NCBI GenBank assembly: GCA_046290465.1
Contig: JBKAGP010000001.1
Span: 4,608,001 to 4,672,000 of the forward strand
DNA: 64,000 nucleotides
Reading direction: 5' to 3'
Origin: Planctomycetota bacterium
Lineage (GTDB): Bacteria; Planctomycetota; UBA1135; UBA2386
Position numbers and translations under genes: made by a program. Shown in pieces: positions 1 to 64,000 of the stretch. A model generated the notes under the pieces. The model was not told the origin of the DNA and searched no databases. It saw nothing but the letters and a program-made list of their open reading frames with translations. Position 1 is the first letter of the stretch; each line of letters opens with the position of its first letter.

Positions 1-542
1 CCGACCACGACGTCCGTGCGCGACAGCACGGCGGCCTCGTCGTCGGCCGCGTCGGGCAGGCTGCCGCTCTCGATCAGCGTCAGGCCCTTGTCGCTCTCCC
101 CGATCAGCAGGATGCGGTCCCCGAACTCGACTGCGTGCAGCGCCTGCTTGGTGCCGAGCCGCATCGTCTGGCGCAGCGTCGCCAGCGTCTGCGAGCCCTT
201 CGGAGTGGCGGCGCCGCGCAGCTTCTTGAGGCCGAGCAACGCGACCGCGCCGAGCAGCAGGACGCCGACGAGCGCGCTGCTCATCTTCCACATGTCCGGG
301 GTCCGCGGGACCAGCGAGCCCGGCTTCGCGCCGGTGTCGGTCGAGCCGGCCGCCGGCTCGGGCCGGGACGTCGCCTGCCGCGAAGGCGACGGTTGCGACG
401 TCGACGGTTGGGCCGCCGCAGGCGCGGCGGTCTCGGGGGTGGTCGGTTGGTCGGTCGTGCCGCCGCCCATCGCGAGCGGACCGAGCACGAGCAGCAACGC
501 CACGACCGGGGGAATCAGCAGCCACTTGGGAGTCGACTTCAT
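1..542 (-). CDS. fliO: Flagellar biosynthesis protein FliO-like (partial, runs off window start)
   Basis: Not in the ORF track. Manual minus-strand translation from ATG 542: MKSTPKWLLIPPVVALLLVLG, a Pro/Thr/Ser linker, a second TM (ALVGVLLLGAVALLGLKKL), then LRQTMRLGTKQALHAVEFGDRILLIGESDKGLTLI, matching the FliO pattern. Flagellar context. Confidence 0.7.
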   Translation of the reverse strand, partial: MKSTPKWLLIPPVVALLLVLGPLAMGGGTTDQPTTPETAAPAAAQPSTSQPSPSRQATSRPEPAAGSTDTGAKPGSLVPRTPDMWKMSSALVGVLLLGAVALLGLKKLRGAATPKGSQTLATLRQTMRLGTKQALHAVEFGDRILLIGESDKGLTLIESGSLPDAADDEAAVLSRTDVVV

Positions 543-565
543 GTTGGGCCTCACGCCCTCCCTGA

Positions 566-582
566 AGCACCCGGCGTGCCAA
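566..582 (-). promoter_or_regulatory. Sigma-54 (-24/-12) promoter upstream of fliO
   Basis: Minus strand TTGGCACGCCGGGTGCT (GG-N10-GC), about 23 nt before the ATG. Confidence 0.6.
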
Positions 583-699
583 CCTCCAAACCACAAGATG
601 TAGCGGTCAGATGCGGTCGGCGGCCCACGCAGGCGATGCGGATGCCGACACGTCGTTGTTGCTTCGTACGACACCCGCGACCGCGATACCGTTGGCGCC

Positions 700-891
700 G
701 TGAGCGAACGTTCCCCCGTCGACGACATCCTGCACCGCGTCAACAACCTGCTCGGCACGATCCAGATCCAGTCCGAGGTTGCTCGGTCGATCGGCACGGT
801 CGAGGCGATGACCCAGGCGCTCGACCTCATCGTCGAATCGGCGCGACGGACCGGAGAGGAGTTGCAGGTGCTGCGCGGCCGAGCCGACTGA
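700..891 (+). CDS. Small stand-alone HisKA/DHp-like protein (63 aa)
   Basis: ILHRVNNLLGTIQIQSE resembles an H-box (AHDFNNLL type) followed by a second amphipathic helix. No catalytic domain. Confidence 0.55.
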   Translation: MSERSPVDDILHRVNNLLGTIQIQSEVARSIGTVEAMTQALDLIVESARRTGEELQVLRGRAD

Positions 892-907
892 ACGGCCCGC
901 CGTGCGC

Positions 908-1981
908 TCAGGACTCCGCGTCGCCGTCGTCCGGGCCTTCGGGCTCGGTCGTCGGCTCCGGGGTCAGCTGCTCGAGCTTTTGCGACAGCTGCGGCTCCTC
1001 GCACGGGAAGCCGAGGATCGCATCGGCGCGCGACAAGAACGCCTGGGTGACGCGCTGCCGCGAAGGATGGTGCAGCAGCAGCATGACCCGGGTCGTCTCC
1101 GACAGGTCCTTGATGCGACGGCACCAGTCGAAGCGACGGTCCTCGCCGGGCGGCACGTCGAGCACGACGATCTCGTTGCGGTGCGCGGCAGGATTGGGGA
1201 TCTCGCCGCGGCCATGGCGGGTGAGTTCGAGCCCGACGCGGCGGCAGCTCAGCCGCAGCACGCGCAGCACGTCGCTCTGGATCACGTAGGCGGCCAGCGA
1301 ACCGCGGATCGGCGCCGCCGGGATGTCGTCGAACGTCTCGTCCTCGGGGCGACCGGCGGCCACCTCGGGCGCGGCGCCGACCGGTTCGATCGGCGCGCCG
1401 TTCCAGCGTTCGGCGGTCTCGAGGTCGATCGCGACGAGGCCCTTCGACTCGGGGTACTCGCCGACCTTCATCTTGAACGAGATCGTGACCAGGCGCGCGT
1501 CGCCCAGGACCCCTTCTTCGTCCTTGCCGGGTTCGACGTGTGCCTGACCCTGCATGCGCACGTCGAAGTCCGTGACCCGCTCGCGCAGCACGTTCGAGAA
1601 GCCGGAGTAGAGCACGTTGCCGAGCTCCCCGAACGCCTCGATGTCCTCGCCGTCGAGGGTGTTGGCCTTGCGCCGCTGGGCGATGACGTCCTCGGGGGTC
1701 ATCATCAGCAGGCCGGACATCGCGACCGCGTCCGGCACCTCGAGCAGCGTCAGCATCGAGTGGCCGGAGTAGCCCTTGTCCATCGCGCCGCGCGCGACGC
1801 TGCACGCGCGTGGCAGCGACTCGAGCAGGTCGCTCGGGTCCTGCACGGTGACGGCGCCGCGGTCGACGCGGATGTCGCGGCCGACCAAAGAACTCAGGGT
1901 CTCACCGATCGAGTCGATGGCCTTCTCGAGCAGCGTGCGCAGCTCGGTGTCGGTTCCTTGTTTCAGCGCCGCCGCCGTCAT
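908..1981 (-). CDS. CheC/FliY-family phosphatase domain fused to a degenerate C-terminal receiver domain
   Basis: EAFGELGNV (E-x-x-N motif), LSSLVGRDIRV; C-terminal IVVLDVP...ADAILGFP receiver-like fold; downstream of cheY-cheX. Confidence 0.7.
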   Translation of the reverse strand: MTAAALKQGTDTELRTLLEKAIDSIGETLSSLVGRDIRVDRGAVTVQDPSDLLESLPRACSVARGAMDKGYSGHSMLTLLEVPDAVAMSGLLMMTPEDVIAQRRKANTLDGEDIEAFGELGNVLYSGFSNVLRERVTDFDVRMQGQAHVEPGKDEEGVLGDARLVTISFKMKVGEYPESKGLVAIDLETAERWNGAPIEPVGAAPEVAAGRPEDETFDDIPAAPIRGSLAAYVIQSDVLRVLRLSCRRVGLELTRHGRGEIPNPAAHRNEIVVLDVPPGEDRRFDWCRRIKDLSETTRVMLLLHHPSRQRVTQAFLSRADAILGFPCEEPQLSQKLEQLTPEPTTEPEGPDDGDAES

Positions 1982-2008
1982 GGCTGTTCCGTGTCTACGC
2001 TCCTCGCC

Positions 2009-2494
2009 TCAGGCTTCGAAGTGCACACCGATGTCGACGTGCATGTCCTCGATCTGGACGCGGATGCCCGAGCGCACGCCGCTGACGGCGTCCGAGTTGA
2101 TGTTGACGTTGCCGTGGCGCACGACGTGTGGGACCGACAGGTCCATCTGGTTGCCGTTGGCGACCCACTCGTTCTTGAAGCTGCCGCTGAGCATGTTGAC
2201 GATCTCGCCGAACGCGTCGGCGACCTCTTCGAAGTCGTCGAGGTCGCCCGGTTCCATCATCAGCATCTTGGCTGCCATCGTGCGTGCTAGGTCGTCGCTG
2301 GTGCGGACCACGAACGTGCCGGAGCGGGTGCCGGTGAACCCGAGCAACCCGACCACCTGGTCGTGGAAGATCGACGTGTCCTCGGCGAGTGGCTCGACCG
2401 ACGAGGGCGTCATGAACACCATCGTCTCGAGGATCTCCCACGCGGATTTGCGCAGCGTCTCGACGAGATGCGGTTCGAGGGTCTGGGCAGGCAT
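2009..2494 (-). CDS. cheX: Chemotaxis phosphatase CheX
   Basis: GLLGFTGTRSG and DAFGEIVNMLSGSFK...LSVP motifs; 161 aa; adjacent to cheY. Confidence 0.85.
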   Translation of the reverse strand: MPAQTLEPHLVETLRKSAWEILETMVFMTPSSVEPLAEDTSIFHDQVVGLLGFTGTRSGTFVVRTSDDLARTMAAKMLMMEPGDLDDFEEVADAFGEIVNMLSGSFKNEWVANGNQMDLSVPHVVRHGNVNINSDAVSGVRSGIRVQIEDMHVDIGVHFEA

Positions 2495-2527
2495 CTGACC
2501 TCCTGGTTGTGAGGAAGGACGTGTTGC

Positions 2528-2899
2528 CTACTGCAGCAGCGGGCCGATGACTTCCTGGATCTTCTCGGGCGTGAACGGCTTCTTCAGGTAGCCCTTCGCG
2601 CCGCGGTTCATCGCCTCGCTGATCACCTCTTCGCTGCCCTCGGTCGTGATCATCACGATCGGCGGGGGCGTATCGAGCTTGCCGGTCACCTCGCGCACGA
2701 AGTCGAGGCCGTTCATGTTCGGCATGTTGACGTCGGAGAGGATGAGATCGAATTGACCGCCCTCGACGGCCGCCAGACCTTCGACACCGTCACCGGCTTC
2801 CTTGAACTCGGCGTTGTCGATGCCGGCCTGGCGGATGCCGCGCATGATGATCTTCCGCATCGTGGCGGAGTCGTCGACGATCAGTACGTTCTTCGTCAT
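2528..2899 (-). CDS. cheY: Chemotaxis response regulator CheY
   Basis: Single receiver domain: VLIVDDS, LILSDVNMPNMNG, MITTEG, YLKKPF; start taken at MTKNV. Confidence 0.9.
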   Translation of the reverse strand: MTKNVLIVDDSATMRKIIMRGIRQAGIDNAEFKEAGDGVEGLAAVEGGQFDLILSDVNMPNMNGLDFVREVTGKLDTPPPIVMITTEGSEEVISEAMNRGAKGYLKKPFTPEKIQEVIGPLLQ

Positions 2900-2933
2900 G
2901 GTTGCTCTCTTTGCTGACCTGGGTTGCAACGTG

Positions 2934-2962
2934 CTATCGGTCAGGGAGCAGCCGTGAGTTCA
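2934..2962 (-). promoter_or_regulatory. Putative sigma-28 promoter of the cheY-cheX-cheC operon
   Basis: Minus strand TGAAC-N16-ACCGATAG. Confidence 0.55.
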
Positions 2963-3030
2963 ACCGTTCTGGCATGGCGCCCGTCGCCGCCATGCCATCG
3001 GGAACCCGGCGCGCGATCGCGCGCAGACGA

Positions 3031-3966
3031 TCAGGCGTCGTTGCCCTGGGCGCGATCGAGCTGCGCCTTCAGGCGCGCCATCACGTTGCTGTGGATCTGG
3101 CAGACGCGCGACTCGGTCAGCTCCATGATCTCGCCGATCTCGCGCATCGTCAGGCCCTCGTAGTAGTACATCAGGATGATCAGGCGCTCCTTCTTGGTGA
3201 GCGAGCTGGTGATCATGTCGAGCGCGTCGCGCTGCTGGATCGTGTCGACCGGGTTCGACGACTTGCGATCGGCGAGGATCTCGACCTTCTCGAGCTCCTT
3301 GTCGTCGTCACCGTCGTCCCACTTCTCCGACAGCGAGAAGATGGTCTTGGCGTTGGCCTCGGCCTCGTGCGCCTGCAGCTCCTCCAGCGAGATGCCGAGC
3401 TCCTCGGCAATCTCCGCCTGGTTCGGGTTGCGGCCGAGGCGGCCTTCGAGGGCGCGGATGGCGCGTTCGAGGCGGTGGGCCTTCAGGCGCACCAGGCGCG
3501 GGACCCAGTCCTGCGAGCGCAGCTCGTCGAGGATCGAGCCGCGGATGCGGGTCGTGCAGTAGGTCTTGAACTTGATGCCGCGCGACAGGTCGAAGCCGTT
3601 GATCGCGTCCATCAGGCCGAACGTGCCGGCCGAGCTCAGGTCGTCGACGTCGATCGACTTCGGCAGCGTCTGCAGGACGCGCTCGGCGATCGTGCGGACC
3701 AGCGGCATGTGGTGCTCGATGAGCGTGTTGCGCAGGTTCTCGTCGCGGGTGCGCTTGTAGGTCTTCCAGATGACCTCGAGTTCCGCCTCGGTCAGCGGCT
3801 GGTTGTGCGGCGTCGGGATCGTCGCGCGGGCGGCGCCCGAGTTGGTCGTCGGCTGCTCGGCCTTGCGGCGCGACGGCGCGCGCCGGGTCGTGGCCTTGGT
3901 GGACTTGGCGGACTTGCTCGCGGTGCGGGCGGGCGTGCGACGGGACGAAGTGCGGACAGCGGCCAT
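3031..3966 (-). CDS. fliA: FliA/WhiG-family RNA polymerase sigma-28 factor
   Basis: LIEHHMPLVRTIA, DDLSSAGTFGLMDAINGFD, RIRGSILDELRSQDWVPR, YYEGLTMREIGEIMELTESRVCQIH; start at MAAVRT is inferred. Confidence 0.93.
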   Translation of the reverse strand: MAAVRTSSRRTPARTASKSAKSTKATTRRAPSRRKAEQPTTNSGAARATIPTPHNQPLTEAELEVIWKTYKRTRDENLRNTLIEHHMPLVRTIAERVLQTLPKSIDVDDLSSAGTFGLMDAINGFDLSRGIKFKTYCTTRIRGSILDELRSQDWVPRLVRLKAHRLERAIRALEGRLGRNPNQAEIAEELGISLEELQAHEAEANAKTIFSLSEKWDDGDDDKELEKVEILADRKSSNPVDTIQQRDALDMITSSLTKKERLIILMYYYEGLTMREIGEIMELTESRVCQIHSNVMARLKAQLDRAQGNDA

Positions 3967-4245
3967 GTGTGGACTCCAGCTACGTTGCAGACGGGACGGG
4001 ACGGGACCTGCAGGTCGGGGAGCCTGCAAGCGGATGTCGAGCACGGATGGGGGCTCCGTGGCTCGACGGGTTCGACTCCTGATCTGCGCTGCTCGAATGC
4101 CTCGGAGCGCCTGGGTCCCTGTGTCTGCGTGCCGCGCGTGGCGGGCTGCTGGAATCGAGTCGTGGCTGCGGCGCTGGAGTTGGCGCGTTGCTGTGCGGTT
4201 CGTCGTCCGCGTGCGCCGGTTGTTGTTTGCCGTGTGCCAGACCGT

Positions 4246-4349
4246 GCTTCCTTCGGGGACCAGGCTGCCATGGTCGGTCTGGGGAGACCGGCCGAAGGCC
4301 CTATGGCTTTGCGTCACCGGCTTTCGCCGGCTTTGCCGTTTCGAGAAGC
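4246..4349 (-). ncRNA. Cyclic di-GMP-I (GEMM) riboswitch aptamer in the fliA leader
   Basis: Minus strand GCTTCTCGAAACGGCAAAGCCGGC-GAAA-GCCGGTGACGCAAAGCCATAGGGCC...ATGGCAGCCTGGTCCCCGAAGGAAGC. Shows GGCAAA, a GNRA-capped P2, the GACGCAAAG junction, ATGGCAGCC in P3, and pairing P1 arms. Confidence 0.88.
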
Positions 4350-4407
4350 GACTCGGTGGGAGTCGAGATCACCAAAGAACGGGTCCGCGCGAGCGGACGG
4401 ATTCAGT

Positions 4408-4435
4408 TTATCGGCCGAACCCGGTCAGGAATTGA
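4408..4435 (-). promoter_or_regulatory. Sigma-28 promoter upstream of the riboswitch and fliA
   Basis: Minus strand TCAAT-N15-GCCGATAA with a perfect sigma-28 -10 box. Confidence 0.75.
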
Positions 4436-4538
4436 GCGTCGCCTTGGGAAAAACTTGAGAGCTTCGCGCAACTGTCTGCCGTAATGCCGTTTACGCCCCT
4501 GAAAAACTTGTGGAGCCCGGCCGGGCACCGGGGCTCGC

Positions 4539-5054
4539 TCAGTCGATCGTGATCAGGGACTGGCAGCGCTTGCCGGCCAGCTTGCTCTCGCGGCCCTTCA
4601 GGAACGCCAGCTCGATGACGAACGCGCAGGCCGCGACCTCGCCGCCGCAGGCCTCGACCAGTTCGACCGCGGCGCCCATGGTGCCGCCGGTCGCCAGCAG
4701 GTCGTCGACCAGCACGACCCGTTCGCCCGGCGCTACGGCGTCCTCGTGGATCTCGACCACGTCGGTGCCGTATTCGAGCACGTATTCGATCCGGTTGGTC
4801 TTCCACGGCAGCTTGCCGGGCTTGCGGATCGGCACGAAGCCGACTCCCAGGCGCATCGCCAGCGGCACGCCGAACAAGAAGCCGCGCGACTCGATCGCAG
4901 CGATCTTGTCGACCTTGCCGAAGTCGAGCGCGGCCAGCTGGTCGATCGCCGCCTGCATCGCCTCCGGGGAGGCCAGCATCGGCGTGATGTCCTTGAACAG
5001 GATGCCCGGCTTCGGGAAGTCGGGCACGTCGCGCAGGAACGAGGCGAGATCCAT
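4539..5054 (-). CDS. apt: Adenine phosphoribosyltransferase
   Basis: DFPKPGILFKDITP, IESRGF, RKPGKLP, VLVDDLLATGGT. Confidence 0.97.
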   Translation of the reverse strand: MDLASFLRDVPDFPKPGILFKDITPMLASPEAMQAAIDQLAALDFGKVDKIAAIESRGFLFGVPLAMRLGVGFVPIRKPGKLPWKTNRIEYVLEYGTDVVEIHEDAVAPGERVVLVDDLLATGGTMGAAVELVEACGGEVAACAFVIELAFLKGRESKLAGKRCQSLITID

Positions 5055-5128
5055 GCCAAGATCGTGCCTCGTCGACCTCGCCGAGGCGAGCTTTCGTCGG
5101 CCGGGCCCGCGAGGTCGCGCCGAAAGGC

Positions 5129-6592
5129 CTATTCGCGGCGGGCTGCGGCTCCGTGGCGGGCGCGTTCGTTGCCGCTGACGACGACGGCGCCCGGCATGCT
5201 GGCGAGGTCCGGCCGATCCTCGAGGCCGGCCTTCGCCGGTCCGGCGGCGCGGCGCGGCGGCTGCCCCGAGCCCTGCGGGGCCGGGCGGCGGGTCGTGCCG
5301 GTCGGCGGTGCGGTCCGCTGCGCCGGCTTGCGACCTTCGATCGCGCGCGGGCCGGGCCTGCGGGCTGGTTGGGCGGCGGCCGGGCGCGCCTGGGGGCGTG
5401 CAGGTGCGGTCGGTCGCTGGGCGCGCGGCGGTTGGCCGGTCGCCGGCTTCTGCACCTGGGGCGTGCGGAACCGGTCGAGCGCTTCGGGACGGCGCAGGCT
5501 GCGCGGCGCGTTGGGCTTCTGCGCGGCGGTGCCGCCGTCGGTGACGGTGCGATCACGCAGCGTCTCGTCGGCGCGCAGCATCAGGTAGCCGAGCGACGTC
5601 CGGTTGGTGTCGAGCCACGAGCCGAGCAGGCGTGCGGTGGCGAACACCGGCAGCACCATCAGCGGGCCGACCACCGCGATCTGCACCCAGACGGGGCGAT
5701 CGAGCACCGCGAACGCGACCGCGAAGGCCGGCGCGAACGCGAGCGTCGCCGCCAGCGCGACCACCGGGTAGCCGCGGCCGGCGCGGCGCACCGCGCGCAG
5801 CAGGAACACCGGCGAGAACGCCCGCATGTCGCCGCGCACCTGCCGCAACGCGAACGTCAGCGGCGCGAACACGGCGCCGATCATGAGGCTCGGCAGCGCC
5901 GAGTACCACGGGGCTCCCGCCGCCAGCATCACGGCCGGCAGGGCGAAGTAGCCGCCGACCACCAGCGTCGCGTCGAACGCAAACGAGCGCGCGTCGCGCA
6001 ACAGCCGACCGACCACCGGCAGTTCCGGCACGTCGCCCTCGCCTTCGCTGCTGCGCAGCAGGATCTGGCGCCCCATGGCGGCGACCACGCTCAGCACCGA
6101 CAGGCCGGGCAGCGCCGCGATCGCGGCGAGCAGCAGCAGCGAGCCGCCGGCGGTCAGGAAGCCGCCGACGCCGACGACCAGCGGGAACGCCAGCATCGTC
6201 GTCAGGACGAGCATCGGCATCTGCTGGTGCAGCAGGTACTGGCACGCATCGGTGAGGTGTTCGGCGACGCCCGGCAGCTCGTCGCTGCGTGCGTCGCGCG
6301 AGTCCCTCGCGCTGCGTCCGGCATGGCTGGCTGCCGGCGCCCCGGGATGGTCCTTCTTGCGGCGCTCGGCCGGGCTCAGCAGGGCCCGCTCCGACCGCGC
6401 TCGGCGCTCGTCGTCGTGGATGCGCTGCACACAATGAAGCGCCTCTCCGCGATGGCCCATGGCCTGGCAGACGCTGGCGAGCTCGACCCAGACGTCGTCC
6501 GAGTCGAGCCCCTGCTCGATCGCACGGTGAAGGGTTGCGTAGCGCTGCTGTGGTGTTCCCCCGAACGGGGTGGCATGACTCTCGATATGCAC
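5129..6592 (-). CDS. Hypothetical multi-pass membrane protein with an N-terminal TPR-like motif and a Pro/Arg-rich tail
   Basis: GTG start after AAGGAG; WVELASVCQAMGHRGEALHCVQR is TPR-like; about 6 hydrophobic segments. Confidence 0.7.
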   Translation of the reverse strand: MHIESHATPFGGTPQQRYATLHRAIEQGLDSDDVWVELASVCQAMGHRGEALHCVQRIHDDERRARSERALLSPAERRKKDHPGAPAASHAGRSARDSRDARSDELPGVAEHLTDACQYLLHQQMPMLVLTTMLAFPLVVGVGGFLTAGGSLLLLAAIAALPGLSVLSVVAAMGRQILLRSSEGEGDVPELPVVGRLLRDARSFAFDATLVVGGYFALPAVMLAAGAPWYSALPSLMIGAVFAPLTFALRQVRGDMRAFSPVFLLRAVRRAGRGYPVVALAATLAFAPAFAVAFAVLDRPVWVQIAVVGPLMVLPVFATARLLGSWLDTNRTSLGYLMLRADETLRDRTVTDGGTAAQKPNAPRSLRRPEALDRFRTPQVQKPATGQPPRAQRPTAPARPQARPAAAQPARRPGPRAIEGRKPAQRTAPPTGTTRRPAPQGSGQPPRRAAGPAKAGLEDRPDLASMPGAVVVSGNERARHGAAARRE

Positions 6593-6639
6593 GTACTGCT
6601 CCTTGTTCCTGTTGAAGTTCAGGACACTGCGGCGTTGGC

Positions 6640-6667
6640 ACTTCGGCTCGATCGACGGATTCCTTGA
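6640..6667 (-). promoter_or_regulatory. Putative sigma-28 promoter of the membrane protein-apt unit
   Basis: Minus strand TCAAG-N15-GCCGAAGT. Confidence 0.55.
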
Positions 6668-6710
6668 CGGGCCGGTCCCGGTGCGAGACCGGCGCCGGCT
6701 CGGGTCGGGT

Positions 6711-6738
6711 TGAGGGCGCGCGGCCGAACGGCCGATAG
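6711..6738 (+). promoter_or_regulatory. Putative sigma-28 promoter of the exported protein
   Basis: TGAGG-N15-GCCGATAG, 20 nt before ATG 6759. Confidence 0.6.
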
Positions 6739-6758
6739 CACCGGGTGGAGGCAGCACG

Positions 6759-7934
6759 ATGCGACCCGAACTTCCGACCCTGATCGCGTTCTCGTTCCTG
6801 GCGGCGGCGCCCGCCGCGCAGAACATCATCCCGACGACGATGGACGGCATCGAAGGTGGCGGCGGCACCAACATCCCCTTCGGCGGCAGCCAGGCGTGCC
6901 GCTACCAGGTCGTCTACGACGCCGAGGAACTGCCGTGGACCGGCCCGCTGGTGATCAACGGCATCCGCATCCGACCCGACTTCAACAATGGCGCGGCGTC
7001 GCCGGCGAAGGGCTTCCTCGACATCTCGGTGCTGGTGTCGACGACGCATCGCGACTCGGCGACGTCGTCGTCGGACTTCGACGACAACTACGGCACCGAC
7101 GCGCAGTGGGTGATCGAGAACTCGCTGGTGCAGCTGCCGGCGCAGCCGCCGATCAGCACCGGCAGCGGTCCGCGGCCGGCCAACATCGATCTGCCGTTCA
7201 CGACCCCGTGGATCTACGGCCTGACGCCGGCGACGCAGTCGCTGCCCGCGCCCGACAACCTGCTGGTCGAGATCCACATCCACAGCCAGCCGAGCGGCTC
7301 GTACCGCGTCGACAACCTGAGCAGCTGCACCGCGCCGACGGCGGAGTTCGGCAACGTCGGCCCGGCGTGTTCGTTCACCGGCAACGGCCCGGTGCTGCTG
7401 ACCGGCGACGTCTCGATGCTCGCCGGCGCCAACTACACCTGGCGGGTCGACGATGCGCCGCCGCTGGCGCCGTTCCTGGTCGCGATCAACCTGACCGACC
7501 AGGGCAACGTGTTCAACATCCCCGGCTTTGCGCTGCCCTACCCGCTGTTCGATCCCGCCAACCCGTCGCAGCCGTCGGCGCTGCTGCAGGCTGCGGGTCT
7601 GCCGTGGTCGGCGCCCGACTGCTGGTTCAACGTCGACCCAGCGGCTTCGTACGGCGGCGCGACCGACGCGAACGGCAGCGGTCTGGTCACCGCGGCGCTG
7701 CCGGCGGGCCGCGAGTTCGTCGGCACGACGTTCTACGCGCAGGCGATCGTCTACGCGCAGACCGTCAACCCGCTGCAGTTCGTGACCTCCAAGGGGCGCG
7801 AGACGACCGTTTGCGGCCCGCTGGGGGTCGCCCGGATCTTCAAGTTCTACAACCCCACCGCGGTGCCGGCGCAGCCGGTGCCGACGGCGGGTTCCAAGTC
7901 GCTCGGAGTCGGCTTCGTGATCGAGGTCTACTGA
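6759..7934 (+). CDS. Exported hypothetical protein, beta-rich
   Basis: Signal peptide ending APAAQ; GGAGG RBS; C-terminal FYAQAIV...NPLQFVTSKG segment. Confidence 0.8.
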   Translation: MRPELPTLIAFSFLAAAPAAQNIIPTTMDGIEGGGGTNIPFGGSQACRYQVVYDAEELPWTGPLVINGIRIRPDFNNGAASPAKGFLDISVLVSTTHRDSATSSSDFDDNYGTDAQWVIENSLVQLPAQPPISTGSGPRPANIDLPFTTPWIYGLTPATQSLPAPDNLLVEIHIHSQPSGSYRVDNLSSCTAPTAEFGNVGPACSFTGNGPVLLTGDVSMLAGANYTWRVDDAPPLAPFLVAINLTDQGNVFNIPGFALPYPLFDPANPSQPSALLQAAGLPWSAPDCWFNVDPAASYGGATDANGSGLVTAALPAGREFVGTTFYAQAIVYAQTVNPLQFVTSKGRETTVCGPLGVARIFKFYNPTAVPAQPVPTAGSKSLGVGFVIEVY

Positions 7935-8000
7935 TCTTCGCGGCGGGGGCGGTCGCTGCCCTTGCCCTGGGGCCGGCTGCGGCCGAAACTGCTCGCCCCA

Positions 8001-8924
8001 ATGAAGGTCCTGCTCTGTCGCCCGCGAGGGTTCTGCGCCGGCGTGGATCGCGCCATCGAGACGGTCGAGCGCGCGCTCGACAAGTTCGGGCGTCCGGTCT
8101 ACGTGCGCCACGAAATCGTGCACAACCAGGTGGTCGTCCGCGACCTGGAGCAGAAGGGCGCGATCTTCGTGGAGGACCTGTCGACGGTGCCCGAGGGCAG
8201 CCACGTGATCTTCAGCGCGCACGGCGTCGCCCCCGAGGTCTTCGACCAGGCCGACCGCTACAAGCTGCAGGCGATCGACGCGACCTGCCCGCTGGTCACC
8301 AAGGTGCACGTCGAGGCGCGACGGTTCGCGGCGCGGGACTTCACGATCCTGCTGATCGGCCATGCCGACCACGTCGAGGTCGAGGGCGTCGTCGGCGAAG
8401 CGCCGGACCGCACGATCGTGGTCGCGACCGCCGAGGAGGCGGAGAAGGTCGAGGTGCCGGACCCGACGCGCATCGGCGTGCTGACGCAGACGACGCTCAG
8501 CATCGACGAGGCGATGCAGGTGATGGGCGTGTTGAAGCGCCGCTTCCCGGAGCTGACGACGCCGCGCAAGGAAGACATCTGCTACGCGACCACCAACCGG
8601 CAGAACGCCGTCAAGCAGCTGCGCGGCCGGGTCGACATCTGGCTCGTCATCGGTGATCCGATGAGCAGCAACAGCAACCGCCTGCGCGAGCTGGGCGCCG
8701 ACTCCGGCGTGCCGGCACACCTGGTGCTCGGGCCGCACGAGCTGCAAGACGAGTGGTTCGAAGGCGTGTCCGCGGTCGGGGTGACGTCGGGCGCGAGCAC
8801 GCCGGAGGGCAGCGTGCAGGCGGTCGTCGACCATCTGCGCGGCATCGGCGCGACGTCGGTCGAGGAGGTCGACGGGATCCCCGAGACGATCGAATTCACG
8901 CTGCCGATGCAGCTGCGGTCCTGA
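8001..8924 (+). CDS. ispH: 4-hydroxy-3-methylbut-2-enyl diphosphate reductase
   Basis: PRGFCAGV, EIVHN, SAHG, DATCPLV, TQTTLS, ICYATTNRQ, SSNS, GASTP. Confidence 0.97.
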   Translation: MKVLLCRPRGFCAGVDRAIETVERALDKFGRPVYVRHEIVHNQVVVRDLEQKGAIFVEDLSTVPEGSHVIFSAHGVAPEVFDQADRYKLQAIDATCPLVTKVHVEARRFAARDFTILLIGHADHVEVEGVVGEAPDRTIVVATAEEAEKVEVPDPTRIGVLTQTTLSIDEAMQVMGVLKRRFPELTTPRKEDICYATTNRQNAVKQLRGRVDIWLVIGDPMSSNSNRLRELGADSGVPAHLVLGPHELQDEWFEGVSAVGVTSGASTPEGSVQAVVDHLRGIGATSVEEVDGIPETIEFTLPMQLRS

Positions 8925-8929
8925 CGTCG

Positions 8930-10582
8930 ATGCGCGTCGCGCTCTGCCAGATCGACACGACGGTCGGCGACTTCGACGGCAACGTGCGTCGCATCGTCGA
9001 CGCCGCCGAGCGTGCGCGCGCCGAGGGCGCCGTGCTGGCGGTGTTTCCCGAGCTGTCGGTGTGCGGCTACCCGGCCGAGGACCTGCTGATCCGGCCGGCG
9101 TTCCTCGCAGCGCACGACCGGGCCCTGGCCGAGCTTGCCGCGAAGGCGCCGCACGGCGTCGACCTGCTGGTCGGTTGCCTGGAGCGCAACGACGACGCGG
9201 CGCGGACCGGCGGCCGTGAGCTGCACAACGCGGTCGTGCGGCTGCGCGACGGCGCCGTCGAGATCGTCGCGCGCAAGTGCTTGCTGCCGACCTACGACGT
9301 GTTCGACGAGTCGCGCTACTTCGAGCCGTGGCAGACGCCCGAGCACAACGTGGTCGACGTCGCCGGCGTCCGGGTCGGGGTGGTGGTCTGCGAGGACGGC
9401 TGGAACGACGAGCAGTTCTTCGGCCGCCGCAGCTACGCGATCGACCCGGTCGAACGGGTCGTGCAGGCCGGCGCCGAGCTGGTCGTCAACCTCAGCGCCA
9501 GCCCGTGGGCGCGTGGCCGCACGGCGTTCCGCGCGCGCATGGTCGTGGCCGCCGCGCGCCGCCACGGTGTGCCGATGGTCTACGTCAACCAGGTCGGTGG
9601 CGACGTCGAGCTGCAGTTCGACGGTGGCTCGCTGGCGGCCAAGGCCGAGGGCATCGCAGCGCAGCCGGTCGCGTTCACCGAGGCGGTCCGCGTCGTCGAC
9701 ACCGCAGAGCCGTGGACCGAGCAGCTGGTCGACCCCGAGCTCGTGCGCATGCAATACCTGGCGTGCGTGCAGGGCATCCGCGCCTACGTGCGCAAGTTCG
9801 GCTTCTCGAAGGTGGTCGTCGGGCTGTCGGGTGGCATCGACTCGGCGCTGGTCGCGACGCTCGCCGTCGACGCGCTCGGCGCCGAGAACGTCACCGGCAT
9901 CGGCATGCCGTCGCGCTACTCGAGTGGGCACAGCGTCGACGACGCGCGCGCGCTGGCGGACAACCTCGGCGTCGCGTTCCACCTGCTGCCGATCGCGCCG
10001 CTGCAGGGCGCGTTCGAACAGGTGCTCGAGCCGGTGTTCGCCGGCACCGAGCCGGGCCTGGCTGAGGAGAACGTGCAGTCGCGGGCGCGCGGGGTGCTGC
10101 TGATGGCGTTCGCCAACAAGCACGGCCAGCTGCTGCTGACGACCGGCAACAAGAGCGAGTGCGCGGTCGGCTACTGCACGATCTACGGCGACACCAACGG
10201 CGCGCTCGCGCCGATCGCGGACCTGTGGAAGACCGAGGTCTGGGCGATGTCGCGCTGGCTCAACCGCGATGGCGTGCGCATTCCGACCCACTCGATCGAG
10301 AAGCCGCCGAGCGCCGAGCTGCGCCCCGATCAGCTCGACACCGACAGCCTGCCGGACTACGACGCGCTCGACCCGGTGCTGCGCTGCCTGGTCGAGGACG
10401 AGCTGTCGGTCGAGGCGACCGCCGAACGGACCGGCATGCCGCGCGACCAGGTCGCCCGCCTGTTCCGGCTGGTGCAGAACAGCGAGTGGAAGCGCTACCA
10501 GTATCCGCCGACGCTGCGCCTCAGCGATCGCTGCTGGCGCGGCCGGCGCATGCCGGTCAGCCACCGCTACCGCGAGCCGTAG
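8930..10582 (+). CDS. nadE: Glutamine-dependent NAD+ synthetase
   Basis: N-terminal nitrilase-like domain (FPEL, K.LLPTYDVFDE, VCED) plus synthetase domain (GLSGGIDS, TGNKSE, PSAEL). Confidence 0.95.
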   Translation: MRVALCQIDTTVGDFDGNVRRIVDAAERARAEGAVLAVFPELSVCGYPAEDLLIRPAFLAAHDRALAELAAKAPHGVDLLVGCLERNDDAARTGGRELHNAVVRLRDGAVEIVARKCLLPTYDVFDESRYFEPWQTPEHNVVDVAGVRVGVVVCEDGWNDEQFFGRRSYAIDPVERVVQAGAELVVNLSASPWARGRTAFRARMVVAAARRHGVPMVYVNQVGGDVELQFDGGSLAAKAEGIAAQPVAFTEAVRVVDTAEPWTEQLVDPELVRMQYLACVQGIRAYVRKFGFSKVVVGLSGGIDSALVATLAVDALGAENVTGIGMPSRYSSGHSVDDARALADNLGVAFHLLPIAPLQGAFEQVLEPVFAGTEPGLAEENVQSRARGVLLMAFANKHGQLLLTTGNKSECAVGYCTIYGDTNGALAPIADLWKTEVWAMSRWLNRDGVRIPTHSIEKPPSAELRPDQLDTDSLPDYDALDPVLRCLVEDELSVEATAERTGMPRDQVARLFRLVQNSEWKRYQYPPTLRLSDRCWRGRRMPVSHRYREP

Positions 10583-10612
10583 CGGGGCGGCGACGCGGAT
10601 CGGCGACGCGGA

Positions 10613-12721
10613 TCAGCCCTTCTTCTTGCCGCCGAACAGGCCTTCGAGGCCCTTCTTGATGCCGCCCTCGAGCAGCTCCTTGCCCTGCTGTTCGAGCAGT
10701 TTGGTCGCGACGTCGCCGAGGTCGGGCAGGCCGAGCTTCGGTGCGTCGACGGTGCCGCCGAGCTTGGCGCCGGGCAGGCTGCCACCAAGCGCCTTCAGCA
10801 CCTTCTCGCCGTCCTTGTGGCCCTGTAGCAGCGACGCGAAGTCCATCGTGTAGTCGATCTTGCCGTCGAAGCCGACCGAACCGTTGAGCCCGATCTTCTT
10901 GCCGGCCGCCAGCCACTCGGCGCTCTTGGTCGTGACCATGCCCTCGGCGAACGAGAACGGCGCCGCGAACGAGTCGATCTTGAGCTTGCCGCCCTCGGCG
11001 ATCGGCGCGATCTTGGCGCTGAGCGGTCCGAGCGGTTGCAGCAGGCCCTGCAGCGCCGGTGACGGCGCGAACGCGGTGTTGGCGAGGCCGAGCGAGCCGT
11101 CGCCGCTCCAGCCGTCGAGCCAGCCGAGCCAGGTCTGCTCGTCGGTCTTCATCGCCGGTCCGGCGAAGCTCAGGTCGAGGTTGACGTCGCCGAAGATCTG
11201 GGTCACGTCGGCGTCGAGGCCCGTGAACATCGGCACGACGTAGCGCAGGGTCTGGGTCGCGCCACCCGTCAGCTTGCCGCCGTTCCACTCGAGCGACGCG
11301 GTGGTCGGCATCTTGGCGAAGTCGGTGAGGTCGACGCCGACGTTGGCGACCAGCGCGCCACCGTCGAGCCTGGTGGTCGGCGCGGTCGACAGCTTGACCT
11401 TGCCGGCGCTCATGTCGAGGTCGACGCCGAGGTCGCGCAGGGCGAAGCCGGCGACGTCGAGCGCCGCGATCTGGAGCTTGGCGGAGGCGCCGATCGCCTT
11501 GGCCCAGCCGGCGGCGTCGGTCGGCAGCTCCTTGGTCGGAACGTCGAGCTGGCCGGCCAGCTTCGAGCCGGAGCCCTTCAGCATCTCCGGCATCGGGCCG
11601 CCGAACTCGGCGAGCCGCGCGATGTCGAGGTCGTAGCCGAACGCGACCTTGCCGTCACCCGTGGCCGGCTTGCCGTTGACGTGCAGCCACTCGAGATCGA
11701 TCGCGAAGTTGCTGGCGTCGATCTTCGAAGATGCGCCGGTGCCGAGCGCGATCGCCGGCGTGATCTTCCACTGCTTGGACACCAGGTCCATGCCCTGCAC
11801 GATCGGGCCGGCGATGCGCGGGCTGTCGACGATCAGTTCGCCGGCGAGTTCGACCTGGTCGCCGCTGTGCAGCCTGGCCGTGATGTCGCCGTCGACCTTG
11901 CCCGCGAGCGCGGTCAGCTGGTCCGGCATGAACGACTGCACCAGCGGGCTCCACGCCGCGAGGTCGAGGCCGTGCGTCGTCAGCTTGGCGTCGGTCGTCT
12001 CGGCCGCGGGGTCGAGCTTGAGCATCACCGCCAGGTCGCCCGCGCGCAGCTTGCCGGTCGCCTCGACGTCGATCTCGTCCGAGTCGGACGCGCTCTTGGC
12101 GTGGCACTGGAAGTCGCTCAGCGCCTCGAGGATCTCGCCCTCGCGGCGGATCGTCACGGCGCAGTCGCGCAGCTGGAAGTCGAGCGCGAAGGCGCCGCTC
12201 GGTTGCTTTTGCGTCGGCTCGCCGCCGCCCTCAATGCCGCCTTCGTTGCCGCCCTCGCCCCCGGCTTCGGCCGGCTTCTCGGGCGCCAGCTTCTGCAGGT
12301 TGGTCGTGCCGTCCGCGTTCTGCTCGACGAACACCTCGAGGCCGACGATCTCGCCGCTGGCCGACAGCGTGCCGAACAGCAGCGAGGTCAGCGCGACGTC
12401 GGCGGCCATGCTCTTCATCGTCATCGCCGGCCGTTCGGTCGGGAACCCGGGCGGGTTCTCGATGCGCAGCCCGTTCATCTGCAGGCCCGAGAACCAGCCG
12501 AACGACACGTCCTCGACGGTGGCCTTGCCGTTGAGGTTGGTCGACAGCTGCTCCTCGACCGTCGAACGCAGGAAGCCGAGGGACAACGCGTACGGTGCGA
12601 GCAGCACCAGCAACAGCAGCACGCTGGCGATGATCAGGAACAGCCGAAGACCCCTGCGCCGTTTCTTCGGTGGCAAGGGAGCTGCGGCGGGCGAGGAATC
12701 CGAGTTCGAGCTGACGTCCAT
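10613..12721 (-). CDS. AsmA-like envelope protein
   Basis: Single N-terminal TM then a long beta-rich repeat; VEQNADGTTNL; C-terminal GSVGFDGKIDY and LGGTVDAPKL. Confidence 0.75.
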   Translation of the reverse strand: MDVSSNSDSSPAAAPLPPKKRRRGLRLFLIIASVLLLLVLLAPYALSLGFLRSTVEEQLSTNLNGKATVEDVSFGWFSGLQMNGLRIENPPGFPTERPAMTMKSMAADVALTSLLFGTLSASGEIVGLEVFVEQNADGTTNLQKLAPEKPAEAGGEGGNEGGIEGGGEPTQKQPSGAFALDFQLRDCAVTIRREGEILEALSDFQCHAKSASDSDEIDVEATGKLRAGDLAVMLKLDPAAETTDAKLTTHGLDLAAWSPLVQSFMPDQLTALAGKVDGDITARLHSGDQVELAGELIVDSPRIAGPIVQGMDLVSKQWKITPAIALGTGASSKIDASNFAIDLEWLHVNGKPATGDGKVAFGYDLDIARLAEFGGPMPEMLKGSGSKLAGQLDVPTKELPTDAAGWAKAIGASAKLQIAALDVAGFALRDLGVDLDMSAGKVKLSTAPTTRLDGGALVANVGVDLTDFAKMPTTASLEWNGGKLTGGATQTLRYVVPMFTGLDADVTQIFGDVNLDLSFAGPAMKTDEQTWLGWLDGWSGDGSLGLANTAFAPSPALQGLLQPLGPLSAKIAPIAEGGKLKIDSFAAPFSFAEGMVTTKSAEWLAAGKKIGLNGSVGFDGKIDYTMDFASLLQGHKDGEKVLKALGGSLPGAKLGGTVDAPKLGLPDLGDVATKLLEQQGKELLEGGIKKGLEGLFGGKKKG

Positions 12722-12735
12722 GCGAGAGGGTCATC

Positions 12736-13536
12736 ATGCCGAAAAAGACCGCCGGAGTGACGAACCAGCAGAAGAAGCACAACCTCTCGATGCTCGAGCG
12801 GGCGGATCTCGCGTTGGCGAGCCGGCTGGTCGGCGAGGGCGTCGAGGAGGATCTGATCGCCGGCGCGCAGCGCGTGCTGGACGGGATCCGTCGTCCGTCG
12901 CCGAGTGACGCGGAGTTCGTCATTTCGCTGCTGCGGCTACGGGGCTTCGTCCTCGACGACGCCGACGCCGAGGACGTGCTGGCCGGGCGCGAGAGCCGCA
13001 TGTCGCCTTTGACGCAGGAGTACCGGCTGCTGCGCGGCCTGCAGAAGTGCCTGCGCATGATCCGCCAGCGGGCGTCACAGAGCGTGCCACCGGACGGCTG
13101 GTTCCTCGTCGACCTGTTCCGGACGATGACGGCCGAACTGCCGCGCTTCCGCAACAACGACCTGCGCCGCAGCCCGCCGTGGGACGCGCTGCTCTACGTC
13201 AACTATCCGTCTCCGGACCAGCTGCGCTTCCTGGTCGATTCGTTCGACTGCAAGCGCTGCTACCGCGACGCGCCGATCGTCTTCAACGGCATGCACCCGG
13301 TCCGTCAGGGCTTCCGCCTGATGTGGCGGTGGGCCCGGATCGCGCCGTTCCCGGACTTCAACGCGGTGATCGCGTGGCTCGGCATGAACGCCTGGCTGCA
13401 CGCCAAGGGCTTCCCGCTGCTGCGCGCCGAGCAGGGCGACCAGCAGTTCTTGTCGAAGCTGCTGAGCGGGCCGCCGCCGTCGAAGATCGTGCAGTTCGAG
13501 GCGCGCCTGGTCGCGGCGTTCGAGACCGTCCGGTAG
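12736..13536 (+). CDS. Fic-domain-like protein with a degenerate active site
   Basis: HPVRQGFRLMWRWARIAPFPDFNAVIAWLGMNAWL...GFP aligns with the Fic core HP..A...H..F..IHPFxDGNGRxxRLLMN. Confidence 0.7.
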   Translation: MPKKTAGVTNQQKKHNLSMLERADLALASRLVGEGVEEDLIAGAQRVLDGIRRPSPSDAEFVISLLRLRGFVLDDADAEDVLAGRESRMSPLTQEYRLLRGLQKCLRMIRQRASQSVPPDGWFLVDLFRTMTAELPRFRNNDLRRSPPWDALLYVNYPSPDQLRFLVDSFDCKRCYRDAPIVFNGMHPVRQGFRLMWRWARIAPFPDFNAVIAWLGMNAWLHAKGFPLLRAEQGDQQFLSKLLSGPPPSKIVQFEARLVAAFETVR

Positions 13537-13537
13537 C

Positions 13538-13936
13538 TCAGCGCCGCGCCTTGAGCTGGATGTCGTCCTCGGTGTCGAGGGTCTTGTCCGGCCCGGACGA
13601 GACCACGAAGAACGACCGCTTGCTGTCGCCGTCGCGCAGCACGTATTCCTGCTCCCACGGATCGCAGGTTGGGTCGTCGAAGTAGGTGACGTCGTCCTCG
13701 TCGGGGGTGGTCAGGTCCTGCATCGACGGCAGGCGACCCTGCTCGTTGTAGTACCACTTGGCGGCGTTGGCGATCACCTTGAGGTCGGTCCTGGCGCGGT
13801 CGACGTGCGCCTGGTCGGCGATCGGGAACACGTTGAGCGCGACCATGGTCGCGATCAGGCCGAGGATCACGATCACGACCATGACCTCGACGAGGGTGAA
13901 GCCGGCACTGCGGCACCGAGAGGGGGAGTGGTTCAT
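13538..13936 (-). CDS. GspG-like type II secretion pseudopilin / type IV prepilin
   Basis: GFTLVEVMVVIVILGLIA cleavage motif; DPW..Y and SSGPDKTLDTEDDI. Confidence 0.85.
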   Translation of the reverse strand: MNHSPSRCRSAGFTLVEVMVVIVILGLIATMVALNVFPIADQAHVDRARTDLKVIANAAKWYYNEQGRLPSMQDLTTPDEDDVTYFDDPTCDPWEQEYVLRDGDSKRSFFVVSSGPDKTLDTEDDIQLKARR

Positions 13937-13967
13937 CGTGGGCGCTGGGACGTCGCGCCGGCGACGA

Positions 13968-14735
13968 CTATTCCGAACGGGGCATCAGCCGCGTGACGAT
14001 CGCGAGCGGGATCGCGCGCTGGCCGTCGAGCACCAGCCGTTCGAAGTCGATGGAAGTCAATTGACCTTCGATCGTCTCACCGGCGGTCACCGACACCTCG
14101 CGGCCGAGCAGCGCCAGCCGTTCGCGGAAGAGGTGCTCGTATGCGGCGACGTCGCCGCCCGCGACGATCGCGCCGAGCATCGCGTCGACCTGTTCGGCCA
14201 GGGCCAGCAGCACGTCGGCCCGTCGGTGCTCGCGTCCGCGCAGCAACCGCAGCGAGGTGGCGGTCGCGGCGAGCGGGGCGGGGAAGCGCGTGCGGTTGAC
14301 GTTGATGCCGATGCCGATGCGGTAGGTGTGCGGCCTGGCGCTGTCGCGGTCGATCAGCACGCCGGACAGCTTGCGGTCGCCGGCGTACACGTCGTTGGGC
14401 CACTTGATGCGCAGGCGCGCCCCGGCGAACGGTTCGCACGCCCGCAGCACGGCCACCGGCAGCGCCGCCGGCAGCAGGATCGGGTCGGGCAGGCGCACCG
14501 TGACGCGGAACGTCGCCGCGAGATCGAGTCCGGAATCGTCGTCCCAGACGCGCTGCTGGCGGCCGCGCCCACGGGTCTGGTGGTCGGCCCAGAAGACGGC
14601 GTCGTCGGATCCGTGGGTGTCCGTAGCTTCGGCAGCGGCCAGATCTTGTGTCGAATCACACGACGCGGCGTGCAGCAGCTTCGAGAACCGCGTGCGCCGC
14701 TTTAGCTCGGATTGCAGGGTTTCGTCGTCGGTCAT
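13968..14735 (-). CDS. birA: Biotin-protein ligase
   Basis: DSTQ, QTRGRGRQQRVW, IKWPNDV, RKLSGVL, IGIGINVN; corresponds to the 3' part of the long ORF 13968..18095. Confidence 0.9.
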   Translation of the reverse strand: MTDDETLQSELKRRTRFSKLLHAASCDSTQDLAAAEATDTHGSDDAVFWADHQTRGRGRQQRVWDDDSGLDLAATFRVTVRLPDPILLPAALPVAVLRACEPFAGARLRIKWPNDVYAGDRKLSGVLIDRDSARPHTYRIGIGINVNRTRFPAPLAATATSLRLLRGREHRRADVLLALAEQVDAMLGAIVAGGDVAAYEHLFRERLALLGREVSVTAGETIEGQLTSIDFERLVLDGQRAIPLAIVTRLMPRSE

Positions 14736-14772
14736 TCGGGAAGGGGCCGGAACCGCCCACATCATCGCGGAC

Positions 14773-14801
14773 TGAAGTTGTCGGGCCAACTGTGCCGATG
14801 G
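14773..14801 (+). promoter_or_regulatory. Putative sigma-28 promoter of the glycosyltransferase-TPR operon
   Basis: TGAAG-N16-GCCGATGG. Confidence 0.55.
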
Positions 14802-14840
14802 TGTGGACGTGTTGGACGGTTCGTCCGCACAGGCAAAGGA

Positions 14841-17315
14841 ATGGTCCGAACTGGCAACAACCTGGCTACCGGTTTCCTCGGTCCCGTCAAGGGATGGGGC
14901 AGTCTGGTGCCGTCGGCGCAGCACGCGCTGCAGCTGCCGCGCGACGCGCGCGAGTGGCGCGCTGGTGAGGATCGCAACGACACGCTCGACCTGGTCGAGC
15001 TGACGGCGTTCACCGAGTCGATGGGACGGGTCGAGGACGCGTTCGTCGACTTCGCGGCGCTGCTGCGCGACGGCGGTTCGCTGCTCGTCGACGTCGACAA
15101 CCTGCAGTCGGCGCGCATGCTGCGCATGGTCGTCGAAGGGCGGCCGGGCAGCTTCGACCCGGTCGGCAGCTCCAAGGACCCGTCGCAGCCGTTGCTGCTG
15201 CGTCGCGTGCTGGCCGCCGCCTCCGCCGCCGGCCTGCTGGTCCGCGACGTGCTCAGCGTGCCGTCCGGCGCCGAGGAGTTCGGCCGCGAACTGGCCGGCA
15301 ACCTGTTCGGCACCGGCTTGATGCCGCTCGACTGGCTGACCGGCACGCCGCCTTCGCGCTACTGGCTGCAGTGCGAGAAGGTCCGTTCGCTGGCGGGCTC
15401 GGTGCTGGTCGCCGGCGGCGATGCAGCCGCACGCGGCGCCACCGAGAACGCCTTGCGCGCCTTCCTGCCCGACGACTGGGAGATCGTCACCGCCGACGCG
15501 ATCGGCGAGCGCGCCCAGTGGAACCGCGCCGTTGCGACCGCGCGCGGCGACGTGCTCTGGTTCTTGCGGGCCGGCATGCAGCCGACCGTCGAGCAGTTCG
15601 AGGCGATGTCGCCGCGTGGCTGCATCGGCGTGGTCGCGCCGGCTCGAGGCGGTGTGCCCAGCATCGCCGGAGACATCGCGGGCCTGATGATGCCGCGCCT
15701 CGACGCGCTGTTCGTCGGCCCGATCTGCGAGCAGACCGGCAACTCCCAGGTCGCGCTCGAGGACTACACCATGCGGCTCGACAGCAAGCTGCCGCCCGCG
15801 TGGACCGTCGAGGCCCTGCTGACGGCGCCGCCGGCGCCGATCGAACGCCCCGCGCAGTTCGAGCAGGACACCCGCGAGCTGGTCGAGCGCTGGTCGGCGC
15901 TCGATCCGCAGCAACGAACGAACCCGCGAAGCGCGGCCGAGGCTCCGTCGCCCAGCCCCCAGACGGCCCCCTGGCTCGGCCGCGCTCCGCGTATTTCCCT
16001 CTGCATGATCGCGCGCGACGAGGAGCGCTTCCTCGGCGAGTGCCTCGAACATGCCCGCGACGCGTTCGACGAATTGGTGCTCGTCGACACCGGCTCCACC
16101 GACCGCACGGTCGAGATCGCCGAGTCGTACGGCGCCAAGGTCGTGCACGATCCGTGGGACGACGACTTCTCGCGGCCGCGCAACAAGGCGATCGAGGCGG
16201 CGACCGGCGACTGGATCCTGGTGCTCGACGCCGACGAGTTCATCCTCGGGGACGGCTGCCAGCGCATCCGCGAACTGGCGCAGAACCCGCAGGCGCTCGG
16301 CTACCACCTGCGCTTCACCAACCTCTACACCGGCGGCAAGACCATCGGCGTGATGATGGTGCGGCTGTTCCGCAACCTGCCGGGCATCGCCTACGAGAAC
16401 GTCATCCACGAACAGGTCACGCCGAGCCTGCAGGCGGTCGGCGGCCCGATGGGGCTGACGCTGCTCAGCGCCGAGGTCGAGGTCGAACACCACGGCTACA
16501 CCGAGCAGGTGATGGACGACCGCAGCAAGAACGAGCGCAACGAGCGCCTGTTCTTGAAGCAGATGGAGCTGCAGCCCGAGGACATCTACGGGCACTACAA
16601 GTACGGCGACTTCCTGCGCCGCGTCCCCGGCCGCACCGAGGACGCCCGGCGCCTGCTCGACCGCTGCTTCGACCTGATCGTCGCGGCGCCGCCGACGACG
16701 CCGCGTTCGCTGCCGTACGCGGGTGAGGTCGCGGCGCTGTGTGCGCTCGAGGCCGAACGCGCCGGCGACTCGCCGCGCGCGCGCGCGGTGGTCGACGTGG
16801 CGCTGCGCCGGTTCGTGCCGACGCCCAACCTGCACTACCTCGCCGCCAGCCTGGCGATCGCCGACGGCGACAGCGAGTGTGCGATCCACCACTACCGCCG
16901 CTGCATGGCCTACCGCGACAAGGTGCTGGTCGTGCCGATCCAGGAGGGCATCACCAGCTACGTGTCGCTCGCCGGGATCGCGCAGGCCTGGTTGCTGCGC
17001 GGTGACCGCGAGCGCGCGCAGCGTCTGCTCGAACAGGCGATCGCGATCGAACCGTCCTACGAGGTGGCGCACCTCAACCTGTCGCGCCTGCACCTCGAGA
17101 CCGGCGACGTGCAGCAGGCGCTGCAGGTCCTGACGACCTTCCTGGCGCAGCACCCGGACAGTCCGGGCGCGTGCCAGCAGACGATGCTTCTCCTGCACCA
17201 GCTCGGCCGCAACGACGCGGCGCGCGAGATGGGCAGGCACACCGTGCGGTTGCTCGAGGCGCGTTGCCTCGACCGTGAGGCGGCCGCCGTGAACCAACTT
17301 CTGGCCAGGCTGTGA
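14841..17315 (+). CDS. Multidomain GT2 glycosyltransferase with TPRs (candidate flagellin glycosyltransferase)
   Basis: ISLCMIARDEERFL, VDTGSTDRT, WDDDFSRPRN, WILVLDADE, IHE, HHGY; C-terminal TPRs; degenerate N-terminal domains; AAGGA RBS. Confidence 0.85.
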   Translation: MVRTGNNLATGFLGPVKGWGSLVPSAQHALQLPRDAREWRAGEDRNDTLDLVELTAFTESMGRVEDAFVDFAALLRDGGSLLVDVDNLQSARMLRMVVEGRPGSFDPVGSSKDPSQPLLLRRVLAAASAAGLLVRDVLSVPSGAEEFGRELAGNLFGTGLMPLDWLTGTPPSRYWLQCEKVRSLAGSVLVAGGDAAARGATENALRAFLPDDWEIVTADAIGERAQWNRAVATARGDVLWFLRAGMQPTVEQFEAMSPRGCIGVVAPARGGVPSIAGDIAGLMMPRLDALFVGPICEQTGNSQVALEDYTMRLDSKLPPAWTVEALLTAPPAPIERPAQFEQDTRELVERWSALDPQQRTNPRSAAEAPSPSPQTAPWLGRAPRISLCMIARDEERFLGECLEHARDAFDELVLVDTGSTDRTVEIAESYGAKVVHDPWDDDFSRPRNKAIEAATGDWILVLDADEFILGDGCQRIRELAQNPQALGYHLRFTNLYTGGKTIGVMMVRLFRNLPGIAYENVIHEQVTPSLQAVGGPMGLTLLSAEVEVEHHGYTEQVMDDRSKNERNERLFLKQMELQPEDIYGHYKYGDFLRRVPGRTEDARRLLDRCFDLIVAAPPTTPRSLPYAGEVAALCALEAERAGDSPRARAVVDVALRRFVPTPNLHYLAASLAIADGDSECAIHHYRRCMAYRDKVLVVPIQEGITSYVSLAGIAQAWLLRGDRERAQRLLEQAIAIEPSYEVAHLNLSRLHLETGDVQQALQVLTTFLAQHPDSPGACQQTMLLLHQLGRNDAAREMGRHTVRLLEARCLDREAAAVNQLLARL

Positions 17316-17351
17316 CTGGCCGCATACCCCCCCGGAACGGAGAGAGAGACG

Positions 17352-18053
17352 ATGACTACGACCCAACAGAACCCGACGACGCCGTCGTCGATCCCGCAGC
17401 AGGCCAACCCTCAGCAGGCCAACCCTCAGCAGGCCAACCTCCAGCAGGCCAACCTCCAGCAGGCCAACCTCCAGCAAGGCTTCCAGGCGATCCCGACGCG
17501 GATCCGCGACATGCGCGACGCCCAGGTGCCGCCGCTGGTCGTCGAGCCCGCGTCGGACCAGGACAAGGCCGCGATCCGTCAGAGCCTGTCCGAACTCGGC
17601 ATCAAGCTCGCCGAGATCCACCGCACGGCCGCCGAGGCCTACCTGTCGCAGGGTCTCTACGACCAGGCGCTGCCGCACCTCGAAGCCGCCGCGACGTTCT
17701 CGCCGAGCGAACTCGAGTACCACATGCAGCTCGGCTTCGTGCAGTACGTCACCGGTGACGACGCGAGCGCGATCAAGTCGTTCAACCAGGTCATCAGCGA
17801 AGACGAGGACAACGCCGAGGCGTGGTTCAACCTGGGCATGGTCGTGTTCGGCCAAGAGCAGTTCACCGAGGCCGAGTACTGCTTCCGTCGCGCCAGCGAG
17901 CTGGAGGCCAACGACGCGCAGACCTGGAACAACCGCGGTGTCTGCCTGTGGAAGCTCGAGCGCAACGAAGAGGCGCGCACCTGCTTCCAGAACGCGCTGC
18001 AGCTCGATCCGCAGGACGAGGACGCGCAGTACAACCTGCAGAACATCAGCTGA
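17352..18053 (+). CDS. TPR protein with an N-terminal QQAN(P/L) repeat
   Basis: AEAWFNLGMV and AQTWNNRGVCL TPR motifs. Confidence 0.85.
   Translation: MTTTQQNPTTPSSIPQQANPQQANPQQANLQQANLQQANLQQGFQAIPTRIRDMRDAQVPPLVVEPASDQDKAAIRQSLSELGIKLAEIHRTAAEAYLSQGLYDQALPHLEAAATFSPSELEYHMQLGFVQYVTGDDASAIKSFNQVISEDEDNAEAWFNLGMVVFGQEQFTEAEYCFRRASELEANDAQTWNNRGVCLWKLERNEEARTCFQNALQLDPQDEDAQYNLQNIS
17397..17471 (+). repeat. 15-bp tandem repeat x5 (CAGCAGGCCAACC[CT/TC])
   Basis: Read directly; encodes QQANP x2 and QQANL x3. Confidence 0.95.
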
Positions 18054-18149
18054 TCGAACCCGGCGATTCGCTGCGGTGGGGAACCACCGCGGCACCGGGG
18101 GCCGGCCTTCGGGCCGGCGATGCTCCTACGTACGGACCGTGGGTGCGGC

Positions 18150-18197
18150 GGGTCGTATGACGGGTCGGATGGCGGGTCGGATGGTGGGTCCGATGCC
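18150..18197. repeat. 12-bp imperfect tandem repeat x4 (GGGTCGGATGGC)
   Basis: gggtcgtatgac gggtcggatggc gggtcggatggt gggtccgatgcc, intergenic. Confidence 0.85.
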
Positions 18198-18385
18198 GGT
18201 GCGCTGTGAGTTGTAGCTGCACCAGAACCGGAAGCGACCCGAACCCGCAAGAGCAGGGTGCCTGCACGTCGAGGGAAGCCGGCCAAGGGTCGAGGGCCGA
18301 GCATCCGCACGTGCATCCAGGAGGGCATCGTGCTCTGCGCCGGGCAGGCCCCGGGCAGGCCGTAGGACTGCTCGAGGCGGATGCA

Positions 18386-18429
18386 GCGACCGGCGGCTGC
18401 AGGCTGCCATAGGCTGCAGCCACCGGTCG
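18386..18429. terminator. Long hairpin between convergent genes
   Basis: CGACCGGCGGCTGCAG ... CTGCAGCCACCGGTCG inverted repeat. Confidence 0.45.
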
Positions 18430-18481
18430 TGCGGACGCTACGGACGTGGCTTCGCGAGGGCCGCGTCCGTGACGCCGTGGA

Positions 18482-18952
18482 TCAGTCGCCGGCCGCGCTT
18501 ACGAACAGGACCGTGCGCGTTCCGGAGCGTTCGTCGAACGCGACCGTCACGCGGTCGTCGACCCGGAGGTCGCTGCGCGATGCCGGGTCGCCGTTGCGGT
18601 AGATCGGCGTCTCGAGCTGGAGCTCGACCGCGACCAGCTTGCCGCCGTCCTGGACCTTGAGCTGGTCGCGGGCGACGGTGTCGACCTGGCCGCGCAGGAC
18701 CTCGTCGGCGGCAGCGAGCTGCGCCTTCAGGTGCTCGGGAAGCGGCGCCGGCTCTTCGGAGCCGTTGACGACGTCCTTCGCCTCGCGTCCCAGGCGCTCG
18801 AGGTCGCGCTCGACGCGCTGCTTGTCGACGGTGACGCCGACCGAGCTGCTGTTGTGAGCATGCGCGGCGTCGAACTCGATCCAGCCGGCGAACCAGCCGA
18901 TACCGCCGACGATCAGCGCGAGCAGGAAGATGAAACCTAGTGTCTTCAACAT
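18482..18952 (-). CDS. Hypothetical membrane-anchored protein
   Basis: N-terminal TM; C-terminal small beta domain (SDLRVDDRVTV); sigma-54 motif upstream. Confidence 0.7.
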   Translation of the reverse strand: MLKTLGFIFLLALIVGGIGWFAGWIEFDAAHAHNSSSVGVTVDKQRVERDLERLGREAKDVVNGSEEPAPLPEHLKAQLAAADEVLRGQVDTVARDQLKVQDGGKLVAVELQLETPIYRNGDPASRSDLRVDDRVTVAFDERSGTRTVLFVSAAGD

Positions 18953-18974
18953 GTGAAACCTCTGCCGTGGATGT

Positions 18975-18990
18975 AGCAACGTCCGTGCCG
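18975..18990 (-). promoter_or_regulatory. Sigma-54 promoter
   Basis: Minus strand CGGCACGGACGTTGCT. Confidence 0.65.
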
Positions 18991-19082
18991 CGTGTGGGCG
19001 TGGGCGGGTTGCGGAAACGAAGCGGGCCGAGGTGGGCGCGGTGCCCGACCTCGGCCCGTCGATCGACGTGGTCGATGGTTCG

Positions 19083-19883
19083 TTACGGGCGATCGCCGCC
19101 TTCGCGGTCCTCCTCTTCGCCTGCGCGCGCCTTCGAGCGAGCCTCGTCGGCTTGCTCCGACGCGCCGGTGTCGATGCTGGCCGCGAAGATCTGGTCGATC
19201 GGTTCGACCGGCTGCAGGCGCGCCGCTTCCGGAACCTCCTGACGACGGGCGTCGATCATCTCCCGGCGCAGGGCGACGCGGCGTTCGGCGACCTTGGCCT
19301 CGAGCAGCGACTGCTCGACGCGGTCGACCGCCTGGCACACCTTGGCGCGGTACGACGGCACATCGACCTCGGAGGCCTGCGGGCGATCGAGTTGGGCGAC
19401 GGCCTCGGCCTTATGGAGTTCGAGGCGCGCATCGGCGAGGCAGGCGCGGCTCTCGACCAGCGCCTTGCGCTTCACGGCGAGCGTGGCGACGTCGTCGTAG
19501 TAGGCGCGCTTGGCGTGCTCCAGGCGGCGGGCGTCGTTGATCTCGACGACCAGCGCTTCGGCCTCGCGGACCTGCTCCTGGCCGCTGTGGCGGCGCGCGT
19601 GGTGCACGCGGCTGGTGGCGTCGGCCAGCCGCGCTTCGGTGGTCGAGCAGTTGGCGTCGGCGAGGTCGCGCAGGTTGCGAACCTCGTTCAGGTCACGATC
19701 GGCGATCGCGACCTGCTCGCGGTACTCCGCGGCCTCACGTCGGGTCGCATCGATCCGGTCTTGCTTCGCCTCCGGAACGAACGCGAGCAAGCCGTCGCGC
19801 TCGTTGCTCGGCAGGTCGTGGTGGGTGGAACAGCCGACGGCGAACATGGAGCTGGCCAGCAGGGGGAAGGTGATTGCTTTCAT
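19083..19883 (-). CDS. Hypothetical coiled-coil lipoprotein
   Basis: MKAITFPLLASSMFAVGC lipobox; Ala/Glu/Arg-rich helices. Confidence 0.7.
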   Translation of the reverse strand: MKAITFPLLASSMFAVGCSTHHDLPSNERDGLLAFVPEAKQDRIDATRREAAEYREQVAIADRDLNEVRNLRDLADANCSTTEARLADATSRVHHARRHSGQEQVREAEALVVEINDARRLEHAKRAYYDDVATLAVKRKALVESRACLADARLELHKAEAVAQLDRPQASEVDVPSYRAKVCQAVDRVEQSLLEAKVAERRVALRREMIDARRQEVPEAARLQPVEPIDQIFAASIDTGASEQADEARSKARAGEEEDREGGDRP

Positions 19884-20136
19884 GATGGGCCTTGCCTCGT
19901 GGGCGGTAGGCCGCGGGTTCCAACAACCGTGCCAGGGCCCGGGTGGCGGCGCATCGGCACGAGGTTGCGGCCCTCGCGCGGGCAGGCGCCGGGCTGAGGT
20001 CGCGGTGCGTTCTCGCGGACGATGGCGGTGCGCCGTGGACCGTGTCGTTTCTACAAAGCACGACGATCTGCTCGGGTGCGGTGCGCGGCGGCTCCGCGAC
20101 GCTGCGTCGACGGCCGCGTCGGCGTGCGGCGGGGCG

Positions 20137-20152
20137 TGGCTCGGCAGTTGCA
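20137..20152 (+). promoter_or_regulatory. Sigma-54 promoter upstream of the phoD-like gene
   Basis: TGGCTCGGCAGTTGCA. Confidence 0.55.
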
Positions 20153-20172
20153 CGTCGCGAGACGCTCACGCG

Positions 20173-21693
20173 ATGAAGAACAGCTTTCGAGAAGACCCGG
20201 TGGACGACCTGCTCGCGATCGGCGCGGTCGACCAGGACAGTGCCAGGATCTGGGTTCGCAGCGCCACTCCGGGCCCACACGTATTGGAGGTGGCGGAGGC
20301 CGGCGACGCGGCGCGGCGACGCGTGCCGTTCGACGTGCCGGCGGACCCTGCTGCGGACAACCTGGCCGTGGTCACGGCGAACGGGCTCGCGCCGGGACGC
20401 GCGCACACCGTTGCCGTCGAACGCCCGGCGGACGAGGTCCTGCCGGCTCGGTCGATCGGAGCAGGTCGCTTCCGGACCGCGCCCGATACCGCAGGCGAGC
20501 GCGTCACGATCGGCGTGATGAGCTGCCACCAGCCGTTCGACGAGCAGGGTCGCTTCGATCCGGACGCGCGTGCGATGCTGGCGGGAGCCGACCAGCTGCT
20601 GCGCGAACGTGACGCCGCGTTCGTCTTGATGCTGGGCGACCAGATGTACTCCGACGCGCCCGACGGCTGCTCGCTGTACGACGACGACCACTTCGCGACC
20701 GTCGCGCCGCCGGGGCGCCGTCGCCTGCTCGACTGCGACGCGAACGAGGTCCGCAGGCTCTATCGCGAACGCCATCGCCGGTTCTTCGCGATGCCGGGCT
20801 GGCGCGAGCTGCTGGCAGGACGTCCGTGCTACGCGACGCTCGACGACCACGAGGTGGTCAACAACTGGGGCTCGTCGCCAGCGCACGACAGCGACGAATG
20901 GGCGGCTGTCCGGGACGGTGCGCTGCGCGCGTTCGTCGACTACCAGGGCAGCCGCGTCTACGACGTGCCCGAGCGACTGCCGCCGTCGCTGCACTTCTCG
21001 TTCTGCCACGGGCCGGTCGCGGTGATGGTCACCGACATGCGCACGCCGCGCTCGATCGCGCGTGGCACGCTGTTCGGCGAGCACCAGCTCACGGCGATCG
21101 AACGGTTCCTGCGGATGCACCGCGACGCGCCGGTCGCGGTCGTCGCGACGTCCCTGCCGTTGTTCCACATCCCCAAGCCGATGGCCTACCTGGGCGGCCT
21201 GCTGACCCCCGACGGCGACGACTTCTCCGATCGCGCGATCCACCCCGCGTTCGAGCACGAGTACCGGCGGATCTGCGCGATCCTGCGCTCGCACGTCGAA
21301 CGCCACCCCGAGCAGCAACTGGTGCTGGTCAGCGGCGACATCCATCTCGGTGCGATCTGCGCGATCGAGTGGCCCGGCGGCAGCAAGGCGGCGCAGCTGA
21401 TCTCGAGCGGCGTCACGCGCAGCCCGGAGACGGGCGTGGCCCTCGCCAGTTCTGCGGCGGTGCAGATGTCGCACCTGTCGCCGGATCGGTCCGGCGACGT
21501 GCCGTCCGCGACCGTGGTCGAGACCGAGGCGGACAACCCGTTCCTCAACCGCAACATGGGACTCGTCGACGTCGTGCCCGATGGGGACGGTGGGTATGCG
21601 GTTGAGCTTTCGCTGCACGGCCTGCTCGATGGTGGGCGCGATGGCGGTCGCTTCGGGGAAGCCGTCCGACAGCGGATGCACGGTCAGGGGTGA
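20173..21693 (+). CDS. PhoD-like alkaline phosphatase/phosphodiesterase
   Basis: GRFRTAP, MSC, LGDQMYSD, DDHEVVNNW, DMRTPR, SGDIH; no signal peptide seen. Confidence 0.85.
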   Translation: MKNSFREDPVDDLLAIGAVDQDSARIWVRSATPGPHVLEVAEAGDAARRRVPFDVPADPAADNLAVVTANGLAPGRAHTVAVERPADEVLPARSIGAGRFRTAPDTAGERVTIGVMSCHQPFDEQGRFDPDARAMLAGADQLLRERDAAFVLMLGDQMYSDAPDGCSLYDDDHFATVAPPGRRRLLDCDANEVRRLYRERHRRFFAMPGWRELLAGRPCYATLDDHEVVNNWGSSPAHDSDEWAAVRDGALRAFVDYQGSRVYDVPERLPPSLHFSFCHGPVAVMVTDMRTPRSIARGTLFGEHQLTAIERFLRMHRDAPVAVVATSLPLFHIPKPMAYLGGLLTPDGDDFSDRAIHPAFEHEYRRICAILRSHVERHPEQQLVLVSGDIHLGAICAIEWPGGSKAAQLISSGVTRSPETGVALASSAAVQMSHLSPDRSGDVPSATVVETEADNPFLNRNMGLVDVVPDGDGGYAVELSLHGLLDGGRDGGRFGEAVRQRMHGQG

Positions 21694-21717
21694 TCCCGCG
21701 AACGGAGACCTGGAAGC

Positions 21718-22623
21718 GTGCTTAGAACGAAGCGGGCAGCAGCCATCACGTGGCGGGCGGTCGTGGGATTCGTCGAGGACGATGCGTTGACCCACAGCGC
21801 CGCGGTCGCGTTCTACAGCGTGCTGTCGCTGGCACCGATCCTCGTGCTGATGCTCTGGGTCTCGTCCGGACTTGGCGACGAGGTTCAAGGCCAGTTGGTC
21901 GAGGAGCTGGCTCGGTTGATGGGCGCCGAGAGCGCCGAGGTCGTGCGTCGCGTGATGGAGATCACGGACACCACCGACGACGAGACCGCGACCATGTCCG
22001 GGTGGCTCAGCGGCGGCATGCTGGTCCTGTCTGCCACGGCCGTGTTCGCGCAGTTGCAGTTCGCGCTCAACGCTATCTGGGAAGTCCCTGCAAGGTCCGA
22101 TCGCAAGATGATCCTGCCGTGGTTGCGCAAACGAATGCTGTCGCTCGGACTGATCGTGTCGACCGGCTTCCTGCTGTTGGTTTCGATGATCGTCAGCTCC
22201 GCGCTGACGGCGGTCCTCGGCGCGCTCCACGATCAGTTGTTCGAGACCTCGACGATCGTCTGGGTGCTCACGGAACAGGCGCTGCCGTTCGCCGTCTACC
22301 TGCTGCTGTTCATGGCGGTGTTCCGGTTCGTGCCCGACGTGCGGCTGCGGTGGCGCGACGTGGCCTTCGGTTCGTTGGTCACCGCAGGCCTGTTCCTGCT
22401 CGGCAAGTCGTGCATCGGGATCTACCTTGGCACCAGCGGGCTCCGTTCGAGCTATGGCGCCGCCGGCTCGCTGGCGATGATGTCGATCTGGGTCTACTAC
22501 TCGGTGGCGATCGTCCTGTTCGGTGCCGAGCTGACCAAGGCGCGGGTCGGGGCTCGCGACCAGGCCGTGCCGTTGGAGGCGCATGCCGGGCAGGCGTCGG
22601 CGCAGGCTCGTTCGCTTGACTGA
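21718..22623 (+). CDS. YihY/BrkB family membrane protein
   Basis: AAVAFYSVLSLAP, ALNAIW, YGAAGSL, WVYYS...LFGAE. Confidence 0.9.
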   Translation: MLRTKRAAAITWRAVVGFVEDDALTHSAAVAFYSVLSLAPILVLMLWVSSGLGDEVQGQLVEELARLMGAESAEVVRRVMEITDTTDDETATMSGWLSGGMLVLSATAVFAQLQFALNAIWEVPARSDRKMILPWLRKRMLSLGLIVSTGFLLLVSMIVSSALTAVLGALHDQLFETSTIVWVLTEQALPFAVYLLLFMAVFRFVPDVRLRWRDVAFGSLVTAGLFLLGKSCIGIYLGTSGLRSSYGAAGSLAMMSIWVYYSVAIVLFGAELTKARVGARDQAVPLEAHAGQASAQARSLD

Positions 22624-22678
22624 TTCCTTCACGCGATGTTGCCCCGACTCGCGTCGCCGAGCCGGTGGCGTCGCGCCG

Positions 22679-23338
22679 TCAATCGAGCTGCGTGATCAAC
22701 CAGGCACCGCCGAGCAGCCCGGAGGCCGTGGCGGTGAGCACGGCGACCTTGGGAAATCGGGCCGCCAGCACCATCGCTCCGCCGACGACGGCAGCCGCGA
22801 CGGCGAGCAGGAGCGACTCGAGCAGCCAGTCCTGCAGGGTCCAGCTGCTGTCGGTGTGTGGCGCAACGGACGTCGGCGCGGGGTTGCGGGCCAGTTGTGT
22901 CTTCGCTTCGCGGTCTCCGCCCTGGGCTCGAACCTGCTCGAAGGTTGCCCTTCGCTTTGCGACGCGGGCCTCGACTTCGGTCGCCGTCGCGGTCCGTTCG
23001 CTGGGCAGGCCGGTCGACGCGTCGGGGCTGCCGTCTGCGCCGCTGCGCGCGTCGACGCGGCCTTCGTCGATCTTCGGCGGCTCGCTCGCGTGCGCGGGAC
23101 GATCGAGAGGCTGTGTCGCAACCTCCGAGAACGCCGCGGCATCCTCAGGATCGTCGCCGGCTTCTGTGCCGCCGACGACCTCGTCGTCGTCGTCATCAAC
23201 GGCCTGCTCGGGCCGGAACGGCCGATCGCTGTCGACGACTTCGAGGCGTTCGAGCGGCTGCTGCCGCTCGACCCCGCCGAACAGGCTGCAGCCGCAGATG
23301 GCCAGCAACGGCAACCAGAGGATCGATCGCGCGTTCAT
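22679..23338 (-). CDS. Hypothetical lipoprotein with C-terminal TM helices
   Basis: MNARSILWLPLLAICGC lipobox, acidic linker, two hydrophobic C-terminal helices; overlaps the upstream stop (ATGA). Confidence 0.6.
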   Translation of the reverse strand: MNARSILWLPLLAICGCSLFGGVERQQPLERLEVVDSDRPFRPEQAVDDDDDEVVGGTEAGDDPEDAAAFSEVATQPLDRPAHASEPPKIDEGRVDARSGADGSPDASTGLPSERTATATEVEARVAKRRATFEQVRAQGGDREAKTQLARNPAPTSVAPHTDSSWTLQDWLLESLLLAVAAAVVGGAMVLAARFPKVAVLTATASGLLGGAWLITQLD

Positions 23339-24543
23339 CCGGACCTCTGCTGGGGTCCGGAGGAGGTTGGATGCGGTCGGGTGATGTCGTCGAGTTCGAC
23401 CGAATCGTCGATGGCCGGGCCGAGCGCGACCAGGAAGGCGTTGCGCAGGATGCTGCCGACGGCCGTGACGAGGTCGGGCGTCACCTCGCTCCAGGTCCCG
23501 GAGACCGGGGTCCTCGCGGCCAGGCGATCGTGCGGCTGGTTCTCGAGCACTTCGGCAGCGACGGCAACCAGGCCTTCCCACAGGTTCTGGGCTGCATCTA
23601 CGGGCGAGTTCCACTCCTCGAAGTGGGTGACCTGCAGATCCTCGAACAGCGTCTTCACGTAGCCTTCGACCCGCCCCGACGAGCTGGCGAACTCCGAGTA
23701 GACGTCGAGCGTTCCGCCCTCCGCCTCGACGCTGCCGTATGCGGCGAAGAAGTCGTTGAGGTCGGTCAGTTGGAGCTTGCGCACGGACGCGTCGAGTTCG
23801 AATCGCGGCGGGTGCGTCAGCGGGTCGAACCGCAGGCGGGCTTCGAACTCACCTGTGCCGAACGGGCGTCCGGCTGCTTCGACCTCGGCCGGCAACTGCG
23901 CGGCGTCTTCGTCGTCGGTGGCGCCCTCCCCGCGGATGTTGGTCACGTTGAGCGCCTCGAGATAGAAGTCGGTGATGTAGGCGTCGACCATCGGGTCGGT
24001 CCTCACGTCCCGCACGCGGAGTTCCCCATCGCGCACGACGAAGCGGTTGATCTCGAACGGTGCGAACTCATCGAGCCGCGCCGTCCAGTCGGTCTGCTCG
24101 CCGGTTCGCTGCACGGGTTCGTGGTCCGCGAGCGCGAAGTCGGCGACCGGTTGATGCAGCGTGACCTCCGACACGATCCGGCCCCGCAGCAGGCCGGCCC
24201 ACTGCAGGGCGACGTCGATCCTCGCGACGGTCAGCAGCGGTCGCGCCGTGCGGTCGTCTGCTTCGAACAGCCGGAGACCGCGGATCTGGTGGGCGCCGCG
24301 CCACAACTTGAGGTCGACGCCTTCGATGGTCCCCCGCACGTTGTCGGCCTTGTCGAGCACATGGTTGATCCATGCACGCACCACCGAGGGCAGGGCGGCC
24401 CGCGCGCAGACCAGCACCAGCAGCGACCCGCAGAACGCACGCCAGAAGGTCAGGCGGCGTTTGCGGATCCGGTCGCCTGCGCGATCGTGGCACGAGGGAC
24501 TGGCGCCCCGATCCGGCGTGCGATGATGTCGATCGGTTCTCAT
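23335..24543 (-). CDS. DUF748/AsmA-like envelope protein
   Basis: TM, then GTIEGVDLKLWRG, LNDFFAAYG, GYVKTLFEDL, ILRNAF. Confidence 0.75.
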   Translation of the reverse strand: MRTDRHHRTPDRGASPSCHDRAGDRIRKRRLTFWRAFCGSLLVLVCARAALPSVVRAWINHVLDKADNVRGTIEGVDLKLWRGAHQIRGLRLFEADDRTARPLLTVARIDVALQWAGLLRGRIVSEVTLHQPVADFALADHEPVQRTGEQTDWTARLDEFAPFEINRFVVRDGELRVRDVRTDPMVDAYITDFYLEALNVTNIRGEGATDDEDAAQLPAEVEAAGRPFGTGEFEARLRFDPLTHPPRFELDASVRKLQLTDLNDFFAAYGSVEAEGGTLDVYSEFASSSGRVEGYVKTLFEDLQVTHFEEWNSPVDAAQNLWEGLVAVAAEVLENQPHDRLAARTPVSGTWSEVTPDLVTAVGSILRNAFLVALGPAIDDSVELDDITRPHPTSSGPQQRSG

Positions 24544-24560
24544 CGGTCCCGGGTCGCGTG

Positions 24561-24576
24561 CGCAACATCCATGCCC
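24561..24576 (-). promoter_or_regulatory. Sigma-54 promoter of the DUF748 gene
   Basis: Minus strand GGGCATGGATGTTGCG. Confidence 0.6.
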
Positions 24577-24710
24577 GTGCCGGTCGGCCCCGGGGTTCGA
24601 CGGCCCGCTCCGCGGCCGTATCGGTCGTGCGTGTGAGCAGATTGCAGATCTCGCACACGCACCGTTGCCCCGACGCAGGGATTCCGCGCGGGCCGTTCGT
24701 CCCACCGCGT

Positions 24711-24726
24711 TGGTACGCAGCTTGCT
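24711..24726 (+). promoter_or_regulatory. Sigma-54 promoter of sodC
   Basis: TGGTACGCAGCTTGCT. Confidence 0.7.
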
Positions 24727-24741
24727 CCACGGACTCCGGTC

Positions 24742-25272
24742 ATGAAGATGATTCGAAGTTGTTCCGTCGCCCTCCTCGCGCTGGCTGCCTGCACCTCGGA
24801 TGTCGGTTCGCACGGCCACTCCGTCGACACGGCGATCTGTGTCCTGCAGCCCGTCGGCGATTCCGGCGTGACCGGCAGGCTGCTCGTGACCCCGACGTCC
24901 GACGGTGTGCGGATCGTCGGTGAGGTGCGCGGCCTGACGCCGGGCGAGCACGGCTTCCATGTGCACGAGTTCGGCGACCTGAGCGACCTTCGCGAGGGCA
25001 AGTCCGCCGGCGGCCACTTCGCCCCGGGTGGCCACGATCACGGCGCGCGCGAGCACGGCGAACGGCACGCGGGTGACCTCGGCAACATCGTGGCGGGCGA
25101 CGACGGCGTCGCCAAGGTCGACATCCGGGACGGTGTGATCGCGCTCGGCGGCAAGCACTCGATCGTCGGTCGCGCCCTGGTCGTGCACGCCGAACGCGAC
25201 GACTACGGGCAGCCGACCGGCAACGCCGGGGCGCGCGTCGCGGTGGGCGTGATTGGTATCGCGCGGCGCTGA
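24742..25272 (+). CDS. sodC: Cu/Zn superoxide dismutase (lipoprotein)
   Basis: LAAC lipobox; [34 protein letters not shown]. Confidence 0.95.
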
Positions 25273-25979
25273 TGCCGCCCGGATCTAGAAGCGCGTCCAT
25301 GTAGTGGACGCGCGGCCAACCATGATCGCGGAAGCGGCGTGTGCGCGTGCGGACGGGGCTTTGCCTCCTGACCCTCGTTCGGCTTCGCGTCGAGCGGGGC
25401 CTCGAGGTCGCGCGCGAGCAGGATCGCATCGGCGATGTCGAGCAGCTTGCGCCGCTTGCTGGCGGCGGTCTTCTGCAGCATGCGGAAGGCCTCCGACTCG
25501 TCGAGGCCGTGCTGCTTCATCAGCACGCCCTTGGCCTTCTCGATCGTCTTCCGCGCCGTCAGCGCCGACTTCAGGTCCTGCACCTCGGCCTGCAGTTCGC
25601 GGAACTGCTCGAACCGCGCGAGGACCAGCTTGATGGTGGGGCGCAGATCCTCCTCCACGACCGGCTCGACCAGGTACGCCATCACGTGGTCCTCGAGCGC
25701 CCGTTCGACGCTGGCGAGGTCCGAGCGCGGGGTGACGATGATGCTCGGCAGCGGGTCGATGCGGGAGATGTCGATCAGCGAGCGGATCGCGTCCCCGTCC
25801 TCGAGTCGCAGCGACGACAGGATCAGGTCCGGTCGCGTGCCGCGGCACGTCGACATGACCTCGGCGCGCGTCGAGACGTGCCCCGCGACGTCGTGGCCCA
25901 GGGACGTCAGTAGCTGCGACAGCTCGTTGCCGCGTTCCGTATCGTGATGGGCAACCAGGATCTTGTGACTCTCGTCCAT
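25203..25979 (-). CDS. ANTAR-domain regulator with a pseudo-receiver domain (NasT/AmiR-like)
   Basis: [12 protein letters not shown]...[15 protein letters not shown] signature; receiver lacks the phosphoacceptor Asp (DLILSS) and the Lys (YLVEP). Confidence 0.88.
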
Positions 25980-26012
25980 GGGGTTCGGCGGGATGGGGGG
26001 AGCTTGCCGCAC

Positions 26013-26028
26013 AGCAAGATACCTGCCA
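26013..26028 (-). promoter_or_regulatory. Sigma-54 promoter of the ANTAR gene
   Basis: Minus strand TGGCAGGTATCTTGCT. Confidence 0.7.
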
Positions 26029-26155
26029 GGCCACGGGGTTCGCCGGAGGAATTATCTCGCCAGGGGCTGGCCACGGTCGTGGCGTGGCCGCTACAAGGTA
26101 TGGGTCTTCGTCCGCTGACCCATGACGGCTCGGTTTGGACTCGCCAAGAGCCATC

Positions 26156-26776
26156 ATGGAAAGTCATCGCCAGCGTTCTGGCGTTGCCGGGGCTGCGCAT
26201 GCGCGCCTCCGCGACGCCACCATCCGCGTGCACGGTCTGCTCGAACGGGACCTGCTGATCAACTCGGTCGACCCGTCCGAGGACGACCGCCGCCGCTTCC
26301 TGGCCGCCCTCTATGGCTGGCTGGAGCCGACCGGAGCCAGACTGTGGACGCACGGTTGGAGCAGCGCGAGCGAGCCGGGCCTGCGCGCACGCAAGTACGA
26401 CTGGCTGCGCCGCGACCTCGAGGCCAACGGGATCGCGTGCGCGCGGCTGCCGATGGCGCGACAGTCGCTCGTGGTGTGCGATCCGTGGGCACGCATCGGC
26501 CTCGCCTACGTGCACGAGGGATCCCTGCTCGGCGGCCTGGTGCTCAAGCATCGCTGGCAGGGTGTCGGCTCGCCGCTCGCCGCGTCGCGCTACCTGACCG
26601 GCTACGGCCTGCGGCAACCGGACCTGTGGCGGTCGTTCCTGGCGGAGATCGAAGCTCTGTGCGCGGACAGCCCGGACGGGCTCGAACGGTCCTGCGACCA
26701 TGCGGTCGCCGCGTTCGGCTCGCTGCACGAGTGGTTTCGTGAGCAGGGCGTGACCAGGTTGCGGGGGAGCAGGTGA
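26156..26776 (+). CDS. bphO: Biliverdin-producing heme oxygenase
   Basis: LRDATIRVH (proximal His) and YVHEGSLLGG; overlaps the phytochrome start. Confidence 0.85.
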   Translation: MESHRQRSGVAGAAHARLRDATIRVHGLLERDLLINSVDPSEDDRRRFLAALYGWLEPTGARLWTHGWSSASEPGLRARKYDWLRRDLEANGIACARLPMARQSLVVCDPWARIGLAYVHEGSLLGGLVLKHRWQGVGSPLAASRYLTGYGLRQPDLWRSFLAEIEALCADSPDGLERSCDHAVAAFGSLHEWFREQGVTRLRGSR

Positions 26777-28998
26777 GCGGCGACGAACCGGTCGAGCACG
26801 GCGACGCCAGTGCGGTGACGTTGGCGGACTGTGCCGACGAGCCGATCCATCGCCCCGGCATGATCCAGCCGCACGGCGCGATGCTGGTGTTCGACGCGGT
26901 GCCCAAGCTGGTCGCGCACAGCGCCAATGCGAGGCAGGTGCTCGGCGACCTGACGCTCCCGGAGGTCGGCGCCCAGCTCGGGCCGGAGCACATGCAGGGG
27001 CGGCTGCTGCCGCTGCTGCAGGACATGACCGCGCGCTCGCTCGCCAGCGTGTCGCTGGAGCTCGACGGACCCGACGGGCCGCTGGATCTGGTCGCGCACC
27101 AGTCGGATGGCGTCATCCTCGTCGAGGCCGAGACCCGTCCCGACCGGGCCGGCTCGGAACCGCAGTTCGCGTATCTGGTGCATCAGGTCACGTCGCGTCT
27201 GCAGCAGGAGACCGATCTCGTGTCGCTGCTCGGCGAGGCGGTGGTCGCGGTTCGTGACCTGACCGGCTTCGACCGCGTCATGGCCTACCAGTTCCTCGAG
27301 GACGACTCGGGCGAGGTCGTCGCCGAGGCGCGGCGATCCGACCTCGAGCCGTTCCTCGGGTTGCGCTATCCGTCGACGGACATCCCGTCGCAGGCGCGCC
27401 GGCTCTACGTGCTCAACCGCGTGCGCACGATCCCGGACGTCGACTACGAGCCCGTGCCGCTGGTTCCGTCGAGTCGCAACCCGGTGTCGGGCCGCGACCT
27501 CGACATGAGCCACTGCGTGCTGCGCAGCGTCTCGCCGATCCACGTCGAGTACCTCAACAACATGGGCGTCGGCGCCTCGATGAGCGTGTCGCTGGTGGTC
27601 GGCGGCAGGCTCTGGGGGTTGATCGCGTGCCACCACATGGGGCCCAAGTACCCGTCGCTCAACGTCAGGCTGTCGTGCCTGATCCTGTCCGAGCACCTGT
27701 CCCTGCTCGTCGCCAAGGTGTCCGAGAGTCGGCGCCTCGCGGTGATGCAGAAGTCGGCGCAGGCGGCCCGCCTGATGGTCGAACGTGCGGCTGCTGCGGA
27801 CGACGTGATCCAGGGAGTCATCTCCGGCACGCCGACGTTGCTCGACGTGGTCCCGTCCGATGGCGCGGCGATCGTGCTCGGCGGGCGGATCGCGACGATC
27901 GGTCGGGTTCCGCCGCGCCAGCAGATCCGTCGGCTGGTCGACCGCGTCGCGACGCGCGCCGAGCCGGTGTTTGCGTCGCATCGCGCCGAGGAGTGGGTGC
28001 AGGACGAGGACGACAGCACCTGGGCGGGTCTGCTGGCCGCCGAGTTCTTCCGCGACTCGACCGGTTACCTGCTCTGGTTCCGGTCCGAGCAGGTGCGACA
28101 GGTCCGGTGGGCCGGCAATCCGGAGAAGGTCTACGCCGCCGGCCCGAACGGCGGTCGGCTGAGCCCGCGCGGTTCGTTCGAGGAGTGGAAGGAGCTCGCC
28201 CGCGGCACCTCGGCCAGCTGGCTCGACGGCGAGATCGATGCGGCACAGGAGTTCCGCGTGCAGCTGCAGCGGGTCGCGCTGCAGCGCGTGTCGCGACTGG
28301 AGCGCATGCAGAGCCTGTTGATCGGCGTCCTGGGTCACGACCTGCGCACGCCGCTGCACGCGATCTCGCTGTCGGCGGAGGTGTTGGCTGCCTCCCACGA
28401 GGCCGGCGATACGATCCGTCGCTCGACCTCGCGCATGCAGTCGATGATCGATCGCATGCTCGACTACGCGCGGCTGGCCAACAACGAAGGGTTGACGGTG
28501 CAGCCCCGGCGACAGGACGTGCACGTTGCGATCCGCGCGATCGTCGACGAGGCGTGCGCCGCGTTCCCGGGCTGCGAGATCGACTACCGCGCGCTCGGCG
28601 ATCCGCTCGCGGACTTCGACGGCACCCGGATGGGGCAGCTGGTCTCCAACCTGCTCAGCAACGCGCGCCACCACGGCGACGCCTCGCGGCCGATCCAGGT
28701 CGTCGTCGACGGCGACGACCGGGTCGTGCAGGTGGCGGTCTCGAACTACGGTGAGCCGATCGCCGAGGACCGGCGCGAGAGCATCTTCGACGCGTTCGTG
28801 TCGGACGGCGCCCATAAGGACGGCGCCCATCAGGGTGGCGGCGGCAAGGGCGGCGGCGAACGGGTCGGGCTGGGACTGTTCATCTGCCGTGCGATCGTGC
28901 GGGCGCACGGCGGCACGATCTCGGTCGCCTGCGACGACGGCCAGACGACCTTCGCGTTCCGGATCCCGCGGTCGGCCGCGGGCGGCGACGCTCACTGA
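26773..28998 (+). CDS. bphP: Bacteriophytochrome histidine kinase (PAS-GAF-PHY-HisKA-HATPase)
   Basis: CADEPIH..G.IQPHG (biliverdin Cys), GFDRVMAYQF, DIPSQARRLY, LRSVSPIH.EYL.NMGV, WAGNP, PRGSF, GHDLRTPL, GLGL. Confidence 0.96.
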   Translation: MSGDEPVEHGDASAVTLADCADEPIHRPGMIQPHGAMLVFDAVPKLVAHSANARQVLGDLTLPEVGAQLGPEHMQGRLLPLLQDMTARSLASVSLELDGPDGPLDLVAHQSDGVILVEAETRPDRAGSEPQFAYLVHQVTSRLQQETDLVSLLGEAVVAVRDLTGFDRVMAYQFLEDDSGEVVAEARRSDLEPFLGLRYPSTDIPSQARRLYVLNRVRTIPDVDYEPVPLVPSSRNPVSGRDLDMSHCVLRSVSPIHVEYLNNMGVGASMSVSLVVGGRLWGLIACHHMGPKYPSLNVRLSCLILSEHLSLLVAKVSESRRLAVMQKSAQAARLMVERAAAADDVIQGVISGTPTLLDVVPSDGAAIVLGGRIATIGRVPPRQQIRRLVDRVATRAEPVFASHRAEEWVQDEDDSTWAGLLAAEFFRDSTGYLLWFRSEQVRQVRWAGNPEKVYAAGPNGGRLSPRGSFEEWKELARGTSASWLDGEIDAAQEFRVQLQRVALQRVSRLERMQSLLIGVLGHDLRTPLHAISLSAEVLAASHEAGDTIRRSTSRMQSMIDRMLDYARLANNEGLTVQPRRQDVHVAIRAIVDEACAAFPGCEIDYRALGDPLADFDGTRMGQLVSNLLSNARHHGDASRPIQVVVDGDDRVVQVAVSNYGEPIAEDRRESIFDAFVSDGAHKDGAHQGGGGKGGGERVGLGLFICRAIVRAHGGTISVACDDGQTTFAFRIPRSAAGGDAH

Positions 28999-30623
28999 TC
29001 GGAGAGCAGCGGCGCCAGCGCCGCGCGCAGCGTCTCGGGTTGCACCGGCTTGGTCAGGTGCTCGTCGAAGCCTGCTGCGAGCGCCTGCTCACGGTCGGAC
29101 TGCTGGCCGTAGCCGGTGACGGCGAGCCACAGCCGCTTTCGCTCCGTGCTCGGTTGCTTCGCCGCGCGGATCACCTCGTAGCCGTCGAGCTTGGGCAGGC
29201 CGATGTCGAGCAGCACGGCGTCGGGGTCGTGTTGTTCGAGGCACCGCAGCGCGGCCTCGCCGTCGTGGGCGAGCACCGTGCGGAAGCCCCACAGCTCGAG
29301 CAGCATGCCGGCGGACGTCGCCGAGTCGACGTTGTCGTCGACGATCAGCGCGATGGGGGTGTGCGCTGCCTGCGTGTCCGGTCGTGCGGCGGCGTCGTCG
29401 GCGGCGGAGGCGGCCTGCGTGCGCGGCAGGCGCACCGAGAACGTGCTGCCCGCGCCGGGGCCCGGACTGCTCGCCTCGACCTCGCCGCCGTGCATCGTCA
29501 CCAGCCGGCGCACCAGGGTCAGGCCGAGCCCGAGGCCGCCTTCGGCCCGCTCGGGGCTGCGTTCGCCCTGCACGAACAGGTCGAACAGCGCGTCGATCTG
29601 GTCCGCGGCGATGCCGGCGCCGTCGTCGCGGACCGACAGCGTCACCGACGTCGGGGTCGTACCGACCTCGACCTCGATGTGGCCGCCGGGTTGCGTGTAC
29701 TTGGTCGCGTTGTCGAGCAGGTTGCTGACGATCTGGACGAGGCGCACCGCGTCGCCTTCGACGAGGGCGGCGTCCGGACCGGTGTCGACGCGGACCTGGT
29801 GCCGGTTCTGCGTGAAGCTCGGCTGGATGCGTTCGACCGCCTGGTCAACCACGGTGCGGATGTCGACGACCTCGCGTCGCATCGGCAGCTTGCCGTTCAT
29901 GATGCGCGCGACGTCGAGCAGGTCGTCGACGAGGTGGCGCATCTGGTCGACCTGCCGGGCGATGATCTCCGAGACCCGACGCACGTGTTCGGGGTCGGGG
30001 GCCGTGCGCAGCACCTCGACGGCGTTGCTGATCGGAGCCAGCGGGTTGCGCAACTCGTGGCCGAGCATCGCGAGGAACTCGTCCTTGCGCCGGTCGATCT
30101 CCTGCAGCTTCTCGAGCGCCTTCTGTGCGCGCTGCTCGGCGCGTCGACGTTCGCCGATCTCGCGCTCGAGTTCTCGCCGTCGCTCGGCCTCGATGCCGGC
30201 GCGCACCTTGGTCCGCTGCAGCTCCTGTTCGGCCAGCGCGCTCTGCAGCACGCGCTCGACGCATGAGACGAGCATCTCGAGGAAGCTGTCTCCCTTGTGC
30301 ACGAAGTCCCGCACGCCGGCGCGCAGGGCCTGCAGGACGACGTTGGGGTCTTCGTTGCCGGTGACCAGCACGCACGGGGCCTGCATCCCACGCTCCTGCA
30401 GCGCGGCCACCAGTTCGAGCCCGGTCCGGCCGCCGGTCAGCTGCTGATCGATCAACCAGCACTGCACGTCCGCCAGCCGCGGATGGGCCAGCGCCTCTTC
30501 GGTGCTGGCGCAGGCCAAAACCTCGTAGCCGCGGCGCTGCAGCGCGAGCTGCTCCATGCGTGCGGTGCCGGCGTCGTCGTCGACCACGCACAGCAGGTGA
30601 GGATCAATCGTCTCGTCCGGCAT
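28992..30623 (-). CDS. Hybrid histidine kinase (REC-HisKA-HATPase-REC)
   Basis: VVDDD...LIDQQL; KDEFLAMLGHELRNPL; NLLDNATKY, DDGAG, GGLGLGL; C-terminal LLDIGLP, HLTKP. Confidence 0.92.
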   Translation of the reverse strand: MPDETIDPHLLCVVDDDAGTARMEQLALQRRGYEVLACASTEEALAHPRLADVQCWLIDQQLTGGRTGLELVAALQERGMQAPCVLVTGNEDPNVVLQALRAGVRDFVHKGDSFLEMLVSCVERVLQSALAEQELQRTKVRAGIEAERRRELEREIGERRRAEQRAQKALEKLQEIDRRKDEFLAMLGHELRNPLAPISNAVEVLRTAPDPEHVRRVSEIIARQVDQMRHLVDDLLDVARIMNGKLPMRREVVDIRTVVDQAVERIQPSFTQNRHQVRVDTGPDAALVEGDAVRLVQIVSNLLDNATKYTQPGGHIEVEVGTTPTSVTLSVRDDGAGIAADQIDALFDLFVQGERSPERAEGGLGLGLTLVRRLVTMHGGEVEASSPGPGAGSTFSVRLPRTQAASAADDAAARPDTQAAHTPIALIVDDNVDSATSAGMLLELWGFRTVLAHDGEAALRCLEQHDPDAVLLDIGLPKLDGYEVIRAAKQPSTERKRLWLAVTGYGQQSDREQALAAGFDEHLTKPVQPETLRAALAPLLSDQ

Positions 30624-31050
30624 CTTCGGGGAAGCGGGCGATTTTCAAGAACCTGCCGAGGCGTTGCATCGCCTCGACGAACTCGTCGTAGACGACCGGC
30701 TTGGTCACGTAGACGTTGCAGCCGAGTTCGTAGCAGCGTTGCACCTCCTGCGGACTGTCGGAGGTGGTCAGCATGATGACCGGCAGGCGCTGGTGCTCGG
30801 GGTCCTGTCGCAGCCGCTCGAGCACGCCGATCCCGTCGAGCTTCGGCATGTTGATGTCGAGCACGAGCAGACGGCGGCTGCCGGCGCCGACCGGCCGCGG
30901 CTGTTCGCTCAGGTATCGGAGGACCTCCTGGCCGTCCTCGCAGCGAACGACCTGGCCGTCGAAGCCGGCGCGCTCGAGGTTCTTGCAGATCAGGTGGGCG
31001 TGTCCGTCATCGTCCTCTCCGAGGATGATGGTTGTGATCGATGGTTCCAT
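30604..31050 (-). CDS. Single-domain response regulator (Rcp1-like)
   Basis: GEDD, LVLDINMPKLDG, IMLTTS, CYELGCNVYVTKP. Confidence 0.9.
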   Translation of the reverse strand: MEPSITTIILGEDDDGHAHLICKNLERAGFDGQVVRCEDGQEVLRYLSEQPRPVGAGSRRLLVLDINMPKLDGIGVLERLRQDPEHQRLPVIMLTTSDSPQEVQRCYELGCNVYVTKPVVYDEFVEAMQRLGRFLKIARFPEDAGRDD

Positions 31051-31069
31051 GCGTTTCGTCGCCGCAATC

Positions 31070-32587
31070 CTACTCGTCGGACCCGGCCGGTCGAGCCTGC
31101 ATCAGGGTCACGTGCACGGTGGTCCCCTCGCCGGCGACCGAAGTGATCTTCAGCGCGCCGTGGTGCCGATCGACCACCCGTTTGACCAGCGACAGGCCGA
31201 TGCCCTCGCCCTCGCCGCCGGCGTAACGTGAGAACGGCAGCGTCGCCCGTTCGCACTGCTGCTCGGTCATGCCGATGCCGTTGTCCTGCACGAAGATCGT
31301 GTAGCTGCCTGCCGGGGATGCTTCGGCGACCCCGACGGTGATCTGCGCGTCGCGCTCCTGGTGCCGATACTTGATGGCGTTGTTGAGCAGGTTCTCGAAC
31401 ACGCGCACCAGCGCGTCGGCGTCGCCGTATACGGTCGGCAGCGGTTCGCGAACCGCCATCGTCGAGCCGTCGGGCAGGCGCTTGCTCAGCTCCGCGACCA
31501 GCTCCCGGACCTGCTCGTCGAGGGCGACGTTCTGCCAGTGGTAGTCGACGCGGCCGGCCCGCGACAGGCTGAGCAGGGAGTCGATGATGCGCGCCTGCCG
31601 CTGCACGGCCAGGTCGATGAACCGCAGCGCTTCGCCCATGTCGCCCTCGATCAGGCCGTTCGCTCGTTCCTTGACCTCGGCGGGAACGTCGGGGGTCTCG
31701 CCGATCAGCTTCGACAGCGCCGCCGCGGTGCGGTGCAGTTCGCTGCCGAAGCCCTGCAGGTTGACCAGCGGCGATCGCAGGTCGTGCGAGACGCTGTAGA
31801 TGAACATCTCGTTCTCCGACTGCTGGGCGCGCAGCGAACGGACCATCTTGTGGGTGGCCGTATCGATCCTGCCGATCTCGTCCTCGGCCGGGACCGGCGC
31901 GACCAGCTCGCCGCCGCGCTCCATGCGCAGCACGTTCTCCTGGATGGTGTGCAGGCGCCGCAGCATGCTGCGCAGCAGCAGCCAGCCGAACGTCACGACG
32001 ATCGCGATGGCGGCGATCGAGCCACCGATCAGGACCTTCATGCCCTCCGCGGACAGCCGGTCGGTCTCGGCGAAGCGCGCGATCACGCGGCTGCGGAACT
32101 CGCGGCGGATCTCCTCGGCGAGCCGGACGACCTCGCCGAGTTCGCGGTCGTCCGAGGCCGCGGCCCGGCGACCCTCGACGAGGTTGCCTTGCAGCACCTG
32201 TCGCTGCGTCTCCAGGAGTCGGTCCAGCAGCGATTGCGCCAGCGAGGCGAACGTGCGCTGCTTCTCGGCGAGCGCGTCGGCGTCGTCGATCGCTCCGGTC
32301 ATCGCTTCGAGGTCGCTCTCGGCCGCGCTGGCCCGCTCCGGGATCTCTCCGGTCAGGTCGCTCGCGCCGAGCAGCGCCAGCTGCAGGTTCTCGCCCTGGA
32401 TCGTCACCAGCGTCGACTGGATCGACTCGAGGCGCGTCGACAGCTGCTGCGAACGTTCGGCTTCTTCGAGGGCGTCGGCCAGCGAGTAGCCGATCAGGAT
32501 CAGCGGCACCAGCAGGGCCGCGATGGCCATCGTCGGAACGGTCAGCAGGAGCGCGCCCTTGCCGTTGATGGAGACGTTTCTGAGCAT
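31070..32587 (-). CDS. Membrane sensor histidine kinase (TM-periplasmic-TM-HAMP-HisKA-HATPase)
   Basis: Two TMs, DEIGRI, YSVSHDLRSPL, NLLNNAIKY, DNGIG, GEGIGL; start at MLRNV. Confidence 0.9.
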   Translation of the reverse strand: MLRNVSINGKGALLLTVPTMAIAALLVPLILIGYSLADALEEAERSQQLSTRLESIQSTLVTIQGENLQLALLGASDLTGEIPERASAAESDLEAMTGAIDDADALAEKQRTFASLAQSLLDRLLETQRQVLQGNLVEGRRAAASDDRELGEVVRLAEEIRREFRSRVIARFAETDRLSAEGMKVLIGGSIAAIAIVVTFGWLLLRSMLRRLHTIQENVLRMERGGELVAPVPAEDEIGRIDTATHKMVRSLRAQQSENEMFIYSVSHDLRSPLVNLQGFGSELHRTAAALSKLIGETPDVPAEVKERANGLIEGDMGEALRFIDLAVQRQARIIDSLLSLSRAGRVDYHWQNVALDEQVRELVAELSKRLPDGSTMAVREPLPTVYGDADALVRVFENLLNNAIKYRHQERDAQITVGVAEASPAGSYTIFVQDNGIGMTEQQCERATLPFSRYAGGEGEGIGLSLVKRVVDRHHGALKITSVAGEGTTVHVTLMQARPAGSDE

Positions 32588-32647
32588 GGTCGTGATTCCG
32601 GTGCGATCCGATGGGCAGCGCCGATGGCGTCGATACGATAGTTGCCG

Positions 32648-33334
32648 ATGAGTTCGGACGACAGCCAACAAGTGGAGCCCGCCGGCGTCCTGCGCGGCAT
32701 TCCGGAAGCGACCCTGCGCCGCGCGCTGCACGACCTCAGCGGTCCGCTCAACTCGATCTCGATCCTGAGCGAGCTGTTGCGAGCCAAGCTCGAGGGAGCG
32801 GATCGCAGCGGCTCCGAGTTGATCGATCGCATCTCGGCGACCATCCAGCAGATGGGCCGCATGGTCCACCACGTGCGGCGGGCAGCGACGAGCATGTCGA
32901 CCGACGCGTGCCGCGACCACGACCTCACAGAGGCGCTCGGCCGCGCCGCGGAACGCGCCGGTGAGTTCGAGACGACCTCGATCGACGGCGCCGATGGCCT
33001 GCAGGTCGCAGCTCCACCGGGCCAGCTCGATGGGCTGCTCGATTGCGCCTACCGCTGCGTGGCCGGCGGAGCCGCGTCGGCCTCCTGGCGGGCCGAGCGT
33101 GCCGACGGCGACGGGCCAGACGGTCGCCTGCTGCTGCGCATGCTGCTGGCAGGGGACGGCGTGGAGCTGCCGGCGGTGCCCGCTCGGCAGCACCTGGTCG
33201 CGGCCGGCGACGTCGACGCCGCGTGGTTCGAACTGTCGGCGCGCCTCGATGGGATCGGTGGCGGCTATGCCGATGGCGACGCTGGCTCCGGGCCGGTCGT
33301 CGCGATCTACTTGCCCTCGCCGATCCGAAGCTGA
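32648..33334 (+). CDS. DHp protein with a degenerate ATPase domain (ChpT-like phosphotransferase candidate)
   Basis: LHDLSGPLNSISILSELL H-box; C-terminal region lacks N, G1 and G2 boxes; directly upstream of the sigma-54 activator. Confidence 0.65.
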   Translation: MSSDDSQQVEPAGVLRGIPEATLRRALHDLSGPLNSISILSELLRAKLEGADRSGSELIDRISATIQQMGRMVHHVRRAATSMSTDACRDHDLTEALGRAAERAGEFETTSIDGADGLQVAAPPGQLDGLLDCAYRCVAGGAASASWRAERADGDGPDGRLLLRMLLAGDGVELPAVPARQHLVAAGDVDAAWFELSARLDGIGGGYADGDAGSGPVVAIYLPSPIRS

Positions 33335-33365
33335 AACTGGGCGCCTTCCGCGCTCCCTCCGACCG

Positions 33366-34868
33366 ATGACCGAACTACGAACCCTGCTCGTCGAAGACGA
33401 CTCGGTGAGCGGTGCCGCCCTCGCCGAACACCTGGAGTCGCAGGGACTCCGGACCACCTTGGTGGCCTCGCTCGCGGACGCGCGTGCACAGCTGGCGGAC
33501 GGCGTGTTCGACCTCGTGTTGCTCGACATCCAGCTGCCCGACGGCAGCGGCGCCGAACTGCTCGCCGAGCTCGACGGGTCGCCCACGGACGTGGTGATGA
33601 TCTCGGGTCAGACCACCATCGAGGACACGCTCGACGCGCTCCGTCGCGGGGCGTTGGACTTCCTGCCGAAGCCGATCGACATGGCGCGGCTGAAGGCGAT
33701 CATCGCCAACCTCAACAGCCGCATGCAGCTGCGCGGCCAGGTGCAGGACCTGAGGCGCCAGCTGATCGAGCTCGGTCGCTTCGGCGGCATGGTCGGCTCG
33801 TCGCCGGCGATGAAGCGCGTCTACGACTGCATCGAGCGGGTCGCCCCGACCAACGAACGCGTGCTGATCATCGGGCCGTCCGGCGCGGGCAAGGAGGTCG
33901 CCGCGGCGACCATCCAGAAGTTGAGCCGTCGCAGCGACGCTCCCTACGTCGCGGTCAACTGCGGCGCGATCTCGCCCGCTCTGATCGAGTCCGAGTTGTT
34001 CGGCCACGAACGCGGCGCGTTCACCGGAGCCGATCGGCAGCGCAAGGGGGTGTTCGAGCAGGCGGACGGCGGCACGCTGTTCCTCGACGAGGTCACCGAG
34101 ATGCCGATCGAGCTGCAGGTGCGCCTGCTGCGCGTGCTCGAGACCGATCGCATCACCCGCGTCGGCGGACAGAAGGAGATCGAGGTCGACGTGCGCTTGA
34201 TCGCGGCGACCAACCGCGACCCCAAGGAGGCGGTCGCGCGCGGGATCCTGCGCCACGACCTGCTCTACCGACTGTTGGTGTTTCCGGTGGTTGTCCCGCC
34301 GCTCAAGGATCGCGAGGGCGACGTCCGGCTGCTTGCGCAGCACTTCCTCGAGACCCTGGACGAGTCGCACGGGGACCGGCGCACGCTCAGCGCGGCCGCC
34401 CTGCGCATGCTCGAAGCGCACGACTGGCCCGGCAACGTGCGCGAGCTGTACAACGCGCTGCGACGTGCCTACATCATGTCGACCGACGTGATCCAACCCG
34501 ACGACCTGCTGCTCGGGGACGTCGCGGTTGCGGACAGCGTCGGCGAACCGGTCGCTGCCGCGGCGGCTGAGCCGGCCGTCACCTCATCTGACGATTCGGC
34601 TGGCGATTCGGCGACCGGCGGCGTCGGCGACGCCGCCAGCGAACGGCCAGGACGATTCGGTGACGCAGCCGGCGGCAACGATGTCGATGCAGCCGGGCCG
34701 ATCACGATCCGACCCGGGATGAGCATCGCCGAGGCGGAGCGCCTGTTGATCCTCGCGACGCTCGAGTCCGTCGATGGCAACAAGAAGGCCGCGGTCGAGA
34801 GCCTCGGCATCAGCCTGAAGACGCTTTATTCGCGGCTGCAGGTCTACTCCGCCGCCGACGAGCGCTGA
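33366..34868 (+). CDS. NtrC-family sigma-54 enhancer-binding protein (REC-AAA+-HTH)
   Basis: [58 protein letters not shown]. Confidence 0.95.
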   Translation: MTELRTLLVEDDSVSGAALAEHLESQGLRTTLVASLADARAQLADGVFDLVLLDIQLPDGSGAELLAELDGSPTDVVMISGQTTIEDTLDALRRGALDFLPKPIDMARLKAIIANLNSRMQLRGQVQDLRRQLIELGRFGGMVGSSPAMKRVYDCIERVAPTNERVLIIGPSGAGKEVAAATIQKLSRRSDAPYVAVNCGAISPALIESELFGHERGAFTGADRQRKGVFEQADGGTLFLDEVTEMPIELQVRLLRVLETDRITRVGGQKEIEVDVRLIAATNRDPKEAVARGILRHDLLYRLLVFPVVVPPLKDREGDVRLLAQHFLETLDESHGDRRTLSAAALRMLEAHDWPGNVRELYNALRRAYIMSTDVIQPDDLLLGDVAVADSVGEPVAAAAAEPAVTSSDDSAGDSATGGVGDAASERPGRFGDAAGGNDVDAAGPITIRPGMSIAEAERLLILATLESVDGNKKAAVESLGISLKTLYSRLQVYSAADER

Positions 34869-34981
34869 TCGCGGCGGCGATTCGGGCGCCCGTCATCACG
34901 GCCCGTGTGCATTCTGCAATCGGGATGCGCCGTGACGCCTTCGAGCAGGACGTTCGGTCGACGTGACGAGGGGAGGGGCCG

Positions 34982-34997
34982 TGGCATGGAGCTTGCT
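34982..34997 (+). promoter_or_regulatory. Sigma-54 promoter
   Basis: TGGCATGGAGCTTGCT. Confidence 0.72.
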
Positions 34998-35008
34998 CCC
35001 GGCGCGCC

Positions 35009-35695
35009 ATGCCAAAGCTGCACCGGTGCCTCTACCTCGCCGCCCCCCTGACCATGATCGCCTGCTCGACGCAGCACGCCACGCTGCCGCGAGCAGTCGG
35101 AGACGACCCGGCCAGTCCTGCATGGCGGGGTTCGCCGTCCGCAGCGGAACCGTTCGCGTCGACGGCACCCGCATCGCGCACCGTCCGCGCGCCCGAGCGT
35201 CCGCCGGTCCAGGAGCCCGAGGCCAAGAGCAGCGGCTGGCCGCGCGACGACGCGCCGTGGGAGATCACGGTCGGTGGTGCCGGTGCCAGCAACGACGACT
35301 TCGACGCGGGTGGCGCCCAGCTCGGCGTGACCGTCGGCTACTACCTCAACCCGGTGGTCCAGGTCTCGTTCCGCCAGAACGGTTGGTTCAGTGACGCCGG
35401 CCCGAGCATGTCGGAGCAGTGGAACGGCGCCTCGCGCTTCGCCATCGACCTGCATGTTCCCGGCGGTCCCGTGCAGCCGTACATCGGCGCCAACGTCGGC
35501 TACGTCTACGGCGACAGCGTCAAGGAGACGATGGTCGCGGGCCCCGAGGCCGGCGTGAAGTTCTACCTGCAGGACGACGCGTTCCTGCAGGCGGGGGCGG
35601 AGTACCAGTTCTTCTTTGACGAGGACGACTCGCTCGAGGCGGCGTTCGACGACGGCCAGGTGCTCTACGCGCTGACGATGGGCCTGCGCTTCTGA
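35009..35695 (+). CDS. Outer membrane beta-barrel protein with a lipoprotein-like signal
   Basis: MIAC lipobox; alternating strands ([28 protein letters not shown]); C-terminal GLRF. Confidence 0.8.
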
Positions 35696-35910
35696 TCGTC
35701 GTTCCGCCGAACGGGACGCCACGCTCCGCCGGTTCGAGGGTGCCTTCGCAGCTTGCGAAGGTGCCCTCGTCGCGGTTTTGGGCGTTGGCCGCGGCGGTGC
35801 CGTGCGCGGCTGTGCAAAGGATGCAGCGTTGTGCAGAAACGGCGCGCCCGGTTGCGCAGATCCTGCTCGGGCGGTGCCACGCCACCGGGGGAACGGCAGT
35901 CTTCGAGGTT

Positions 35911-35926
35911 TGGCACGGCGGTTGCT
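35911..35926 (+). promoter_or_regulatory. Sigma-54 promoter of the DUF1328 gene
   Basis: TTTGGCACGGCGGTTGCT, near consensus. Confidence 0.8.
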
Positions 35927-35972
35927 CCTGCTCTGGTGCGACCCGACACCCGGGTCATCGAGGTCCTATCCA

Positions 35973-36140
35973 ATGCTTTCCTACACCCTCACCTTCCTCT
36001 TCCTCGCCCTGATCGCTGCCGTGTTCGGCTTCGGCGGAATCGCCGCGAGCTTCGCCGGTATCGCCAAGATCCTCTTCGTCGTGTTCCTGGTGCTGCTGGT
36101 GATCAGCTTCCTGTTCGGTCGCCGCCGCGTCGTCGCCTGA
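35973..36140 (+). CDS. DUF1328 (YtjA-like) small membrane protein
   Basis: [41 protein letters not shown]. Confidence 0.92.
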
Positions 36141-36215
36141 TCGGCGAGCCGATCGACACGCACCCCAGCCCGAACCACGCCCGACGACCCGACCCTCTTC
36201 TTCAGGAGACCAGAC

Positions 36216-36404
36216 ATGCAAGCACGCACCAGCCCTTCCGTTCCCGCCAAGCCCGCCCGCAAGCTCACGGTCTGGGCGCTCGCCGCGATGTTGCCGTTGT
36301 TCGCGCTCACGGCATGTGACGGCGACGACATCGAAGACGTCGGCGACGAAATCCAGGACGTCGGCGAGGAGATCGGCGACAAGATCGAGGATATCGGCAA
36401 GTAG
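36216..36404 (+). CDS. Small acidic lipoprotein (entericidin-like)
   Basis: AGGAG RBS; LTAC lipobox then an IEDVGDE-type heptad repeat. Confidence 0.7.
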   Translation: MQARTSPSVPAKPARKLTVWALAAMLPLFALTACDGDDIEDVGDEIQDVGEEIGDKIEDIGK

Positions 36405-36482
36405 CCGTCGTCTTCGCTCGCCTTGCCCGCGGCTGCGTCACCAGGTGCGCGTCGCGGGTCGATCCCGACCGGCGATCCAGCC

Positions 36483-36896
36483 ATGGTCTTCATCACGTTG
36501 CCGAGCTGTTTCGTCGCCTGCCTGGTGCTGACCGCGTGCGTCTACGACGCCGCGGGCATCCGCCGAGGGCGCGTCGGGCGCGGCCTGGCCGACGCCGCGC
36601 GACTCGCGCGCGAAATCCAGTCGTGGCGCCTGCGCCTGTCGCGCGGCCACGTCGATCCGCTGCTGCCCGCCGAACTGTCGAGCTTCCAGCGACGCGCGGC
36701 CGCGATCGCGTCCGCGCTCGACGAGACCGACGCCGCACGGGAGCGGCTGCTCGGCGTGCGCGCCGCGCTCGCATCGATCGCCGACCTCGACGTGCCGTCG
36801 TTCGGTTCCCGGCCCGACACGCAGCAACTCGATCGCCTCGCCAGTCGCGCGGGGCGGCTCGACGGCGCCGTTCGTCGCGCCCGCTGCTCTGCCTGA
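36483..36896 (+). CDS. Hypothetical membrane-anchored helical protein
   Basis: Hydrophobic N-terminus; fills the gap on the operon strand. Confidence 0.45.
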   Translation: MVFITLPSCFVACLVLTACVYDAAGIRRGRVGRGLADAARLAREIQSWRLRLSRGHVDPLLPAELSSFQRRAAAIASALDETDAARERLLGVRAALASIADLDVPSFGSRPDTQQLDRLASRAGRLDGAVRRARCSA

Positions 36897-37058
36897 GCGC
36901 AGCCGCCATTGCCGCCGACGCCGGGATGCGCGCATGCACGATCTACCACGACGAAGGGTGGATGTTGCAAAGCCAACGGCTGCCACCAGATCGCTCGCAC
37001 CCCGCAACTGGTTGCCGAGCAAGCGGCAACGATCAATGCGCGGAGAAGTCCGCAGGCT

Positions 37059-37074
37059 GGGCACGCGCCTTGCT
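37059..37074 (+). promoter_or_regulatory. Sigma-54 promoter of the csbD operon
   Basis: GGGCACGCGCCTTGCT. Confidence 0.7.
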
Positions 37075-37147
37075 TCTAAGGCTTCCGGCCGACGGCGAGG
37101 TTCGCCGCGCGGCCAACACATCCATCAACCAACCACAGGAGATTCCC

Positions 37148-37375
37148 GTGACTACCCGAGCCCTCGAGGGCAGCTGGCTCCGTCTCAAGAGCCAACTCAA
37201 ACGCAGCTGGAGCAAACTCACCGAAGGCGACCTGGTCGCGATCCGCGGTGACCACACGCACGCGGCCGTGCGCATCCAGATGCGCTACGGCTCGCAGCGC
37301 GAAGCTGCGCAGACCGAGTGGGCCCACTTCTGCGAGAACTACTCGCGCGGTCTCGTCGCCACGGGCAAGGAGTAA
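37148..37375 (+). CDS. CsbD family protein (divergent)
   Basis: AGGAG RBS plus GTG; LEGSWLRLKSQLKRSWSKLTEGDL..I.G......IQMRYG. Confidence 0.75.
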   Translation: MTTRALEGSWLRLKSQLKRSWSKLTEGDLVAIRGDHTHAAVRIQMRYGSQREAAQTEWAHFCENYSRGLVATGKE

Positions 37376-37380
37376 GAACC

Positions 37381-37833
37381 ATGCGATTCGAACGATTGGA
37401 AAACACCCTCAACGACCTCCGCACGCGCATCAAGGGCAAGTGGAGCAAGCTTACCAAGGCCGACCTCGACAAGATCGAGGGCCACTACTCGGAGCTGGCG
37501 GACGTCATCGCCAAGCGCTACTCGATGTCCAAGGGCGAGGCCAAGGAAGCCGTCGAGGAGTTCGGCGACGAGGTCGGCACGACGTTCGGCGAGGTCGCGC
37601 AGCACCTCGGGGACGCGGCGTCGGACGCCTGGCGCAACGGTCGCCATGCGGTCAAGGAGGCCTTCGACCGCACGGCCGAACGCGCCGGCGATGCGTGGCA
37701 GAGCACCAAGGACGGCGCGCAGCACCTGCGCGAGCGCACCGGCGAGGTCGTCAAGCAGAAGCCGCTGACGTCGATCCTGGTCGCCGCGGGCGTGGGTATC
37801 TTCGCCGGCTTCCTGCTGCGCCGGAGCCGCTGA
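37381..37833 (+). CDS. CsbD domain fused to a DUF883/ElaB-like C-terminus
   Basis: IKGKWSKLTKADLDKIEG...IAKRY; C-terminal VKQKPLTSILVAAGVGIFAGFLLRR. Confidence 0.85.
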   Translation: MRFERLENTLNDLRTRIKGKWSKLTKADLDKIEGHYSELADVIAKRYSMSKGEAKEAVEEFGDEVGTTFGEVAQHLGDAASDAWRNGRHAVKEAFDRTAERAGDAWQSTKDGAQHLRERTGEVVKQKPLTSILVAAGVGIFAGFLLRRSR

Positions 37834-37841
37834 ACGTGATC

Positions 37842-38459
37842 ATGCGCCGCGACCCCAGCAGCTCGCACGACGAGGGCCCTGAGCGGTCCTCTCTGCTGCA
37901 AGACCTGTCGCTTGCCGCCCAGGGTGCTCGCCAGGGCATCCGGGCGGCGGCCGGAATGGCCGAGCAGGAGCTGGAGCGGGTGCGCCTGCGCTCCAAGGTC
38001 TGGCTGTCGGAGCTCGCGCTGCGCGCACTGGCCGGCATCCTGCTGGTCTTCGCCGCCTGCCTTGCGTTGGCGCTCGGGGTCTACGGGCTCGTCACCGGCC
38101 TCACCGACGGCCTCGGCTTGCCGATGTGGGCCGCCGCGCTCACGGTCTCCGGTCTGATGCTGGCGACCGGTGCCGTCTCGTATCTTCGATGGCGCAGCAA
38201 CGTCCGCCGCAAGCAGCACGACGCCGGCGACCACACACACCATCTCGCCGAGCTTCGCCGTGCGCGCCGCAAGATCACGCGTGGCCTCTCGAGCCCCAAG
38301 GCGCTGCTGACCGTCGGTGGCGTCGGCGCGGGTGCCGCCGTGGCCCTTCGCAGCCGCGGCGTGCGCAGGATGGTCGTGGCCGGAACGCGCCTGGCGAAGT
38401 ACAGCACGCTGCGCAAGATCCTGCGCGATACGAGCCAGGCTTCGCGCCGCGCCAACTAG
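37842..38459 (+). CDS. YqjE/holin-X-like membrane protein
   Basis: Amphipathic helix, two TMs (…MWAAALTV) and a basic tail; typical partner of DUF883 genes. Confidence 0.6.
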   Translation: MRRDPSSSHDEGPERSSLLQDLSLAAQGARQGIRAAAGMAEQELERVRLRSKVWLSELALRALAGILLVFAACLALALGVYGLVTGLTDGLGLPMWAAALTVSGLMLATGAVSYLRWRSNVRRKQHDAGDHTHHLAELRRARRKITRGLSSPKALLTVGGVGAGAAVALRSRGVRRMVVAGTRLAKYSTLRKILRDTSQASRRAN

Positions 38460-38591
38460 CGTCGCTGTCGATCCGCCGGCATTCGTGACGCGCGGCGGAT
38501 CCCGTTTCTACAAAGCAGCAGGACGCCACGGCCGCTGCGGTGGCCCTCTTGCCGAGCAGGCACGTGGTCTGGTTGTTGCGAAGGCGTGGGC

Positions 38592-38975
38592 ATGCAATCC
38601 CTCGTCCCCCTCTCGCTCGCAGCTGCCTGTCTCCTGATGTCCTCGTGCTCCGAAGGTCGCACCCGCACCGTCGAAGCCAGCACCGACGGCCCACAAGAGC
38701 CGATCAACGGATTCGACACCGACGTGCTCGAGCCGGACCTCGGCAACGACGGTGCATCCAGCGCGGGTGCTCCGCCGGGTACCGTCGACGACGCCTCGGT
38801 CGCTTCGTCTCCCGATCGTGCGTCTGCTGGCAGTTCGCCGCCGGGTGGTGGGGCGCAGGGAAGCGGCGCGCAGCCAGTGCCGGAGCCGAGCACGCTGCTG
38901 TTGCTCGGCAGCGGTTTGGCGGGGGTCGGAGCTTCGATGTTCCGACGCCGTCGCAAGCCGCAACAGGGCGCGTAG
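38592..38975 (+). CDS. Small PEP-CTERM protein with a lipoprotein-like signal
   Basis: C-terminal VPEPSTLLLLGSGLAGVGASMFRRRRK; N-terminal LLMSSC. Confidence 0.85.
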   Translation: MQSLVPLSLAAACLLMSSCSEGRTRTVEASTDGPQEPINGFDTDVLEPDLGNDGASSAGAPPGTVDDASVASSPDRASAGSSPPGGGAQGSGAQPVPEPSTLLLLGSGLAGVGASMFRRRRKPQQGA

Positions 38976-39154
38976 CGCACGTCGCTTCGCGCACGCCGCG
39001 CGTGCGACTTGCAGAATCTGCCGCGACCGACGCGCGAGGATGCGCTCGTTGGTCGACGCGGGTGCGATGCAGGCGCCGGTTCGCGCGCCGCCAACGGCCC
39101 AAAAGCAGGTCGTAGCGGACGACTTCGGGGTCCCGGTCCCCAGTTCGCCGCGCT

Positions 39155-39170
39155 TGGCACGCCTTCTGCA
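39155..39170 (+). promoter_or_regulatory. Sigma-54 promoter of the PRC-barrel operon
   Basis: TTGGCACGCCTTCTGCA. Confidence 0.7.
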
Positions 39171-39291
39171 TTCGACCGCATGCCTTCGTCGCGAGGGCGG
39201 CCCATCCGGGAACGCTCCCGCGTCGCGAAGCAACTCGCAGGTCGGCACCTCGGTGGCGACCGACACCAACACCATCACCGAACGACAAACG

Positions 39292-40620
39292 ATGAACCTC
39301 AACCTCCCGCTCCTCGCCAGCGCCGCCGCTGCGCTGGCCGTTCTCAACCCGGCTACGGCGCAGGACGACGCCAAGAAACGCAGCGCCGACCGCCCGATCT
39401 TCGTCTCGACCGACTCCCTGATGGGCTGCAAGGTCGAGTGGCCCGGTGACGCGAAGTGCACCGTCAAGGACGCGCTGGTCGACCCGTCGACCGGACGCAT
39501 CGCCGGCCTCGTCATGGACAGCGGCGCGATCGCCAGCTTCGACCGCCTGTGCTGGAACCCGGACGCGAGCTGCTTCGCCTGCACGAAGCCGCAAGCCGGC
39601 ACCGCCGAGGCTGCGAGTTCGAAGAAGAAGACGGACGCGGAAGCCAAGGACGCCGCCGCGAGCACCAAGGCCGGCCGGCCGCTCGACGGCACCTTCCTGC
39701 TCTCGAGCGTCGTGAGCCTGCCGCTCGTCGGCTACGAGCGCACCGAAGAAGGGGACCGCAAGGACTGCGAGATCGGCTCGGTCGGCGGCGCGTTCGTCGA
39801 CACGTGCTCGGGCAACCTGGCGTTCGTCACGACGTCGGTCGGCGGTGTGCTCGGCATCGGCGCCGAGTCGCGCGTCATCCCGTGGTCGGCCGTCTGCGTC
39901 GAACGCGGCGCCGAGGGTGAGTTCCAGCTGAGCACCGACATCCACAAGAAGCGCCTCGAGAAGGCGCCGGCGTTCGGTGACGGCGCCGACAACCTGCACA
40001 ACCCGAACTACCGCGACACGCTCTACTCATACTACGGCACGCGCCGCGCCGACTTCGAGCCGGCGTCGAGCGACGGCGTCTCGGTGATCCCGGTCGACCA
40101 GATGATGGGGGCCACGATCGTCCGCGCCGGCAACGCGAAGGGCTCGCTGAAGGACCTCGTGCTCGACCCGAAGAGCGGCCAGGTGTCGCTCGCCATCTGT
40201 GCCAACGGCGACGTCGTGCCGGCGTCGGCGCTGCGCTGGGACGAGCGGGCGAAGCAGTTCCAACTGAGCGGTGACGTGAAGCCGGTCGAGATGGACGCCA
40301 ACCAGGAGCAGATCCTGGCCTCGGCGCTCGCCGACTACAGCGTCATGTGCGGCTCCGAGCGGACCGGTGACCTGGAGGACGTCTACTTCGACGCCAACGC
40401 CGGCAAGATCGCCTACCTGTCGATCGAGAAGGACGGCGTTCGGGTCCTGCCGTGGTCGGTGGTCACGCTGAACACGGAAGGCAAGCAGCCGAGCATCTGC
40501 CTCGGTTGCGCGCACGACGCCCTGGAGAACGCTCCGAAGCTCAACGGCGAAATGGGCGCGACCATCTACAGCCCGGCGTTCCGTGCGCGCGTCGCCGCCG
40601 TCGAAACCAAGCCGCAATAA
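39292..40620 (+). CDS. Exported multi-PRC-barrel protein
   Basis: Signal peptide; four repeats of the G.VKD.LVD...G.I.Y...IPW pattern; GGVLGIG, LEKAPAF, YSYYG. Confidence 0.8.
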   Translation: MNLNLPLLASAAAALAVLNPATAQDDAKKRSADRPIFVSTDSLMGCKVEWPGDAKCTVKDALVDPSTGRIAGLVMDSGAIASFDRLCWNPDASCFACTKPQAGTAEAASSKKKTDAEAKDAAASTKAGRPLDGTFLLSSVVSLPLVGYERTEEGDRKDCEIGSVGGAFVDTCSGNLAFVTTSVGGVLGIGAESRVIPWSAVCVERGAEGEFQLSTDIHKKRLEKAPAFGDGADNLHNPNYRDTLYSYYGTRRADFEPASSDGVSVIPVDQMMGATIVRAGNAKGSLKDLVLDPKSGQVSLAICANGDVVPASALRWDERAKQFQLSGDVKPVEMDANQEQILASALADYSVMCGSERTGDLEDVYFDANAGKIAYLSIEKDGVRVLPWSVVTLNTEGKQPSICLGCAHDALENAPKLNGEMGATIYSPAFRARVAAVETKPQ

Positions 40621-40632
40621 GGCACGCCTGCC

Positions 40633-40839
40633 ATGAACAAGCCCGTGAGCATCGCCCTGGTCGTCGTCGGTCTGATCCTGCTGGTGATGGGCTTCAACGC
40701 CACGGAGGCCTTCGCCTCCGAGGTGTCGGAGTTCTTCACCGGCTCGCCGACCGACAAGGCCATCTGGCTGATCCTCGGTGGTGCCGCGGCGCTCGTCCTC
40801 GGCGGCATCGGCCTCCTCAACCGTTCGAAGCGATCATGA
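40633..40839 (+). CDS. DUF3185-family small membrane protein
   Basis: SEVSEFFTGSPTDKAIWLILGG between two TMs. Confidence 0.85.
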   Translation: MNKPVSIALVVVGLILLVMGFNATEAFASEVSEFFTGSPTDKAIWLILGGAAALVLGGIGLLNRSKRS

Positions 40840-41252
40840 CACCCAAAGGCGAAGCAGTCGGCCCGATGGCCGACCCCGGCAGGTCGACGACGACGATCTG
40901 CACCGCGTTGTTCCCCAACGGTCGCGCGGCCGACGCCGCGGTGCACGACCTCGTCCGGTCGGGCGTCCCCGCGGGCGACATCAGCCTGATCGACTCCGAG
41001 CACGACGGCCGCGGTCCCGCGGTCGTCGGCGCCGATGCGGTTGCCGCCGAAGCGGACGCACATCGCGGGCAGCTCCTCGCGAGCGGCCCGACGTCCTCAC
41101 CCATCCCCGGTCGGCTGCCGACGAACGGCTCGGCCAACCGGGCAGCCGGAGCGCTGGTCATGGTCGGCCTGCACTGCGGCGATCCCAGCGGGAGCGATCG
41201 TGTCCTGACGATCTGCGCCGCCGCCGGCGCGCTCAGGACGTCGGCGATCTGA
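40836..41252 (+). CDS. General stress protein 17M-like (possibly internally deleted)
   Basis: TALFPNGRAADAAVHDLVRSGVPAGDISLI, ASGP, GALVMV...ICAAAGA; the usual Gly-zipper core is absent. Confidence 0.55.
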   Translation: MTPKGEAVGPMADPGRSTTTICTALFPNGRAADAAVHDLVRSGVPAGDISLIDSEHDGRGPAVVGADAVAAEADAHRGQLLASGPTSSPIPGRLPTNGSANRAAGALVMVGLHCGDPSGSDRVLTICAAAGALRTSAI

Positions 41253-41292
41253 ACCCGCGTTTCCGACCATCTCCGACCCGAACCAGGCAACC

Positions 41293-41730
41293 ATGGACAT
41301 CTACACCAGACTGAAGCAAGACCACCGACGCCAGCGCGAACTCGCGGCGCGACTCGCCGATACCAGCGGCGACTCCGCGGATCGGCAGCAACTCTGGCAG
41401 CAGTTCCGTGCCGAGCTGGAGAGCCACGCCAACGCGGAAGAGCAGACCCTCTACGCCGCTTTGATCGAGCGTCCCGAGGCACAGGAGAAGGCGCAGCACA
41501 GCATCGCCGAACACAAGGAAGCCTCCGACCTGATCGAGGAGCTCGACGACATCGACATGTCGAGTCCGGCCTGGCTGCAGAAGTTCAAGCAGCTCCAGGA
41601 CGAGGTCGAGCACCACCTCGACGAAGAGGAGGCCGAGGTGTTCCCGCTGGCCAGCCAGCTGTTCGACTCGAGCCTTGCCGAGCACCTCGGCGCGAAGTTC
41701 GACGAGCGCAAGGCTGCCGAGTGCGCGTGA
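41293..41730 (+). CDS. Hemerythrin HHE-domain protein
   Basis: LKQDH, HANAEEQTLY, EH, HHLDEEEAEVFP. Confidence 0.9.
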   Translation: MDIYTRLKQDHRRQRELAARLADTSGDSADRQQLWQQFRAELESHANAEEQTLYAALIERPEAQEKAQHSIAEHKEASDLIEELDDIDMSSPAWLQKFKQLQDEVEHHLDEEEAEVFPLASQLFDSSLAEHLGAKFDERKAAECA

Positions 41731-41805
41731 GCTACCGGCTGCACCTCATCCATCCACGACCACTTTCATCCACGACCACATCCGTCCGACCCACGAGAAC
41801 CTCCC

Positions 41806-42249
41806 ATGACCGACAACAAGCATCAGAACGACATCGACCGACTCAATTCCTTCCTTCGCGGCGAGATCTCCGCCGTCGAGACCTACCGGCAAGCGCTCGA
41901 GAAGGTCGAGGACGCGACCGCCGAGGTCGTGCTGCGTAACAACCTGGCCAACCACCAGGGGCGCGTGACCAGCCTCGCCGCCAGGATCCTGCGCCTGGGC
42001 GGCGAGCCCGCCGAGAGCAGCGGCGTGTGGGGCGCGTTCGCCAAGGCGATCGAAGGCGGCGCGAAGATCTTCGGCGAGTCCGCCGCGGTCGCCGCGCTCG
42101 AAGAGGTCGAGGACCACGGCCTGCACGACTACCAGAACGACCTCGACCGCCTCTCGCCGGAGATTCGCCAGATGGTCGCGACGGAGTTGCTCCCCGAACA
42201 GCAGCGCACCCACGATGCGCTGTCGCGCCTGAAGAAGGCGATGAACTGA
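41806..42249 (+). CDS. PA2169/DUF2383 ferritin-like four-helix bundle protein
   Basis: LNSFLRGEISAVETYRQALEK, LGGEPAESSGVWG, LEEVEDHGLHDY. Confidence 0.85.
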   Translation: MTDNKHQNDIDRLNSFLRGEISAVETYRQALEKVEDATAEVVLRNNLANHQGRVTSLAARILRLGGEPAESSGVWGAFAKAIEGGAKIFGESAAVAALEEVEDHGLHDYQNDLDRLSPEIRQMVATELLPEQQRTHDALSRLKKAMN

Positions 42250-42344
42250 TCGACGACGCGCCGCACGTCCGCTTCATGCGGACGTGCTGCACTTCCCGAC
42301 GTCCCCGGCGCTCGCCGCCCACCGTGTCCGAAGCGTGACCCCCC

Positions 42345-43745
42345 GTGAAGTTCCTCCCGTGCCTGCTGTTCTCGTCGTTCCTGCTGCTGTCGCCGGCAGC
42401 GTTGGCGCAGCAAGCGCCCGACCCGAAGGCTCCTGAGGGGCTGCAGTCCTCGCAGAAGGAGGTCGAGGTCGAGCAGGTCACCGACGACGACCGCATCACC
42501 GACCGTCTGCGCGACATCCTGGCGACGACGGAGCGATTCCCCGACGTCGACCTGCGCGTCGAGCACGGCGTCGCGCTGGTGCGCGGCACCGTCGCCGACG
42601 AAGCGGAGCGCGCGTGGGTCGTCGACCTTGCGAGCAACACCGAGGGCGTGGCGGCGGTCTCCAGCCAGCTCAAGCTGCGCGAATTGCCGGTGTGGAACCT
42701 GACGCCCGCGCTCGATGAACTCGGCGGCTTGTGGCGCCAGTTCGTCGAATCGCTGCCGCGGATCCTGGCCGGAGTGCTCATCCTGATCGGCGTGATGATG
42801 TCGGCGGGCCGCGCGGCGAGGTGGTTGAGCAAACCCCTCGAACGCCGCATCTCCAGCGAACTGCTGCGGTCGGTTGCCAACAAGGCCGTGCTGGTGGCGT
42901 TCTGGCTGTCGGGCATCTACGTGTTCCTGCGCGTCTCCGGTCTGACCCAGGTAGCGATGACCGTCGTCGGCGGCACCGGCGTGCTCGGCATCGTGCTCGG
43001 CTTCGCGTTCCGCGACATCGCCGAGAACTTCCTCGCCAGCGTGCTGATCAGCCTGCAGCGCCCGTTCCGTTACGGCGACACGATCGAGGTCGACGGACAC
43101 CTCGGCGTGGTGCAGCGCGTGACCCCGCGCGGCACCATCCTGATGGACTTCGACGGCAACTACATCCAGATCGCCAACGCGCAGGTCTACAAGAGCACGA
43201 TCAAGAACTACACGGCCAACCCCAACGTCCGTCAGGACTTCACGGTGGGCATCGGCTACGACGTCGACGTCGTGCACGCCCAGGAGGTCGTGATGGAGAC
43301 CCTGCGCGAACACTCGGCCGTGCTCGCCGATCCGCGCCCGATGGTGCTCGTGCGCGAACTGGCCTCGTCGACGATCAACCTGCAGGTCTACTTCTGGATC
43401 GACGGCAGCAAGCACAGCCAGCTGAAGGTGCGTTCGGCGCTGATGCGGCTGGTGTTGAGCGCGTTGGAGCGCGAGGGTGTCAGCATGCCGGACGATGCTC
43501 GCGAGATCATCTTCCCCGACGACGTGCCCGTGCGCATGCTCGACAGCACGGCGGCCGCGGCCGCGTCCGCGTCCGAGGACGATGCTGGCGCGAGCGACGA
43601 CCGACCCGCGCAGCGTTCGCCGGAGTTGCAGGCCGAGGCGACCGCTGCCGAAGGCAGCCTCGAGAGCGAGACGCGCGAGGTCAACGACCAGGCCAGGCGG
43701 TCCCGTTCGCCCGAGGAGGGCGAGGACGTGCTCGCGGCGAACTGA
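42345..43745 (+). CDS. MscS mechanosensitive channel with an N-terminal BON domain
   Basis: VEHGVALVRGTV...EGVAAV (BON); GFAFRDIAENFLAS, PFRYGDTIEV, NYT, VGIGY. Confidence 0.9.
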   Translation: MKFLPCLLFSSFLLLSPAALAQQAPDPKAPEGLQSSQKEVEVEQVTDDDRITDRLRDILATTERFPDVDLRVEHGVALVRGTVADEAERAWVVDLASNTEGVAAVSSQLKLRELPVWNLTPALDELGGLWRQFVESLPRILAGVLILIGVMMSAGRAARWLSKPLERRISSELLRSVANKAVLVAFWLSGIYVFLRVSGLTQVAMTVVGGTGVLGIVLGFAFRDIAENFLASVLISLQRPFRYGDTIEVDGHLGVVQRVTPRGTILMDFDGNYIQIANAQVYKSTIKNYTANPNVRQDFTVGIGYDVDVVHAQEVVMETLREHSAVLADPRPMVLVRELASSTINLQVYFWIDGSKHSQLKVRSALMRLVLSALEREGVSMPDDAREIIFPDDVPVRMLDSTAAAAASASEDDAGASDDRPAQRSPELQAEATAAEGSLESETREVNDQARRSRSPEEGEDVLAAN

Positions 43746-43757
43746 CGCCGCGCGCGC

Positions 43758-45371
43758 TCAGAACAGCTGCGCGTCGCCGCTCTCCGGGTCGACGTAGCGC
43801 ACCGCGTAGAGGCTGGCCCGCCGGTCGTCCCACGGCTGGAACGTGCCGGCGTGACGCATGCGCCGCAGCAGTTCGAGGTCGACGTCGTGGATCACGAGCG
43901 TCTCGATATTGGGCGTGCACTCACCGCCGATGCCGTCGCGCGCGAACGAGAAGTCGACGGGCGTGAACACACCGGACTGCGAGTAGTGCACGTCGGCGTT
44001 CTGCACGAACGGCAGGTTGCCGGTCGCGCCGGAGATCGCGACGTAGACGTTGTTCTCGACGGCGCGGGCCTGCGCGCAGTAGCGCACGCGCAGGTAGGCC
44101 TGCCGGTTCTCGGTCGAGAACGGCACGAACAGCAGCCGCGCACCGCGGCTGACGGCGACCCGGGCGATCTCGGGGAACTCGACGTCGTAGCCGAGCAGGA
44201 TCGCGACCTTCCCGCAGTCGGTGTCGAACACCTCGATGCCGTCGCCGGCCTCCAGACCCCACCAGCGCCGCTCCGCCGGCGGAATGTGCAGCTTGTACTG
44301 CTTGTCGATCGTGCCGTCGCGGCGGAACAGGTAGGCGATGTTGTAGAGGTGGTCGTCCTCGACGGTGAACTGCGAGCCACCGACGATGTTGACGTTGTAC
44401 TTGATCGACATCCTCGTGAAGAACTCGAGGTAGGCCGGCGTGTGCTCGGCGAGCGCGCGCGCCGCGTCGCTCGGCCGCCGCTTGGTATCGGCGACCGCCA
44501 GCAGCTGCGTCGTGACCAGCTCCGGGAACACGACGAAGTCGGCTTTGCTGTCCGACGCGGTATCGAGGAAGTACTCGCACTGCGCGCAGAACTCCTCGAA
44601 CGTCTCGAGGTGCCGCATCTGGTACTGCACCGCGCAGATCCGCGCCAGCGCCACCGACTGCATGCGGCGCGGCGCGGTCTCCTCGACGTGGTCGAGGTTG
44701 GTCCACTCCAGGTGCGTCGCGAAGCCGCGCGATGCGGTGTCGGACGGGAAGTAGTTCGGGATCAGCTTCTTCAGCACGAAGCCGTTGGCGACCTGCGTCG
44801 TCAACACCGGGTCGTAGAGGCCGCGGCTGACGACCTTCTCGACATACTCACGCGGGGACAGTTCGTCCGCGTACTTGCCGTAGCCGGGGATGCGGCCGCC
44901 GATGATGATGCGCGCGAGGTTGTGCCGCCGCGCGATCTCCTTGCGCACCTCGTACAGCCGCCGCGCCAGGCGCATGCCGCGGTACTGCGGGTGCACCATG
45001 ATCTCGATGCCGTAGAGGGTGTCGCCGTTGGCGTCGTGGTTGCGGATGTAGCCGCCGTCGGCGATCTCGCGCCAGTCGTGCCACTCGTCGTGCATGCCGA
45101 AGTCGACGATCAACGAACTGCACGAGGCGACGATCTGCCCCTGGTACTCGATGCACGCCTGGCCCTCGGGGAACAGCGTCAGCTGGCTCTCGATCTGGTC
45201 GCGGCCCCACGGCTCCATGCCCGGAAAGCAGCGCTTCGCCATCTCGACCAGCTGCTCGTAGTCCTCGATGCGGGTCTGGCGCAGCAGGATCTTCTTCTCG
45301 AACGCCTCGAGCGGCAGCTCCCCGAACTCGTTCGGTTCGGGGGGCACGTCACCGGTGGGGGGCTGGCTCAT
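43758..45371 (-). CDS. GNAT acetyltransferase fused to a carbon-nitrogen hydrolase domain
   Basis: FPEGQ, LYGIEIMVHPQYRGMRLARRLY, GGRIPGY; FPEL, QYKLHI, LLGYDVEFPE, ARAVEN. Confidence 0.9.
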   Translation of the reverse strand: MSQPPTGDVPPEPNEFGELPLEAFEKKILLRQTRIEDYEQLVEMAKRCFPGMEPWGRDQIESQLTLFPEGQACIEYQGQIVASCSSLIVDFGMHDEWHDWREIADGGYIRNHDANGDTLYGIEIMVHPQYRGMRLARRLYEVRKEIARRHNLARIIIGGRIPGYGKYADELSPREYVEKVVSRGLYDPVLTTQVANGFVLKKLIPNYFPSDTASRGFATHLEWTNLDHVEETAPRRMQSVALARICAVQYQMRHLETFEEFCAQCEYFLDTASDSKADFVVFPELVTTQLLAVADTKRRPSDAARALAEHTPAYLEFFTRMSIKYNVNIVGGSQFTVEDDHLYNIAYLFRRDGTIDKQYKLHIPPAERRWWGLEAGDGIEVFDTDCGKVAILLGYDVEFPEIARVAVSRGARLLFVPFSTENRQAYLRVRYCAQARAVENNVYVAISGATGNLPFVQNADVHYSQSGVFTPVDFSFARDGIGGECTPNIETLVIHDVDLELLRRMRHAGTFQPWDDRRASLYAVRYVDPESGDAQLF

Positions 45372-45382
45372 CGTGGATCTCT

Positions 45383-45398
45383 TGCAATCATCTCGCCG
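45383..45398 (-). promoter_or_regulatory. Putative sigma-54 promoter of the GNAT-hydrolase gene
   Basis: Minus strand CGGCGAGATGATTGCA. Confidence 0.5.
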
Positions 45399-45545
45399 AT
45401 GCCGCGGCTGATCTCGGCGCGCGGTCGTTCGGCGGCGGGAACGATAGCGGCGGCACTGCCGGCGCAACCAAGATCCTGGGGAATGTCGCGGTAGGCGGTC
45501 GTCCGGGCGGTTGTGGCCGCCCGCGCGCCGCGGTAGGTAGGGGGC

Positions 45546-46124
45546 ATGAGCCGATCCCAGCGCAGCCGGTCCCTCCGCGGCAGATCCCTCCGCGGCCGGG
45601 CCCTCCGCCGGGCGTCGTGGCTGCCGCTCGCGGTGCTGGCCGCGTGCGGTGCCGGGACCGAAGGCACTGCCGAGCTCGAACAGCGCCTGCTGGCCGCGGC
45701 CGAACGCATGGCGGTGGCGTTCACGACGATGGACCTGGATGCGCAGGTCGAGCTGACCCACCCGTCGGTGGTCCGGCAGCTCGGCGGCGAGCAGGGCTAC
45801 CGGCGGGTGCTGGAGCGCGGCAAGGCCAGCCTCGCCAAGGTCGAGCCGCCCAAGGGTCGGATCACCGGCGTCGATGGCCTGGTGGTGCGCGGCGAGAGCG
45901 CGTTCGCGTTCGTCCGCATCGAGCTGGAGATGACCAACCAGTCGGGCGAGCGCGGCGTCGTCGACTCCTACTTCGCCGCCGAGTCGCCGGCGGACGGCTC
46001 GTCGTGGAAGTTCCTCGACGGCAGCGGCCTGCAGGGCAGCCTCGCGCTGCTGCGCAAGGCGATCCCGGCGTGGCCGGACGAACTGCCCCCGCCGCAGACG
46101 GCCGGGACGTTCCGGAAGCTCTGA
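45546..46124 (+). CDS. Hypothetical lipoprotein
   Basis: LAAC lipobox; SWKFLDG motif. Confidence 0.65.
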   Translation: MSRSQRSRSLRGRSLRGRALRRASWLPLAVLAACGAGTEGTAELEQRLLAAAERMAVAFTTMDLDAQVELTHPSVVRQLGGEQGYRRVLERGKASLAKVEPPKGRITGVDGLVVRGESAFAFVRIELEMTNQSGERGVVDSYFAAESPADGSSWKFLDGSGLQGSLALLRKAIPAWPDELPPPQTAGTFRKL

Positions 46125-46502
46125 TCAGACGCTGCGCGTCAGCCGGCTGCCCGCGTCGTTCTCGGTCCGGTCGTAGCCGCGCAGCACCTTCTTGCCGCGC
46201 CGCTGCTTGCCGAGCTCCTTGCGGATGCCGTCGAGGCCGGCCTTCATCGCGTGCTGCAGCAGGCCGAAGGTGGTCGCGGCACGTTCGCGCAGCTTGCGCT
46301 CCGCTGGCGTATCGGTCGCGCCGTCGCCGGCCGCGCGTGCGTGGGCCTCGGCCTGTTCGAGCAGGCTGGTCACCGTGTCGAGCTCGTCGCGGGCCATGGC
46401 CTCGTGGGCCTGGCTCCAGCAGGCGTCGAGCTCCTGCAGCGCGAACGCGACGTCACTCTGCGTCGCGTAGGCGTCGGCTTCGCTAGGCCGGGACGATGCC
46501 AT
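46125..46502 (-). CDS. FliT-like flagellar chaperone (putative)
   Basis: Helical 125 aa protein overlapping the fliS end; C-terminal KKVLRGY. Confidence 0.5.
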   Translation of the reverse strand: MASSRPSEADAYATQSDVAFALQELDACWSQAHEAMARDELDTVTSLLEQAEAHARAAGDGATDTPAERKLRERAATTFGLLQHAMKAGLDGIRKELGKQRRGKKVLRGYDRTENDAGSRLTRSV

Positions 46503-46863
46503 CCCAGCCTTCCTTGAGCGTGCGCATGACCTGCAGCGTCGCGTTGACGCCGTCGATCGTACGCTGCAGGTTGGCCTGGCTGAGCTGGTCGAGCGAGAAC
46601 TCGTAGAGCGAGTCCAGGTTGCGCGAGATGTCGCCGCCGGCCGCGTGGTCGAGGCTGGCGCGCAGTTCGCCGATGATGCCCATCGCCTTGCTGAGGGCGT
46701 TGCCGACCTCCTGCGAACGGGCCGTCGACGGATCCTCGATGCCGGCGCGCGCCTGCTCGAGGTTCTTGAGGGCGCCGTCGTAGAGCATCTTGACGAGCTT
46801 CTCCGGCGAAGCCGTCATCACCGCGTTGCGTTGGTAGGTCGCCGCTGCCTGTGCGTAAGTCAT
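46483..46863 (-). CDS. fliS: Flagellin chaperone FliS
   Basis: VMTASPEKLVKMLYDGA, ELRASLD, NLDSLY, LKEGW. Confidence 0.95.
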   Translation of the reverse strand: MTYAQAAATYQRNAVMTASPEKLVKMLYDGALKNLEQARAGIEDPSTARSQEVGNALSKAMGIIGELRASLDHAAGGDISRNLDSLYEFSLDQLSQANLQRTIDGVNATLQVMRTLKEGWDGIVPA

Positions 46864-46906
46864 GGGGGTCTCCTTTACCTGTCTCTCTTCTTCGGGGTTG
46901 GTCTGG

Positions 46907-48280
46907 TCACGCTTGTGCGATGTTGCCGATCGAGCTGCCCTGGCCCTGCAGGCGCGTCAGCAGCGTCTCGAGGTTGGCGTACTTCTGCGTCAGCCGCTCC
47001 TCGTAGAGGGTCAGCCGCCGCTCGGCGTCCTCGATGCGGTCCTTGGTCTGCTTGATGCGCCGGTCGAAACCTTCGGTGCGCGTCTTGATCAGGCCGTCGA
47101 CCGAGTCGGTGTAGAGGTCGATCTGGTCCTCGAGGGACTTGGCGATGCCGAACGTGTTGGAGGAGAACAGCGCGGTGACCGCGTCCTCGTCCTCGGCGAG
47201 CGCCTCCTCGAACTTGCTCTGGTTGAACTCGAGCTTGCCCTGCGTGTCGGCGGTGATGCCGATCTGCGAGAGCAGCTGGAACGCCTCGTTGCCGGTCTCG
47301 ACCGAGCCGCCGACGATGCTGCGCAGGCTCGATCGGATCGAGCGCAGCGTGGTGTCGCCGAACAGCGGGCCCGACGCGTTGCCCTCTTCGTCGACCTGGT
47401 TCTGCGCTTCGAAGAAGTCGACCAGGCTGTTGTAGGCCTCGACGAACTCCTTGACGTTGGTGCTCGTCTCCTCGCCGTCGGTCGCGACGGTGATCGTGAC
47501 GGTCTCGGCGAGGTCCGCGGACTTCAGGTCCAGCGTGATGCCGTTGAACAGGTCGCTGATCGTGTTGGTCGACCGGTAGGCGGTGACCCCGTTGACCTCG
47601 AGCTTGGCGTCCTGCGCCGCGGTCTCGTTGGCGTTGAGCGTGTTGACGAGGTCCTGGAAGCCGGTGCCGCCGTCGTCGTAGGTCAGCGTGAAGCCGTTCT
47701 CGGCGCCGGGCTCCTCGGAGCGCAGCACCAGCTGGTAGCGCTGGCTCGGGTCGGGGTTGCCCGACCCGGTGTCGACGACCTCGGCGCGCACGCCGCTGTT
47801 GTCGGTCTCGGCGTTGATCGCCGCGGCGATCGAGTCGAGGTTGTTGTTCGCGGTGATGAAGTAGGTCTCGCCACCCGAGTCGATCTGCAGTGAGACGGTC
47901 GAGTTGGAGTTGGCGATCGGGTCGCTCGGCGACGCGGCGCCGGCCTTGTTGATCTGGCCGCTGGCGAGGCGCTCGACCTTGACCTCGTAGGTCCCCGGCG
48001 TCGCCGTGCTGCTGGCGCTCGCCGTCAGGATGTCCTCGTTGCTCGACGTCGCCGACATCGACAGGAAGCTGCTGGTCGTCTTCAGCTTCTTGGCGGCGTC
48101 CGTCAGCTTGGTCAGCAGGCCGTCGAGGTCGCCGAACAGCGACTTCTGCTTCTTGAGATCGCTCTCCTTCTGCTCGAGCTGGAAGATCGGTCGCTGCTCG
48201 ACCGCGACCAGCGCCGAGATGATCGCCTGCGTGTCCAGACCGGACGCGAGGCCACCGAAGCTGATTCCTGCTGTGGACAT
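46907..48280 (-). CDS. fliD: Flagellar filament cap FliD
   Basis: GLASGLDT, GTYEVKVERLA, AQDA, FVEAYN, LFGD, LSQIGI. Confidence 0.95.
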   Translation of the reverse strand: MSTAGISFGGLASGLDTQAIISALVAVEQRPIFQLEQKESDLKKQKSLFGDLDGLLTKLTDAAKKLKTTSSFLSMSATSSNEDILTASASSTATPGTYEVKVERLASGQINKAGAASPSDPIANSNSTVSLQIDSGGETYFITANNNLDSIAAAINAETDNSGVRAEVVDTGSGNPDPSQRYQLVLRSEEPGAENGFTLTYDDGGTGFQDLVNTLNANETAAQDAKLEVNGVTAYRSTNTISDLFNGITLDLKSADLAETVTITVATDGEETSTNVKEFVEAYNSLVDFFEAQNQVDEEGNASGPLFGDTTLRSIRSSLRSIVGGSVETGNEAFQLLSQIGITADTQGKLEFNQSKFEEALAEDEDAVTALFSSNTFGIAKSLEDQIDLYTDSVDGLIKTRTEGFDRRIKQTKDRIEDAERRLTLYEERLTQKYANLETLLTRLQGQGSSIGNIAQA

Positions 48281-48315
48281 GATTAGGTTGGCGCGGAACG
48301 GATTCCGCTACGGAA

Positions 48316-48343
48316 CTATCGGAACGGGCCCGGGGTCACTTGA
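48316..48343 (-). promoter_or_regulatory. Sigma-28 promoter of fliD-fliS
   Basis: Minus strand TCAAG-N15-TCCGATAG. Confidence 0.7.
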
Positions 48344-48413
48344 CCGCGCAGTCGAGATTCCGGCCTTGTCGCCGGCGATTCGCCGCGGCTGCTGGGCCCA
48401 GAGGCCGGCCTCG

Positions 48414-48488
48414 GGCATGCCGGTCTCAGGTGTGCCGGTCCAGGGTGTGCCGGTCCAGGGCGTGCCGGTCCACGGCGTGCCGGTCGAG
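48414..48488. repeat. 15-bp tandem repeat x5 (GG(T/C)GTGCCGGTCCAG)
   Basis: Read directly in the flaG-fliD intergenic region. Confidence 0.9.
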
Positions 48489-48510
48489 AACGTGCCTAGA
48501 ACGTGTCGGA

Positions 48511-48918
48511 CTAGAACTTGCGGTCGAGCAGCGCGCCGTGGAACTCGCGCAGCTGTTCGAACAGCCCGCCGGCTTCGCCCTCGGGGACCTGCCTGAGCAG
48601 TTCGCCGGTGTCGCGGTCGCGAATCTGGAACGTCACCTGCTCCTGCTGCACGTCGACCTGGATGTCGAGCTCCGTGCTGCCGGGGATCCGCAGGAACCTG
48701 GCGATCTTCTCCTGTGCCTCGCGGCGTCGCGCCTCGTCGTTGGCGTCCCGCTCGAGCCGGCTCTGCTGGTCCGTCTGGCTCGACGCCAGCGGCCCACCGT
48801 GCTGTGGCTCGACGGGCCGGGGCGCGTCGTCCGGCTGTTCGACGCGCTCCTGCGGCGCGGTCTTCTGCGTGCGCAGGTCCTGCGCGCGATCTCCGAGGGA
48901 TGTGCGATCGAGGTCCAT
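48511..48918 (-). CDS. flaG: FlaG family protein
   Basis: IRDRDTGELLRQVP...GALLD; lies between flagellin and fliD. Confidence 0.85.
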   Translation of the reverse strand: MDLDRTSLGDRAQDLRTQKTAPQERVEQPDDAPRPVEPQHGGPLASSQTDQQSRLERDANDEARRREAQEKIARFLRIPGSTELDIQVDVQQEQVTFQIRDRDTGELLRQVPEGEAGGLFEQLREFHGALLDRKF

Positions 48919-49003
48919 GTCGTCTCCTGTTTCCAGATGGTCGCCGCCGGATCCTCACGGTCCGGCCGACGACCTCCTCCCGCCGAGCCTCGCTCGCCCT
49001 CGA

Positions 49004-49831
49004 TCAGCCCAACAGACGGAGGGCCGACTGCGGTTGAGCGTTGGCCTGCGACAGGACCGAGATGCTGGCCTGCTGCAGGATGTTGTTGCGCGTCAGCTGC
49101 GCCGTCTCGAAGGCGACGTCGACGTCGCGGATCCGCGATTCGGCAGCACTGAGGTTCTCGCTGGTGATCGCGAGGTTGTTGATCGTGCTGCCCAGACGGT
49201 TCTGGACGGCGCCGAGCGAACCGCGCAGCGAGCTGATCGCGTTGATGGCCGAGTCGATGTTGGTGATCGCCGTCGTGGTCGAACCGCTCGAGCCGATGTC
49301 GAGCGAGTTGAGCGCCAGCGACGTGCTCAGCGCGGCCGACAGGCTGACCGAGATCGTGTCGATGCCGGTCGTGGTGCCATAGCCGACCTGGAAGCTGACC
49401 GCGCTGGACGAGCCGTCGAGCAGCTTGATGCCCGAGAACTCGGTCGAACGGCCGATCCGGTTGACCTCGTTGACCAGGCTGGTGAACTCCTCGTTGAGCG
49501 TCGACTTGTCCTGGTCGCTGACCGAGCCGTTGCTGGCCTGGATCGACAGTTCGCGCAGGCGGGTCAGGATCGAGCTGACCTCGTTGAGCGCACCTTCCGC
49601 GGTCTGCACCAACGAGATGCCGTCGTTCGCGTTCCGCTTGGCCTGGTCGACCGAACGGATCTGCGAGCGCAAGCGCTCGGAGATCGCGAGGCCAGCAGCA
49701 TCGTCGGCCGCCGACGAGATGCGAAGGCCAGTGGACAGGCGGCGGAAGTTGCCGCTGAGCTTCTCACTGACGCCAGCCAGGTTGCGCTGTGCGTTGATCG
49801 AAGCGGTGTTGGTGTTGACTCGAAGTCCCAT
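49004..49831 (-). CDS. fliC: Flagellin (275 aa)
   Basis: [22 protein letters not shown] ... [11 protein letters not shown]. Confidence 0.97.
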   Translation of the reverse strand: MGLRVNTNTASINAQRNLAGVSEKLSGNFRRLSTGLRISSAADDAAGLAISERLRSQIRSVDQAKRNANDGISLVQTAEGALNEVSSILTRLRELSIQASNGSVSDQDKSTLNEEFTSLVNEVNRIGRSTEFSGIKLLDGSSSAVSFQVGYGTTTGIDTISVSLSAALSTSLALNSLDIGSSGSTTTAITNIDSAINAISSLRGSLGAVQNRLGSTINNLAITSENLSAAESRIRDVDVAFETAQLTRNNILQQASISVLSQANAQPQSALRLLG

Positions 49832-49892
49832 TTTCTCCCCGTTGCGTAGCTCGTTAGTGGTGTGTGGGGCACGCCTGGACGCGCCATGAAGT

Positions 49893-49921
49893 GGATCGGC
49901 ATAGCCGGGGAAGGGACCTGA
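49893..49921 (-). promoter_or_regulatory. Putative sigma-28 promoter of flagellin
   Basis: Minus strand TCAGG-N16-GCCGATCC. Confidence 0.55.
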
Positions 49922-50006
49922 AGGCCAAACGTCGGATTTCTGGCCGCACTGTGCGATTCCACGACGTTCTGCCAATGGCAACGCGCCGTGGACGTCGCAC
50001 GATCCA

Positions 50007-50834
50007 TCAGCCGAGCAGGCGCAATGCGGTCTGCGGCAGCGCGTTGGTCTGCGCGAGCACGCCGACGGCAGCCTGCTGCATGATCTGCAGGCGGGTGAGC
50101 TGGGCGGTCTCGTAGGCGACGTCGACGTCGCGGATGCGCGACTCGGCCGCGGTGAGGTTCTCGGCGGTGGCGCCCAGGTTGCTGATCGTCGACTGCAGGC
50201 GGTTCTGGGTCGCGCCGAGGCGGCCGCGCAGGCCCGACACCGAGTCGATCGCCGAGTCGATCGCGGTGATCGCGGCGGTCGGGTTGCCGGTGCTGCCGAT
50301 GTCGAGCGTGTCGATGCTCAGGTCGGCGGCCCGCGCCGAGCTCAGGTTGACCGACAGCGTGTCGACGCCGGTGGTCGTGCCGATGCCGACCTGGAACGTC
50401 ACCGAAGCCTGCGAGCCGTCGAGCAGGTTGATGTTGTTGAACTCGGTCGACTGCGCGATCCGGTCGATCTCGTCGACCAGGTCCGAGAACTCCTGCTGCA
50501 GCGTGTCGCGGTCGGCGCCGGACACCGTGCCGTTGTTGGCCTGCACCGACAGCTCGCGCAGCCGCAGCAGCAGGTTGCCGGTCTCGTCGAGCGCGCCCTC
50601 GGCGGTCTGCACCATCGAGATGCCGTCGTTGGCGTTGCGCCGCGCCTGGTCCATCGAGCGGATCTGCGCCCGCAGCCGTTCGGAGATCGCCAGGCCGGCG
50701 GCATCGTCGGCGGCGGTCGCGATGCGCAGGCCGCTGCTGAGCCGGCGGAAGCTCTGGCCGAGCTTCTGGGTGACGGAGCCGAGGCTGCGCTGGGCCTGGA
50801 TGGACGCGATGTTCGTGTTGACGGTCAGTGCCAT
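50007..50834 (-). CDS. fliC: Flagellin (275 aa, most divergent paralog)
   Basis: [41 protein letters not shown]. Confidence 0.97.
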
Positions 50835-50998
50835 GTCGTCTGTTCCCCTGTTGTCTCGCCGGCGGTCGTGCCGGCGACGGGGATTCACGGCGAGACCGCG
50901 GTCGGCTTCAGCGAGAACTGTCGGCTTTCTGGACGGTGCCCCGGATCGAGACGCGGTCGTGGTTGCAGCAGCGGCCGCACCAGCGCCGGCTGGCGGTT

Positions 50999-51120
50999 GC
51001 CCTCGGCGAGCATCGCGACGCCCTGCTCGGCATCGCGGCGCGCCTGGTCGTAGCTGCGGATCCGCGCGCGCAGCCGTGCGGACCTCGGAGCCGGCCGTGC
51101 TGGCTCGCGCCGGTCGCCAC
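50999..51120 (-). pseudogene. Decayed flagellin fragment
   Basis: [28 protein letters not shown] versus [30 protein letters not shown] of the neighbouring flagellin; no in-frame start after the terminator. Confidence 0.65.
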
Positions 51121-51132
51121 GAAGGCCCGCAA

Positions 51133-51180
51133 ACGACGAACGGCGCCGCCTCCGCGCGGGAGGCGACGCCGTCGTCGTGG
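51133..51180 (-). terminator. Intrinsic terminator-like hairpin after flagellin
   Basis: Minus strand ACGACGACGGCGTCGCCTCC-cgcgc-GGAGGCGGCGCCGTTCGTCGT-TT. Confidence 0.6.
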
Positions 51181-51219
51181 CGAGCGGTAGGAGCGGCCGC
51201 TCCCGGGTTCGTGATCGGA

Positions 51220-52047
51220 CTAGCCGAGCAGCGACAGGGCCGACTGCGGCTGGGCGTTGGCCTGGGCCAACACCGAGATGCTGGCCGACTGCAGGATGTT
51301 GTTGCGCGTCAGCTGGGCGGTCTCGTAGGCGACGTCGACGTCGCGGATCCGCGACTCGGCAGCGCTGAGGTTCTCGGTCTGAATGGCGAGGTTGTTGATC
51401 GTGCTGCCCAGACGGTTCTGCACGGCACCGAGCGAACCGCGCAGCGAGCTGATCGTGTTGATCGCCGTGTCGATGTTGGTGATCGCGGTGGTGGTCGAAC
51501 CGGTCGAGCCGATGTCGAGGTTGTTGAGCGCCAGCGAGGTGCTGAGCGCGGCCGACAGGCTGACCGACAGGGTGTCGATGCCCGAGGTCGTGCCGAAGCC
51601 GACCTGGAAGCTGACCGCGCTGGACGAGCCGTCGAGCAGCTTGATGCCGTTGAACTCGGTCGAGCGGCCGATCCGGTTGACCTCGTTGACCAGGCTCGAG
51701 AACTCCTCGTTGAGCGTCGACTTGTCCTGGTCGCTGACCGAGCCGTTGCTGGCCTGGATCGACAGTTCGCGCAGACGGGTCAGGATCGAGCTGACCTCGT
51801 TGAGCGCGCCCTCGGCGGTCTGCACGAGCGAGATGCCGTCGTTGGCGTTCCGCTTGGACTGCTCGAGCGAGCGGACCTGCGAGCGCAGGCGTTCGGAGAT
51901 CGCCAGGCCGGCGGCGTCGTCGGCGGCCGTCGAGATGCGGAGTCCGGTGGACAGGCGGCGGAAGTTGTCGCCGAGTCGGCTGGTGACCGACGACAGGTTT
52001 CGCTGCGCGTTGATGGACGTGACGTTGGTGTTGACTCGAAGACCCAT
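51220..52047 (-). CDS. fliC: Flagellin (275 aa)
   Basis: Canonical N- and C-terminal flagellin motifs. Confidence 0.97.
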
Positions 52048-52371
52048 GTGTTCCCTGTTGTGTCTGCGGTGGTGCCGGCCTGGCCGGACATCGGATACAC
52101 GGATGCTCGGTGGGAGTGCTCATTGCTTGAGCGGTGGCGGCCTGGAATCGGGCCGTGGTGTCGCCAAACGCGGCGAACCGATGCCGTTCTCGTCAGCCAT
52201 TGGCCGGTGATACCGGACGGACGCCCGGCGGCGTTTTTCTTGCGGCGTATGCCTCGGCGGGGTGTCGAAGATTCGAACGGCCGCGCGGCGCCGGTCTCAT
52301 CTCTGGTCACGCGGCGCGGCTCCGATCGCCGCGGCGGCGCGCCGGCGCGGCGGCGCGTCGGTGTGCCGGTA

Positions 52372-52420
52372 CGCAACGAAGGCGGCGCCCTCCGATCGGA
52401 GGACGCCGCCTGCTTGCGTT
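52372..52420 (-). terminator. Intrinsic terminator-like hairpin after flagellin
   Basis: Minus strand AGGCGGCGTCCTCC-gatc-GGAGGGCGCCGCCT. Confidence 0.6.
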
Positions 52421-52438
52421 GCTCTGCCGGAGAGCGCG

Positions 52439-53266
52439 TTAGCCGAGCAGCTGCAGGGCCGACTGCGGCTGGGCGTTGGCCTGCGACAACACCGAGATGC
52501 TGGCCGACTGCAGGATGTTGTTGCGCGTCAGCTGGGCGGTCTCGTAGGCGACGTCGACGTCGCGGATCCGCGACTCGGCAGCGCTGAGGTTCTCGCTCTG
52601 GATGGCGAGGTTGTTGATCGTGCTGCCCAGACGGTTCTGCACGGCACCGAGCGAACCACGCAGCGAGCTGATCGTGTTGATCGCCGAGTCGATGTTGGTG
52701 ATCGCGGTGGTGGTCGAACCGGACGAGCCGATGTCGAGGTTGTTGAGCGCCAGCGAGGTGCTGAGCGCGGCCGACAGGCTGACCGACAGGGTGTCGATGC
52801 CCGAGGTCGTGCCGAAGCCGACCTGGAAGCTGACCGCGCTGGACGAGCCGTCGAGCAGCTTGATGCCGTTGAACTCGGTCGAGCGGCCGATCCGGTTGAC
52901 CTCGCTGACCAGGCTCGAGAACTCCTCGTTGAGCGTGGCCTTGTCCTGGTCGCTGACCGAGCCGTTGCTCGCCTGGATCGACAGCTCGCGCAGACGGACC
53001 AGGATCGAGCTGACCTCGTTGAGGGCGCCCTCGGCCGTCTGGACGAACGAGATGCCGTCGTTGGCGTTGCGCTTGGCCTGCTCGAGCGAGCGGACCTGCG
53101 AACGCAGGCGCTCCGAGATCGCCAGGCCGGCGGCGTCGTCGGCGGCCGTCGAGATGCGGAGGCCGGTGGACAGGCGGCGGAAGTTGTTGCTCAGCCGGCT
53201 GGTGACCGAGCTGAGGTTCCGCTGCGCGTTGATGGAAGTGACGTTCGTGTTGACTCTGAGACCCAT
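52439..53266 (-). CDS. fliC: Flagellin (275 aa)
   Basis: Canonical flagellin motifs; nearly identical to 51220..52047. Confidence 0.97.
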   Translation of the reverse strand: MGLRVNTNVTSINAQRNLSSVTSRLSNNFRRLSTGLRISTAADDAAGLAISERLRSQVRSLEQAKRNANDGISFVQTAEGALNEVSSILVRLRELSIQASNGSVSDQDKATLNEEFSSLVSEVNRIGRSTEFNGIKLLDGSSSAVSFQVGFGTTSGIDTLSVSLSAALSTSLALNNLDIGSSGSTTTAITNIDSAINTISSLRGSLGAVQNRLGSTINNLAIQSENLSAAESRIRDVDVAYETAQLTRNNILQSASISVLSQANAQPQSALQLLG

Positions 53267-53503
53267 GATCCCCTGTTGCTCCTAGTGTGCCCCGTTTCAG
53301 GATGTTGACTTCGGAAGCATGATCCGGCGGTCCTGTTCACTCCTTGAGGCGGAGGGGTCCGAACAGGAGCAAATCGCAGCGATTTTGGGGAAGTGACCAA
53401 AAGGTCGACGCCCGTTCGTGCCGAAAAGCCCCTTGGCAAGGCACCCAACGGCTTTCCGCAGGCTGATCCCGAGCCTGATGGAAAACAGCACACAGGTCGG
53501 CAC

Positions 53504-54921
<1,418 letters not shown>

Positions 54922-54925
<4 letters not shown>

Positions 54926-55554
54926 GCACGCTCGCCCAGGACCGTCTGCCCGGCCTGATCGGCCACGAGCTGCGCAACCCGCTGGCGTCGGCGATGACCG
55001 GCGCGATGCTCGCCCGCGACATGATCGACGCCGACGACCCGCGCGCGATCGTGCTCGACGGCGTGCTGCGCGACCTCGACCGCATGACCGGCCTGATCGA
55101 CGGCTGGTTGGACCTGGCCCGCGACCAGCAGGCCGCGCTGGCCCGCGTCGACGTCGAAGAACTGCTGACCGCGGTCACCGATCGCCAGCGCGCCGAGCTG
55201 GTCTGTGCGCCGCCGTCGGTGGCGGTGCGCGGCAACCCGGTGCTGCTCGAGCGCGCGCTCGAGAACCTGTGCGAGAACGCCCGCAACGCCGGCGCGACGA
55301 CCGTGCGGTTCGCCGCCCAGCACGACGGGGACCACATCCACATCCACGTCGAGGACGACGGCAGCGGCGTGGCGCCGTGCGACGTCGAACGCATCTTCGA
55401 AGCCGGCTGGTCGGCGTCCGGTGGCACCGGCCTCGGCCTGCACGCCGTGCGCAGGACGATCGCCGCGATCGACGGCGAGGTCCGCTGCGTGGCGCTGCCC
55501 GTCGGCACCCGCTTCACCATCACGCTCCCCCGTGGGGAGTCCGCACCGGCATGA
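54922..55554 (+). CDS. Sensor-less histidine kinase (HisKA-HATPase only)
   Basis: GHELRNPL near residue 13; NLCENA, DDGSG, GTGLGL; 210 aa. Confidence 0.85.
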
Positions 55555-56402
55555 AGTGCCTGCTCGTCGACGACGAGCCCGGCATCCGTGAAGGGCTGGC
55601 CATGCTGCTGCGGCGGCGCGGCTACGAGGTGCAGACCGCCGAGGACTGCGCCGGCGCGGCGGCCGAGCTCGAAGCCCAGCGCTTCGACGTCGTGGTCACC
55701 GACTGGCGGCTGCCCGATGGCACCGCGGTGACGTTCGCCGCGGCCTGCGACTGCCCGGTGCTGGCCGTCAGCGGCCACCCCGAGGAGGTCCAGCAGGTCG
55801 GCGCGATCCGCGACGCGCTCGCCAAGCCGGTCCGCCCCGACCGCCTGCTCCAACGCATCGCCGAGCTGGTCGACGACGTCGAGCGCACGGCCGATGCCGA
55901 GGTCGCGCTGGTGCGTGACGTGCAGCAGGTCGTCGACGACGTGCTGGCCCAGCTCCCCGACGGCATCGACGTCACGTGCCACGACGACGGCACCTTCGTC
56001 GTGCTGCGCGCGGCGCTGCCGGCCGACCACACCCCGACGGTGCGGCACCTCGGCGGCGATCTGCGCGTGGTCGAGAACGGCCTCGGACGCGAGCTCGAGC
56101 TGCGGCTCTGCCGCGATGGCCGGCCCGATCCCAACACGCCGGTGGTCGCGGTCGACGCGGCCTGGCCAGAGGCCGACGCCTTCGCGCTCGACTGCGACGG
56201 CACCGACGCGAGCGAGCAGACGTTCTCGAACTGGTGCGCCGCTGTTGCAGAACGCAACGCCGCGGGCGGCAGGATCTGCCTGCTCAACGTGCCGGCGCGT
56301 CTCGAACCGATCACGGCAGTTTGGGAAACGACCCATGACATGCCGATGAGGGAACGGGTCGGACCCCGCCTGTCGGCGGAGCTGGCCGAACTCTGGAGCT
56401 AG
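55551..56402 (+). CDS. Response regulator with an atypical output (C-terminal STAS-like region)
   Basis: LVDDE, VVTDWRLPDG, VSG, LAKP; C-terminal FALDCDG...AGGRICLLNVP. Confidence 0.75.
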   Translation: MKCLLVDDEPGIREGLAMLLRRRGYEVQTAEDCAGAAAELEAQRFDVVVTDWRLPDGTAVTFAAACDCPVLAVSGHPEEVQQVGAIRDALAKPVRPDRLLQRIAELVDDVERTADAEVALVRDVQQVVDDVLAQLPDGIDVTCHDDGTFVVLRAALPADHTPTVRHLGGDLRVVENGLGRELELRLCRDGRPDPNTPVVAVDAAWPEADAFALDCDGTDASEQTFSNWCAAVAERNAAGGRICLLNVPARLEPITAVWETTHDMPMRERVGPRLSAELAELWS

Positions 56403-56404
56403 CC

Positions 56405-57361
56405 GTGACTGACGACAAGGCCGACAACATCCCCGAACCGACCGACGACGTCGTGACGACCGAGCAGCAGGCGCAGCCCGAGGCCGGCGCCGAGGCGCAG
56501 CAGGGCGAGGAGAACCAGCTCAGCGGCCTGATGGCGGACCCGGCGTCGCCGGCGCCCGCCGCACCGAAGAAGCCGGCGGTCGACCTCGAGAAGCAGGCGC
56601 TGAAGGCGGCCGAGCAGGCGTTGGCGCAGGGCGAGCAGGCGCTCGCCGAGGCCAACGAGCAGCTCGCACAGGAGGCGGCGCGACCACAGCCGACGGCGAA
56701 GCCGACGCAGGGCGGCAAGCGCGAGCTCGCGCTGCGGGTCCTGTTGGCCGTCAACGTGCTGGCGATGGTCGTCGTCGCGATGCTGCCGAGTCCCGCGCCG
56801 GAGCAGACCACGACGCCGCCCGAGACCCATCGTCCGGATCCGATCCAGCAGCCGACGACGTCGGCGCCGACGATGAACGAGCCGTGGAACCAGGCGCTGC
56901 GCGCGTCCGAACGGCGCGACTTCGCCTCGGCGGTTTCGATCCTCGAGGCCTACCTGGAGGACAAGCCGCGCATGGCGCCGAGCGAACGGCTCAGCGTGCT
57001 GTCGGCGCTGTCGTTCTACGCGTCGCGCAACAAGGACTTCAAGAAGTCGCGCCTCTACTCGCAGCAGGCGCAGGCGCTCGAACAGAGCCACTCGCTGCCC
57101 GACGACCTCGTCAAGGAGGCGGCAGCGGCGCTCGAGAGCGGCGACCAGGAGTCGCTGCGGCGCGTCTGGGCGCGCTTCCTGCTGCAGCAGCGACAGATCC
57201 CGAGCTGGCTCTACCAGCACGTCGCGCAGGCCTACCTGCAGCTCGGCGACAGCTACCGCAAGGATGCCGACGCTGCCGAACGCAAGGCGCGCGAGCAGCA
57301 GCTCGAGGAAGCGGCCGCGCGGCTGCGCGCCGAGGCCGTCAACCGCAAGGGGGGCAAGTGA
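56405..57361 (+). CDS. Hypothetical single-TM protein with TPR-like helices
   Basis: Acidic N-terminus, TM LRVLLAVNVLAMVVVAML, AQAYLQLGDSY. Confidence 0.7.
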   Translation: MTDDKADNIPEPTDDVVTTEQQAQPEAGAEAQQGEENQLSGLMADPASPAPAAPKKPAVDLEKQALKAAEQALAQGEQALAEANEQLAQEAARPQPTAKPTQGGKRELALRVLLAVNVLAMVVVAMLPSPAPEQTTTPPETHRPDPIQQPTTSAPTMNEPWNQALRASERRDFASAVSILEAYLEDKPRMAPSERLSVLSALSFYASRNKDFKKSRLYSQQAQALEQSHSLPDDLVKEAAAALESGDQESLRRVWARFLLQQRQIPSWLYQHVAQAYLQLGDSYRKDADAAERKAREQQLEEAAARLRAEAVNRKGGK

Positions 57362-59004
57362 TCGCCTCGCTGTTGGCCGTGCTCGCGCTGGTGCCACAGG
57401 CGCAGGAGCCCGACGTCTTCGTCGCCAAGCAGGTGGCGGCGACCGAGGCGCGTGCCGAGCACACGGTCGTCTCCGCCGACAAGCGGCAGATCCACTGCCT
57501 CGCGGCGCTGCGCGAGCTGGCCAGGACGATGAACTGGAACCTGGTCGTCGAGAGCACGCCGCTCGAGAACGACCTGCGGTTCGCGTCGATCGACCTCAAC
57601 CTCGCCGACCAGGACCCGCGCATGGTCGCGCAGCTGATCGCCGTCGCCGGCGGCGCCGACAGCATCTTCGACGAGCCCGCGGGCTTCGAGGGCGCGCGCG
57701 TCACGCTGCACGTCGTGCGGGTGCCGTCGGGCGAGACCGAGTCCGGCCGCCAGCGTCTGCGCGCGCTGGCCGGGCAGTGGTACCGTTCGTTCTTGCGCGA
57801 CGAACTGCAGTACGAACCGGTCGTGCAGCAGGAGGGCGTCGCGGTGCGCATGCACCTCGGCCAGCTGCTGGTCGACAGCGGCGACCTCGAGTCGGCGATC
57901 GGGTTCTTCAGCGACGTCTACGAGCGACGCCCGCACGACCACGTCGCGTCGGCGATCCTCAAGGTCGCCGAATGCCACCTCGATCTCGCCGCCGGCCACA
58001 TCGATCGCGACAGTAAGCTGCGTGAGTTCGAGGCGGCGGAGAAGTGGGTGCGTCGCGTGTTCGAGGGCGTGCCGAGCGCGCCCGAGGTGACGCCGGCGAC
58101 GATCCTGCTCGGCCGTGCGATGCTCGGCCAGGCGCGCAACCAGGAGACCCGCCAGCAGACCCGCTCCCGCGCTCGCGACACCCAGGACGAACTGCGCGCG
58201 CGCATCATCCGGCTGCTCGATTCGGTCGAGCTGCTCGAGGTCTGGCTGCTCGCCGGCGAGGCGCAGTTCTTGATGGGGCGGCCCGAGCGCACCTACCAGA
58301 CCATGCTGACGCTGCGTGAGTCGCCCTACTTCGAGGACCTCGGCCCCGAGCAGTTCCTCGACTACCACTTCCTGCTCGGCTACGGCGCGCTCGGCGCCGG
58401 CAAGAACGAGCTGGCGATGCGCGCGTTCGAGTGGTTCCTGATCCACGCCGAGGACGACCAGCGGCGCGGCCAGGCCTACGTGATGCTGGCCGAGTCCTAC
58501 CTGGCGCAGAACCGCTACGTCGAGGGGCGCGCGGCCAGCATCGAGGCGCGCAAGCGCCACCTCGCGCGGATGTCGCCGAGCTGGCGCGAACGCACGCTCA
58601 AGGTCTGGGCGCGCACGGCGCTGGCGATCGGCGAGAAGGAGAAGGCGTTCCTCGAACTCGAGCAGATGGTGCTGCGCGGCGAGGAGCCCGAGCTGACGCT
58701 GTTCCTGGTCGACGAACTGCTCGCCGACCACCAGTGGCAGCGCGCCATGTCGGTCGCGCGCCGGCTGATGGAGCGCGACGACTCGATCGGCGACCGCGCC
58801 CGCTACAAGACCATCGTGGCGCTCTACGAGCAGGCGGTCGCCGGCAAGCACCTCGACGACTTCCCGGCGCAGGCGGTCGCGATCGCGCCCAAGGTGAAGG
58901 ACGCCGAGCTGCGCGCCAAGGTCGCGACGATGATCGGTGAGGCCTACACCCAGCTCGACATGCTGGAGCACGCCGCGGACGCGTTCCGAGGGATCCTGCG
59001 ATGA
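57358..59004 (+). CDS. Exported TPR-repeat protein
   Basis: GTGA overlap; signal peptide ending PQAQ; several TPR-like repeats. Confidence 0.75.
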   Translation: MIASLLAVLALVPQAQEPDVFVAKQVAATEARAEHTVVSADKRQIHCLAALRELARTMNWNLVVESTPLENDLRFASIDLNLADQDPRMVAQLIAVAGGADSIFDEPAGFEGARVTLHVVRVPSGETESGRQRLRALAGQWYRSFLRDELQYEPVVQQEGVAVRMHLGQLLVDSGDLESAIGFFSDVYERRPHDHVASAILKVAECHLDLAAGHIDRDSKLREFEAAEKWVRRVFEGVPSAPEVTPATILLGRAMLGQARNQETRQQTRSRARDTQDELRARIIRLLDSVELLEVWLLAGEAQFLMGRPERTYQTMLTLRESPYFEDLGPEQFLDYHFLLGYGALGAGKNELAMRAFEWFLIHAEDDQRRGQAYVMLAESYLAQNRYVEGRAASIEARKRHLARMSPSWRERTLKVWARTALAIGEKEKAFLELEQMVLRGEEPELTLFLVDELLADHQWQRAMSVARRLMERDDSIGDRARYKTIVALYEQAVAGKHLDDFPAQAVAIAPKVKDAELRAKVATMIGEAYTQLDMLEHAADAFRGILR

Positions 59005-60077
59005 AGCCGCTCGCCTGGATCGCGCTGTCGCTCGCGACCGCGCTCGCGGCGCAGGAGCCGCTGAACCCCGACCAGGTCGCGGAGCAGCGCCGGCTGGCGC
59101 AGCGCGCGCTCGAGCACAACGAATCGCAGGTAGAACGGCTGATCGACATGCGGCTGCGGCACGACCTCGGCCTGCTGCCCTCGCTCGACGACGACGTCGT
59201 GCGCGTGCAGCGGTCGACGTCGTCGCGCGACATGGACCGGATGCGCAGCGAGCTGCAGGACATCCAGGCGCGCAACACCGTGCTGGCCGGTGAATACGAC
59301 AAGGTCCGGCGCATGGTCGCCGACCTCAACCGCAAGGCCCGCGAGTCGGCTGCAGAGCCCGACCCGGGCCAGTTCGTGCCGGTGCCGTCGCCGGGAGCGC
59401 GGGTGTCGTCCAACGGCGCCAACGCGCGGCGGAACCCGTCGCGCCCGAACCAGTCGCGCCTGAACCAGGGCAGCCGGATGCCGGCCGCGCCGGCGGGTGA
59501 GTCGCAGGCCAGCAAGGTCGAGCCGTCGGACCTCGGCTCGCTCGCGCTGGATCCGCTGCGGGCCCAGATCCACGGTTCGAAGGACCACCAGCGCGTCGCG
59601 CAGTCGCTGTTCAAGGCCGGTCAGGCGCTGATGGACCGCGCCGTGTCGCTGCGCGCGCAGGGCCGTGTCGAAGCGGCCCGCGAACTCGACGACCGCGGCC
59701 GCGAGCGGCTGCTGCGCGCCGTCGACGAACTGCAGCCGCTGCTGCAGGAGAAGCAGCCGCCGTTCGTGTCGCTGTTCTACCTCGGTCGCTGCCGCGAACT
59801 GCTGTTCCGCTACAGCCAGCGCCACGAGGGGCTGTCGCTGGAGGCGTCGCGCCGCGCGTTCAACCAGCGTGCCCAGGAGGTGCGCGACCCGTTCTTGCAG
59901 ATCAGCGCCCGCGACGTGTCGAAGGGCGGCGAGTCCGGAGACGTCGAGACGCTCGGCCCGTGGGGGCAGGCGGCGAAGACCGCGATGGAGCACTTCCGTT
60001 GGATGAACATCAACTCGCGCTACGACGCGACGGCGAAGATCGAGGCCTTGACGTGGCCGGGTGCGGACCAGCGGTGA
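59001..60077 (+). CDS. Exported hypothetical coiled-coil/TPR-like protein
   Basis: Signal peptide ending ALAAQ; ATGA overlap. Confidence 0.7.
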   Translation: MKPLAWIALSLATALAAQEPLNPDQVAEQRRLAQRALEHNESQVERLIDMRLRHDLGLLPSLDDDVVRVQRSTSSRDMDRMRSELQDIQARNTVLAGEYDKVRRMVADLNRKARESAAEPDPGQFVPVPSPGARVSSNGANARRNPSRPNQSRLNQGSRMPAAPAGESQASKVEPSDLGSLALDPLRAQIHGSKDHQRVAQSLFKAGQALMDRAVSLRAQGRVEAARELDDRGRERLLRAVDELQPLLQEKQPPFVSLFYLGRCRELLFRYSQRHEGLSLEASRRAFNQRAQEVRDPFLQISARDVSKGGESGDVETLGPWGQAAKTAMEHFRWMNINSRYDATAKIEALTWPGADQR

Positions 60078-61152
60078 GTGGCGAACGGCAAATCCTCGAG
60101 GACGGCTTCGAACGCTTCGTCCAGGCCGCGCAGGAGCTCGAGGCCAGCTACGCGTCGCTCAAGCAGCGCGCCGCGGCGGTCGACGTCGAGCTGCAGCAGA
60201 CCAACCGCGCGTTGGCGCAGTCGCTGGCCGAGCGCGAGGCGATGTTCTCGGCGCTGCCGGTCGGCGTCGCGTCGCTGCGCGAGGATGGCACGATCGGCAC
60301 GAGCAACGTCGAGGCCGACCGCCTGATCGCCGCGGGTGCCGCCGCGGGCGAGGACCTGCTGCGCCGCGACGAGGGCACGGTCGTGTTCGGCGATCACGTC
60401 GTGCGCGTGCGCCGGGTGGCGTTGCCGGTCGGCCAACTGGTGATGCTCGAGGACCGTTCGCGGCTCGAGTCGCTGGAGCGCGAGGTGCGCCGGCTGGATC
60501 GGCTGGCCGGGCTGTCCGAGCTGGCGCTCGGCGTCGCGCACGAGATCAAGAACCCGCTCAACGGCGTGATGGGGTTCGCCAACCTGCTGGAGCGGAGCGA
60601 CGACCGGGCCACGATGCACCGCTATGCCGGCAAGATCGTCGCCGGCGTGCGCGCCGTCGACGAGATCGTCAAGGCGCTGCTCGGCTTCGCGCGACCCAAG
60701 GACAAGCCGGCGGTGTGCGAGCCGCTGTCGCGGATCGTCGAGCGGATCACCGCCGCGGCCAACCTGCCGCGTTCGCGCTGGCAGCTGCGCGGTGGCGTCG
60801 ACGCGATGGTCGACGCCGACGCGCTCGGCCGGGTGCTGTCCAACCTGGTGCGCAATGCGGTCGAGGCCGACGCCGACGCGACCGTGCGGATGACCGCCAC
60901 CGTCGCCCACGGCGAACTCGAGCTGTTGGTCGAGGACGACGGCCCCGGCGTCTCGCGCGAGGTCGCGCAGACCGTGTTCGAGCCGTTCGTGTCGACCAAG
61001 CAGCGCGGCACCGGCCTCGGCCTGGCGCTGAGCGCGCGCGTGCTGTCGTTCCTCGGCGGGCACCTCGAGCTGCTCAACCCCGGCCAGCCGGGCGCCCGCT
61101 TCCGGGTGCGTGTGCCGGTCGTGGCCGCTGCCCGCGCCGCGGAGGTGTGCGC

Positions 61153-61156
<4 letters not shown>
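60074..61156 (+). CDS. FleS/FlrB-like cytoplasmic histidine kinase
   Basis: N-terminal FERFVQAAQELEASYASLK helix, degenerate PAS, RLAGLSELALGVAHEIKNPL, FEPFVSTK..GTGLGL. Confidence 0.85.
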
Positions 61157-62518
<1,362 letters not shown>

Positions 62519-62538
<20 letters not shown>

Positions 62539-63490
62539 ACCCCGCAGGACGCCGCGCCCGACCGGCGTGCTCTCGGGCAAGCGCACCGGCTCCCGACGCA
62601 CGCTCTCGATCGCGCTCGCCGCGGTCAATCGCTGGCTCGATCGCATGCCGTTCACGCACTGGCTGCACCGGCGGATCCGCAACAGCCTGCAGATGCCGGA
62701 TCTGACGCTGCCGCTGCGCGCCGAGGACGAGGCGCTCAGCGGGCTGCGGATCGCGTTCGTGTCGGACGTGCACGCGGGCAGCTTCCTCGACGAGAAGGAC
62801 CTCGCCGACATCTTCCGCCGGGTGCAGGAGCAGCAGCCCGACCTGGTGCTGTTCGGCGGCGACATGATCAACACGCGCGACCGCGAGATCCTGCTGTTCC
62901 GCGAGGGCCTGTCGCTGCTGCAACCTCGCTACGGCATGTTCGCGGTGCCGGGCAACCACGACCACTTCTTCGGTGACGACATCTCGCTGTGGCGGGCGTT
63001 CCTCGAGGAGCACGGCGTCACGGTGCTCGACAACCGCGGCGTGCGGATCCAGCACGGCGAACGGTCGGTCTGGCTGTGCGGCGTCGACGATCTGACCGAG
63101 GCCGAACCCGACCTGCAGGCGGCGCTCGACGGCCGCCACGACGGCGAGGCGACGATCCTGTTGAGCCACCATCCCGACTTCTTCTACGAGGCTGCGGCGG
63201 CCGGTATCGACATGCAGCTGTCCGGTCACACGCATGGTGGCCAGATCCGCGTCGGCGGCAAGGCGCCGCTGCACCACAGCCGGTTCGGCTACGAGCAGGG
63301 CTGGTTCGTCGACGGCGACAGCCGCCTCTACGTCGGCCGCGGCGTCGGCGTCACGGTGCTGCCGATCCGCATCGACGCGCCGCCGGAGATCCCGATGATC
63401 ACGCTGCGTTGTCCGGTCGAGCGCGGCACGTCGACGTCGCTGGTCGGCGAGCAGGCTCGCGAACGCGACGAGGCGCTGGTCACGCCGTAG
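62519..63490 (+). CDS. Calcineurin-like metallophosphoesterase (YkuE-like)
   Basis: SDVH, GGD, GNHDH, LSHHPD, SGHTHGGQ. Confidence 0.9.
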
Positions 63491-63546
63491 CCGGCGGCCC
63501 TGCCGCTGGGAACCGGCAACGGGCAGCGCTATCGTGTTCGCCCGAT

Positions 63547-64000
63547 ATGCAGTCCCGCACGCACGTCCTGCAGAAGCTCCGCGACCTGGGGGGCGGCTCG
63601 TTCGCCGTCGAAGTCGACGGTCCCATTCCGGAGACCGGGCCCGGCCAGTTCTACATGCTGCGGACCGAGAAGCGCTGGCCGGTGCAGTTGCCGCGCCCGC
63701 TGTCGATCTACGACCGCGCCGCCGACGGCTCGTGGGGCAGCTTCCTGGTCAAGCCGGTGGGCGAGGGCACGCGCGCGCTCTGTGACCTGGACCCCGGCGA
63801 GAAGGTCGTGCTGACCGGGCCGCTGGGGCGCACGTTCCCCGAGGACGTCGAGGACCCGATCTGCATCGCCGGTGGCGTCGGCCTGGCGCCGTTCCTGCTG
63901 CTGGCGCGCCAGCAGCACGCCCAGGGCAAGCGGATGCGGCTGCTGTTCGGCGGTCGCAACCGCGACGCGCTGTCGGGCATCGACGACTTCACCGCGATCG
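63547..64000 (+). CDS. pyrK: Dihydroorotate dehydrogenase electron transfer subunit (partial)
   Basis: Manual translation: PGQFYML, LPRPLSI, VGEGT, GPLGR.F, IAGGVGLAPF; runs off the window end. Confidence 0.8.
   Translation, partial: MQSRTHVLQKLRDLGGGSFAVEVDGPIPETGPGQFYMLRTEKRWPVQLPRPLSIYDRAADGSWGSFLVKPVGEGTRALCDLDPGEKVVLTGPLGRTFPEDVEDPICIAGGVGLAPFLLLARQQHAQGKRMRLLFGGRNRDALSGIDDFTAI

Follow-up and report, generated by a model that had tools for sequence, protein, structure and literature searches.

Which factor controls the stress-type genes that surround a bacteriophytochrome at positions 18482..45398 of a planctomycete genome (94% complete), and is light required for their expression? We analysed the window, a 64,000-nucleotide stretch of DNA. 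A first-pass annotation had read the block as a light-gated, sigma-54-driven general stress regulon, an interpretation that is partly supported as a whole.

Gene content of the block

Pfam and NCBIfam profile matches uphold the gene inventory given earlier (Table 1), to which we add the overlooked ANTAR pseudo-receiver, PhoD, DUF748 and PEP-CTERM proteins, beta-barrel and holin-X/YqjE-like gene, together with a twelfth sigma-54 site (19933, minus strand) and a conserved upstream site. CsbD, ElaB/DUF883, DUF1328, BON, PRC, YihY, MscS and SodC are general-stress effector families, and no RpoS, SigB/F/G or PhyR was found over its family cut-off in this genome. The two CsbD calls in the window are under the cut-off (15 bits, E 0.02), and the orthologue of the first in relative G024 (44% identical) scores 66 bits against a cut-off of 40. 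Homologues of the 18482..18952 protein are present in the blocks of G031, G004, G048 and G567; a 46% homologue of the coiled-coil lipoprotein lies behind a sigma-54 site and the upstream site in G567, as does a beta-barrel lipoprotein homologue behind both elements in G024.

Table 1. Genes and candidate control sites of the block (window coordinates).
Feature	Coordinates	Strand	Remarks
Small exported/membrane protein, no family	18482..18952	-	predicted regulon member; no Pfam match
Sigma-54 -24/-12 site	18976..18989	-	17.3 bits
Coiled-coil lipoprotein, no family	19083..19883	-	
Sigma-54 site	19920..19933	-	11.3 bits; TTGG at -12; overlooked earlier
Candidate activator site	20048..20058	+	exact TTTCTACAAAG; between two divergent promoters
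Sigma-54 site	20138..20151	+	11.2 bits
PhoD-like phosphatase	20173..21693	+	PF09423
YihY/BrkB membrane protein	21718..22623	+	profile match
Lipoprotein-like ORF, no family	22679..23338	-	
DUF748 protein	23335..24543	-	profile match
Sigma-54 site	24562..24575	-	13.5 bits
Candidate activator site	24639..24650	-	10.4 bits; common to divergent DUF748 and sodC promoters
Sigma-54 site	24712..24725	+	17.3 bits
SodC Cu/Zn superoxide dismutase	24742..25272	+	PF00080
ANTAR regulator, pseudo-receiver	25285..25979	-	profile match; Ser at phospho-Asp position
Sigma-54 site of ANTAR gene	26014..26027	-	14.4 bits; upstream site absent (4.4 bits)
17-base element CTGACCCAYGACGGCTC	26115..26131	+	conserved ahead of the oxygenase gene of each of the three cassettes
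Heme oxygenase, BphO-like	26135..26776	+	PF01126 weak; likely start in-frame ATG 26156
Bacteriophytochrome kinase, PAS-GAF-PHY-HisKA-HATPase	26773..28998	+	Cys20, DIP, PRxSF, His522 (H-box)
REC-HisKA-HATPase-REC hybrid kinase	28992..30623	-	profile match
Single-domain receiver	30604..31050	-	profile match; presumably Rcp1-like
Membrane sensor kinase	31070..32587	-	profile match
DHp protein (HisKA-only)	32642..33334	+	invariant His; degenerate ATP-binding domain
REC-AAA-HTH sigma-54 activator	33366..34868	+	D54, Walker A/B, GAFTGA, arginine finger region, HTH
Candidate activator site	34908..34922	+	14.8 bits; contains exact TGCA-N3-TGCA (AlgB motif)
Sigma-54 site	34983..34996	+	19.0 bits
Outer-membrane beta-barrel lipoprotein	35009..35695	+	PF13505 weak
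Candidate activator site	35828..35839	-	12.2 bits
Sigma-54 site	35912..35925	+	20.2 bits
DUF1328 small membrane protein	35973..36140	+	profile match
Lipoprotein-like ORF, 62 residues	36216..36404	+	
Lipoprotein-like ORF, 137 residues	36483..36896	+	
Sigma-54 site	37060..37073	+	16.5 bits; upstream site weak (7.7 bits)
Divergent CsbD/YjbJ-like protein	37148..37375	+	under profile cut-off
CsbD-like and DUF883 (ElaB-like) fusion	37381..37833	+	CsbD part under cut-off
Holin-X/YqjE-like membrane protein	37956..38459	+	PF07332
Candidate activator site	38505..38515	+	second exact TTTCTACAAAG
Weak sigma-54 site	38566..38579	+	7.9 bits
PEP-CTERM protein	38586..38975	+	PF07589
Weak sigma-54 site	39156..39169	+	8.6 bits
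PRC-barrel protein	39253..40620	+	profile match
DUF3185	40633..40839	+	profile match
ORF, no family, 128 residues	40866..41252	+	
Hemerythrin	41293..41730	+	profile match
PA2169/DUF2383 four-helix bundle	41806..42249	+	profile match
BON-MscS channel	42345..43745	+	profile match
GNAT-carbon-nitrogen hydrolase	43758..45371	-	doubtful regulon member; weak promoter site, no upstream site
Weak sigma-54 site	45384-45397	-	8.0 bits; no upstream site

Sigma-54 promoters and a conserved upstream site

A sigma-54 matrix (scores in bits), for which 58 strict sites lying outside the block served as training set, finds nine sites of at least 11 bits in the 2,723 bp of block intergenic DNA; 200 dinucleotide shuffles average 0.23 and never exceed 2. 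There are seven strict GGYA-N6-TTGC motifs in the block where 0.48 are expected. The density of bare GG-N10-GC is not raised (592 found, 674 expected), and of the eleven motifs originally listed eight are strong (11.2-20.2 bits) and three weak (38566, 39156 and 45397; 7.9-8.6 bits). The promoters are conserved in homologous blocks of relatives, in which PRC genes homologous to 39253..40620 have strong sites. The genome contains two rpoN genes (at 1.16 and 6.17 Mb, neither adjacent to the activator) and 97 oriented sigma-54 promoters of at least 11 bits, chaperone genes among them; the matrix scan finds no site for the heme oxygenase and phytochrome genes in this genome.

In relatives a conserved TTTCTACAAAG-like site lies 55-130 bp before regulon promoters. 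TCTACAAA occurs in 14 of 39 promoter regions, with divergent pairs sharing sites, and in 2 of 1,611 other upstream regions. A matrix built solely from the relatives scores at least 9 bits at five of eight block promoters and at five of this genome's 89 other sigma-54 promoters (Fisher p 2e-4), two of the latter belonging to BON and DUF1328 genes. Held-out relatives have the site at more than 11 bits at 6/7 promoters in G567 and 2/3 in G550, with a background of 1.1% of 1,128. Taken as one pattern, site plus promoter is found in four of 11 genomes with the activator and one of 80 without it, seven of the ten matches being training sites. The site is weak or absent at promoters 18989, 26027, 37060 and 45397, and likewise in relatives at 3/4 promoters of G546, 5/5 of the G572 stretch and the single one of G548. 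TTTCTACAAAG is the dominant site, with only two exact copies in the genome, both in the block; visual inspection picked out TGCA-N3-TGCA at 34908-34918 and again at a G031 promoter. From this pattern we consider it likely that the local activator binds the upstream site.

Promoters of this type also precede BON, DUF1328/MscS and PRC/PA2169 genes outside the block, in two cases along with the upstream site. Because this site also marks stress genes elsewhere, the predicted regulon extends past the 27 kb, and the earlier description of one ~27 kb block is too narrow. We found no published description of the regulon in the literature searched; the conserved candidate site and the predicted reach beyond the block are new here.

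The activator and its relay

The activator, in which the claimed intact GAFTGA is present at residue 217, is shared by 11 of the family's 91 genomes. A quick tree of 123 rows picked by similarity places it with Ralstonia Rsp1667/Rsp1668-type proteins (SH-aLRT 92) in a clade outside which 20 other activators of this genome fall. Its group takes in orphan activators that adjoin rpoN2 in Ralstonia or occur in other betaproteobacteria, and there too stress genes and sigma-54 sites lie around the activator gene. The Ralstonia solanacearum GMI1000 activator is 55% identical over 368 residues. Among 77 distant activator loci, 46 contain stress families, 66 sigma-54 sites and 22 rpoN.

The membrane kinase, receiver and hybrid kinase form an operon that by its conservation is a predicted signalling core, and this operon and the DHp gene flank the activator in six of the 11 genomes. 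The DHp protein is likely a phosphotransfer protein; its model (pLDDT 54) matches kinase cores including DivL and RetS, and ChpT is not among the matches listed. When kinase helices are compared against the DHp helix, the phytochrome ranks 1/55 with two position sets and 16-17/55 with two others.

Proposed control and the role of light

We propose, at what we judge to be even chances, that the stress-type genes lie behind sigma-54 promoters that share the upstream site and would be opened by the local activator, with the phytochrome as an optional extra input. The promoters, upstream site, activator motifs and their conservation and distribution are the observed part of this explanation. The phosphorylated activator would bind the upstream site and open the block's promoters, and phosphate may reach it, via the DHp protein, from the membrane kinase, the single-domain receiver and the hybrid kinase. 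The heme oxygenase would supply biliverdin, and the phytochrome would bring far-red light to bear on this activator as one more signal, in the way that BphP acts on AlgB. The aspartate-less ANTAR protein may tune the cassette through contacts with proteins and through RNA binding. In place of RpoS, SigB and EcfG-PhyR the cell would rely on this regulon, which would extend to stress genes outside the block.

The phytochrome gene lies directly downstream of the heme oxygenase gene and encodes the only PHY domain in the genome. Its best solved relative is P. aeruginosa BphP (9RCC/9EUT; full length, 525 bits, with those of other organisms at 330 or less), and light input is plausible because BphP phosphorylates AlgB (PMC6932827). 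The heme oxygenase scores under the PF01126 cut-off (20.8 bits against 23) and its G024 orthologue over it, the orthologues being 41% identical. CTGACCCAYGACGGCTC is single copy in the genome and folds differently in the three genomes with the cassette; the dual-hairpin RNA target with A1/G4 loops has one loose match at 24612 and none before the cassette. The phytochrome is present in three of the 91 genomes, each of these three also with the activator, and always with heme oxygenase and the aspartate-less ANTAR regulator, itself confined to exactly these three. Among 53 ANTAR homologues 38 lack the phospho-Asp, six keep it and nine were not parsed. ANTAR relatives occur in sigma-54 stress islands in five of six stretches of another planctomycete family, two of which adjoin heme oxygenase and a different phytochrome.

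This distribution also bears on a possible but rather doubtful alternative, that the sigma-54 regulon is as proposed and the cassette is its output or a side branch: the regulon would induce the ANTAR, heme oxygenase and phytochrome genes, and the phytochrome would in turn signal to the ANTAR protein, receiver or hybrid kinase for something else. The shared confinement to three genomes would fit, as would the arrangement in G031 and G024, where co-directional ANTAR, oxygenase and phytochrome genes follow a regulon promoter, and the ANTAR gene's own sigma-54 site here; the ANTAR receiver, however, cannot be the phosphorylated partner because it lacks the phospho-Asp, and the oxygenase and phytochrome genes are without a sigma-54 site in this genome. 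Five of 80 metagenome relatives of the phytochrome are convergent to the same kinase-receiver operon, an arrangement that also speaks for the light input, but have no activator within 10 kb. P. aeruginosa bphP expression is reportedly under RpoS (PMC6932827), but induction by the regulon would also be compatible with feedback on it, as in the DimA-AlgB loop.

A strict gate, in which the phytochrome relay is required for expression of the whole block, is improbable. The only PHY domain of the genome adjoins the relay, is of the BphP type, and far-red light induces stress genes in P. aeruginosa; yet G020, G004 and G567 have the same relay and regulon without a phytochrome on contiguous contigs, and the conserved core includes a membrane sensor kinase. 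The phytochrome was not found in eight of the 11 activator genomes of the family or in 42 of 50 distant ones (E 1e-60). The term light-gated is therefore too strong, since the cassette is in only three of the 11 and three homologous blocks on contiguous sequence cleanly lack it, and since none of 80 further activator loci has a phytochrome within 10 kb. With the cassette downstream of a regulon promoter in two relatives, light would be an accessory input (or output), and we predict one optional input rather than a master switch.

It is equally improbable that the promoters are real but driven by one or more of the other 23 of the genome's 24 full activator domains, or that an architectural or repressor protein occupies the upstream site, with the local activator a mere neighbour. 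Sigma-54 use is wide here, 15 of the 80 genomes that lack this activator also have DUF1328, and the similar islands of the other planctomycete family have an activator from outside this clade, but site, promoters and activator stay together through rearrangements in six genera and few other sigma-54 promoters have the site. Finally, that DNA of 70% GC yields these motifs by chance is very hard to credit, for although the bare motif is not enriched and three sites are weak, the shuffle test, site orientation and conservation in relatives stand against it and a chance origin is rejected for the eight strong sites. A sigma-54 regulon of general-stress-type genes under a local activator, as first suggested, is well supported by promoters, upstream site and relatives.

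Relationship to known systems

The block resembles the BphP-AlgB-KinB system of P. aeruginosa in its BphP-type phytochrome, alike over the whole length, its NtrC-type activator with GAFTGA, and a copy, inside one upstream site, of the motif reported for AlgB. Here, however, sensor, relay, activator and targets are clustered, an ANTAR pseudo-receiver accompanies the phytochrome, and the activator's neighbour is a soluble DHp protein, whereas KinB is a membrane kinase/phosphatase. In the tree of 123 rows the activator groups with Rsp1667/8-type proteins. In P. aeruginosa, far-red light raises the expression of katE (catalase HPII) and of glycogen, trehalose and Ku genes by 6- to 13-fold (PMC12780092 supplement). 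That response runs largely via DimA and AlgU, sigma-54 promoters are not shown there, and its output is framed as biofilm and virulence repression (PMC6932827, PMC12780092).

The rpoN2 locus on the R. solanacearum GMI1000 megaplasmid has an activator of the same clade adjoined by DUF1328, ElaB, YihY and sigma-54 sites, but with two GSFTGA activators and an adjacent rpoN, in contrast to one GAFTGA activator and rpoN elsewhere here; the role of rpoN2 is left open in the available parts of the papers (PMC4676750, PMC4371752). The RpoS, SigB and EcfG-PhyR-NepR responses have effector families in common with the block, whereas control here would be by sigma-54 and an ATP-driven activator. ChpT-type and LuxU-LuxO relays run from a hybrid kinase through a His protein without ATP-binding boxes to a response regulator; the component set here is similar, and we infer the relay order. 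LOV kinases are known light inputs into the general stress response of Bacillus and Caulobacter. AmiR/NasT-type antiterminators likewise combine a receiver without phospho-Asp with ANTAR (PMC3369931), but no canonical dual-hairpin target precedes the cassette here, and the partner appears to be the phytochrome cassette rather than a ligand-binding protein.

Implications

The general stress response of planctomycetes and many betaproteobacteria is poorly defined. We tentatively raise the possibility, which we rate below an even chance, that sigma-54 and a single widespread clade of activators run a general stress response that would be the fourth kind in bacteria, and into which planctomycetes would have plugged light cassettes at least twice. 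If true, this clade would span Planctomycetota, Betaproteobacteria, Acidobacteriota, Myxococcota and Binatota, there would be an explanation for the orphan rpoN2 loci found in Ralstonia, Achromobacter and Bordetella, an RNA-binding pseudo-receiver would be a phytochrome partner, and heme oxygenase-phytochrome-ANTAR cassettes would allow cells associated with algae to take far-red light as a forecast of stress. Because promoters, candidate site, activator and relay are in one place, the sigma-54 hypothesis is testable with a handful of purified proteins. The block also offers a phytochrome-linked ANTAR pseudo-receiver, and may present, in compact form and outside Pseudomonas, the light pathway from BphP to an activator.

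Sigma-54 promoters in the stress-gene block

The first-pass annotation of the ~27-kb block listed its genes correctly, and the block carries a strong set of sigma-54 promoters. Scored with a matrix derived from 58 strict sites that lie elsewhere in the genome, its intergenic DNA has nine sites of at least 11 bits, as against a mean of 0.23 in 200 shuffles; the enrichment proposed as a check is present. Eight of the eleven sigma-54 motifs originally proposed are strong (11–20 bits) but the other three are weak (8–9 bits), and one further site had not been listed. The bare GG-N10-GC pattern is not enriched and was rejected as promoter evidence, and none of the block's signalling genes other than the ANTAR gene has a sigma-54 site. 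The site at 45397 was rejected as a regulon promoter: it is weak, lacks the upstream site described below and has its predicted start on the ATG, and a paralogue at 3.87 Mb of the gene behind it has no sigma-54 site.

The source genome is a single contig of 6.59 Mb (70% GC, 94% complete), in which the window occupies positions 4,608,001–4,672,000. It contains 97 oriented sigma-54 promoters, and the rpoN on which the proposal depends is present as two genes, along with 24 activator domains, so sigma-54 is in general use in this organism; profile models for RpoS, SigB/F/G and PhyR gave nothing over the cut-off in this genome. For oriented sites near called genes the block is the densest sigma-54 stretch of the genome (nine, with seven in the next), but a copper/heavy-metal efflux island with uncalled genes at 2.97–2.98 Mb also has six sites of at least 12 bits, arranged around its own activator.

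Coordinates of features in the window, elsewhere in the same genome (G000) and in fetched loci (L numbers)
Feature	Sequence	Coordinates	Remarks
TPR protein with pentapeptide repeats	Window	17352–17500	36 bases missing in another strain
Additional sigma-54 site	Window	19933	
ANTAR gene	Window	25285–25979	
Palindromic repeat, 81 bases	Window	25285–25365	165 BLAST pieces genome-wide, some tandem
Heme oxygenase gene	Window	26135–26776	
BphP-type phytochrome gene	Window	26773–28998	
Membrane kinase, single receiver, hybrid kinase	Window	28992–32587	Minus strand
DHp protein gene	Window	32642–33334	
Activator gene (REC-AAA-HTH)	Window	33366–34868	
PEP-CTERM gene	Window	38586–38975	Weak sigma-54 site, perfect upstream site
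Flagellin genes	Window	49004–53266	Four in tandem, 275 residues each, adjoining fliD/fliS
Two more sigma-54 activators	Window	53504; 61153	Near flagellin genes
groEL	G000	134,658	Strict sigma-54 site
PEP-CTERM gene	G000	854,692	Strong sigma-54 site, no upstream site; N-terminal stretch shared with window copy
Second sigma-54 island	G000	1,077,000–1,093,000	PRC, PA2169-like, PAP2-like and membrane genes; seven sites; adjoins hybrid kinase
Metal-efflux island	G000	2,970,000–2,991,000	
Receiver–groES–groEL operon, second DUF1328, lipoprotein–MscS pair	G000	3,708,700–3,713,400	Preceded by sigma-54 sites
Small heat-shock-like gene (label from sequence)	G000	5,208,846	Strict sigma-54 site
Giant kinase	L222	4326–9382	CheB-CheR-PAS-kinase-receiver, directly 5' of oxygenase and phytochrome
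Giant kinase	L243	11758–16218	
Giant kinase	L244	2981–8137	

A conserved site upstream of the promoters

Alignment of 39 promoter regions, taken from the block together with eight stretches homologous to it, reveals a conserved site, TTTCTACAAAG and variants, located ~55–130 bases 5' of the promoter GG. The sequence TCTACAAA is found in 14 of these 39 regions and in two of 1,611 other upstream regions, and the exact 11-mer of the site has two copies in the genome, both within the block. With a matrix derived from the relatives only, five of eight block promoters score at least 9 bits, compared with five of 89 others. Two of these five outside promoters precede a BON protein gene (5.26 Mb) and a second DUF1328 gene (3.71 Mb), and five promoters of the PRC/PA2169 island at 1.08 Mb have the next-best scores (7–8.5 bits). 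The regulon had been proposed to form one ~27 kb block; this is too narrow, as the BON and DUF1328 promoters elsewhere share the upstream site.

In stretches kept out of the training set, the site exceeds 11 bits at six of seven promoters in G567 (four distinct sites), two of three in G550, one of four in G546, none of five in G572 and not at the single promoter in G548. Site and promoter combined as a single pattern match in four of the 11 activator-bearing genomes of the family and in one of the 80 that lack the activator, seven of the ten matches being training sites and the window's own genome failing the strict pattern. We infer that the upstream site is a candidate binding site of the activator. 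Its TGYA core recurs in TGYAA-N3-TTRCA and in the AlgB motif TGCA-N3-TGCA, the latter as given in PMC12780092. The planctomycete matrix does not transfer to the distant loci described below (five of 212 promoters at 12 bits or more); the related TGYAA-N3-TTRCA is present at 16 of those 212.

The activator and its relatives

The activator is present in 11 of 91 genomes of the family, and in six of these the DHp gene precedes it and the membrane kinase–receiver–hybrid kinase operon is divergent. Conservation of synteny and motifs, suggested as a check on the proposal, is borne out in these relatives: the activator's surroundings hold CsbD, DUF883, DUF1328, DUF3185 and PRC genes, in rearranged order and with sigma-54 sites. 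DUF1328 is encoded by ten of the 11 activator genomes and by 15 of the other 80.

Beyond the family, the best 80 loci of a genome scan include 77 from Betaproteobacteria, Binatota, Acidobacteriota, Myxococcota and others. Stress families lie within 10 kb at 46 of the 77 (labels checked for representatives and otherwise read from sequence), intergenic sigma-54 sites are present at 66, and rpoN at 22. In a quick tree with rows chosen by similarity, the window activator groups with the distant ones and with both Ralstonia GMI1000 megaplasmid activators (SH-aLRT 92), and 20 other activators of the window's genome fall outside that clade. The Ralstonia megaplasmid locus has rpoN, two GSFTGA activators, DUF1328, ElaB and YihY; its promoter matches that printed for rpoN2 in PMC4371752, and Rsp1667/1668 are given without function in passages of PMC4676750. 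In Achromobacter, Bordetella, Orrella and Ralstonia two divergent activators of the clade lie back to back, mostly adjoining rpoN, amid stress genes (L054, L064, L071, L072, L074, L098, L099 and L112). For AlgB, no NCBIfam model was among the 25 matches listed, and no structure was found.

The phytochrome and a possible light input

The phytochrome is the genome's only PHY protein and, among solved structures, is closest to Pseudomonas aeruginosa BphP with the kinase domain included (525 bits, with phytochromes of other organisms at 330 bits or less). In P. aeruginosa, PA14_62680, 62690, 72360, 72370 and 47130 presumably encode CsbD, BON, DUF1328 and DUF883 proteins. Transcripts of these five, labelled hypothetical in the published table, rise 3- to 10-fold in far-red light, and those for catalase HPII, glycogen synthase, trehalose synthase and Ku rise 6- to 13-fold, with DimA and AlgU needed for much of the response (PMC12780092). 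BphP acts as a kinase on AlgB, and also on 'AlgB orthologues' from Achromobacter and Rhodospirillum, but does not phosphorylate NtrC (PMC6932827).

A BphP-type phytochrome occurs in three of the 91 family genomes, each of which also has the activator, a co-occurrence with a chance of 0.011 when the window's genome is omitted, kin not being independent. The system had been put forward as light-gated. This is too strong: the phytochrome was not found in eight of the 11 activator genomes, and in G020, G567 and G004 (L032, of the same genus as the window's genome) the contig is continuous across the expected place and the gene is cleanly absent. A strict light gate is thus very improbable, and light would be an accessory input.

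Among the distant activator genomes, eight of 50 (covering 50 of 76 loci) have a phytochrome match at E 1e-60, which is BphP-type in four, and no phytochrome lies within 10 kb of any of 80 activator loci. A BphP-type gene is absent from 41 genomes in the order of G497, the kinase part has no match in 400 other genomes of the phylum at E 1e-38, and a first metagenome scan with a single-protein query gave no match. Five of the 80 closest metagenome phytochromes are convergent to the same kinase–receiver operon, an arrangement that would count for a functional tie; none of the five cassettes has an activator within 10 kb. In the metagenome contigs L134, L136, L137, L138 and L140 (~64% GC) the BphP-type phytochrome is convergent to genes for a CHASE3-like kinase, receiver and hybrid kinase, as in the window.

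The ANTAR regulator

The light cassette includes an ANTAR regulator not listed in the first-pass annotation. It has Ser in place of the phospho-Asp and is for that reason ruled out as a phosphorylated partner. Its gene is found in the same three family genomes as the phytochrome and in no others. In the two relatives (G031 and G024) the ANTAR, oxygenase and phytochrome genes are co-directional in that order, and the promoter 5' of them carries the upstream site; in the window the ANTAR gene faces away from the oxygenase–phytochrome pair and has its own sigma-54 site. All three genomes share a 17-base element 5' of the oxygenase gene; it does not fit the dual hairpin that PMC3369931 defines as canonical for ANTAR proteins, and no dual-hairpin target was found ahead of the cassette. 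The palindromic repeat overlaps the ANTAR reading frame at its 3' end; the frame has 231 residues here, as against 203 in a 98% identical database protein.

ANTAR homologues are also present in seven of 20 genomes of another planctomycete family, and five of six fetched stretches are sigma-54 stress islands, in which the activator, where any is in view, lies outside the window clade. In two of these islands the homologue adjoins an oxygenase and a phytochrome of a different type, and phytochrome cassettes therefore appear to have joined sigma-54 stress islands more than once. Giant kinases of ~1,500–1,700 residues also recur in stress islands.

Environmental occurrence

Near-identical DNA is present in marine and aquaculture metagenomes from three studies, two of them aligned to the window; an algae metagenome, which may itself be the source, was left out of this count. 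Contigs of RNA run X20, 97–100% alike, cover DUF1328, CsbD–DUF883, PRC and DUF3185 among others; the matches listed include no long piece on the signalling genes. Because these contigs can neither rank genes nor give starts, and the library may contain DNA, X20 coverage was not counted as evidence.

A proposed relay

Beyond the elements shown here – the promoters, their site, the intact activator and its distribution – we infer a series of relay steps. The membrane kinase would signal to the single receiver and the hybrid kinase, and the hybrid kinase would pass phosphate to the DHp protein and from there to D54 of the activator; the activator would then bind the upstream site and open the sigma-54 promoters, with the phytochrome feeding far-red light into the same activator. 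The DHp protein has the invariant His and no ATP-binding boxes, its low-confidence structure model matches kinase cores, and the sole match in a homologue search is a same-species protein. Helix residues of the phytochrome and its candidate partners speak neither for nor against the light step, and were rejected as a guide to kinase specificity because the answer changes with the position set. We regard a sigma-54 stress regulon as highly probable and, given such a regulon, slightly favour light input into the activator.

We found no description of a sigma-54 general stress regulon of like make-up, most subscription papers lying outside the search. For Planctomycetia, PMC12316311 predicts that MscS, chaperone and USP genes are under sigma-54, and passages of PMC3162934, PMC8657755, PMC12802281 and PMC11722255 come no closer. 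What the present analysis adds is the upstream site, the finding that the phytochrome is dispensable, and its link with the ANTAR protein. The system is real and conserved, a sigma-54 activator regulon for which light would be an accessory, BphP–AlgB-like input.
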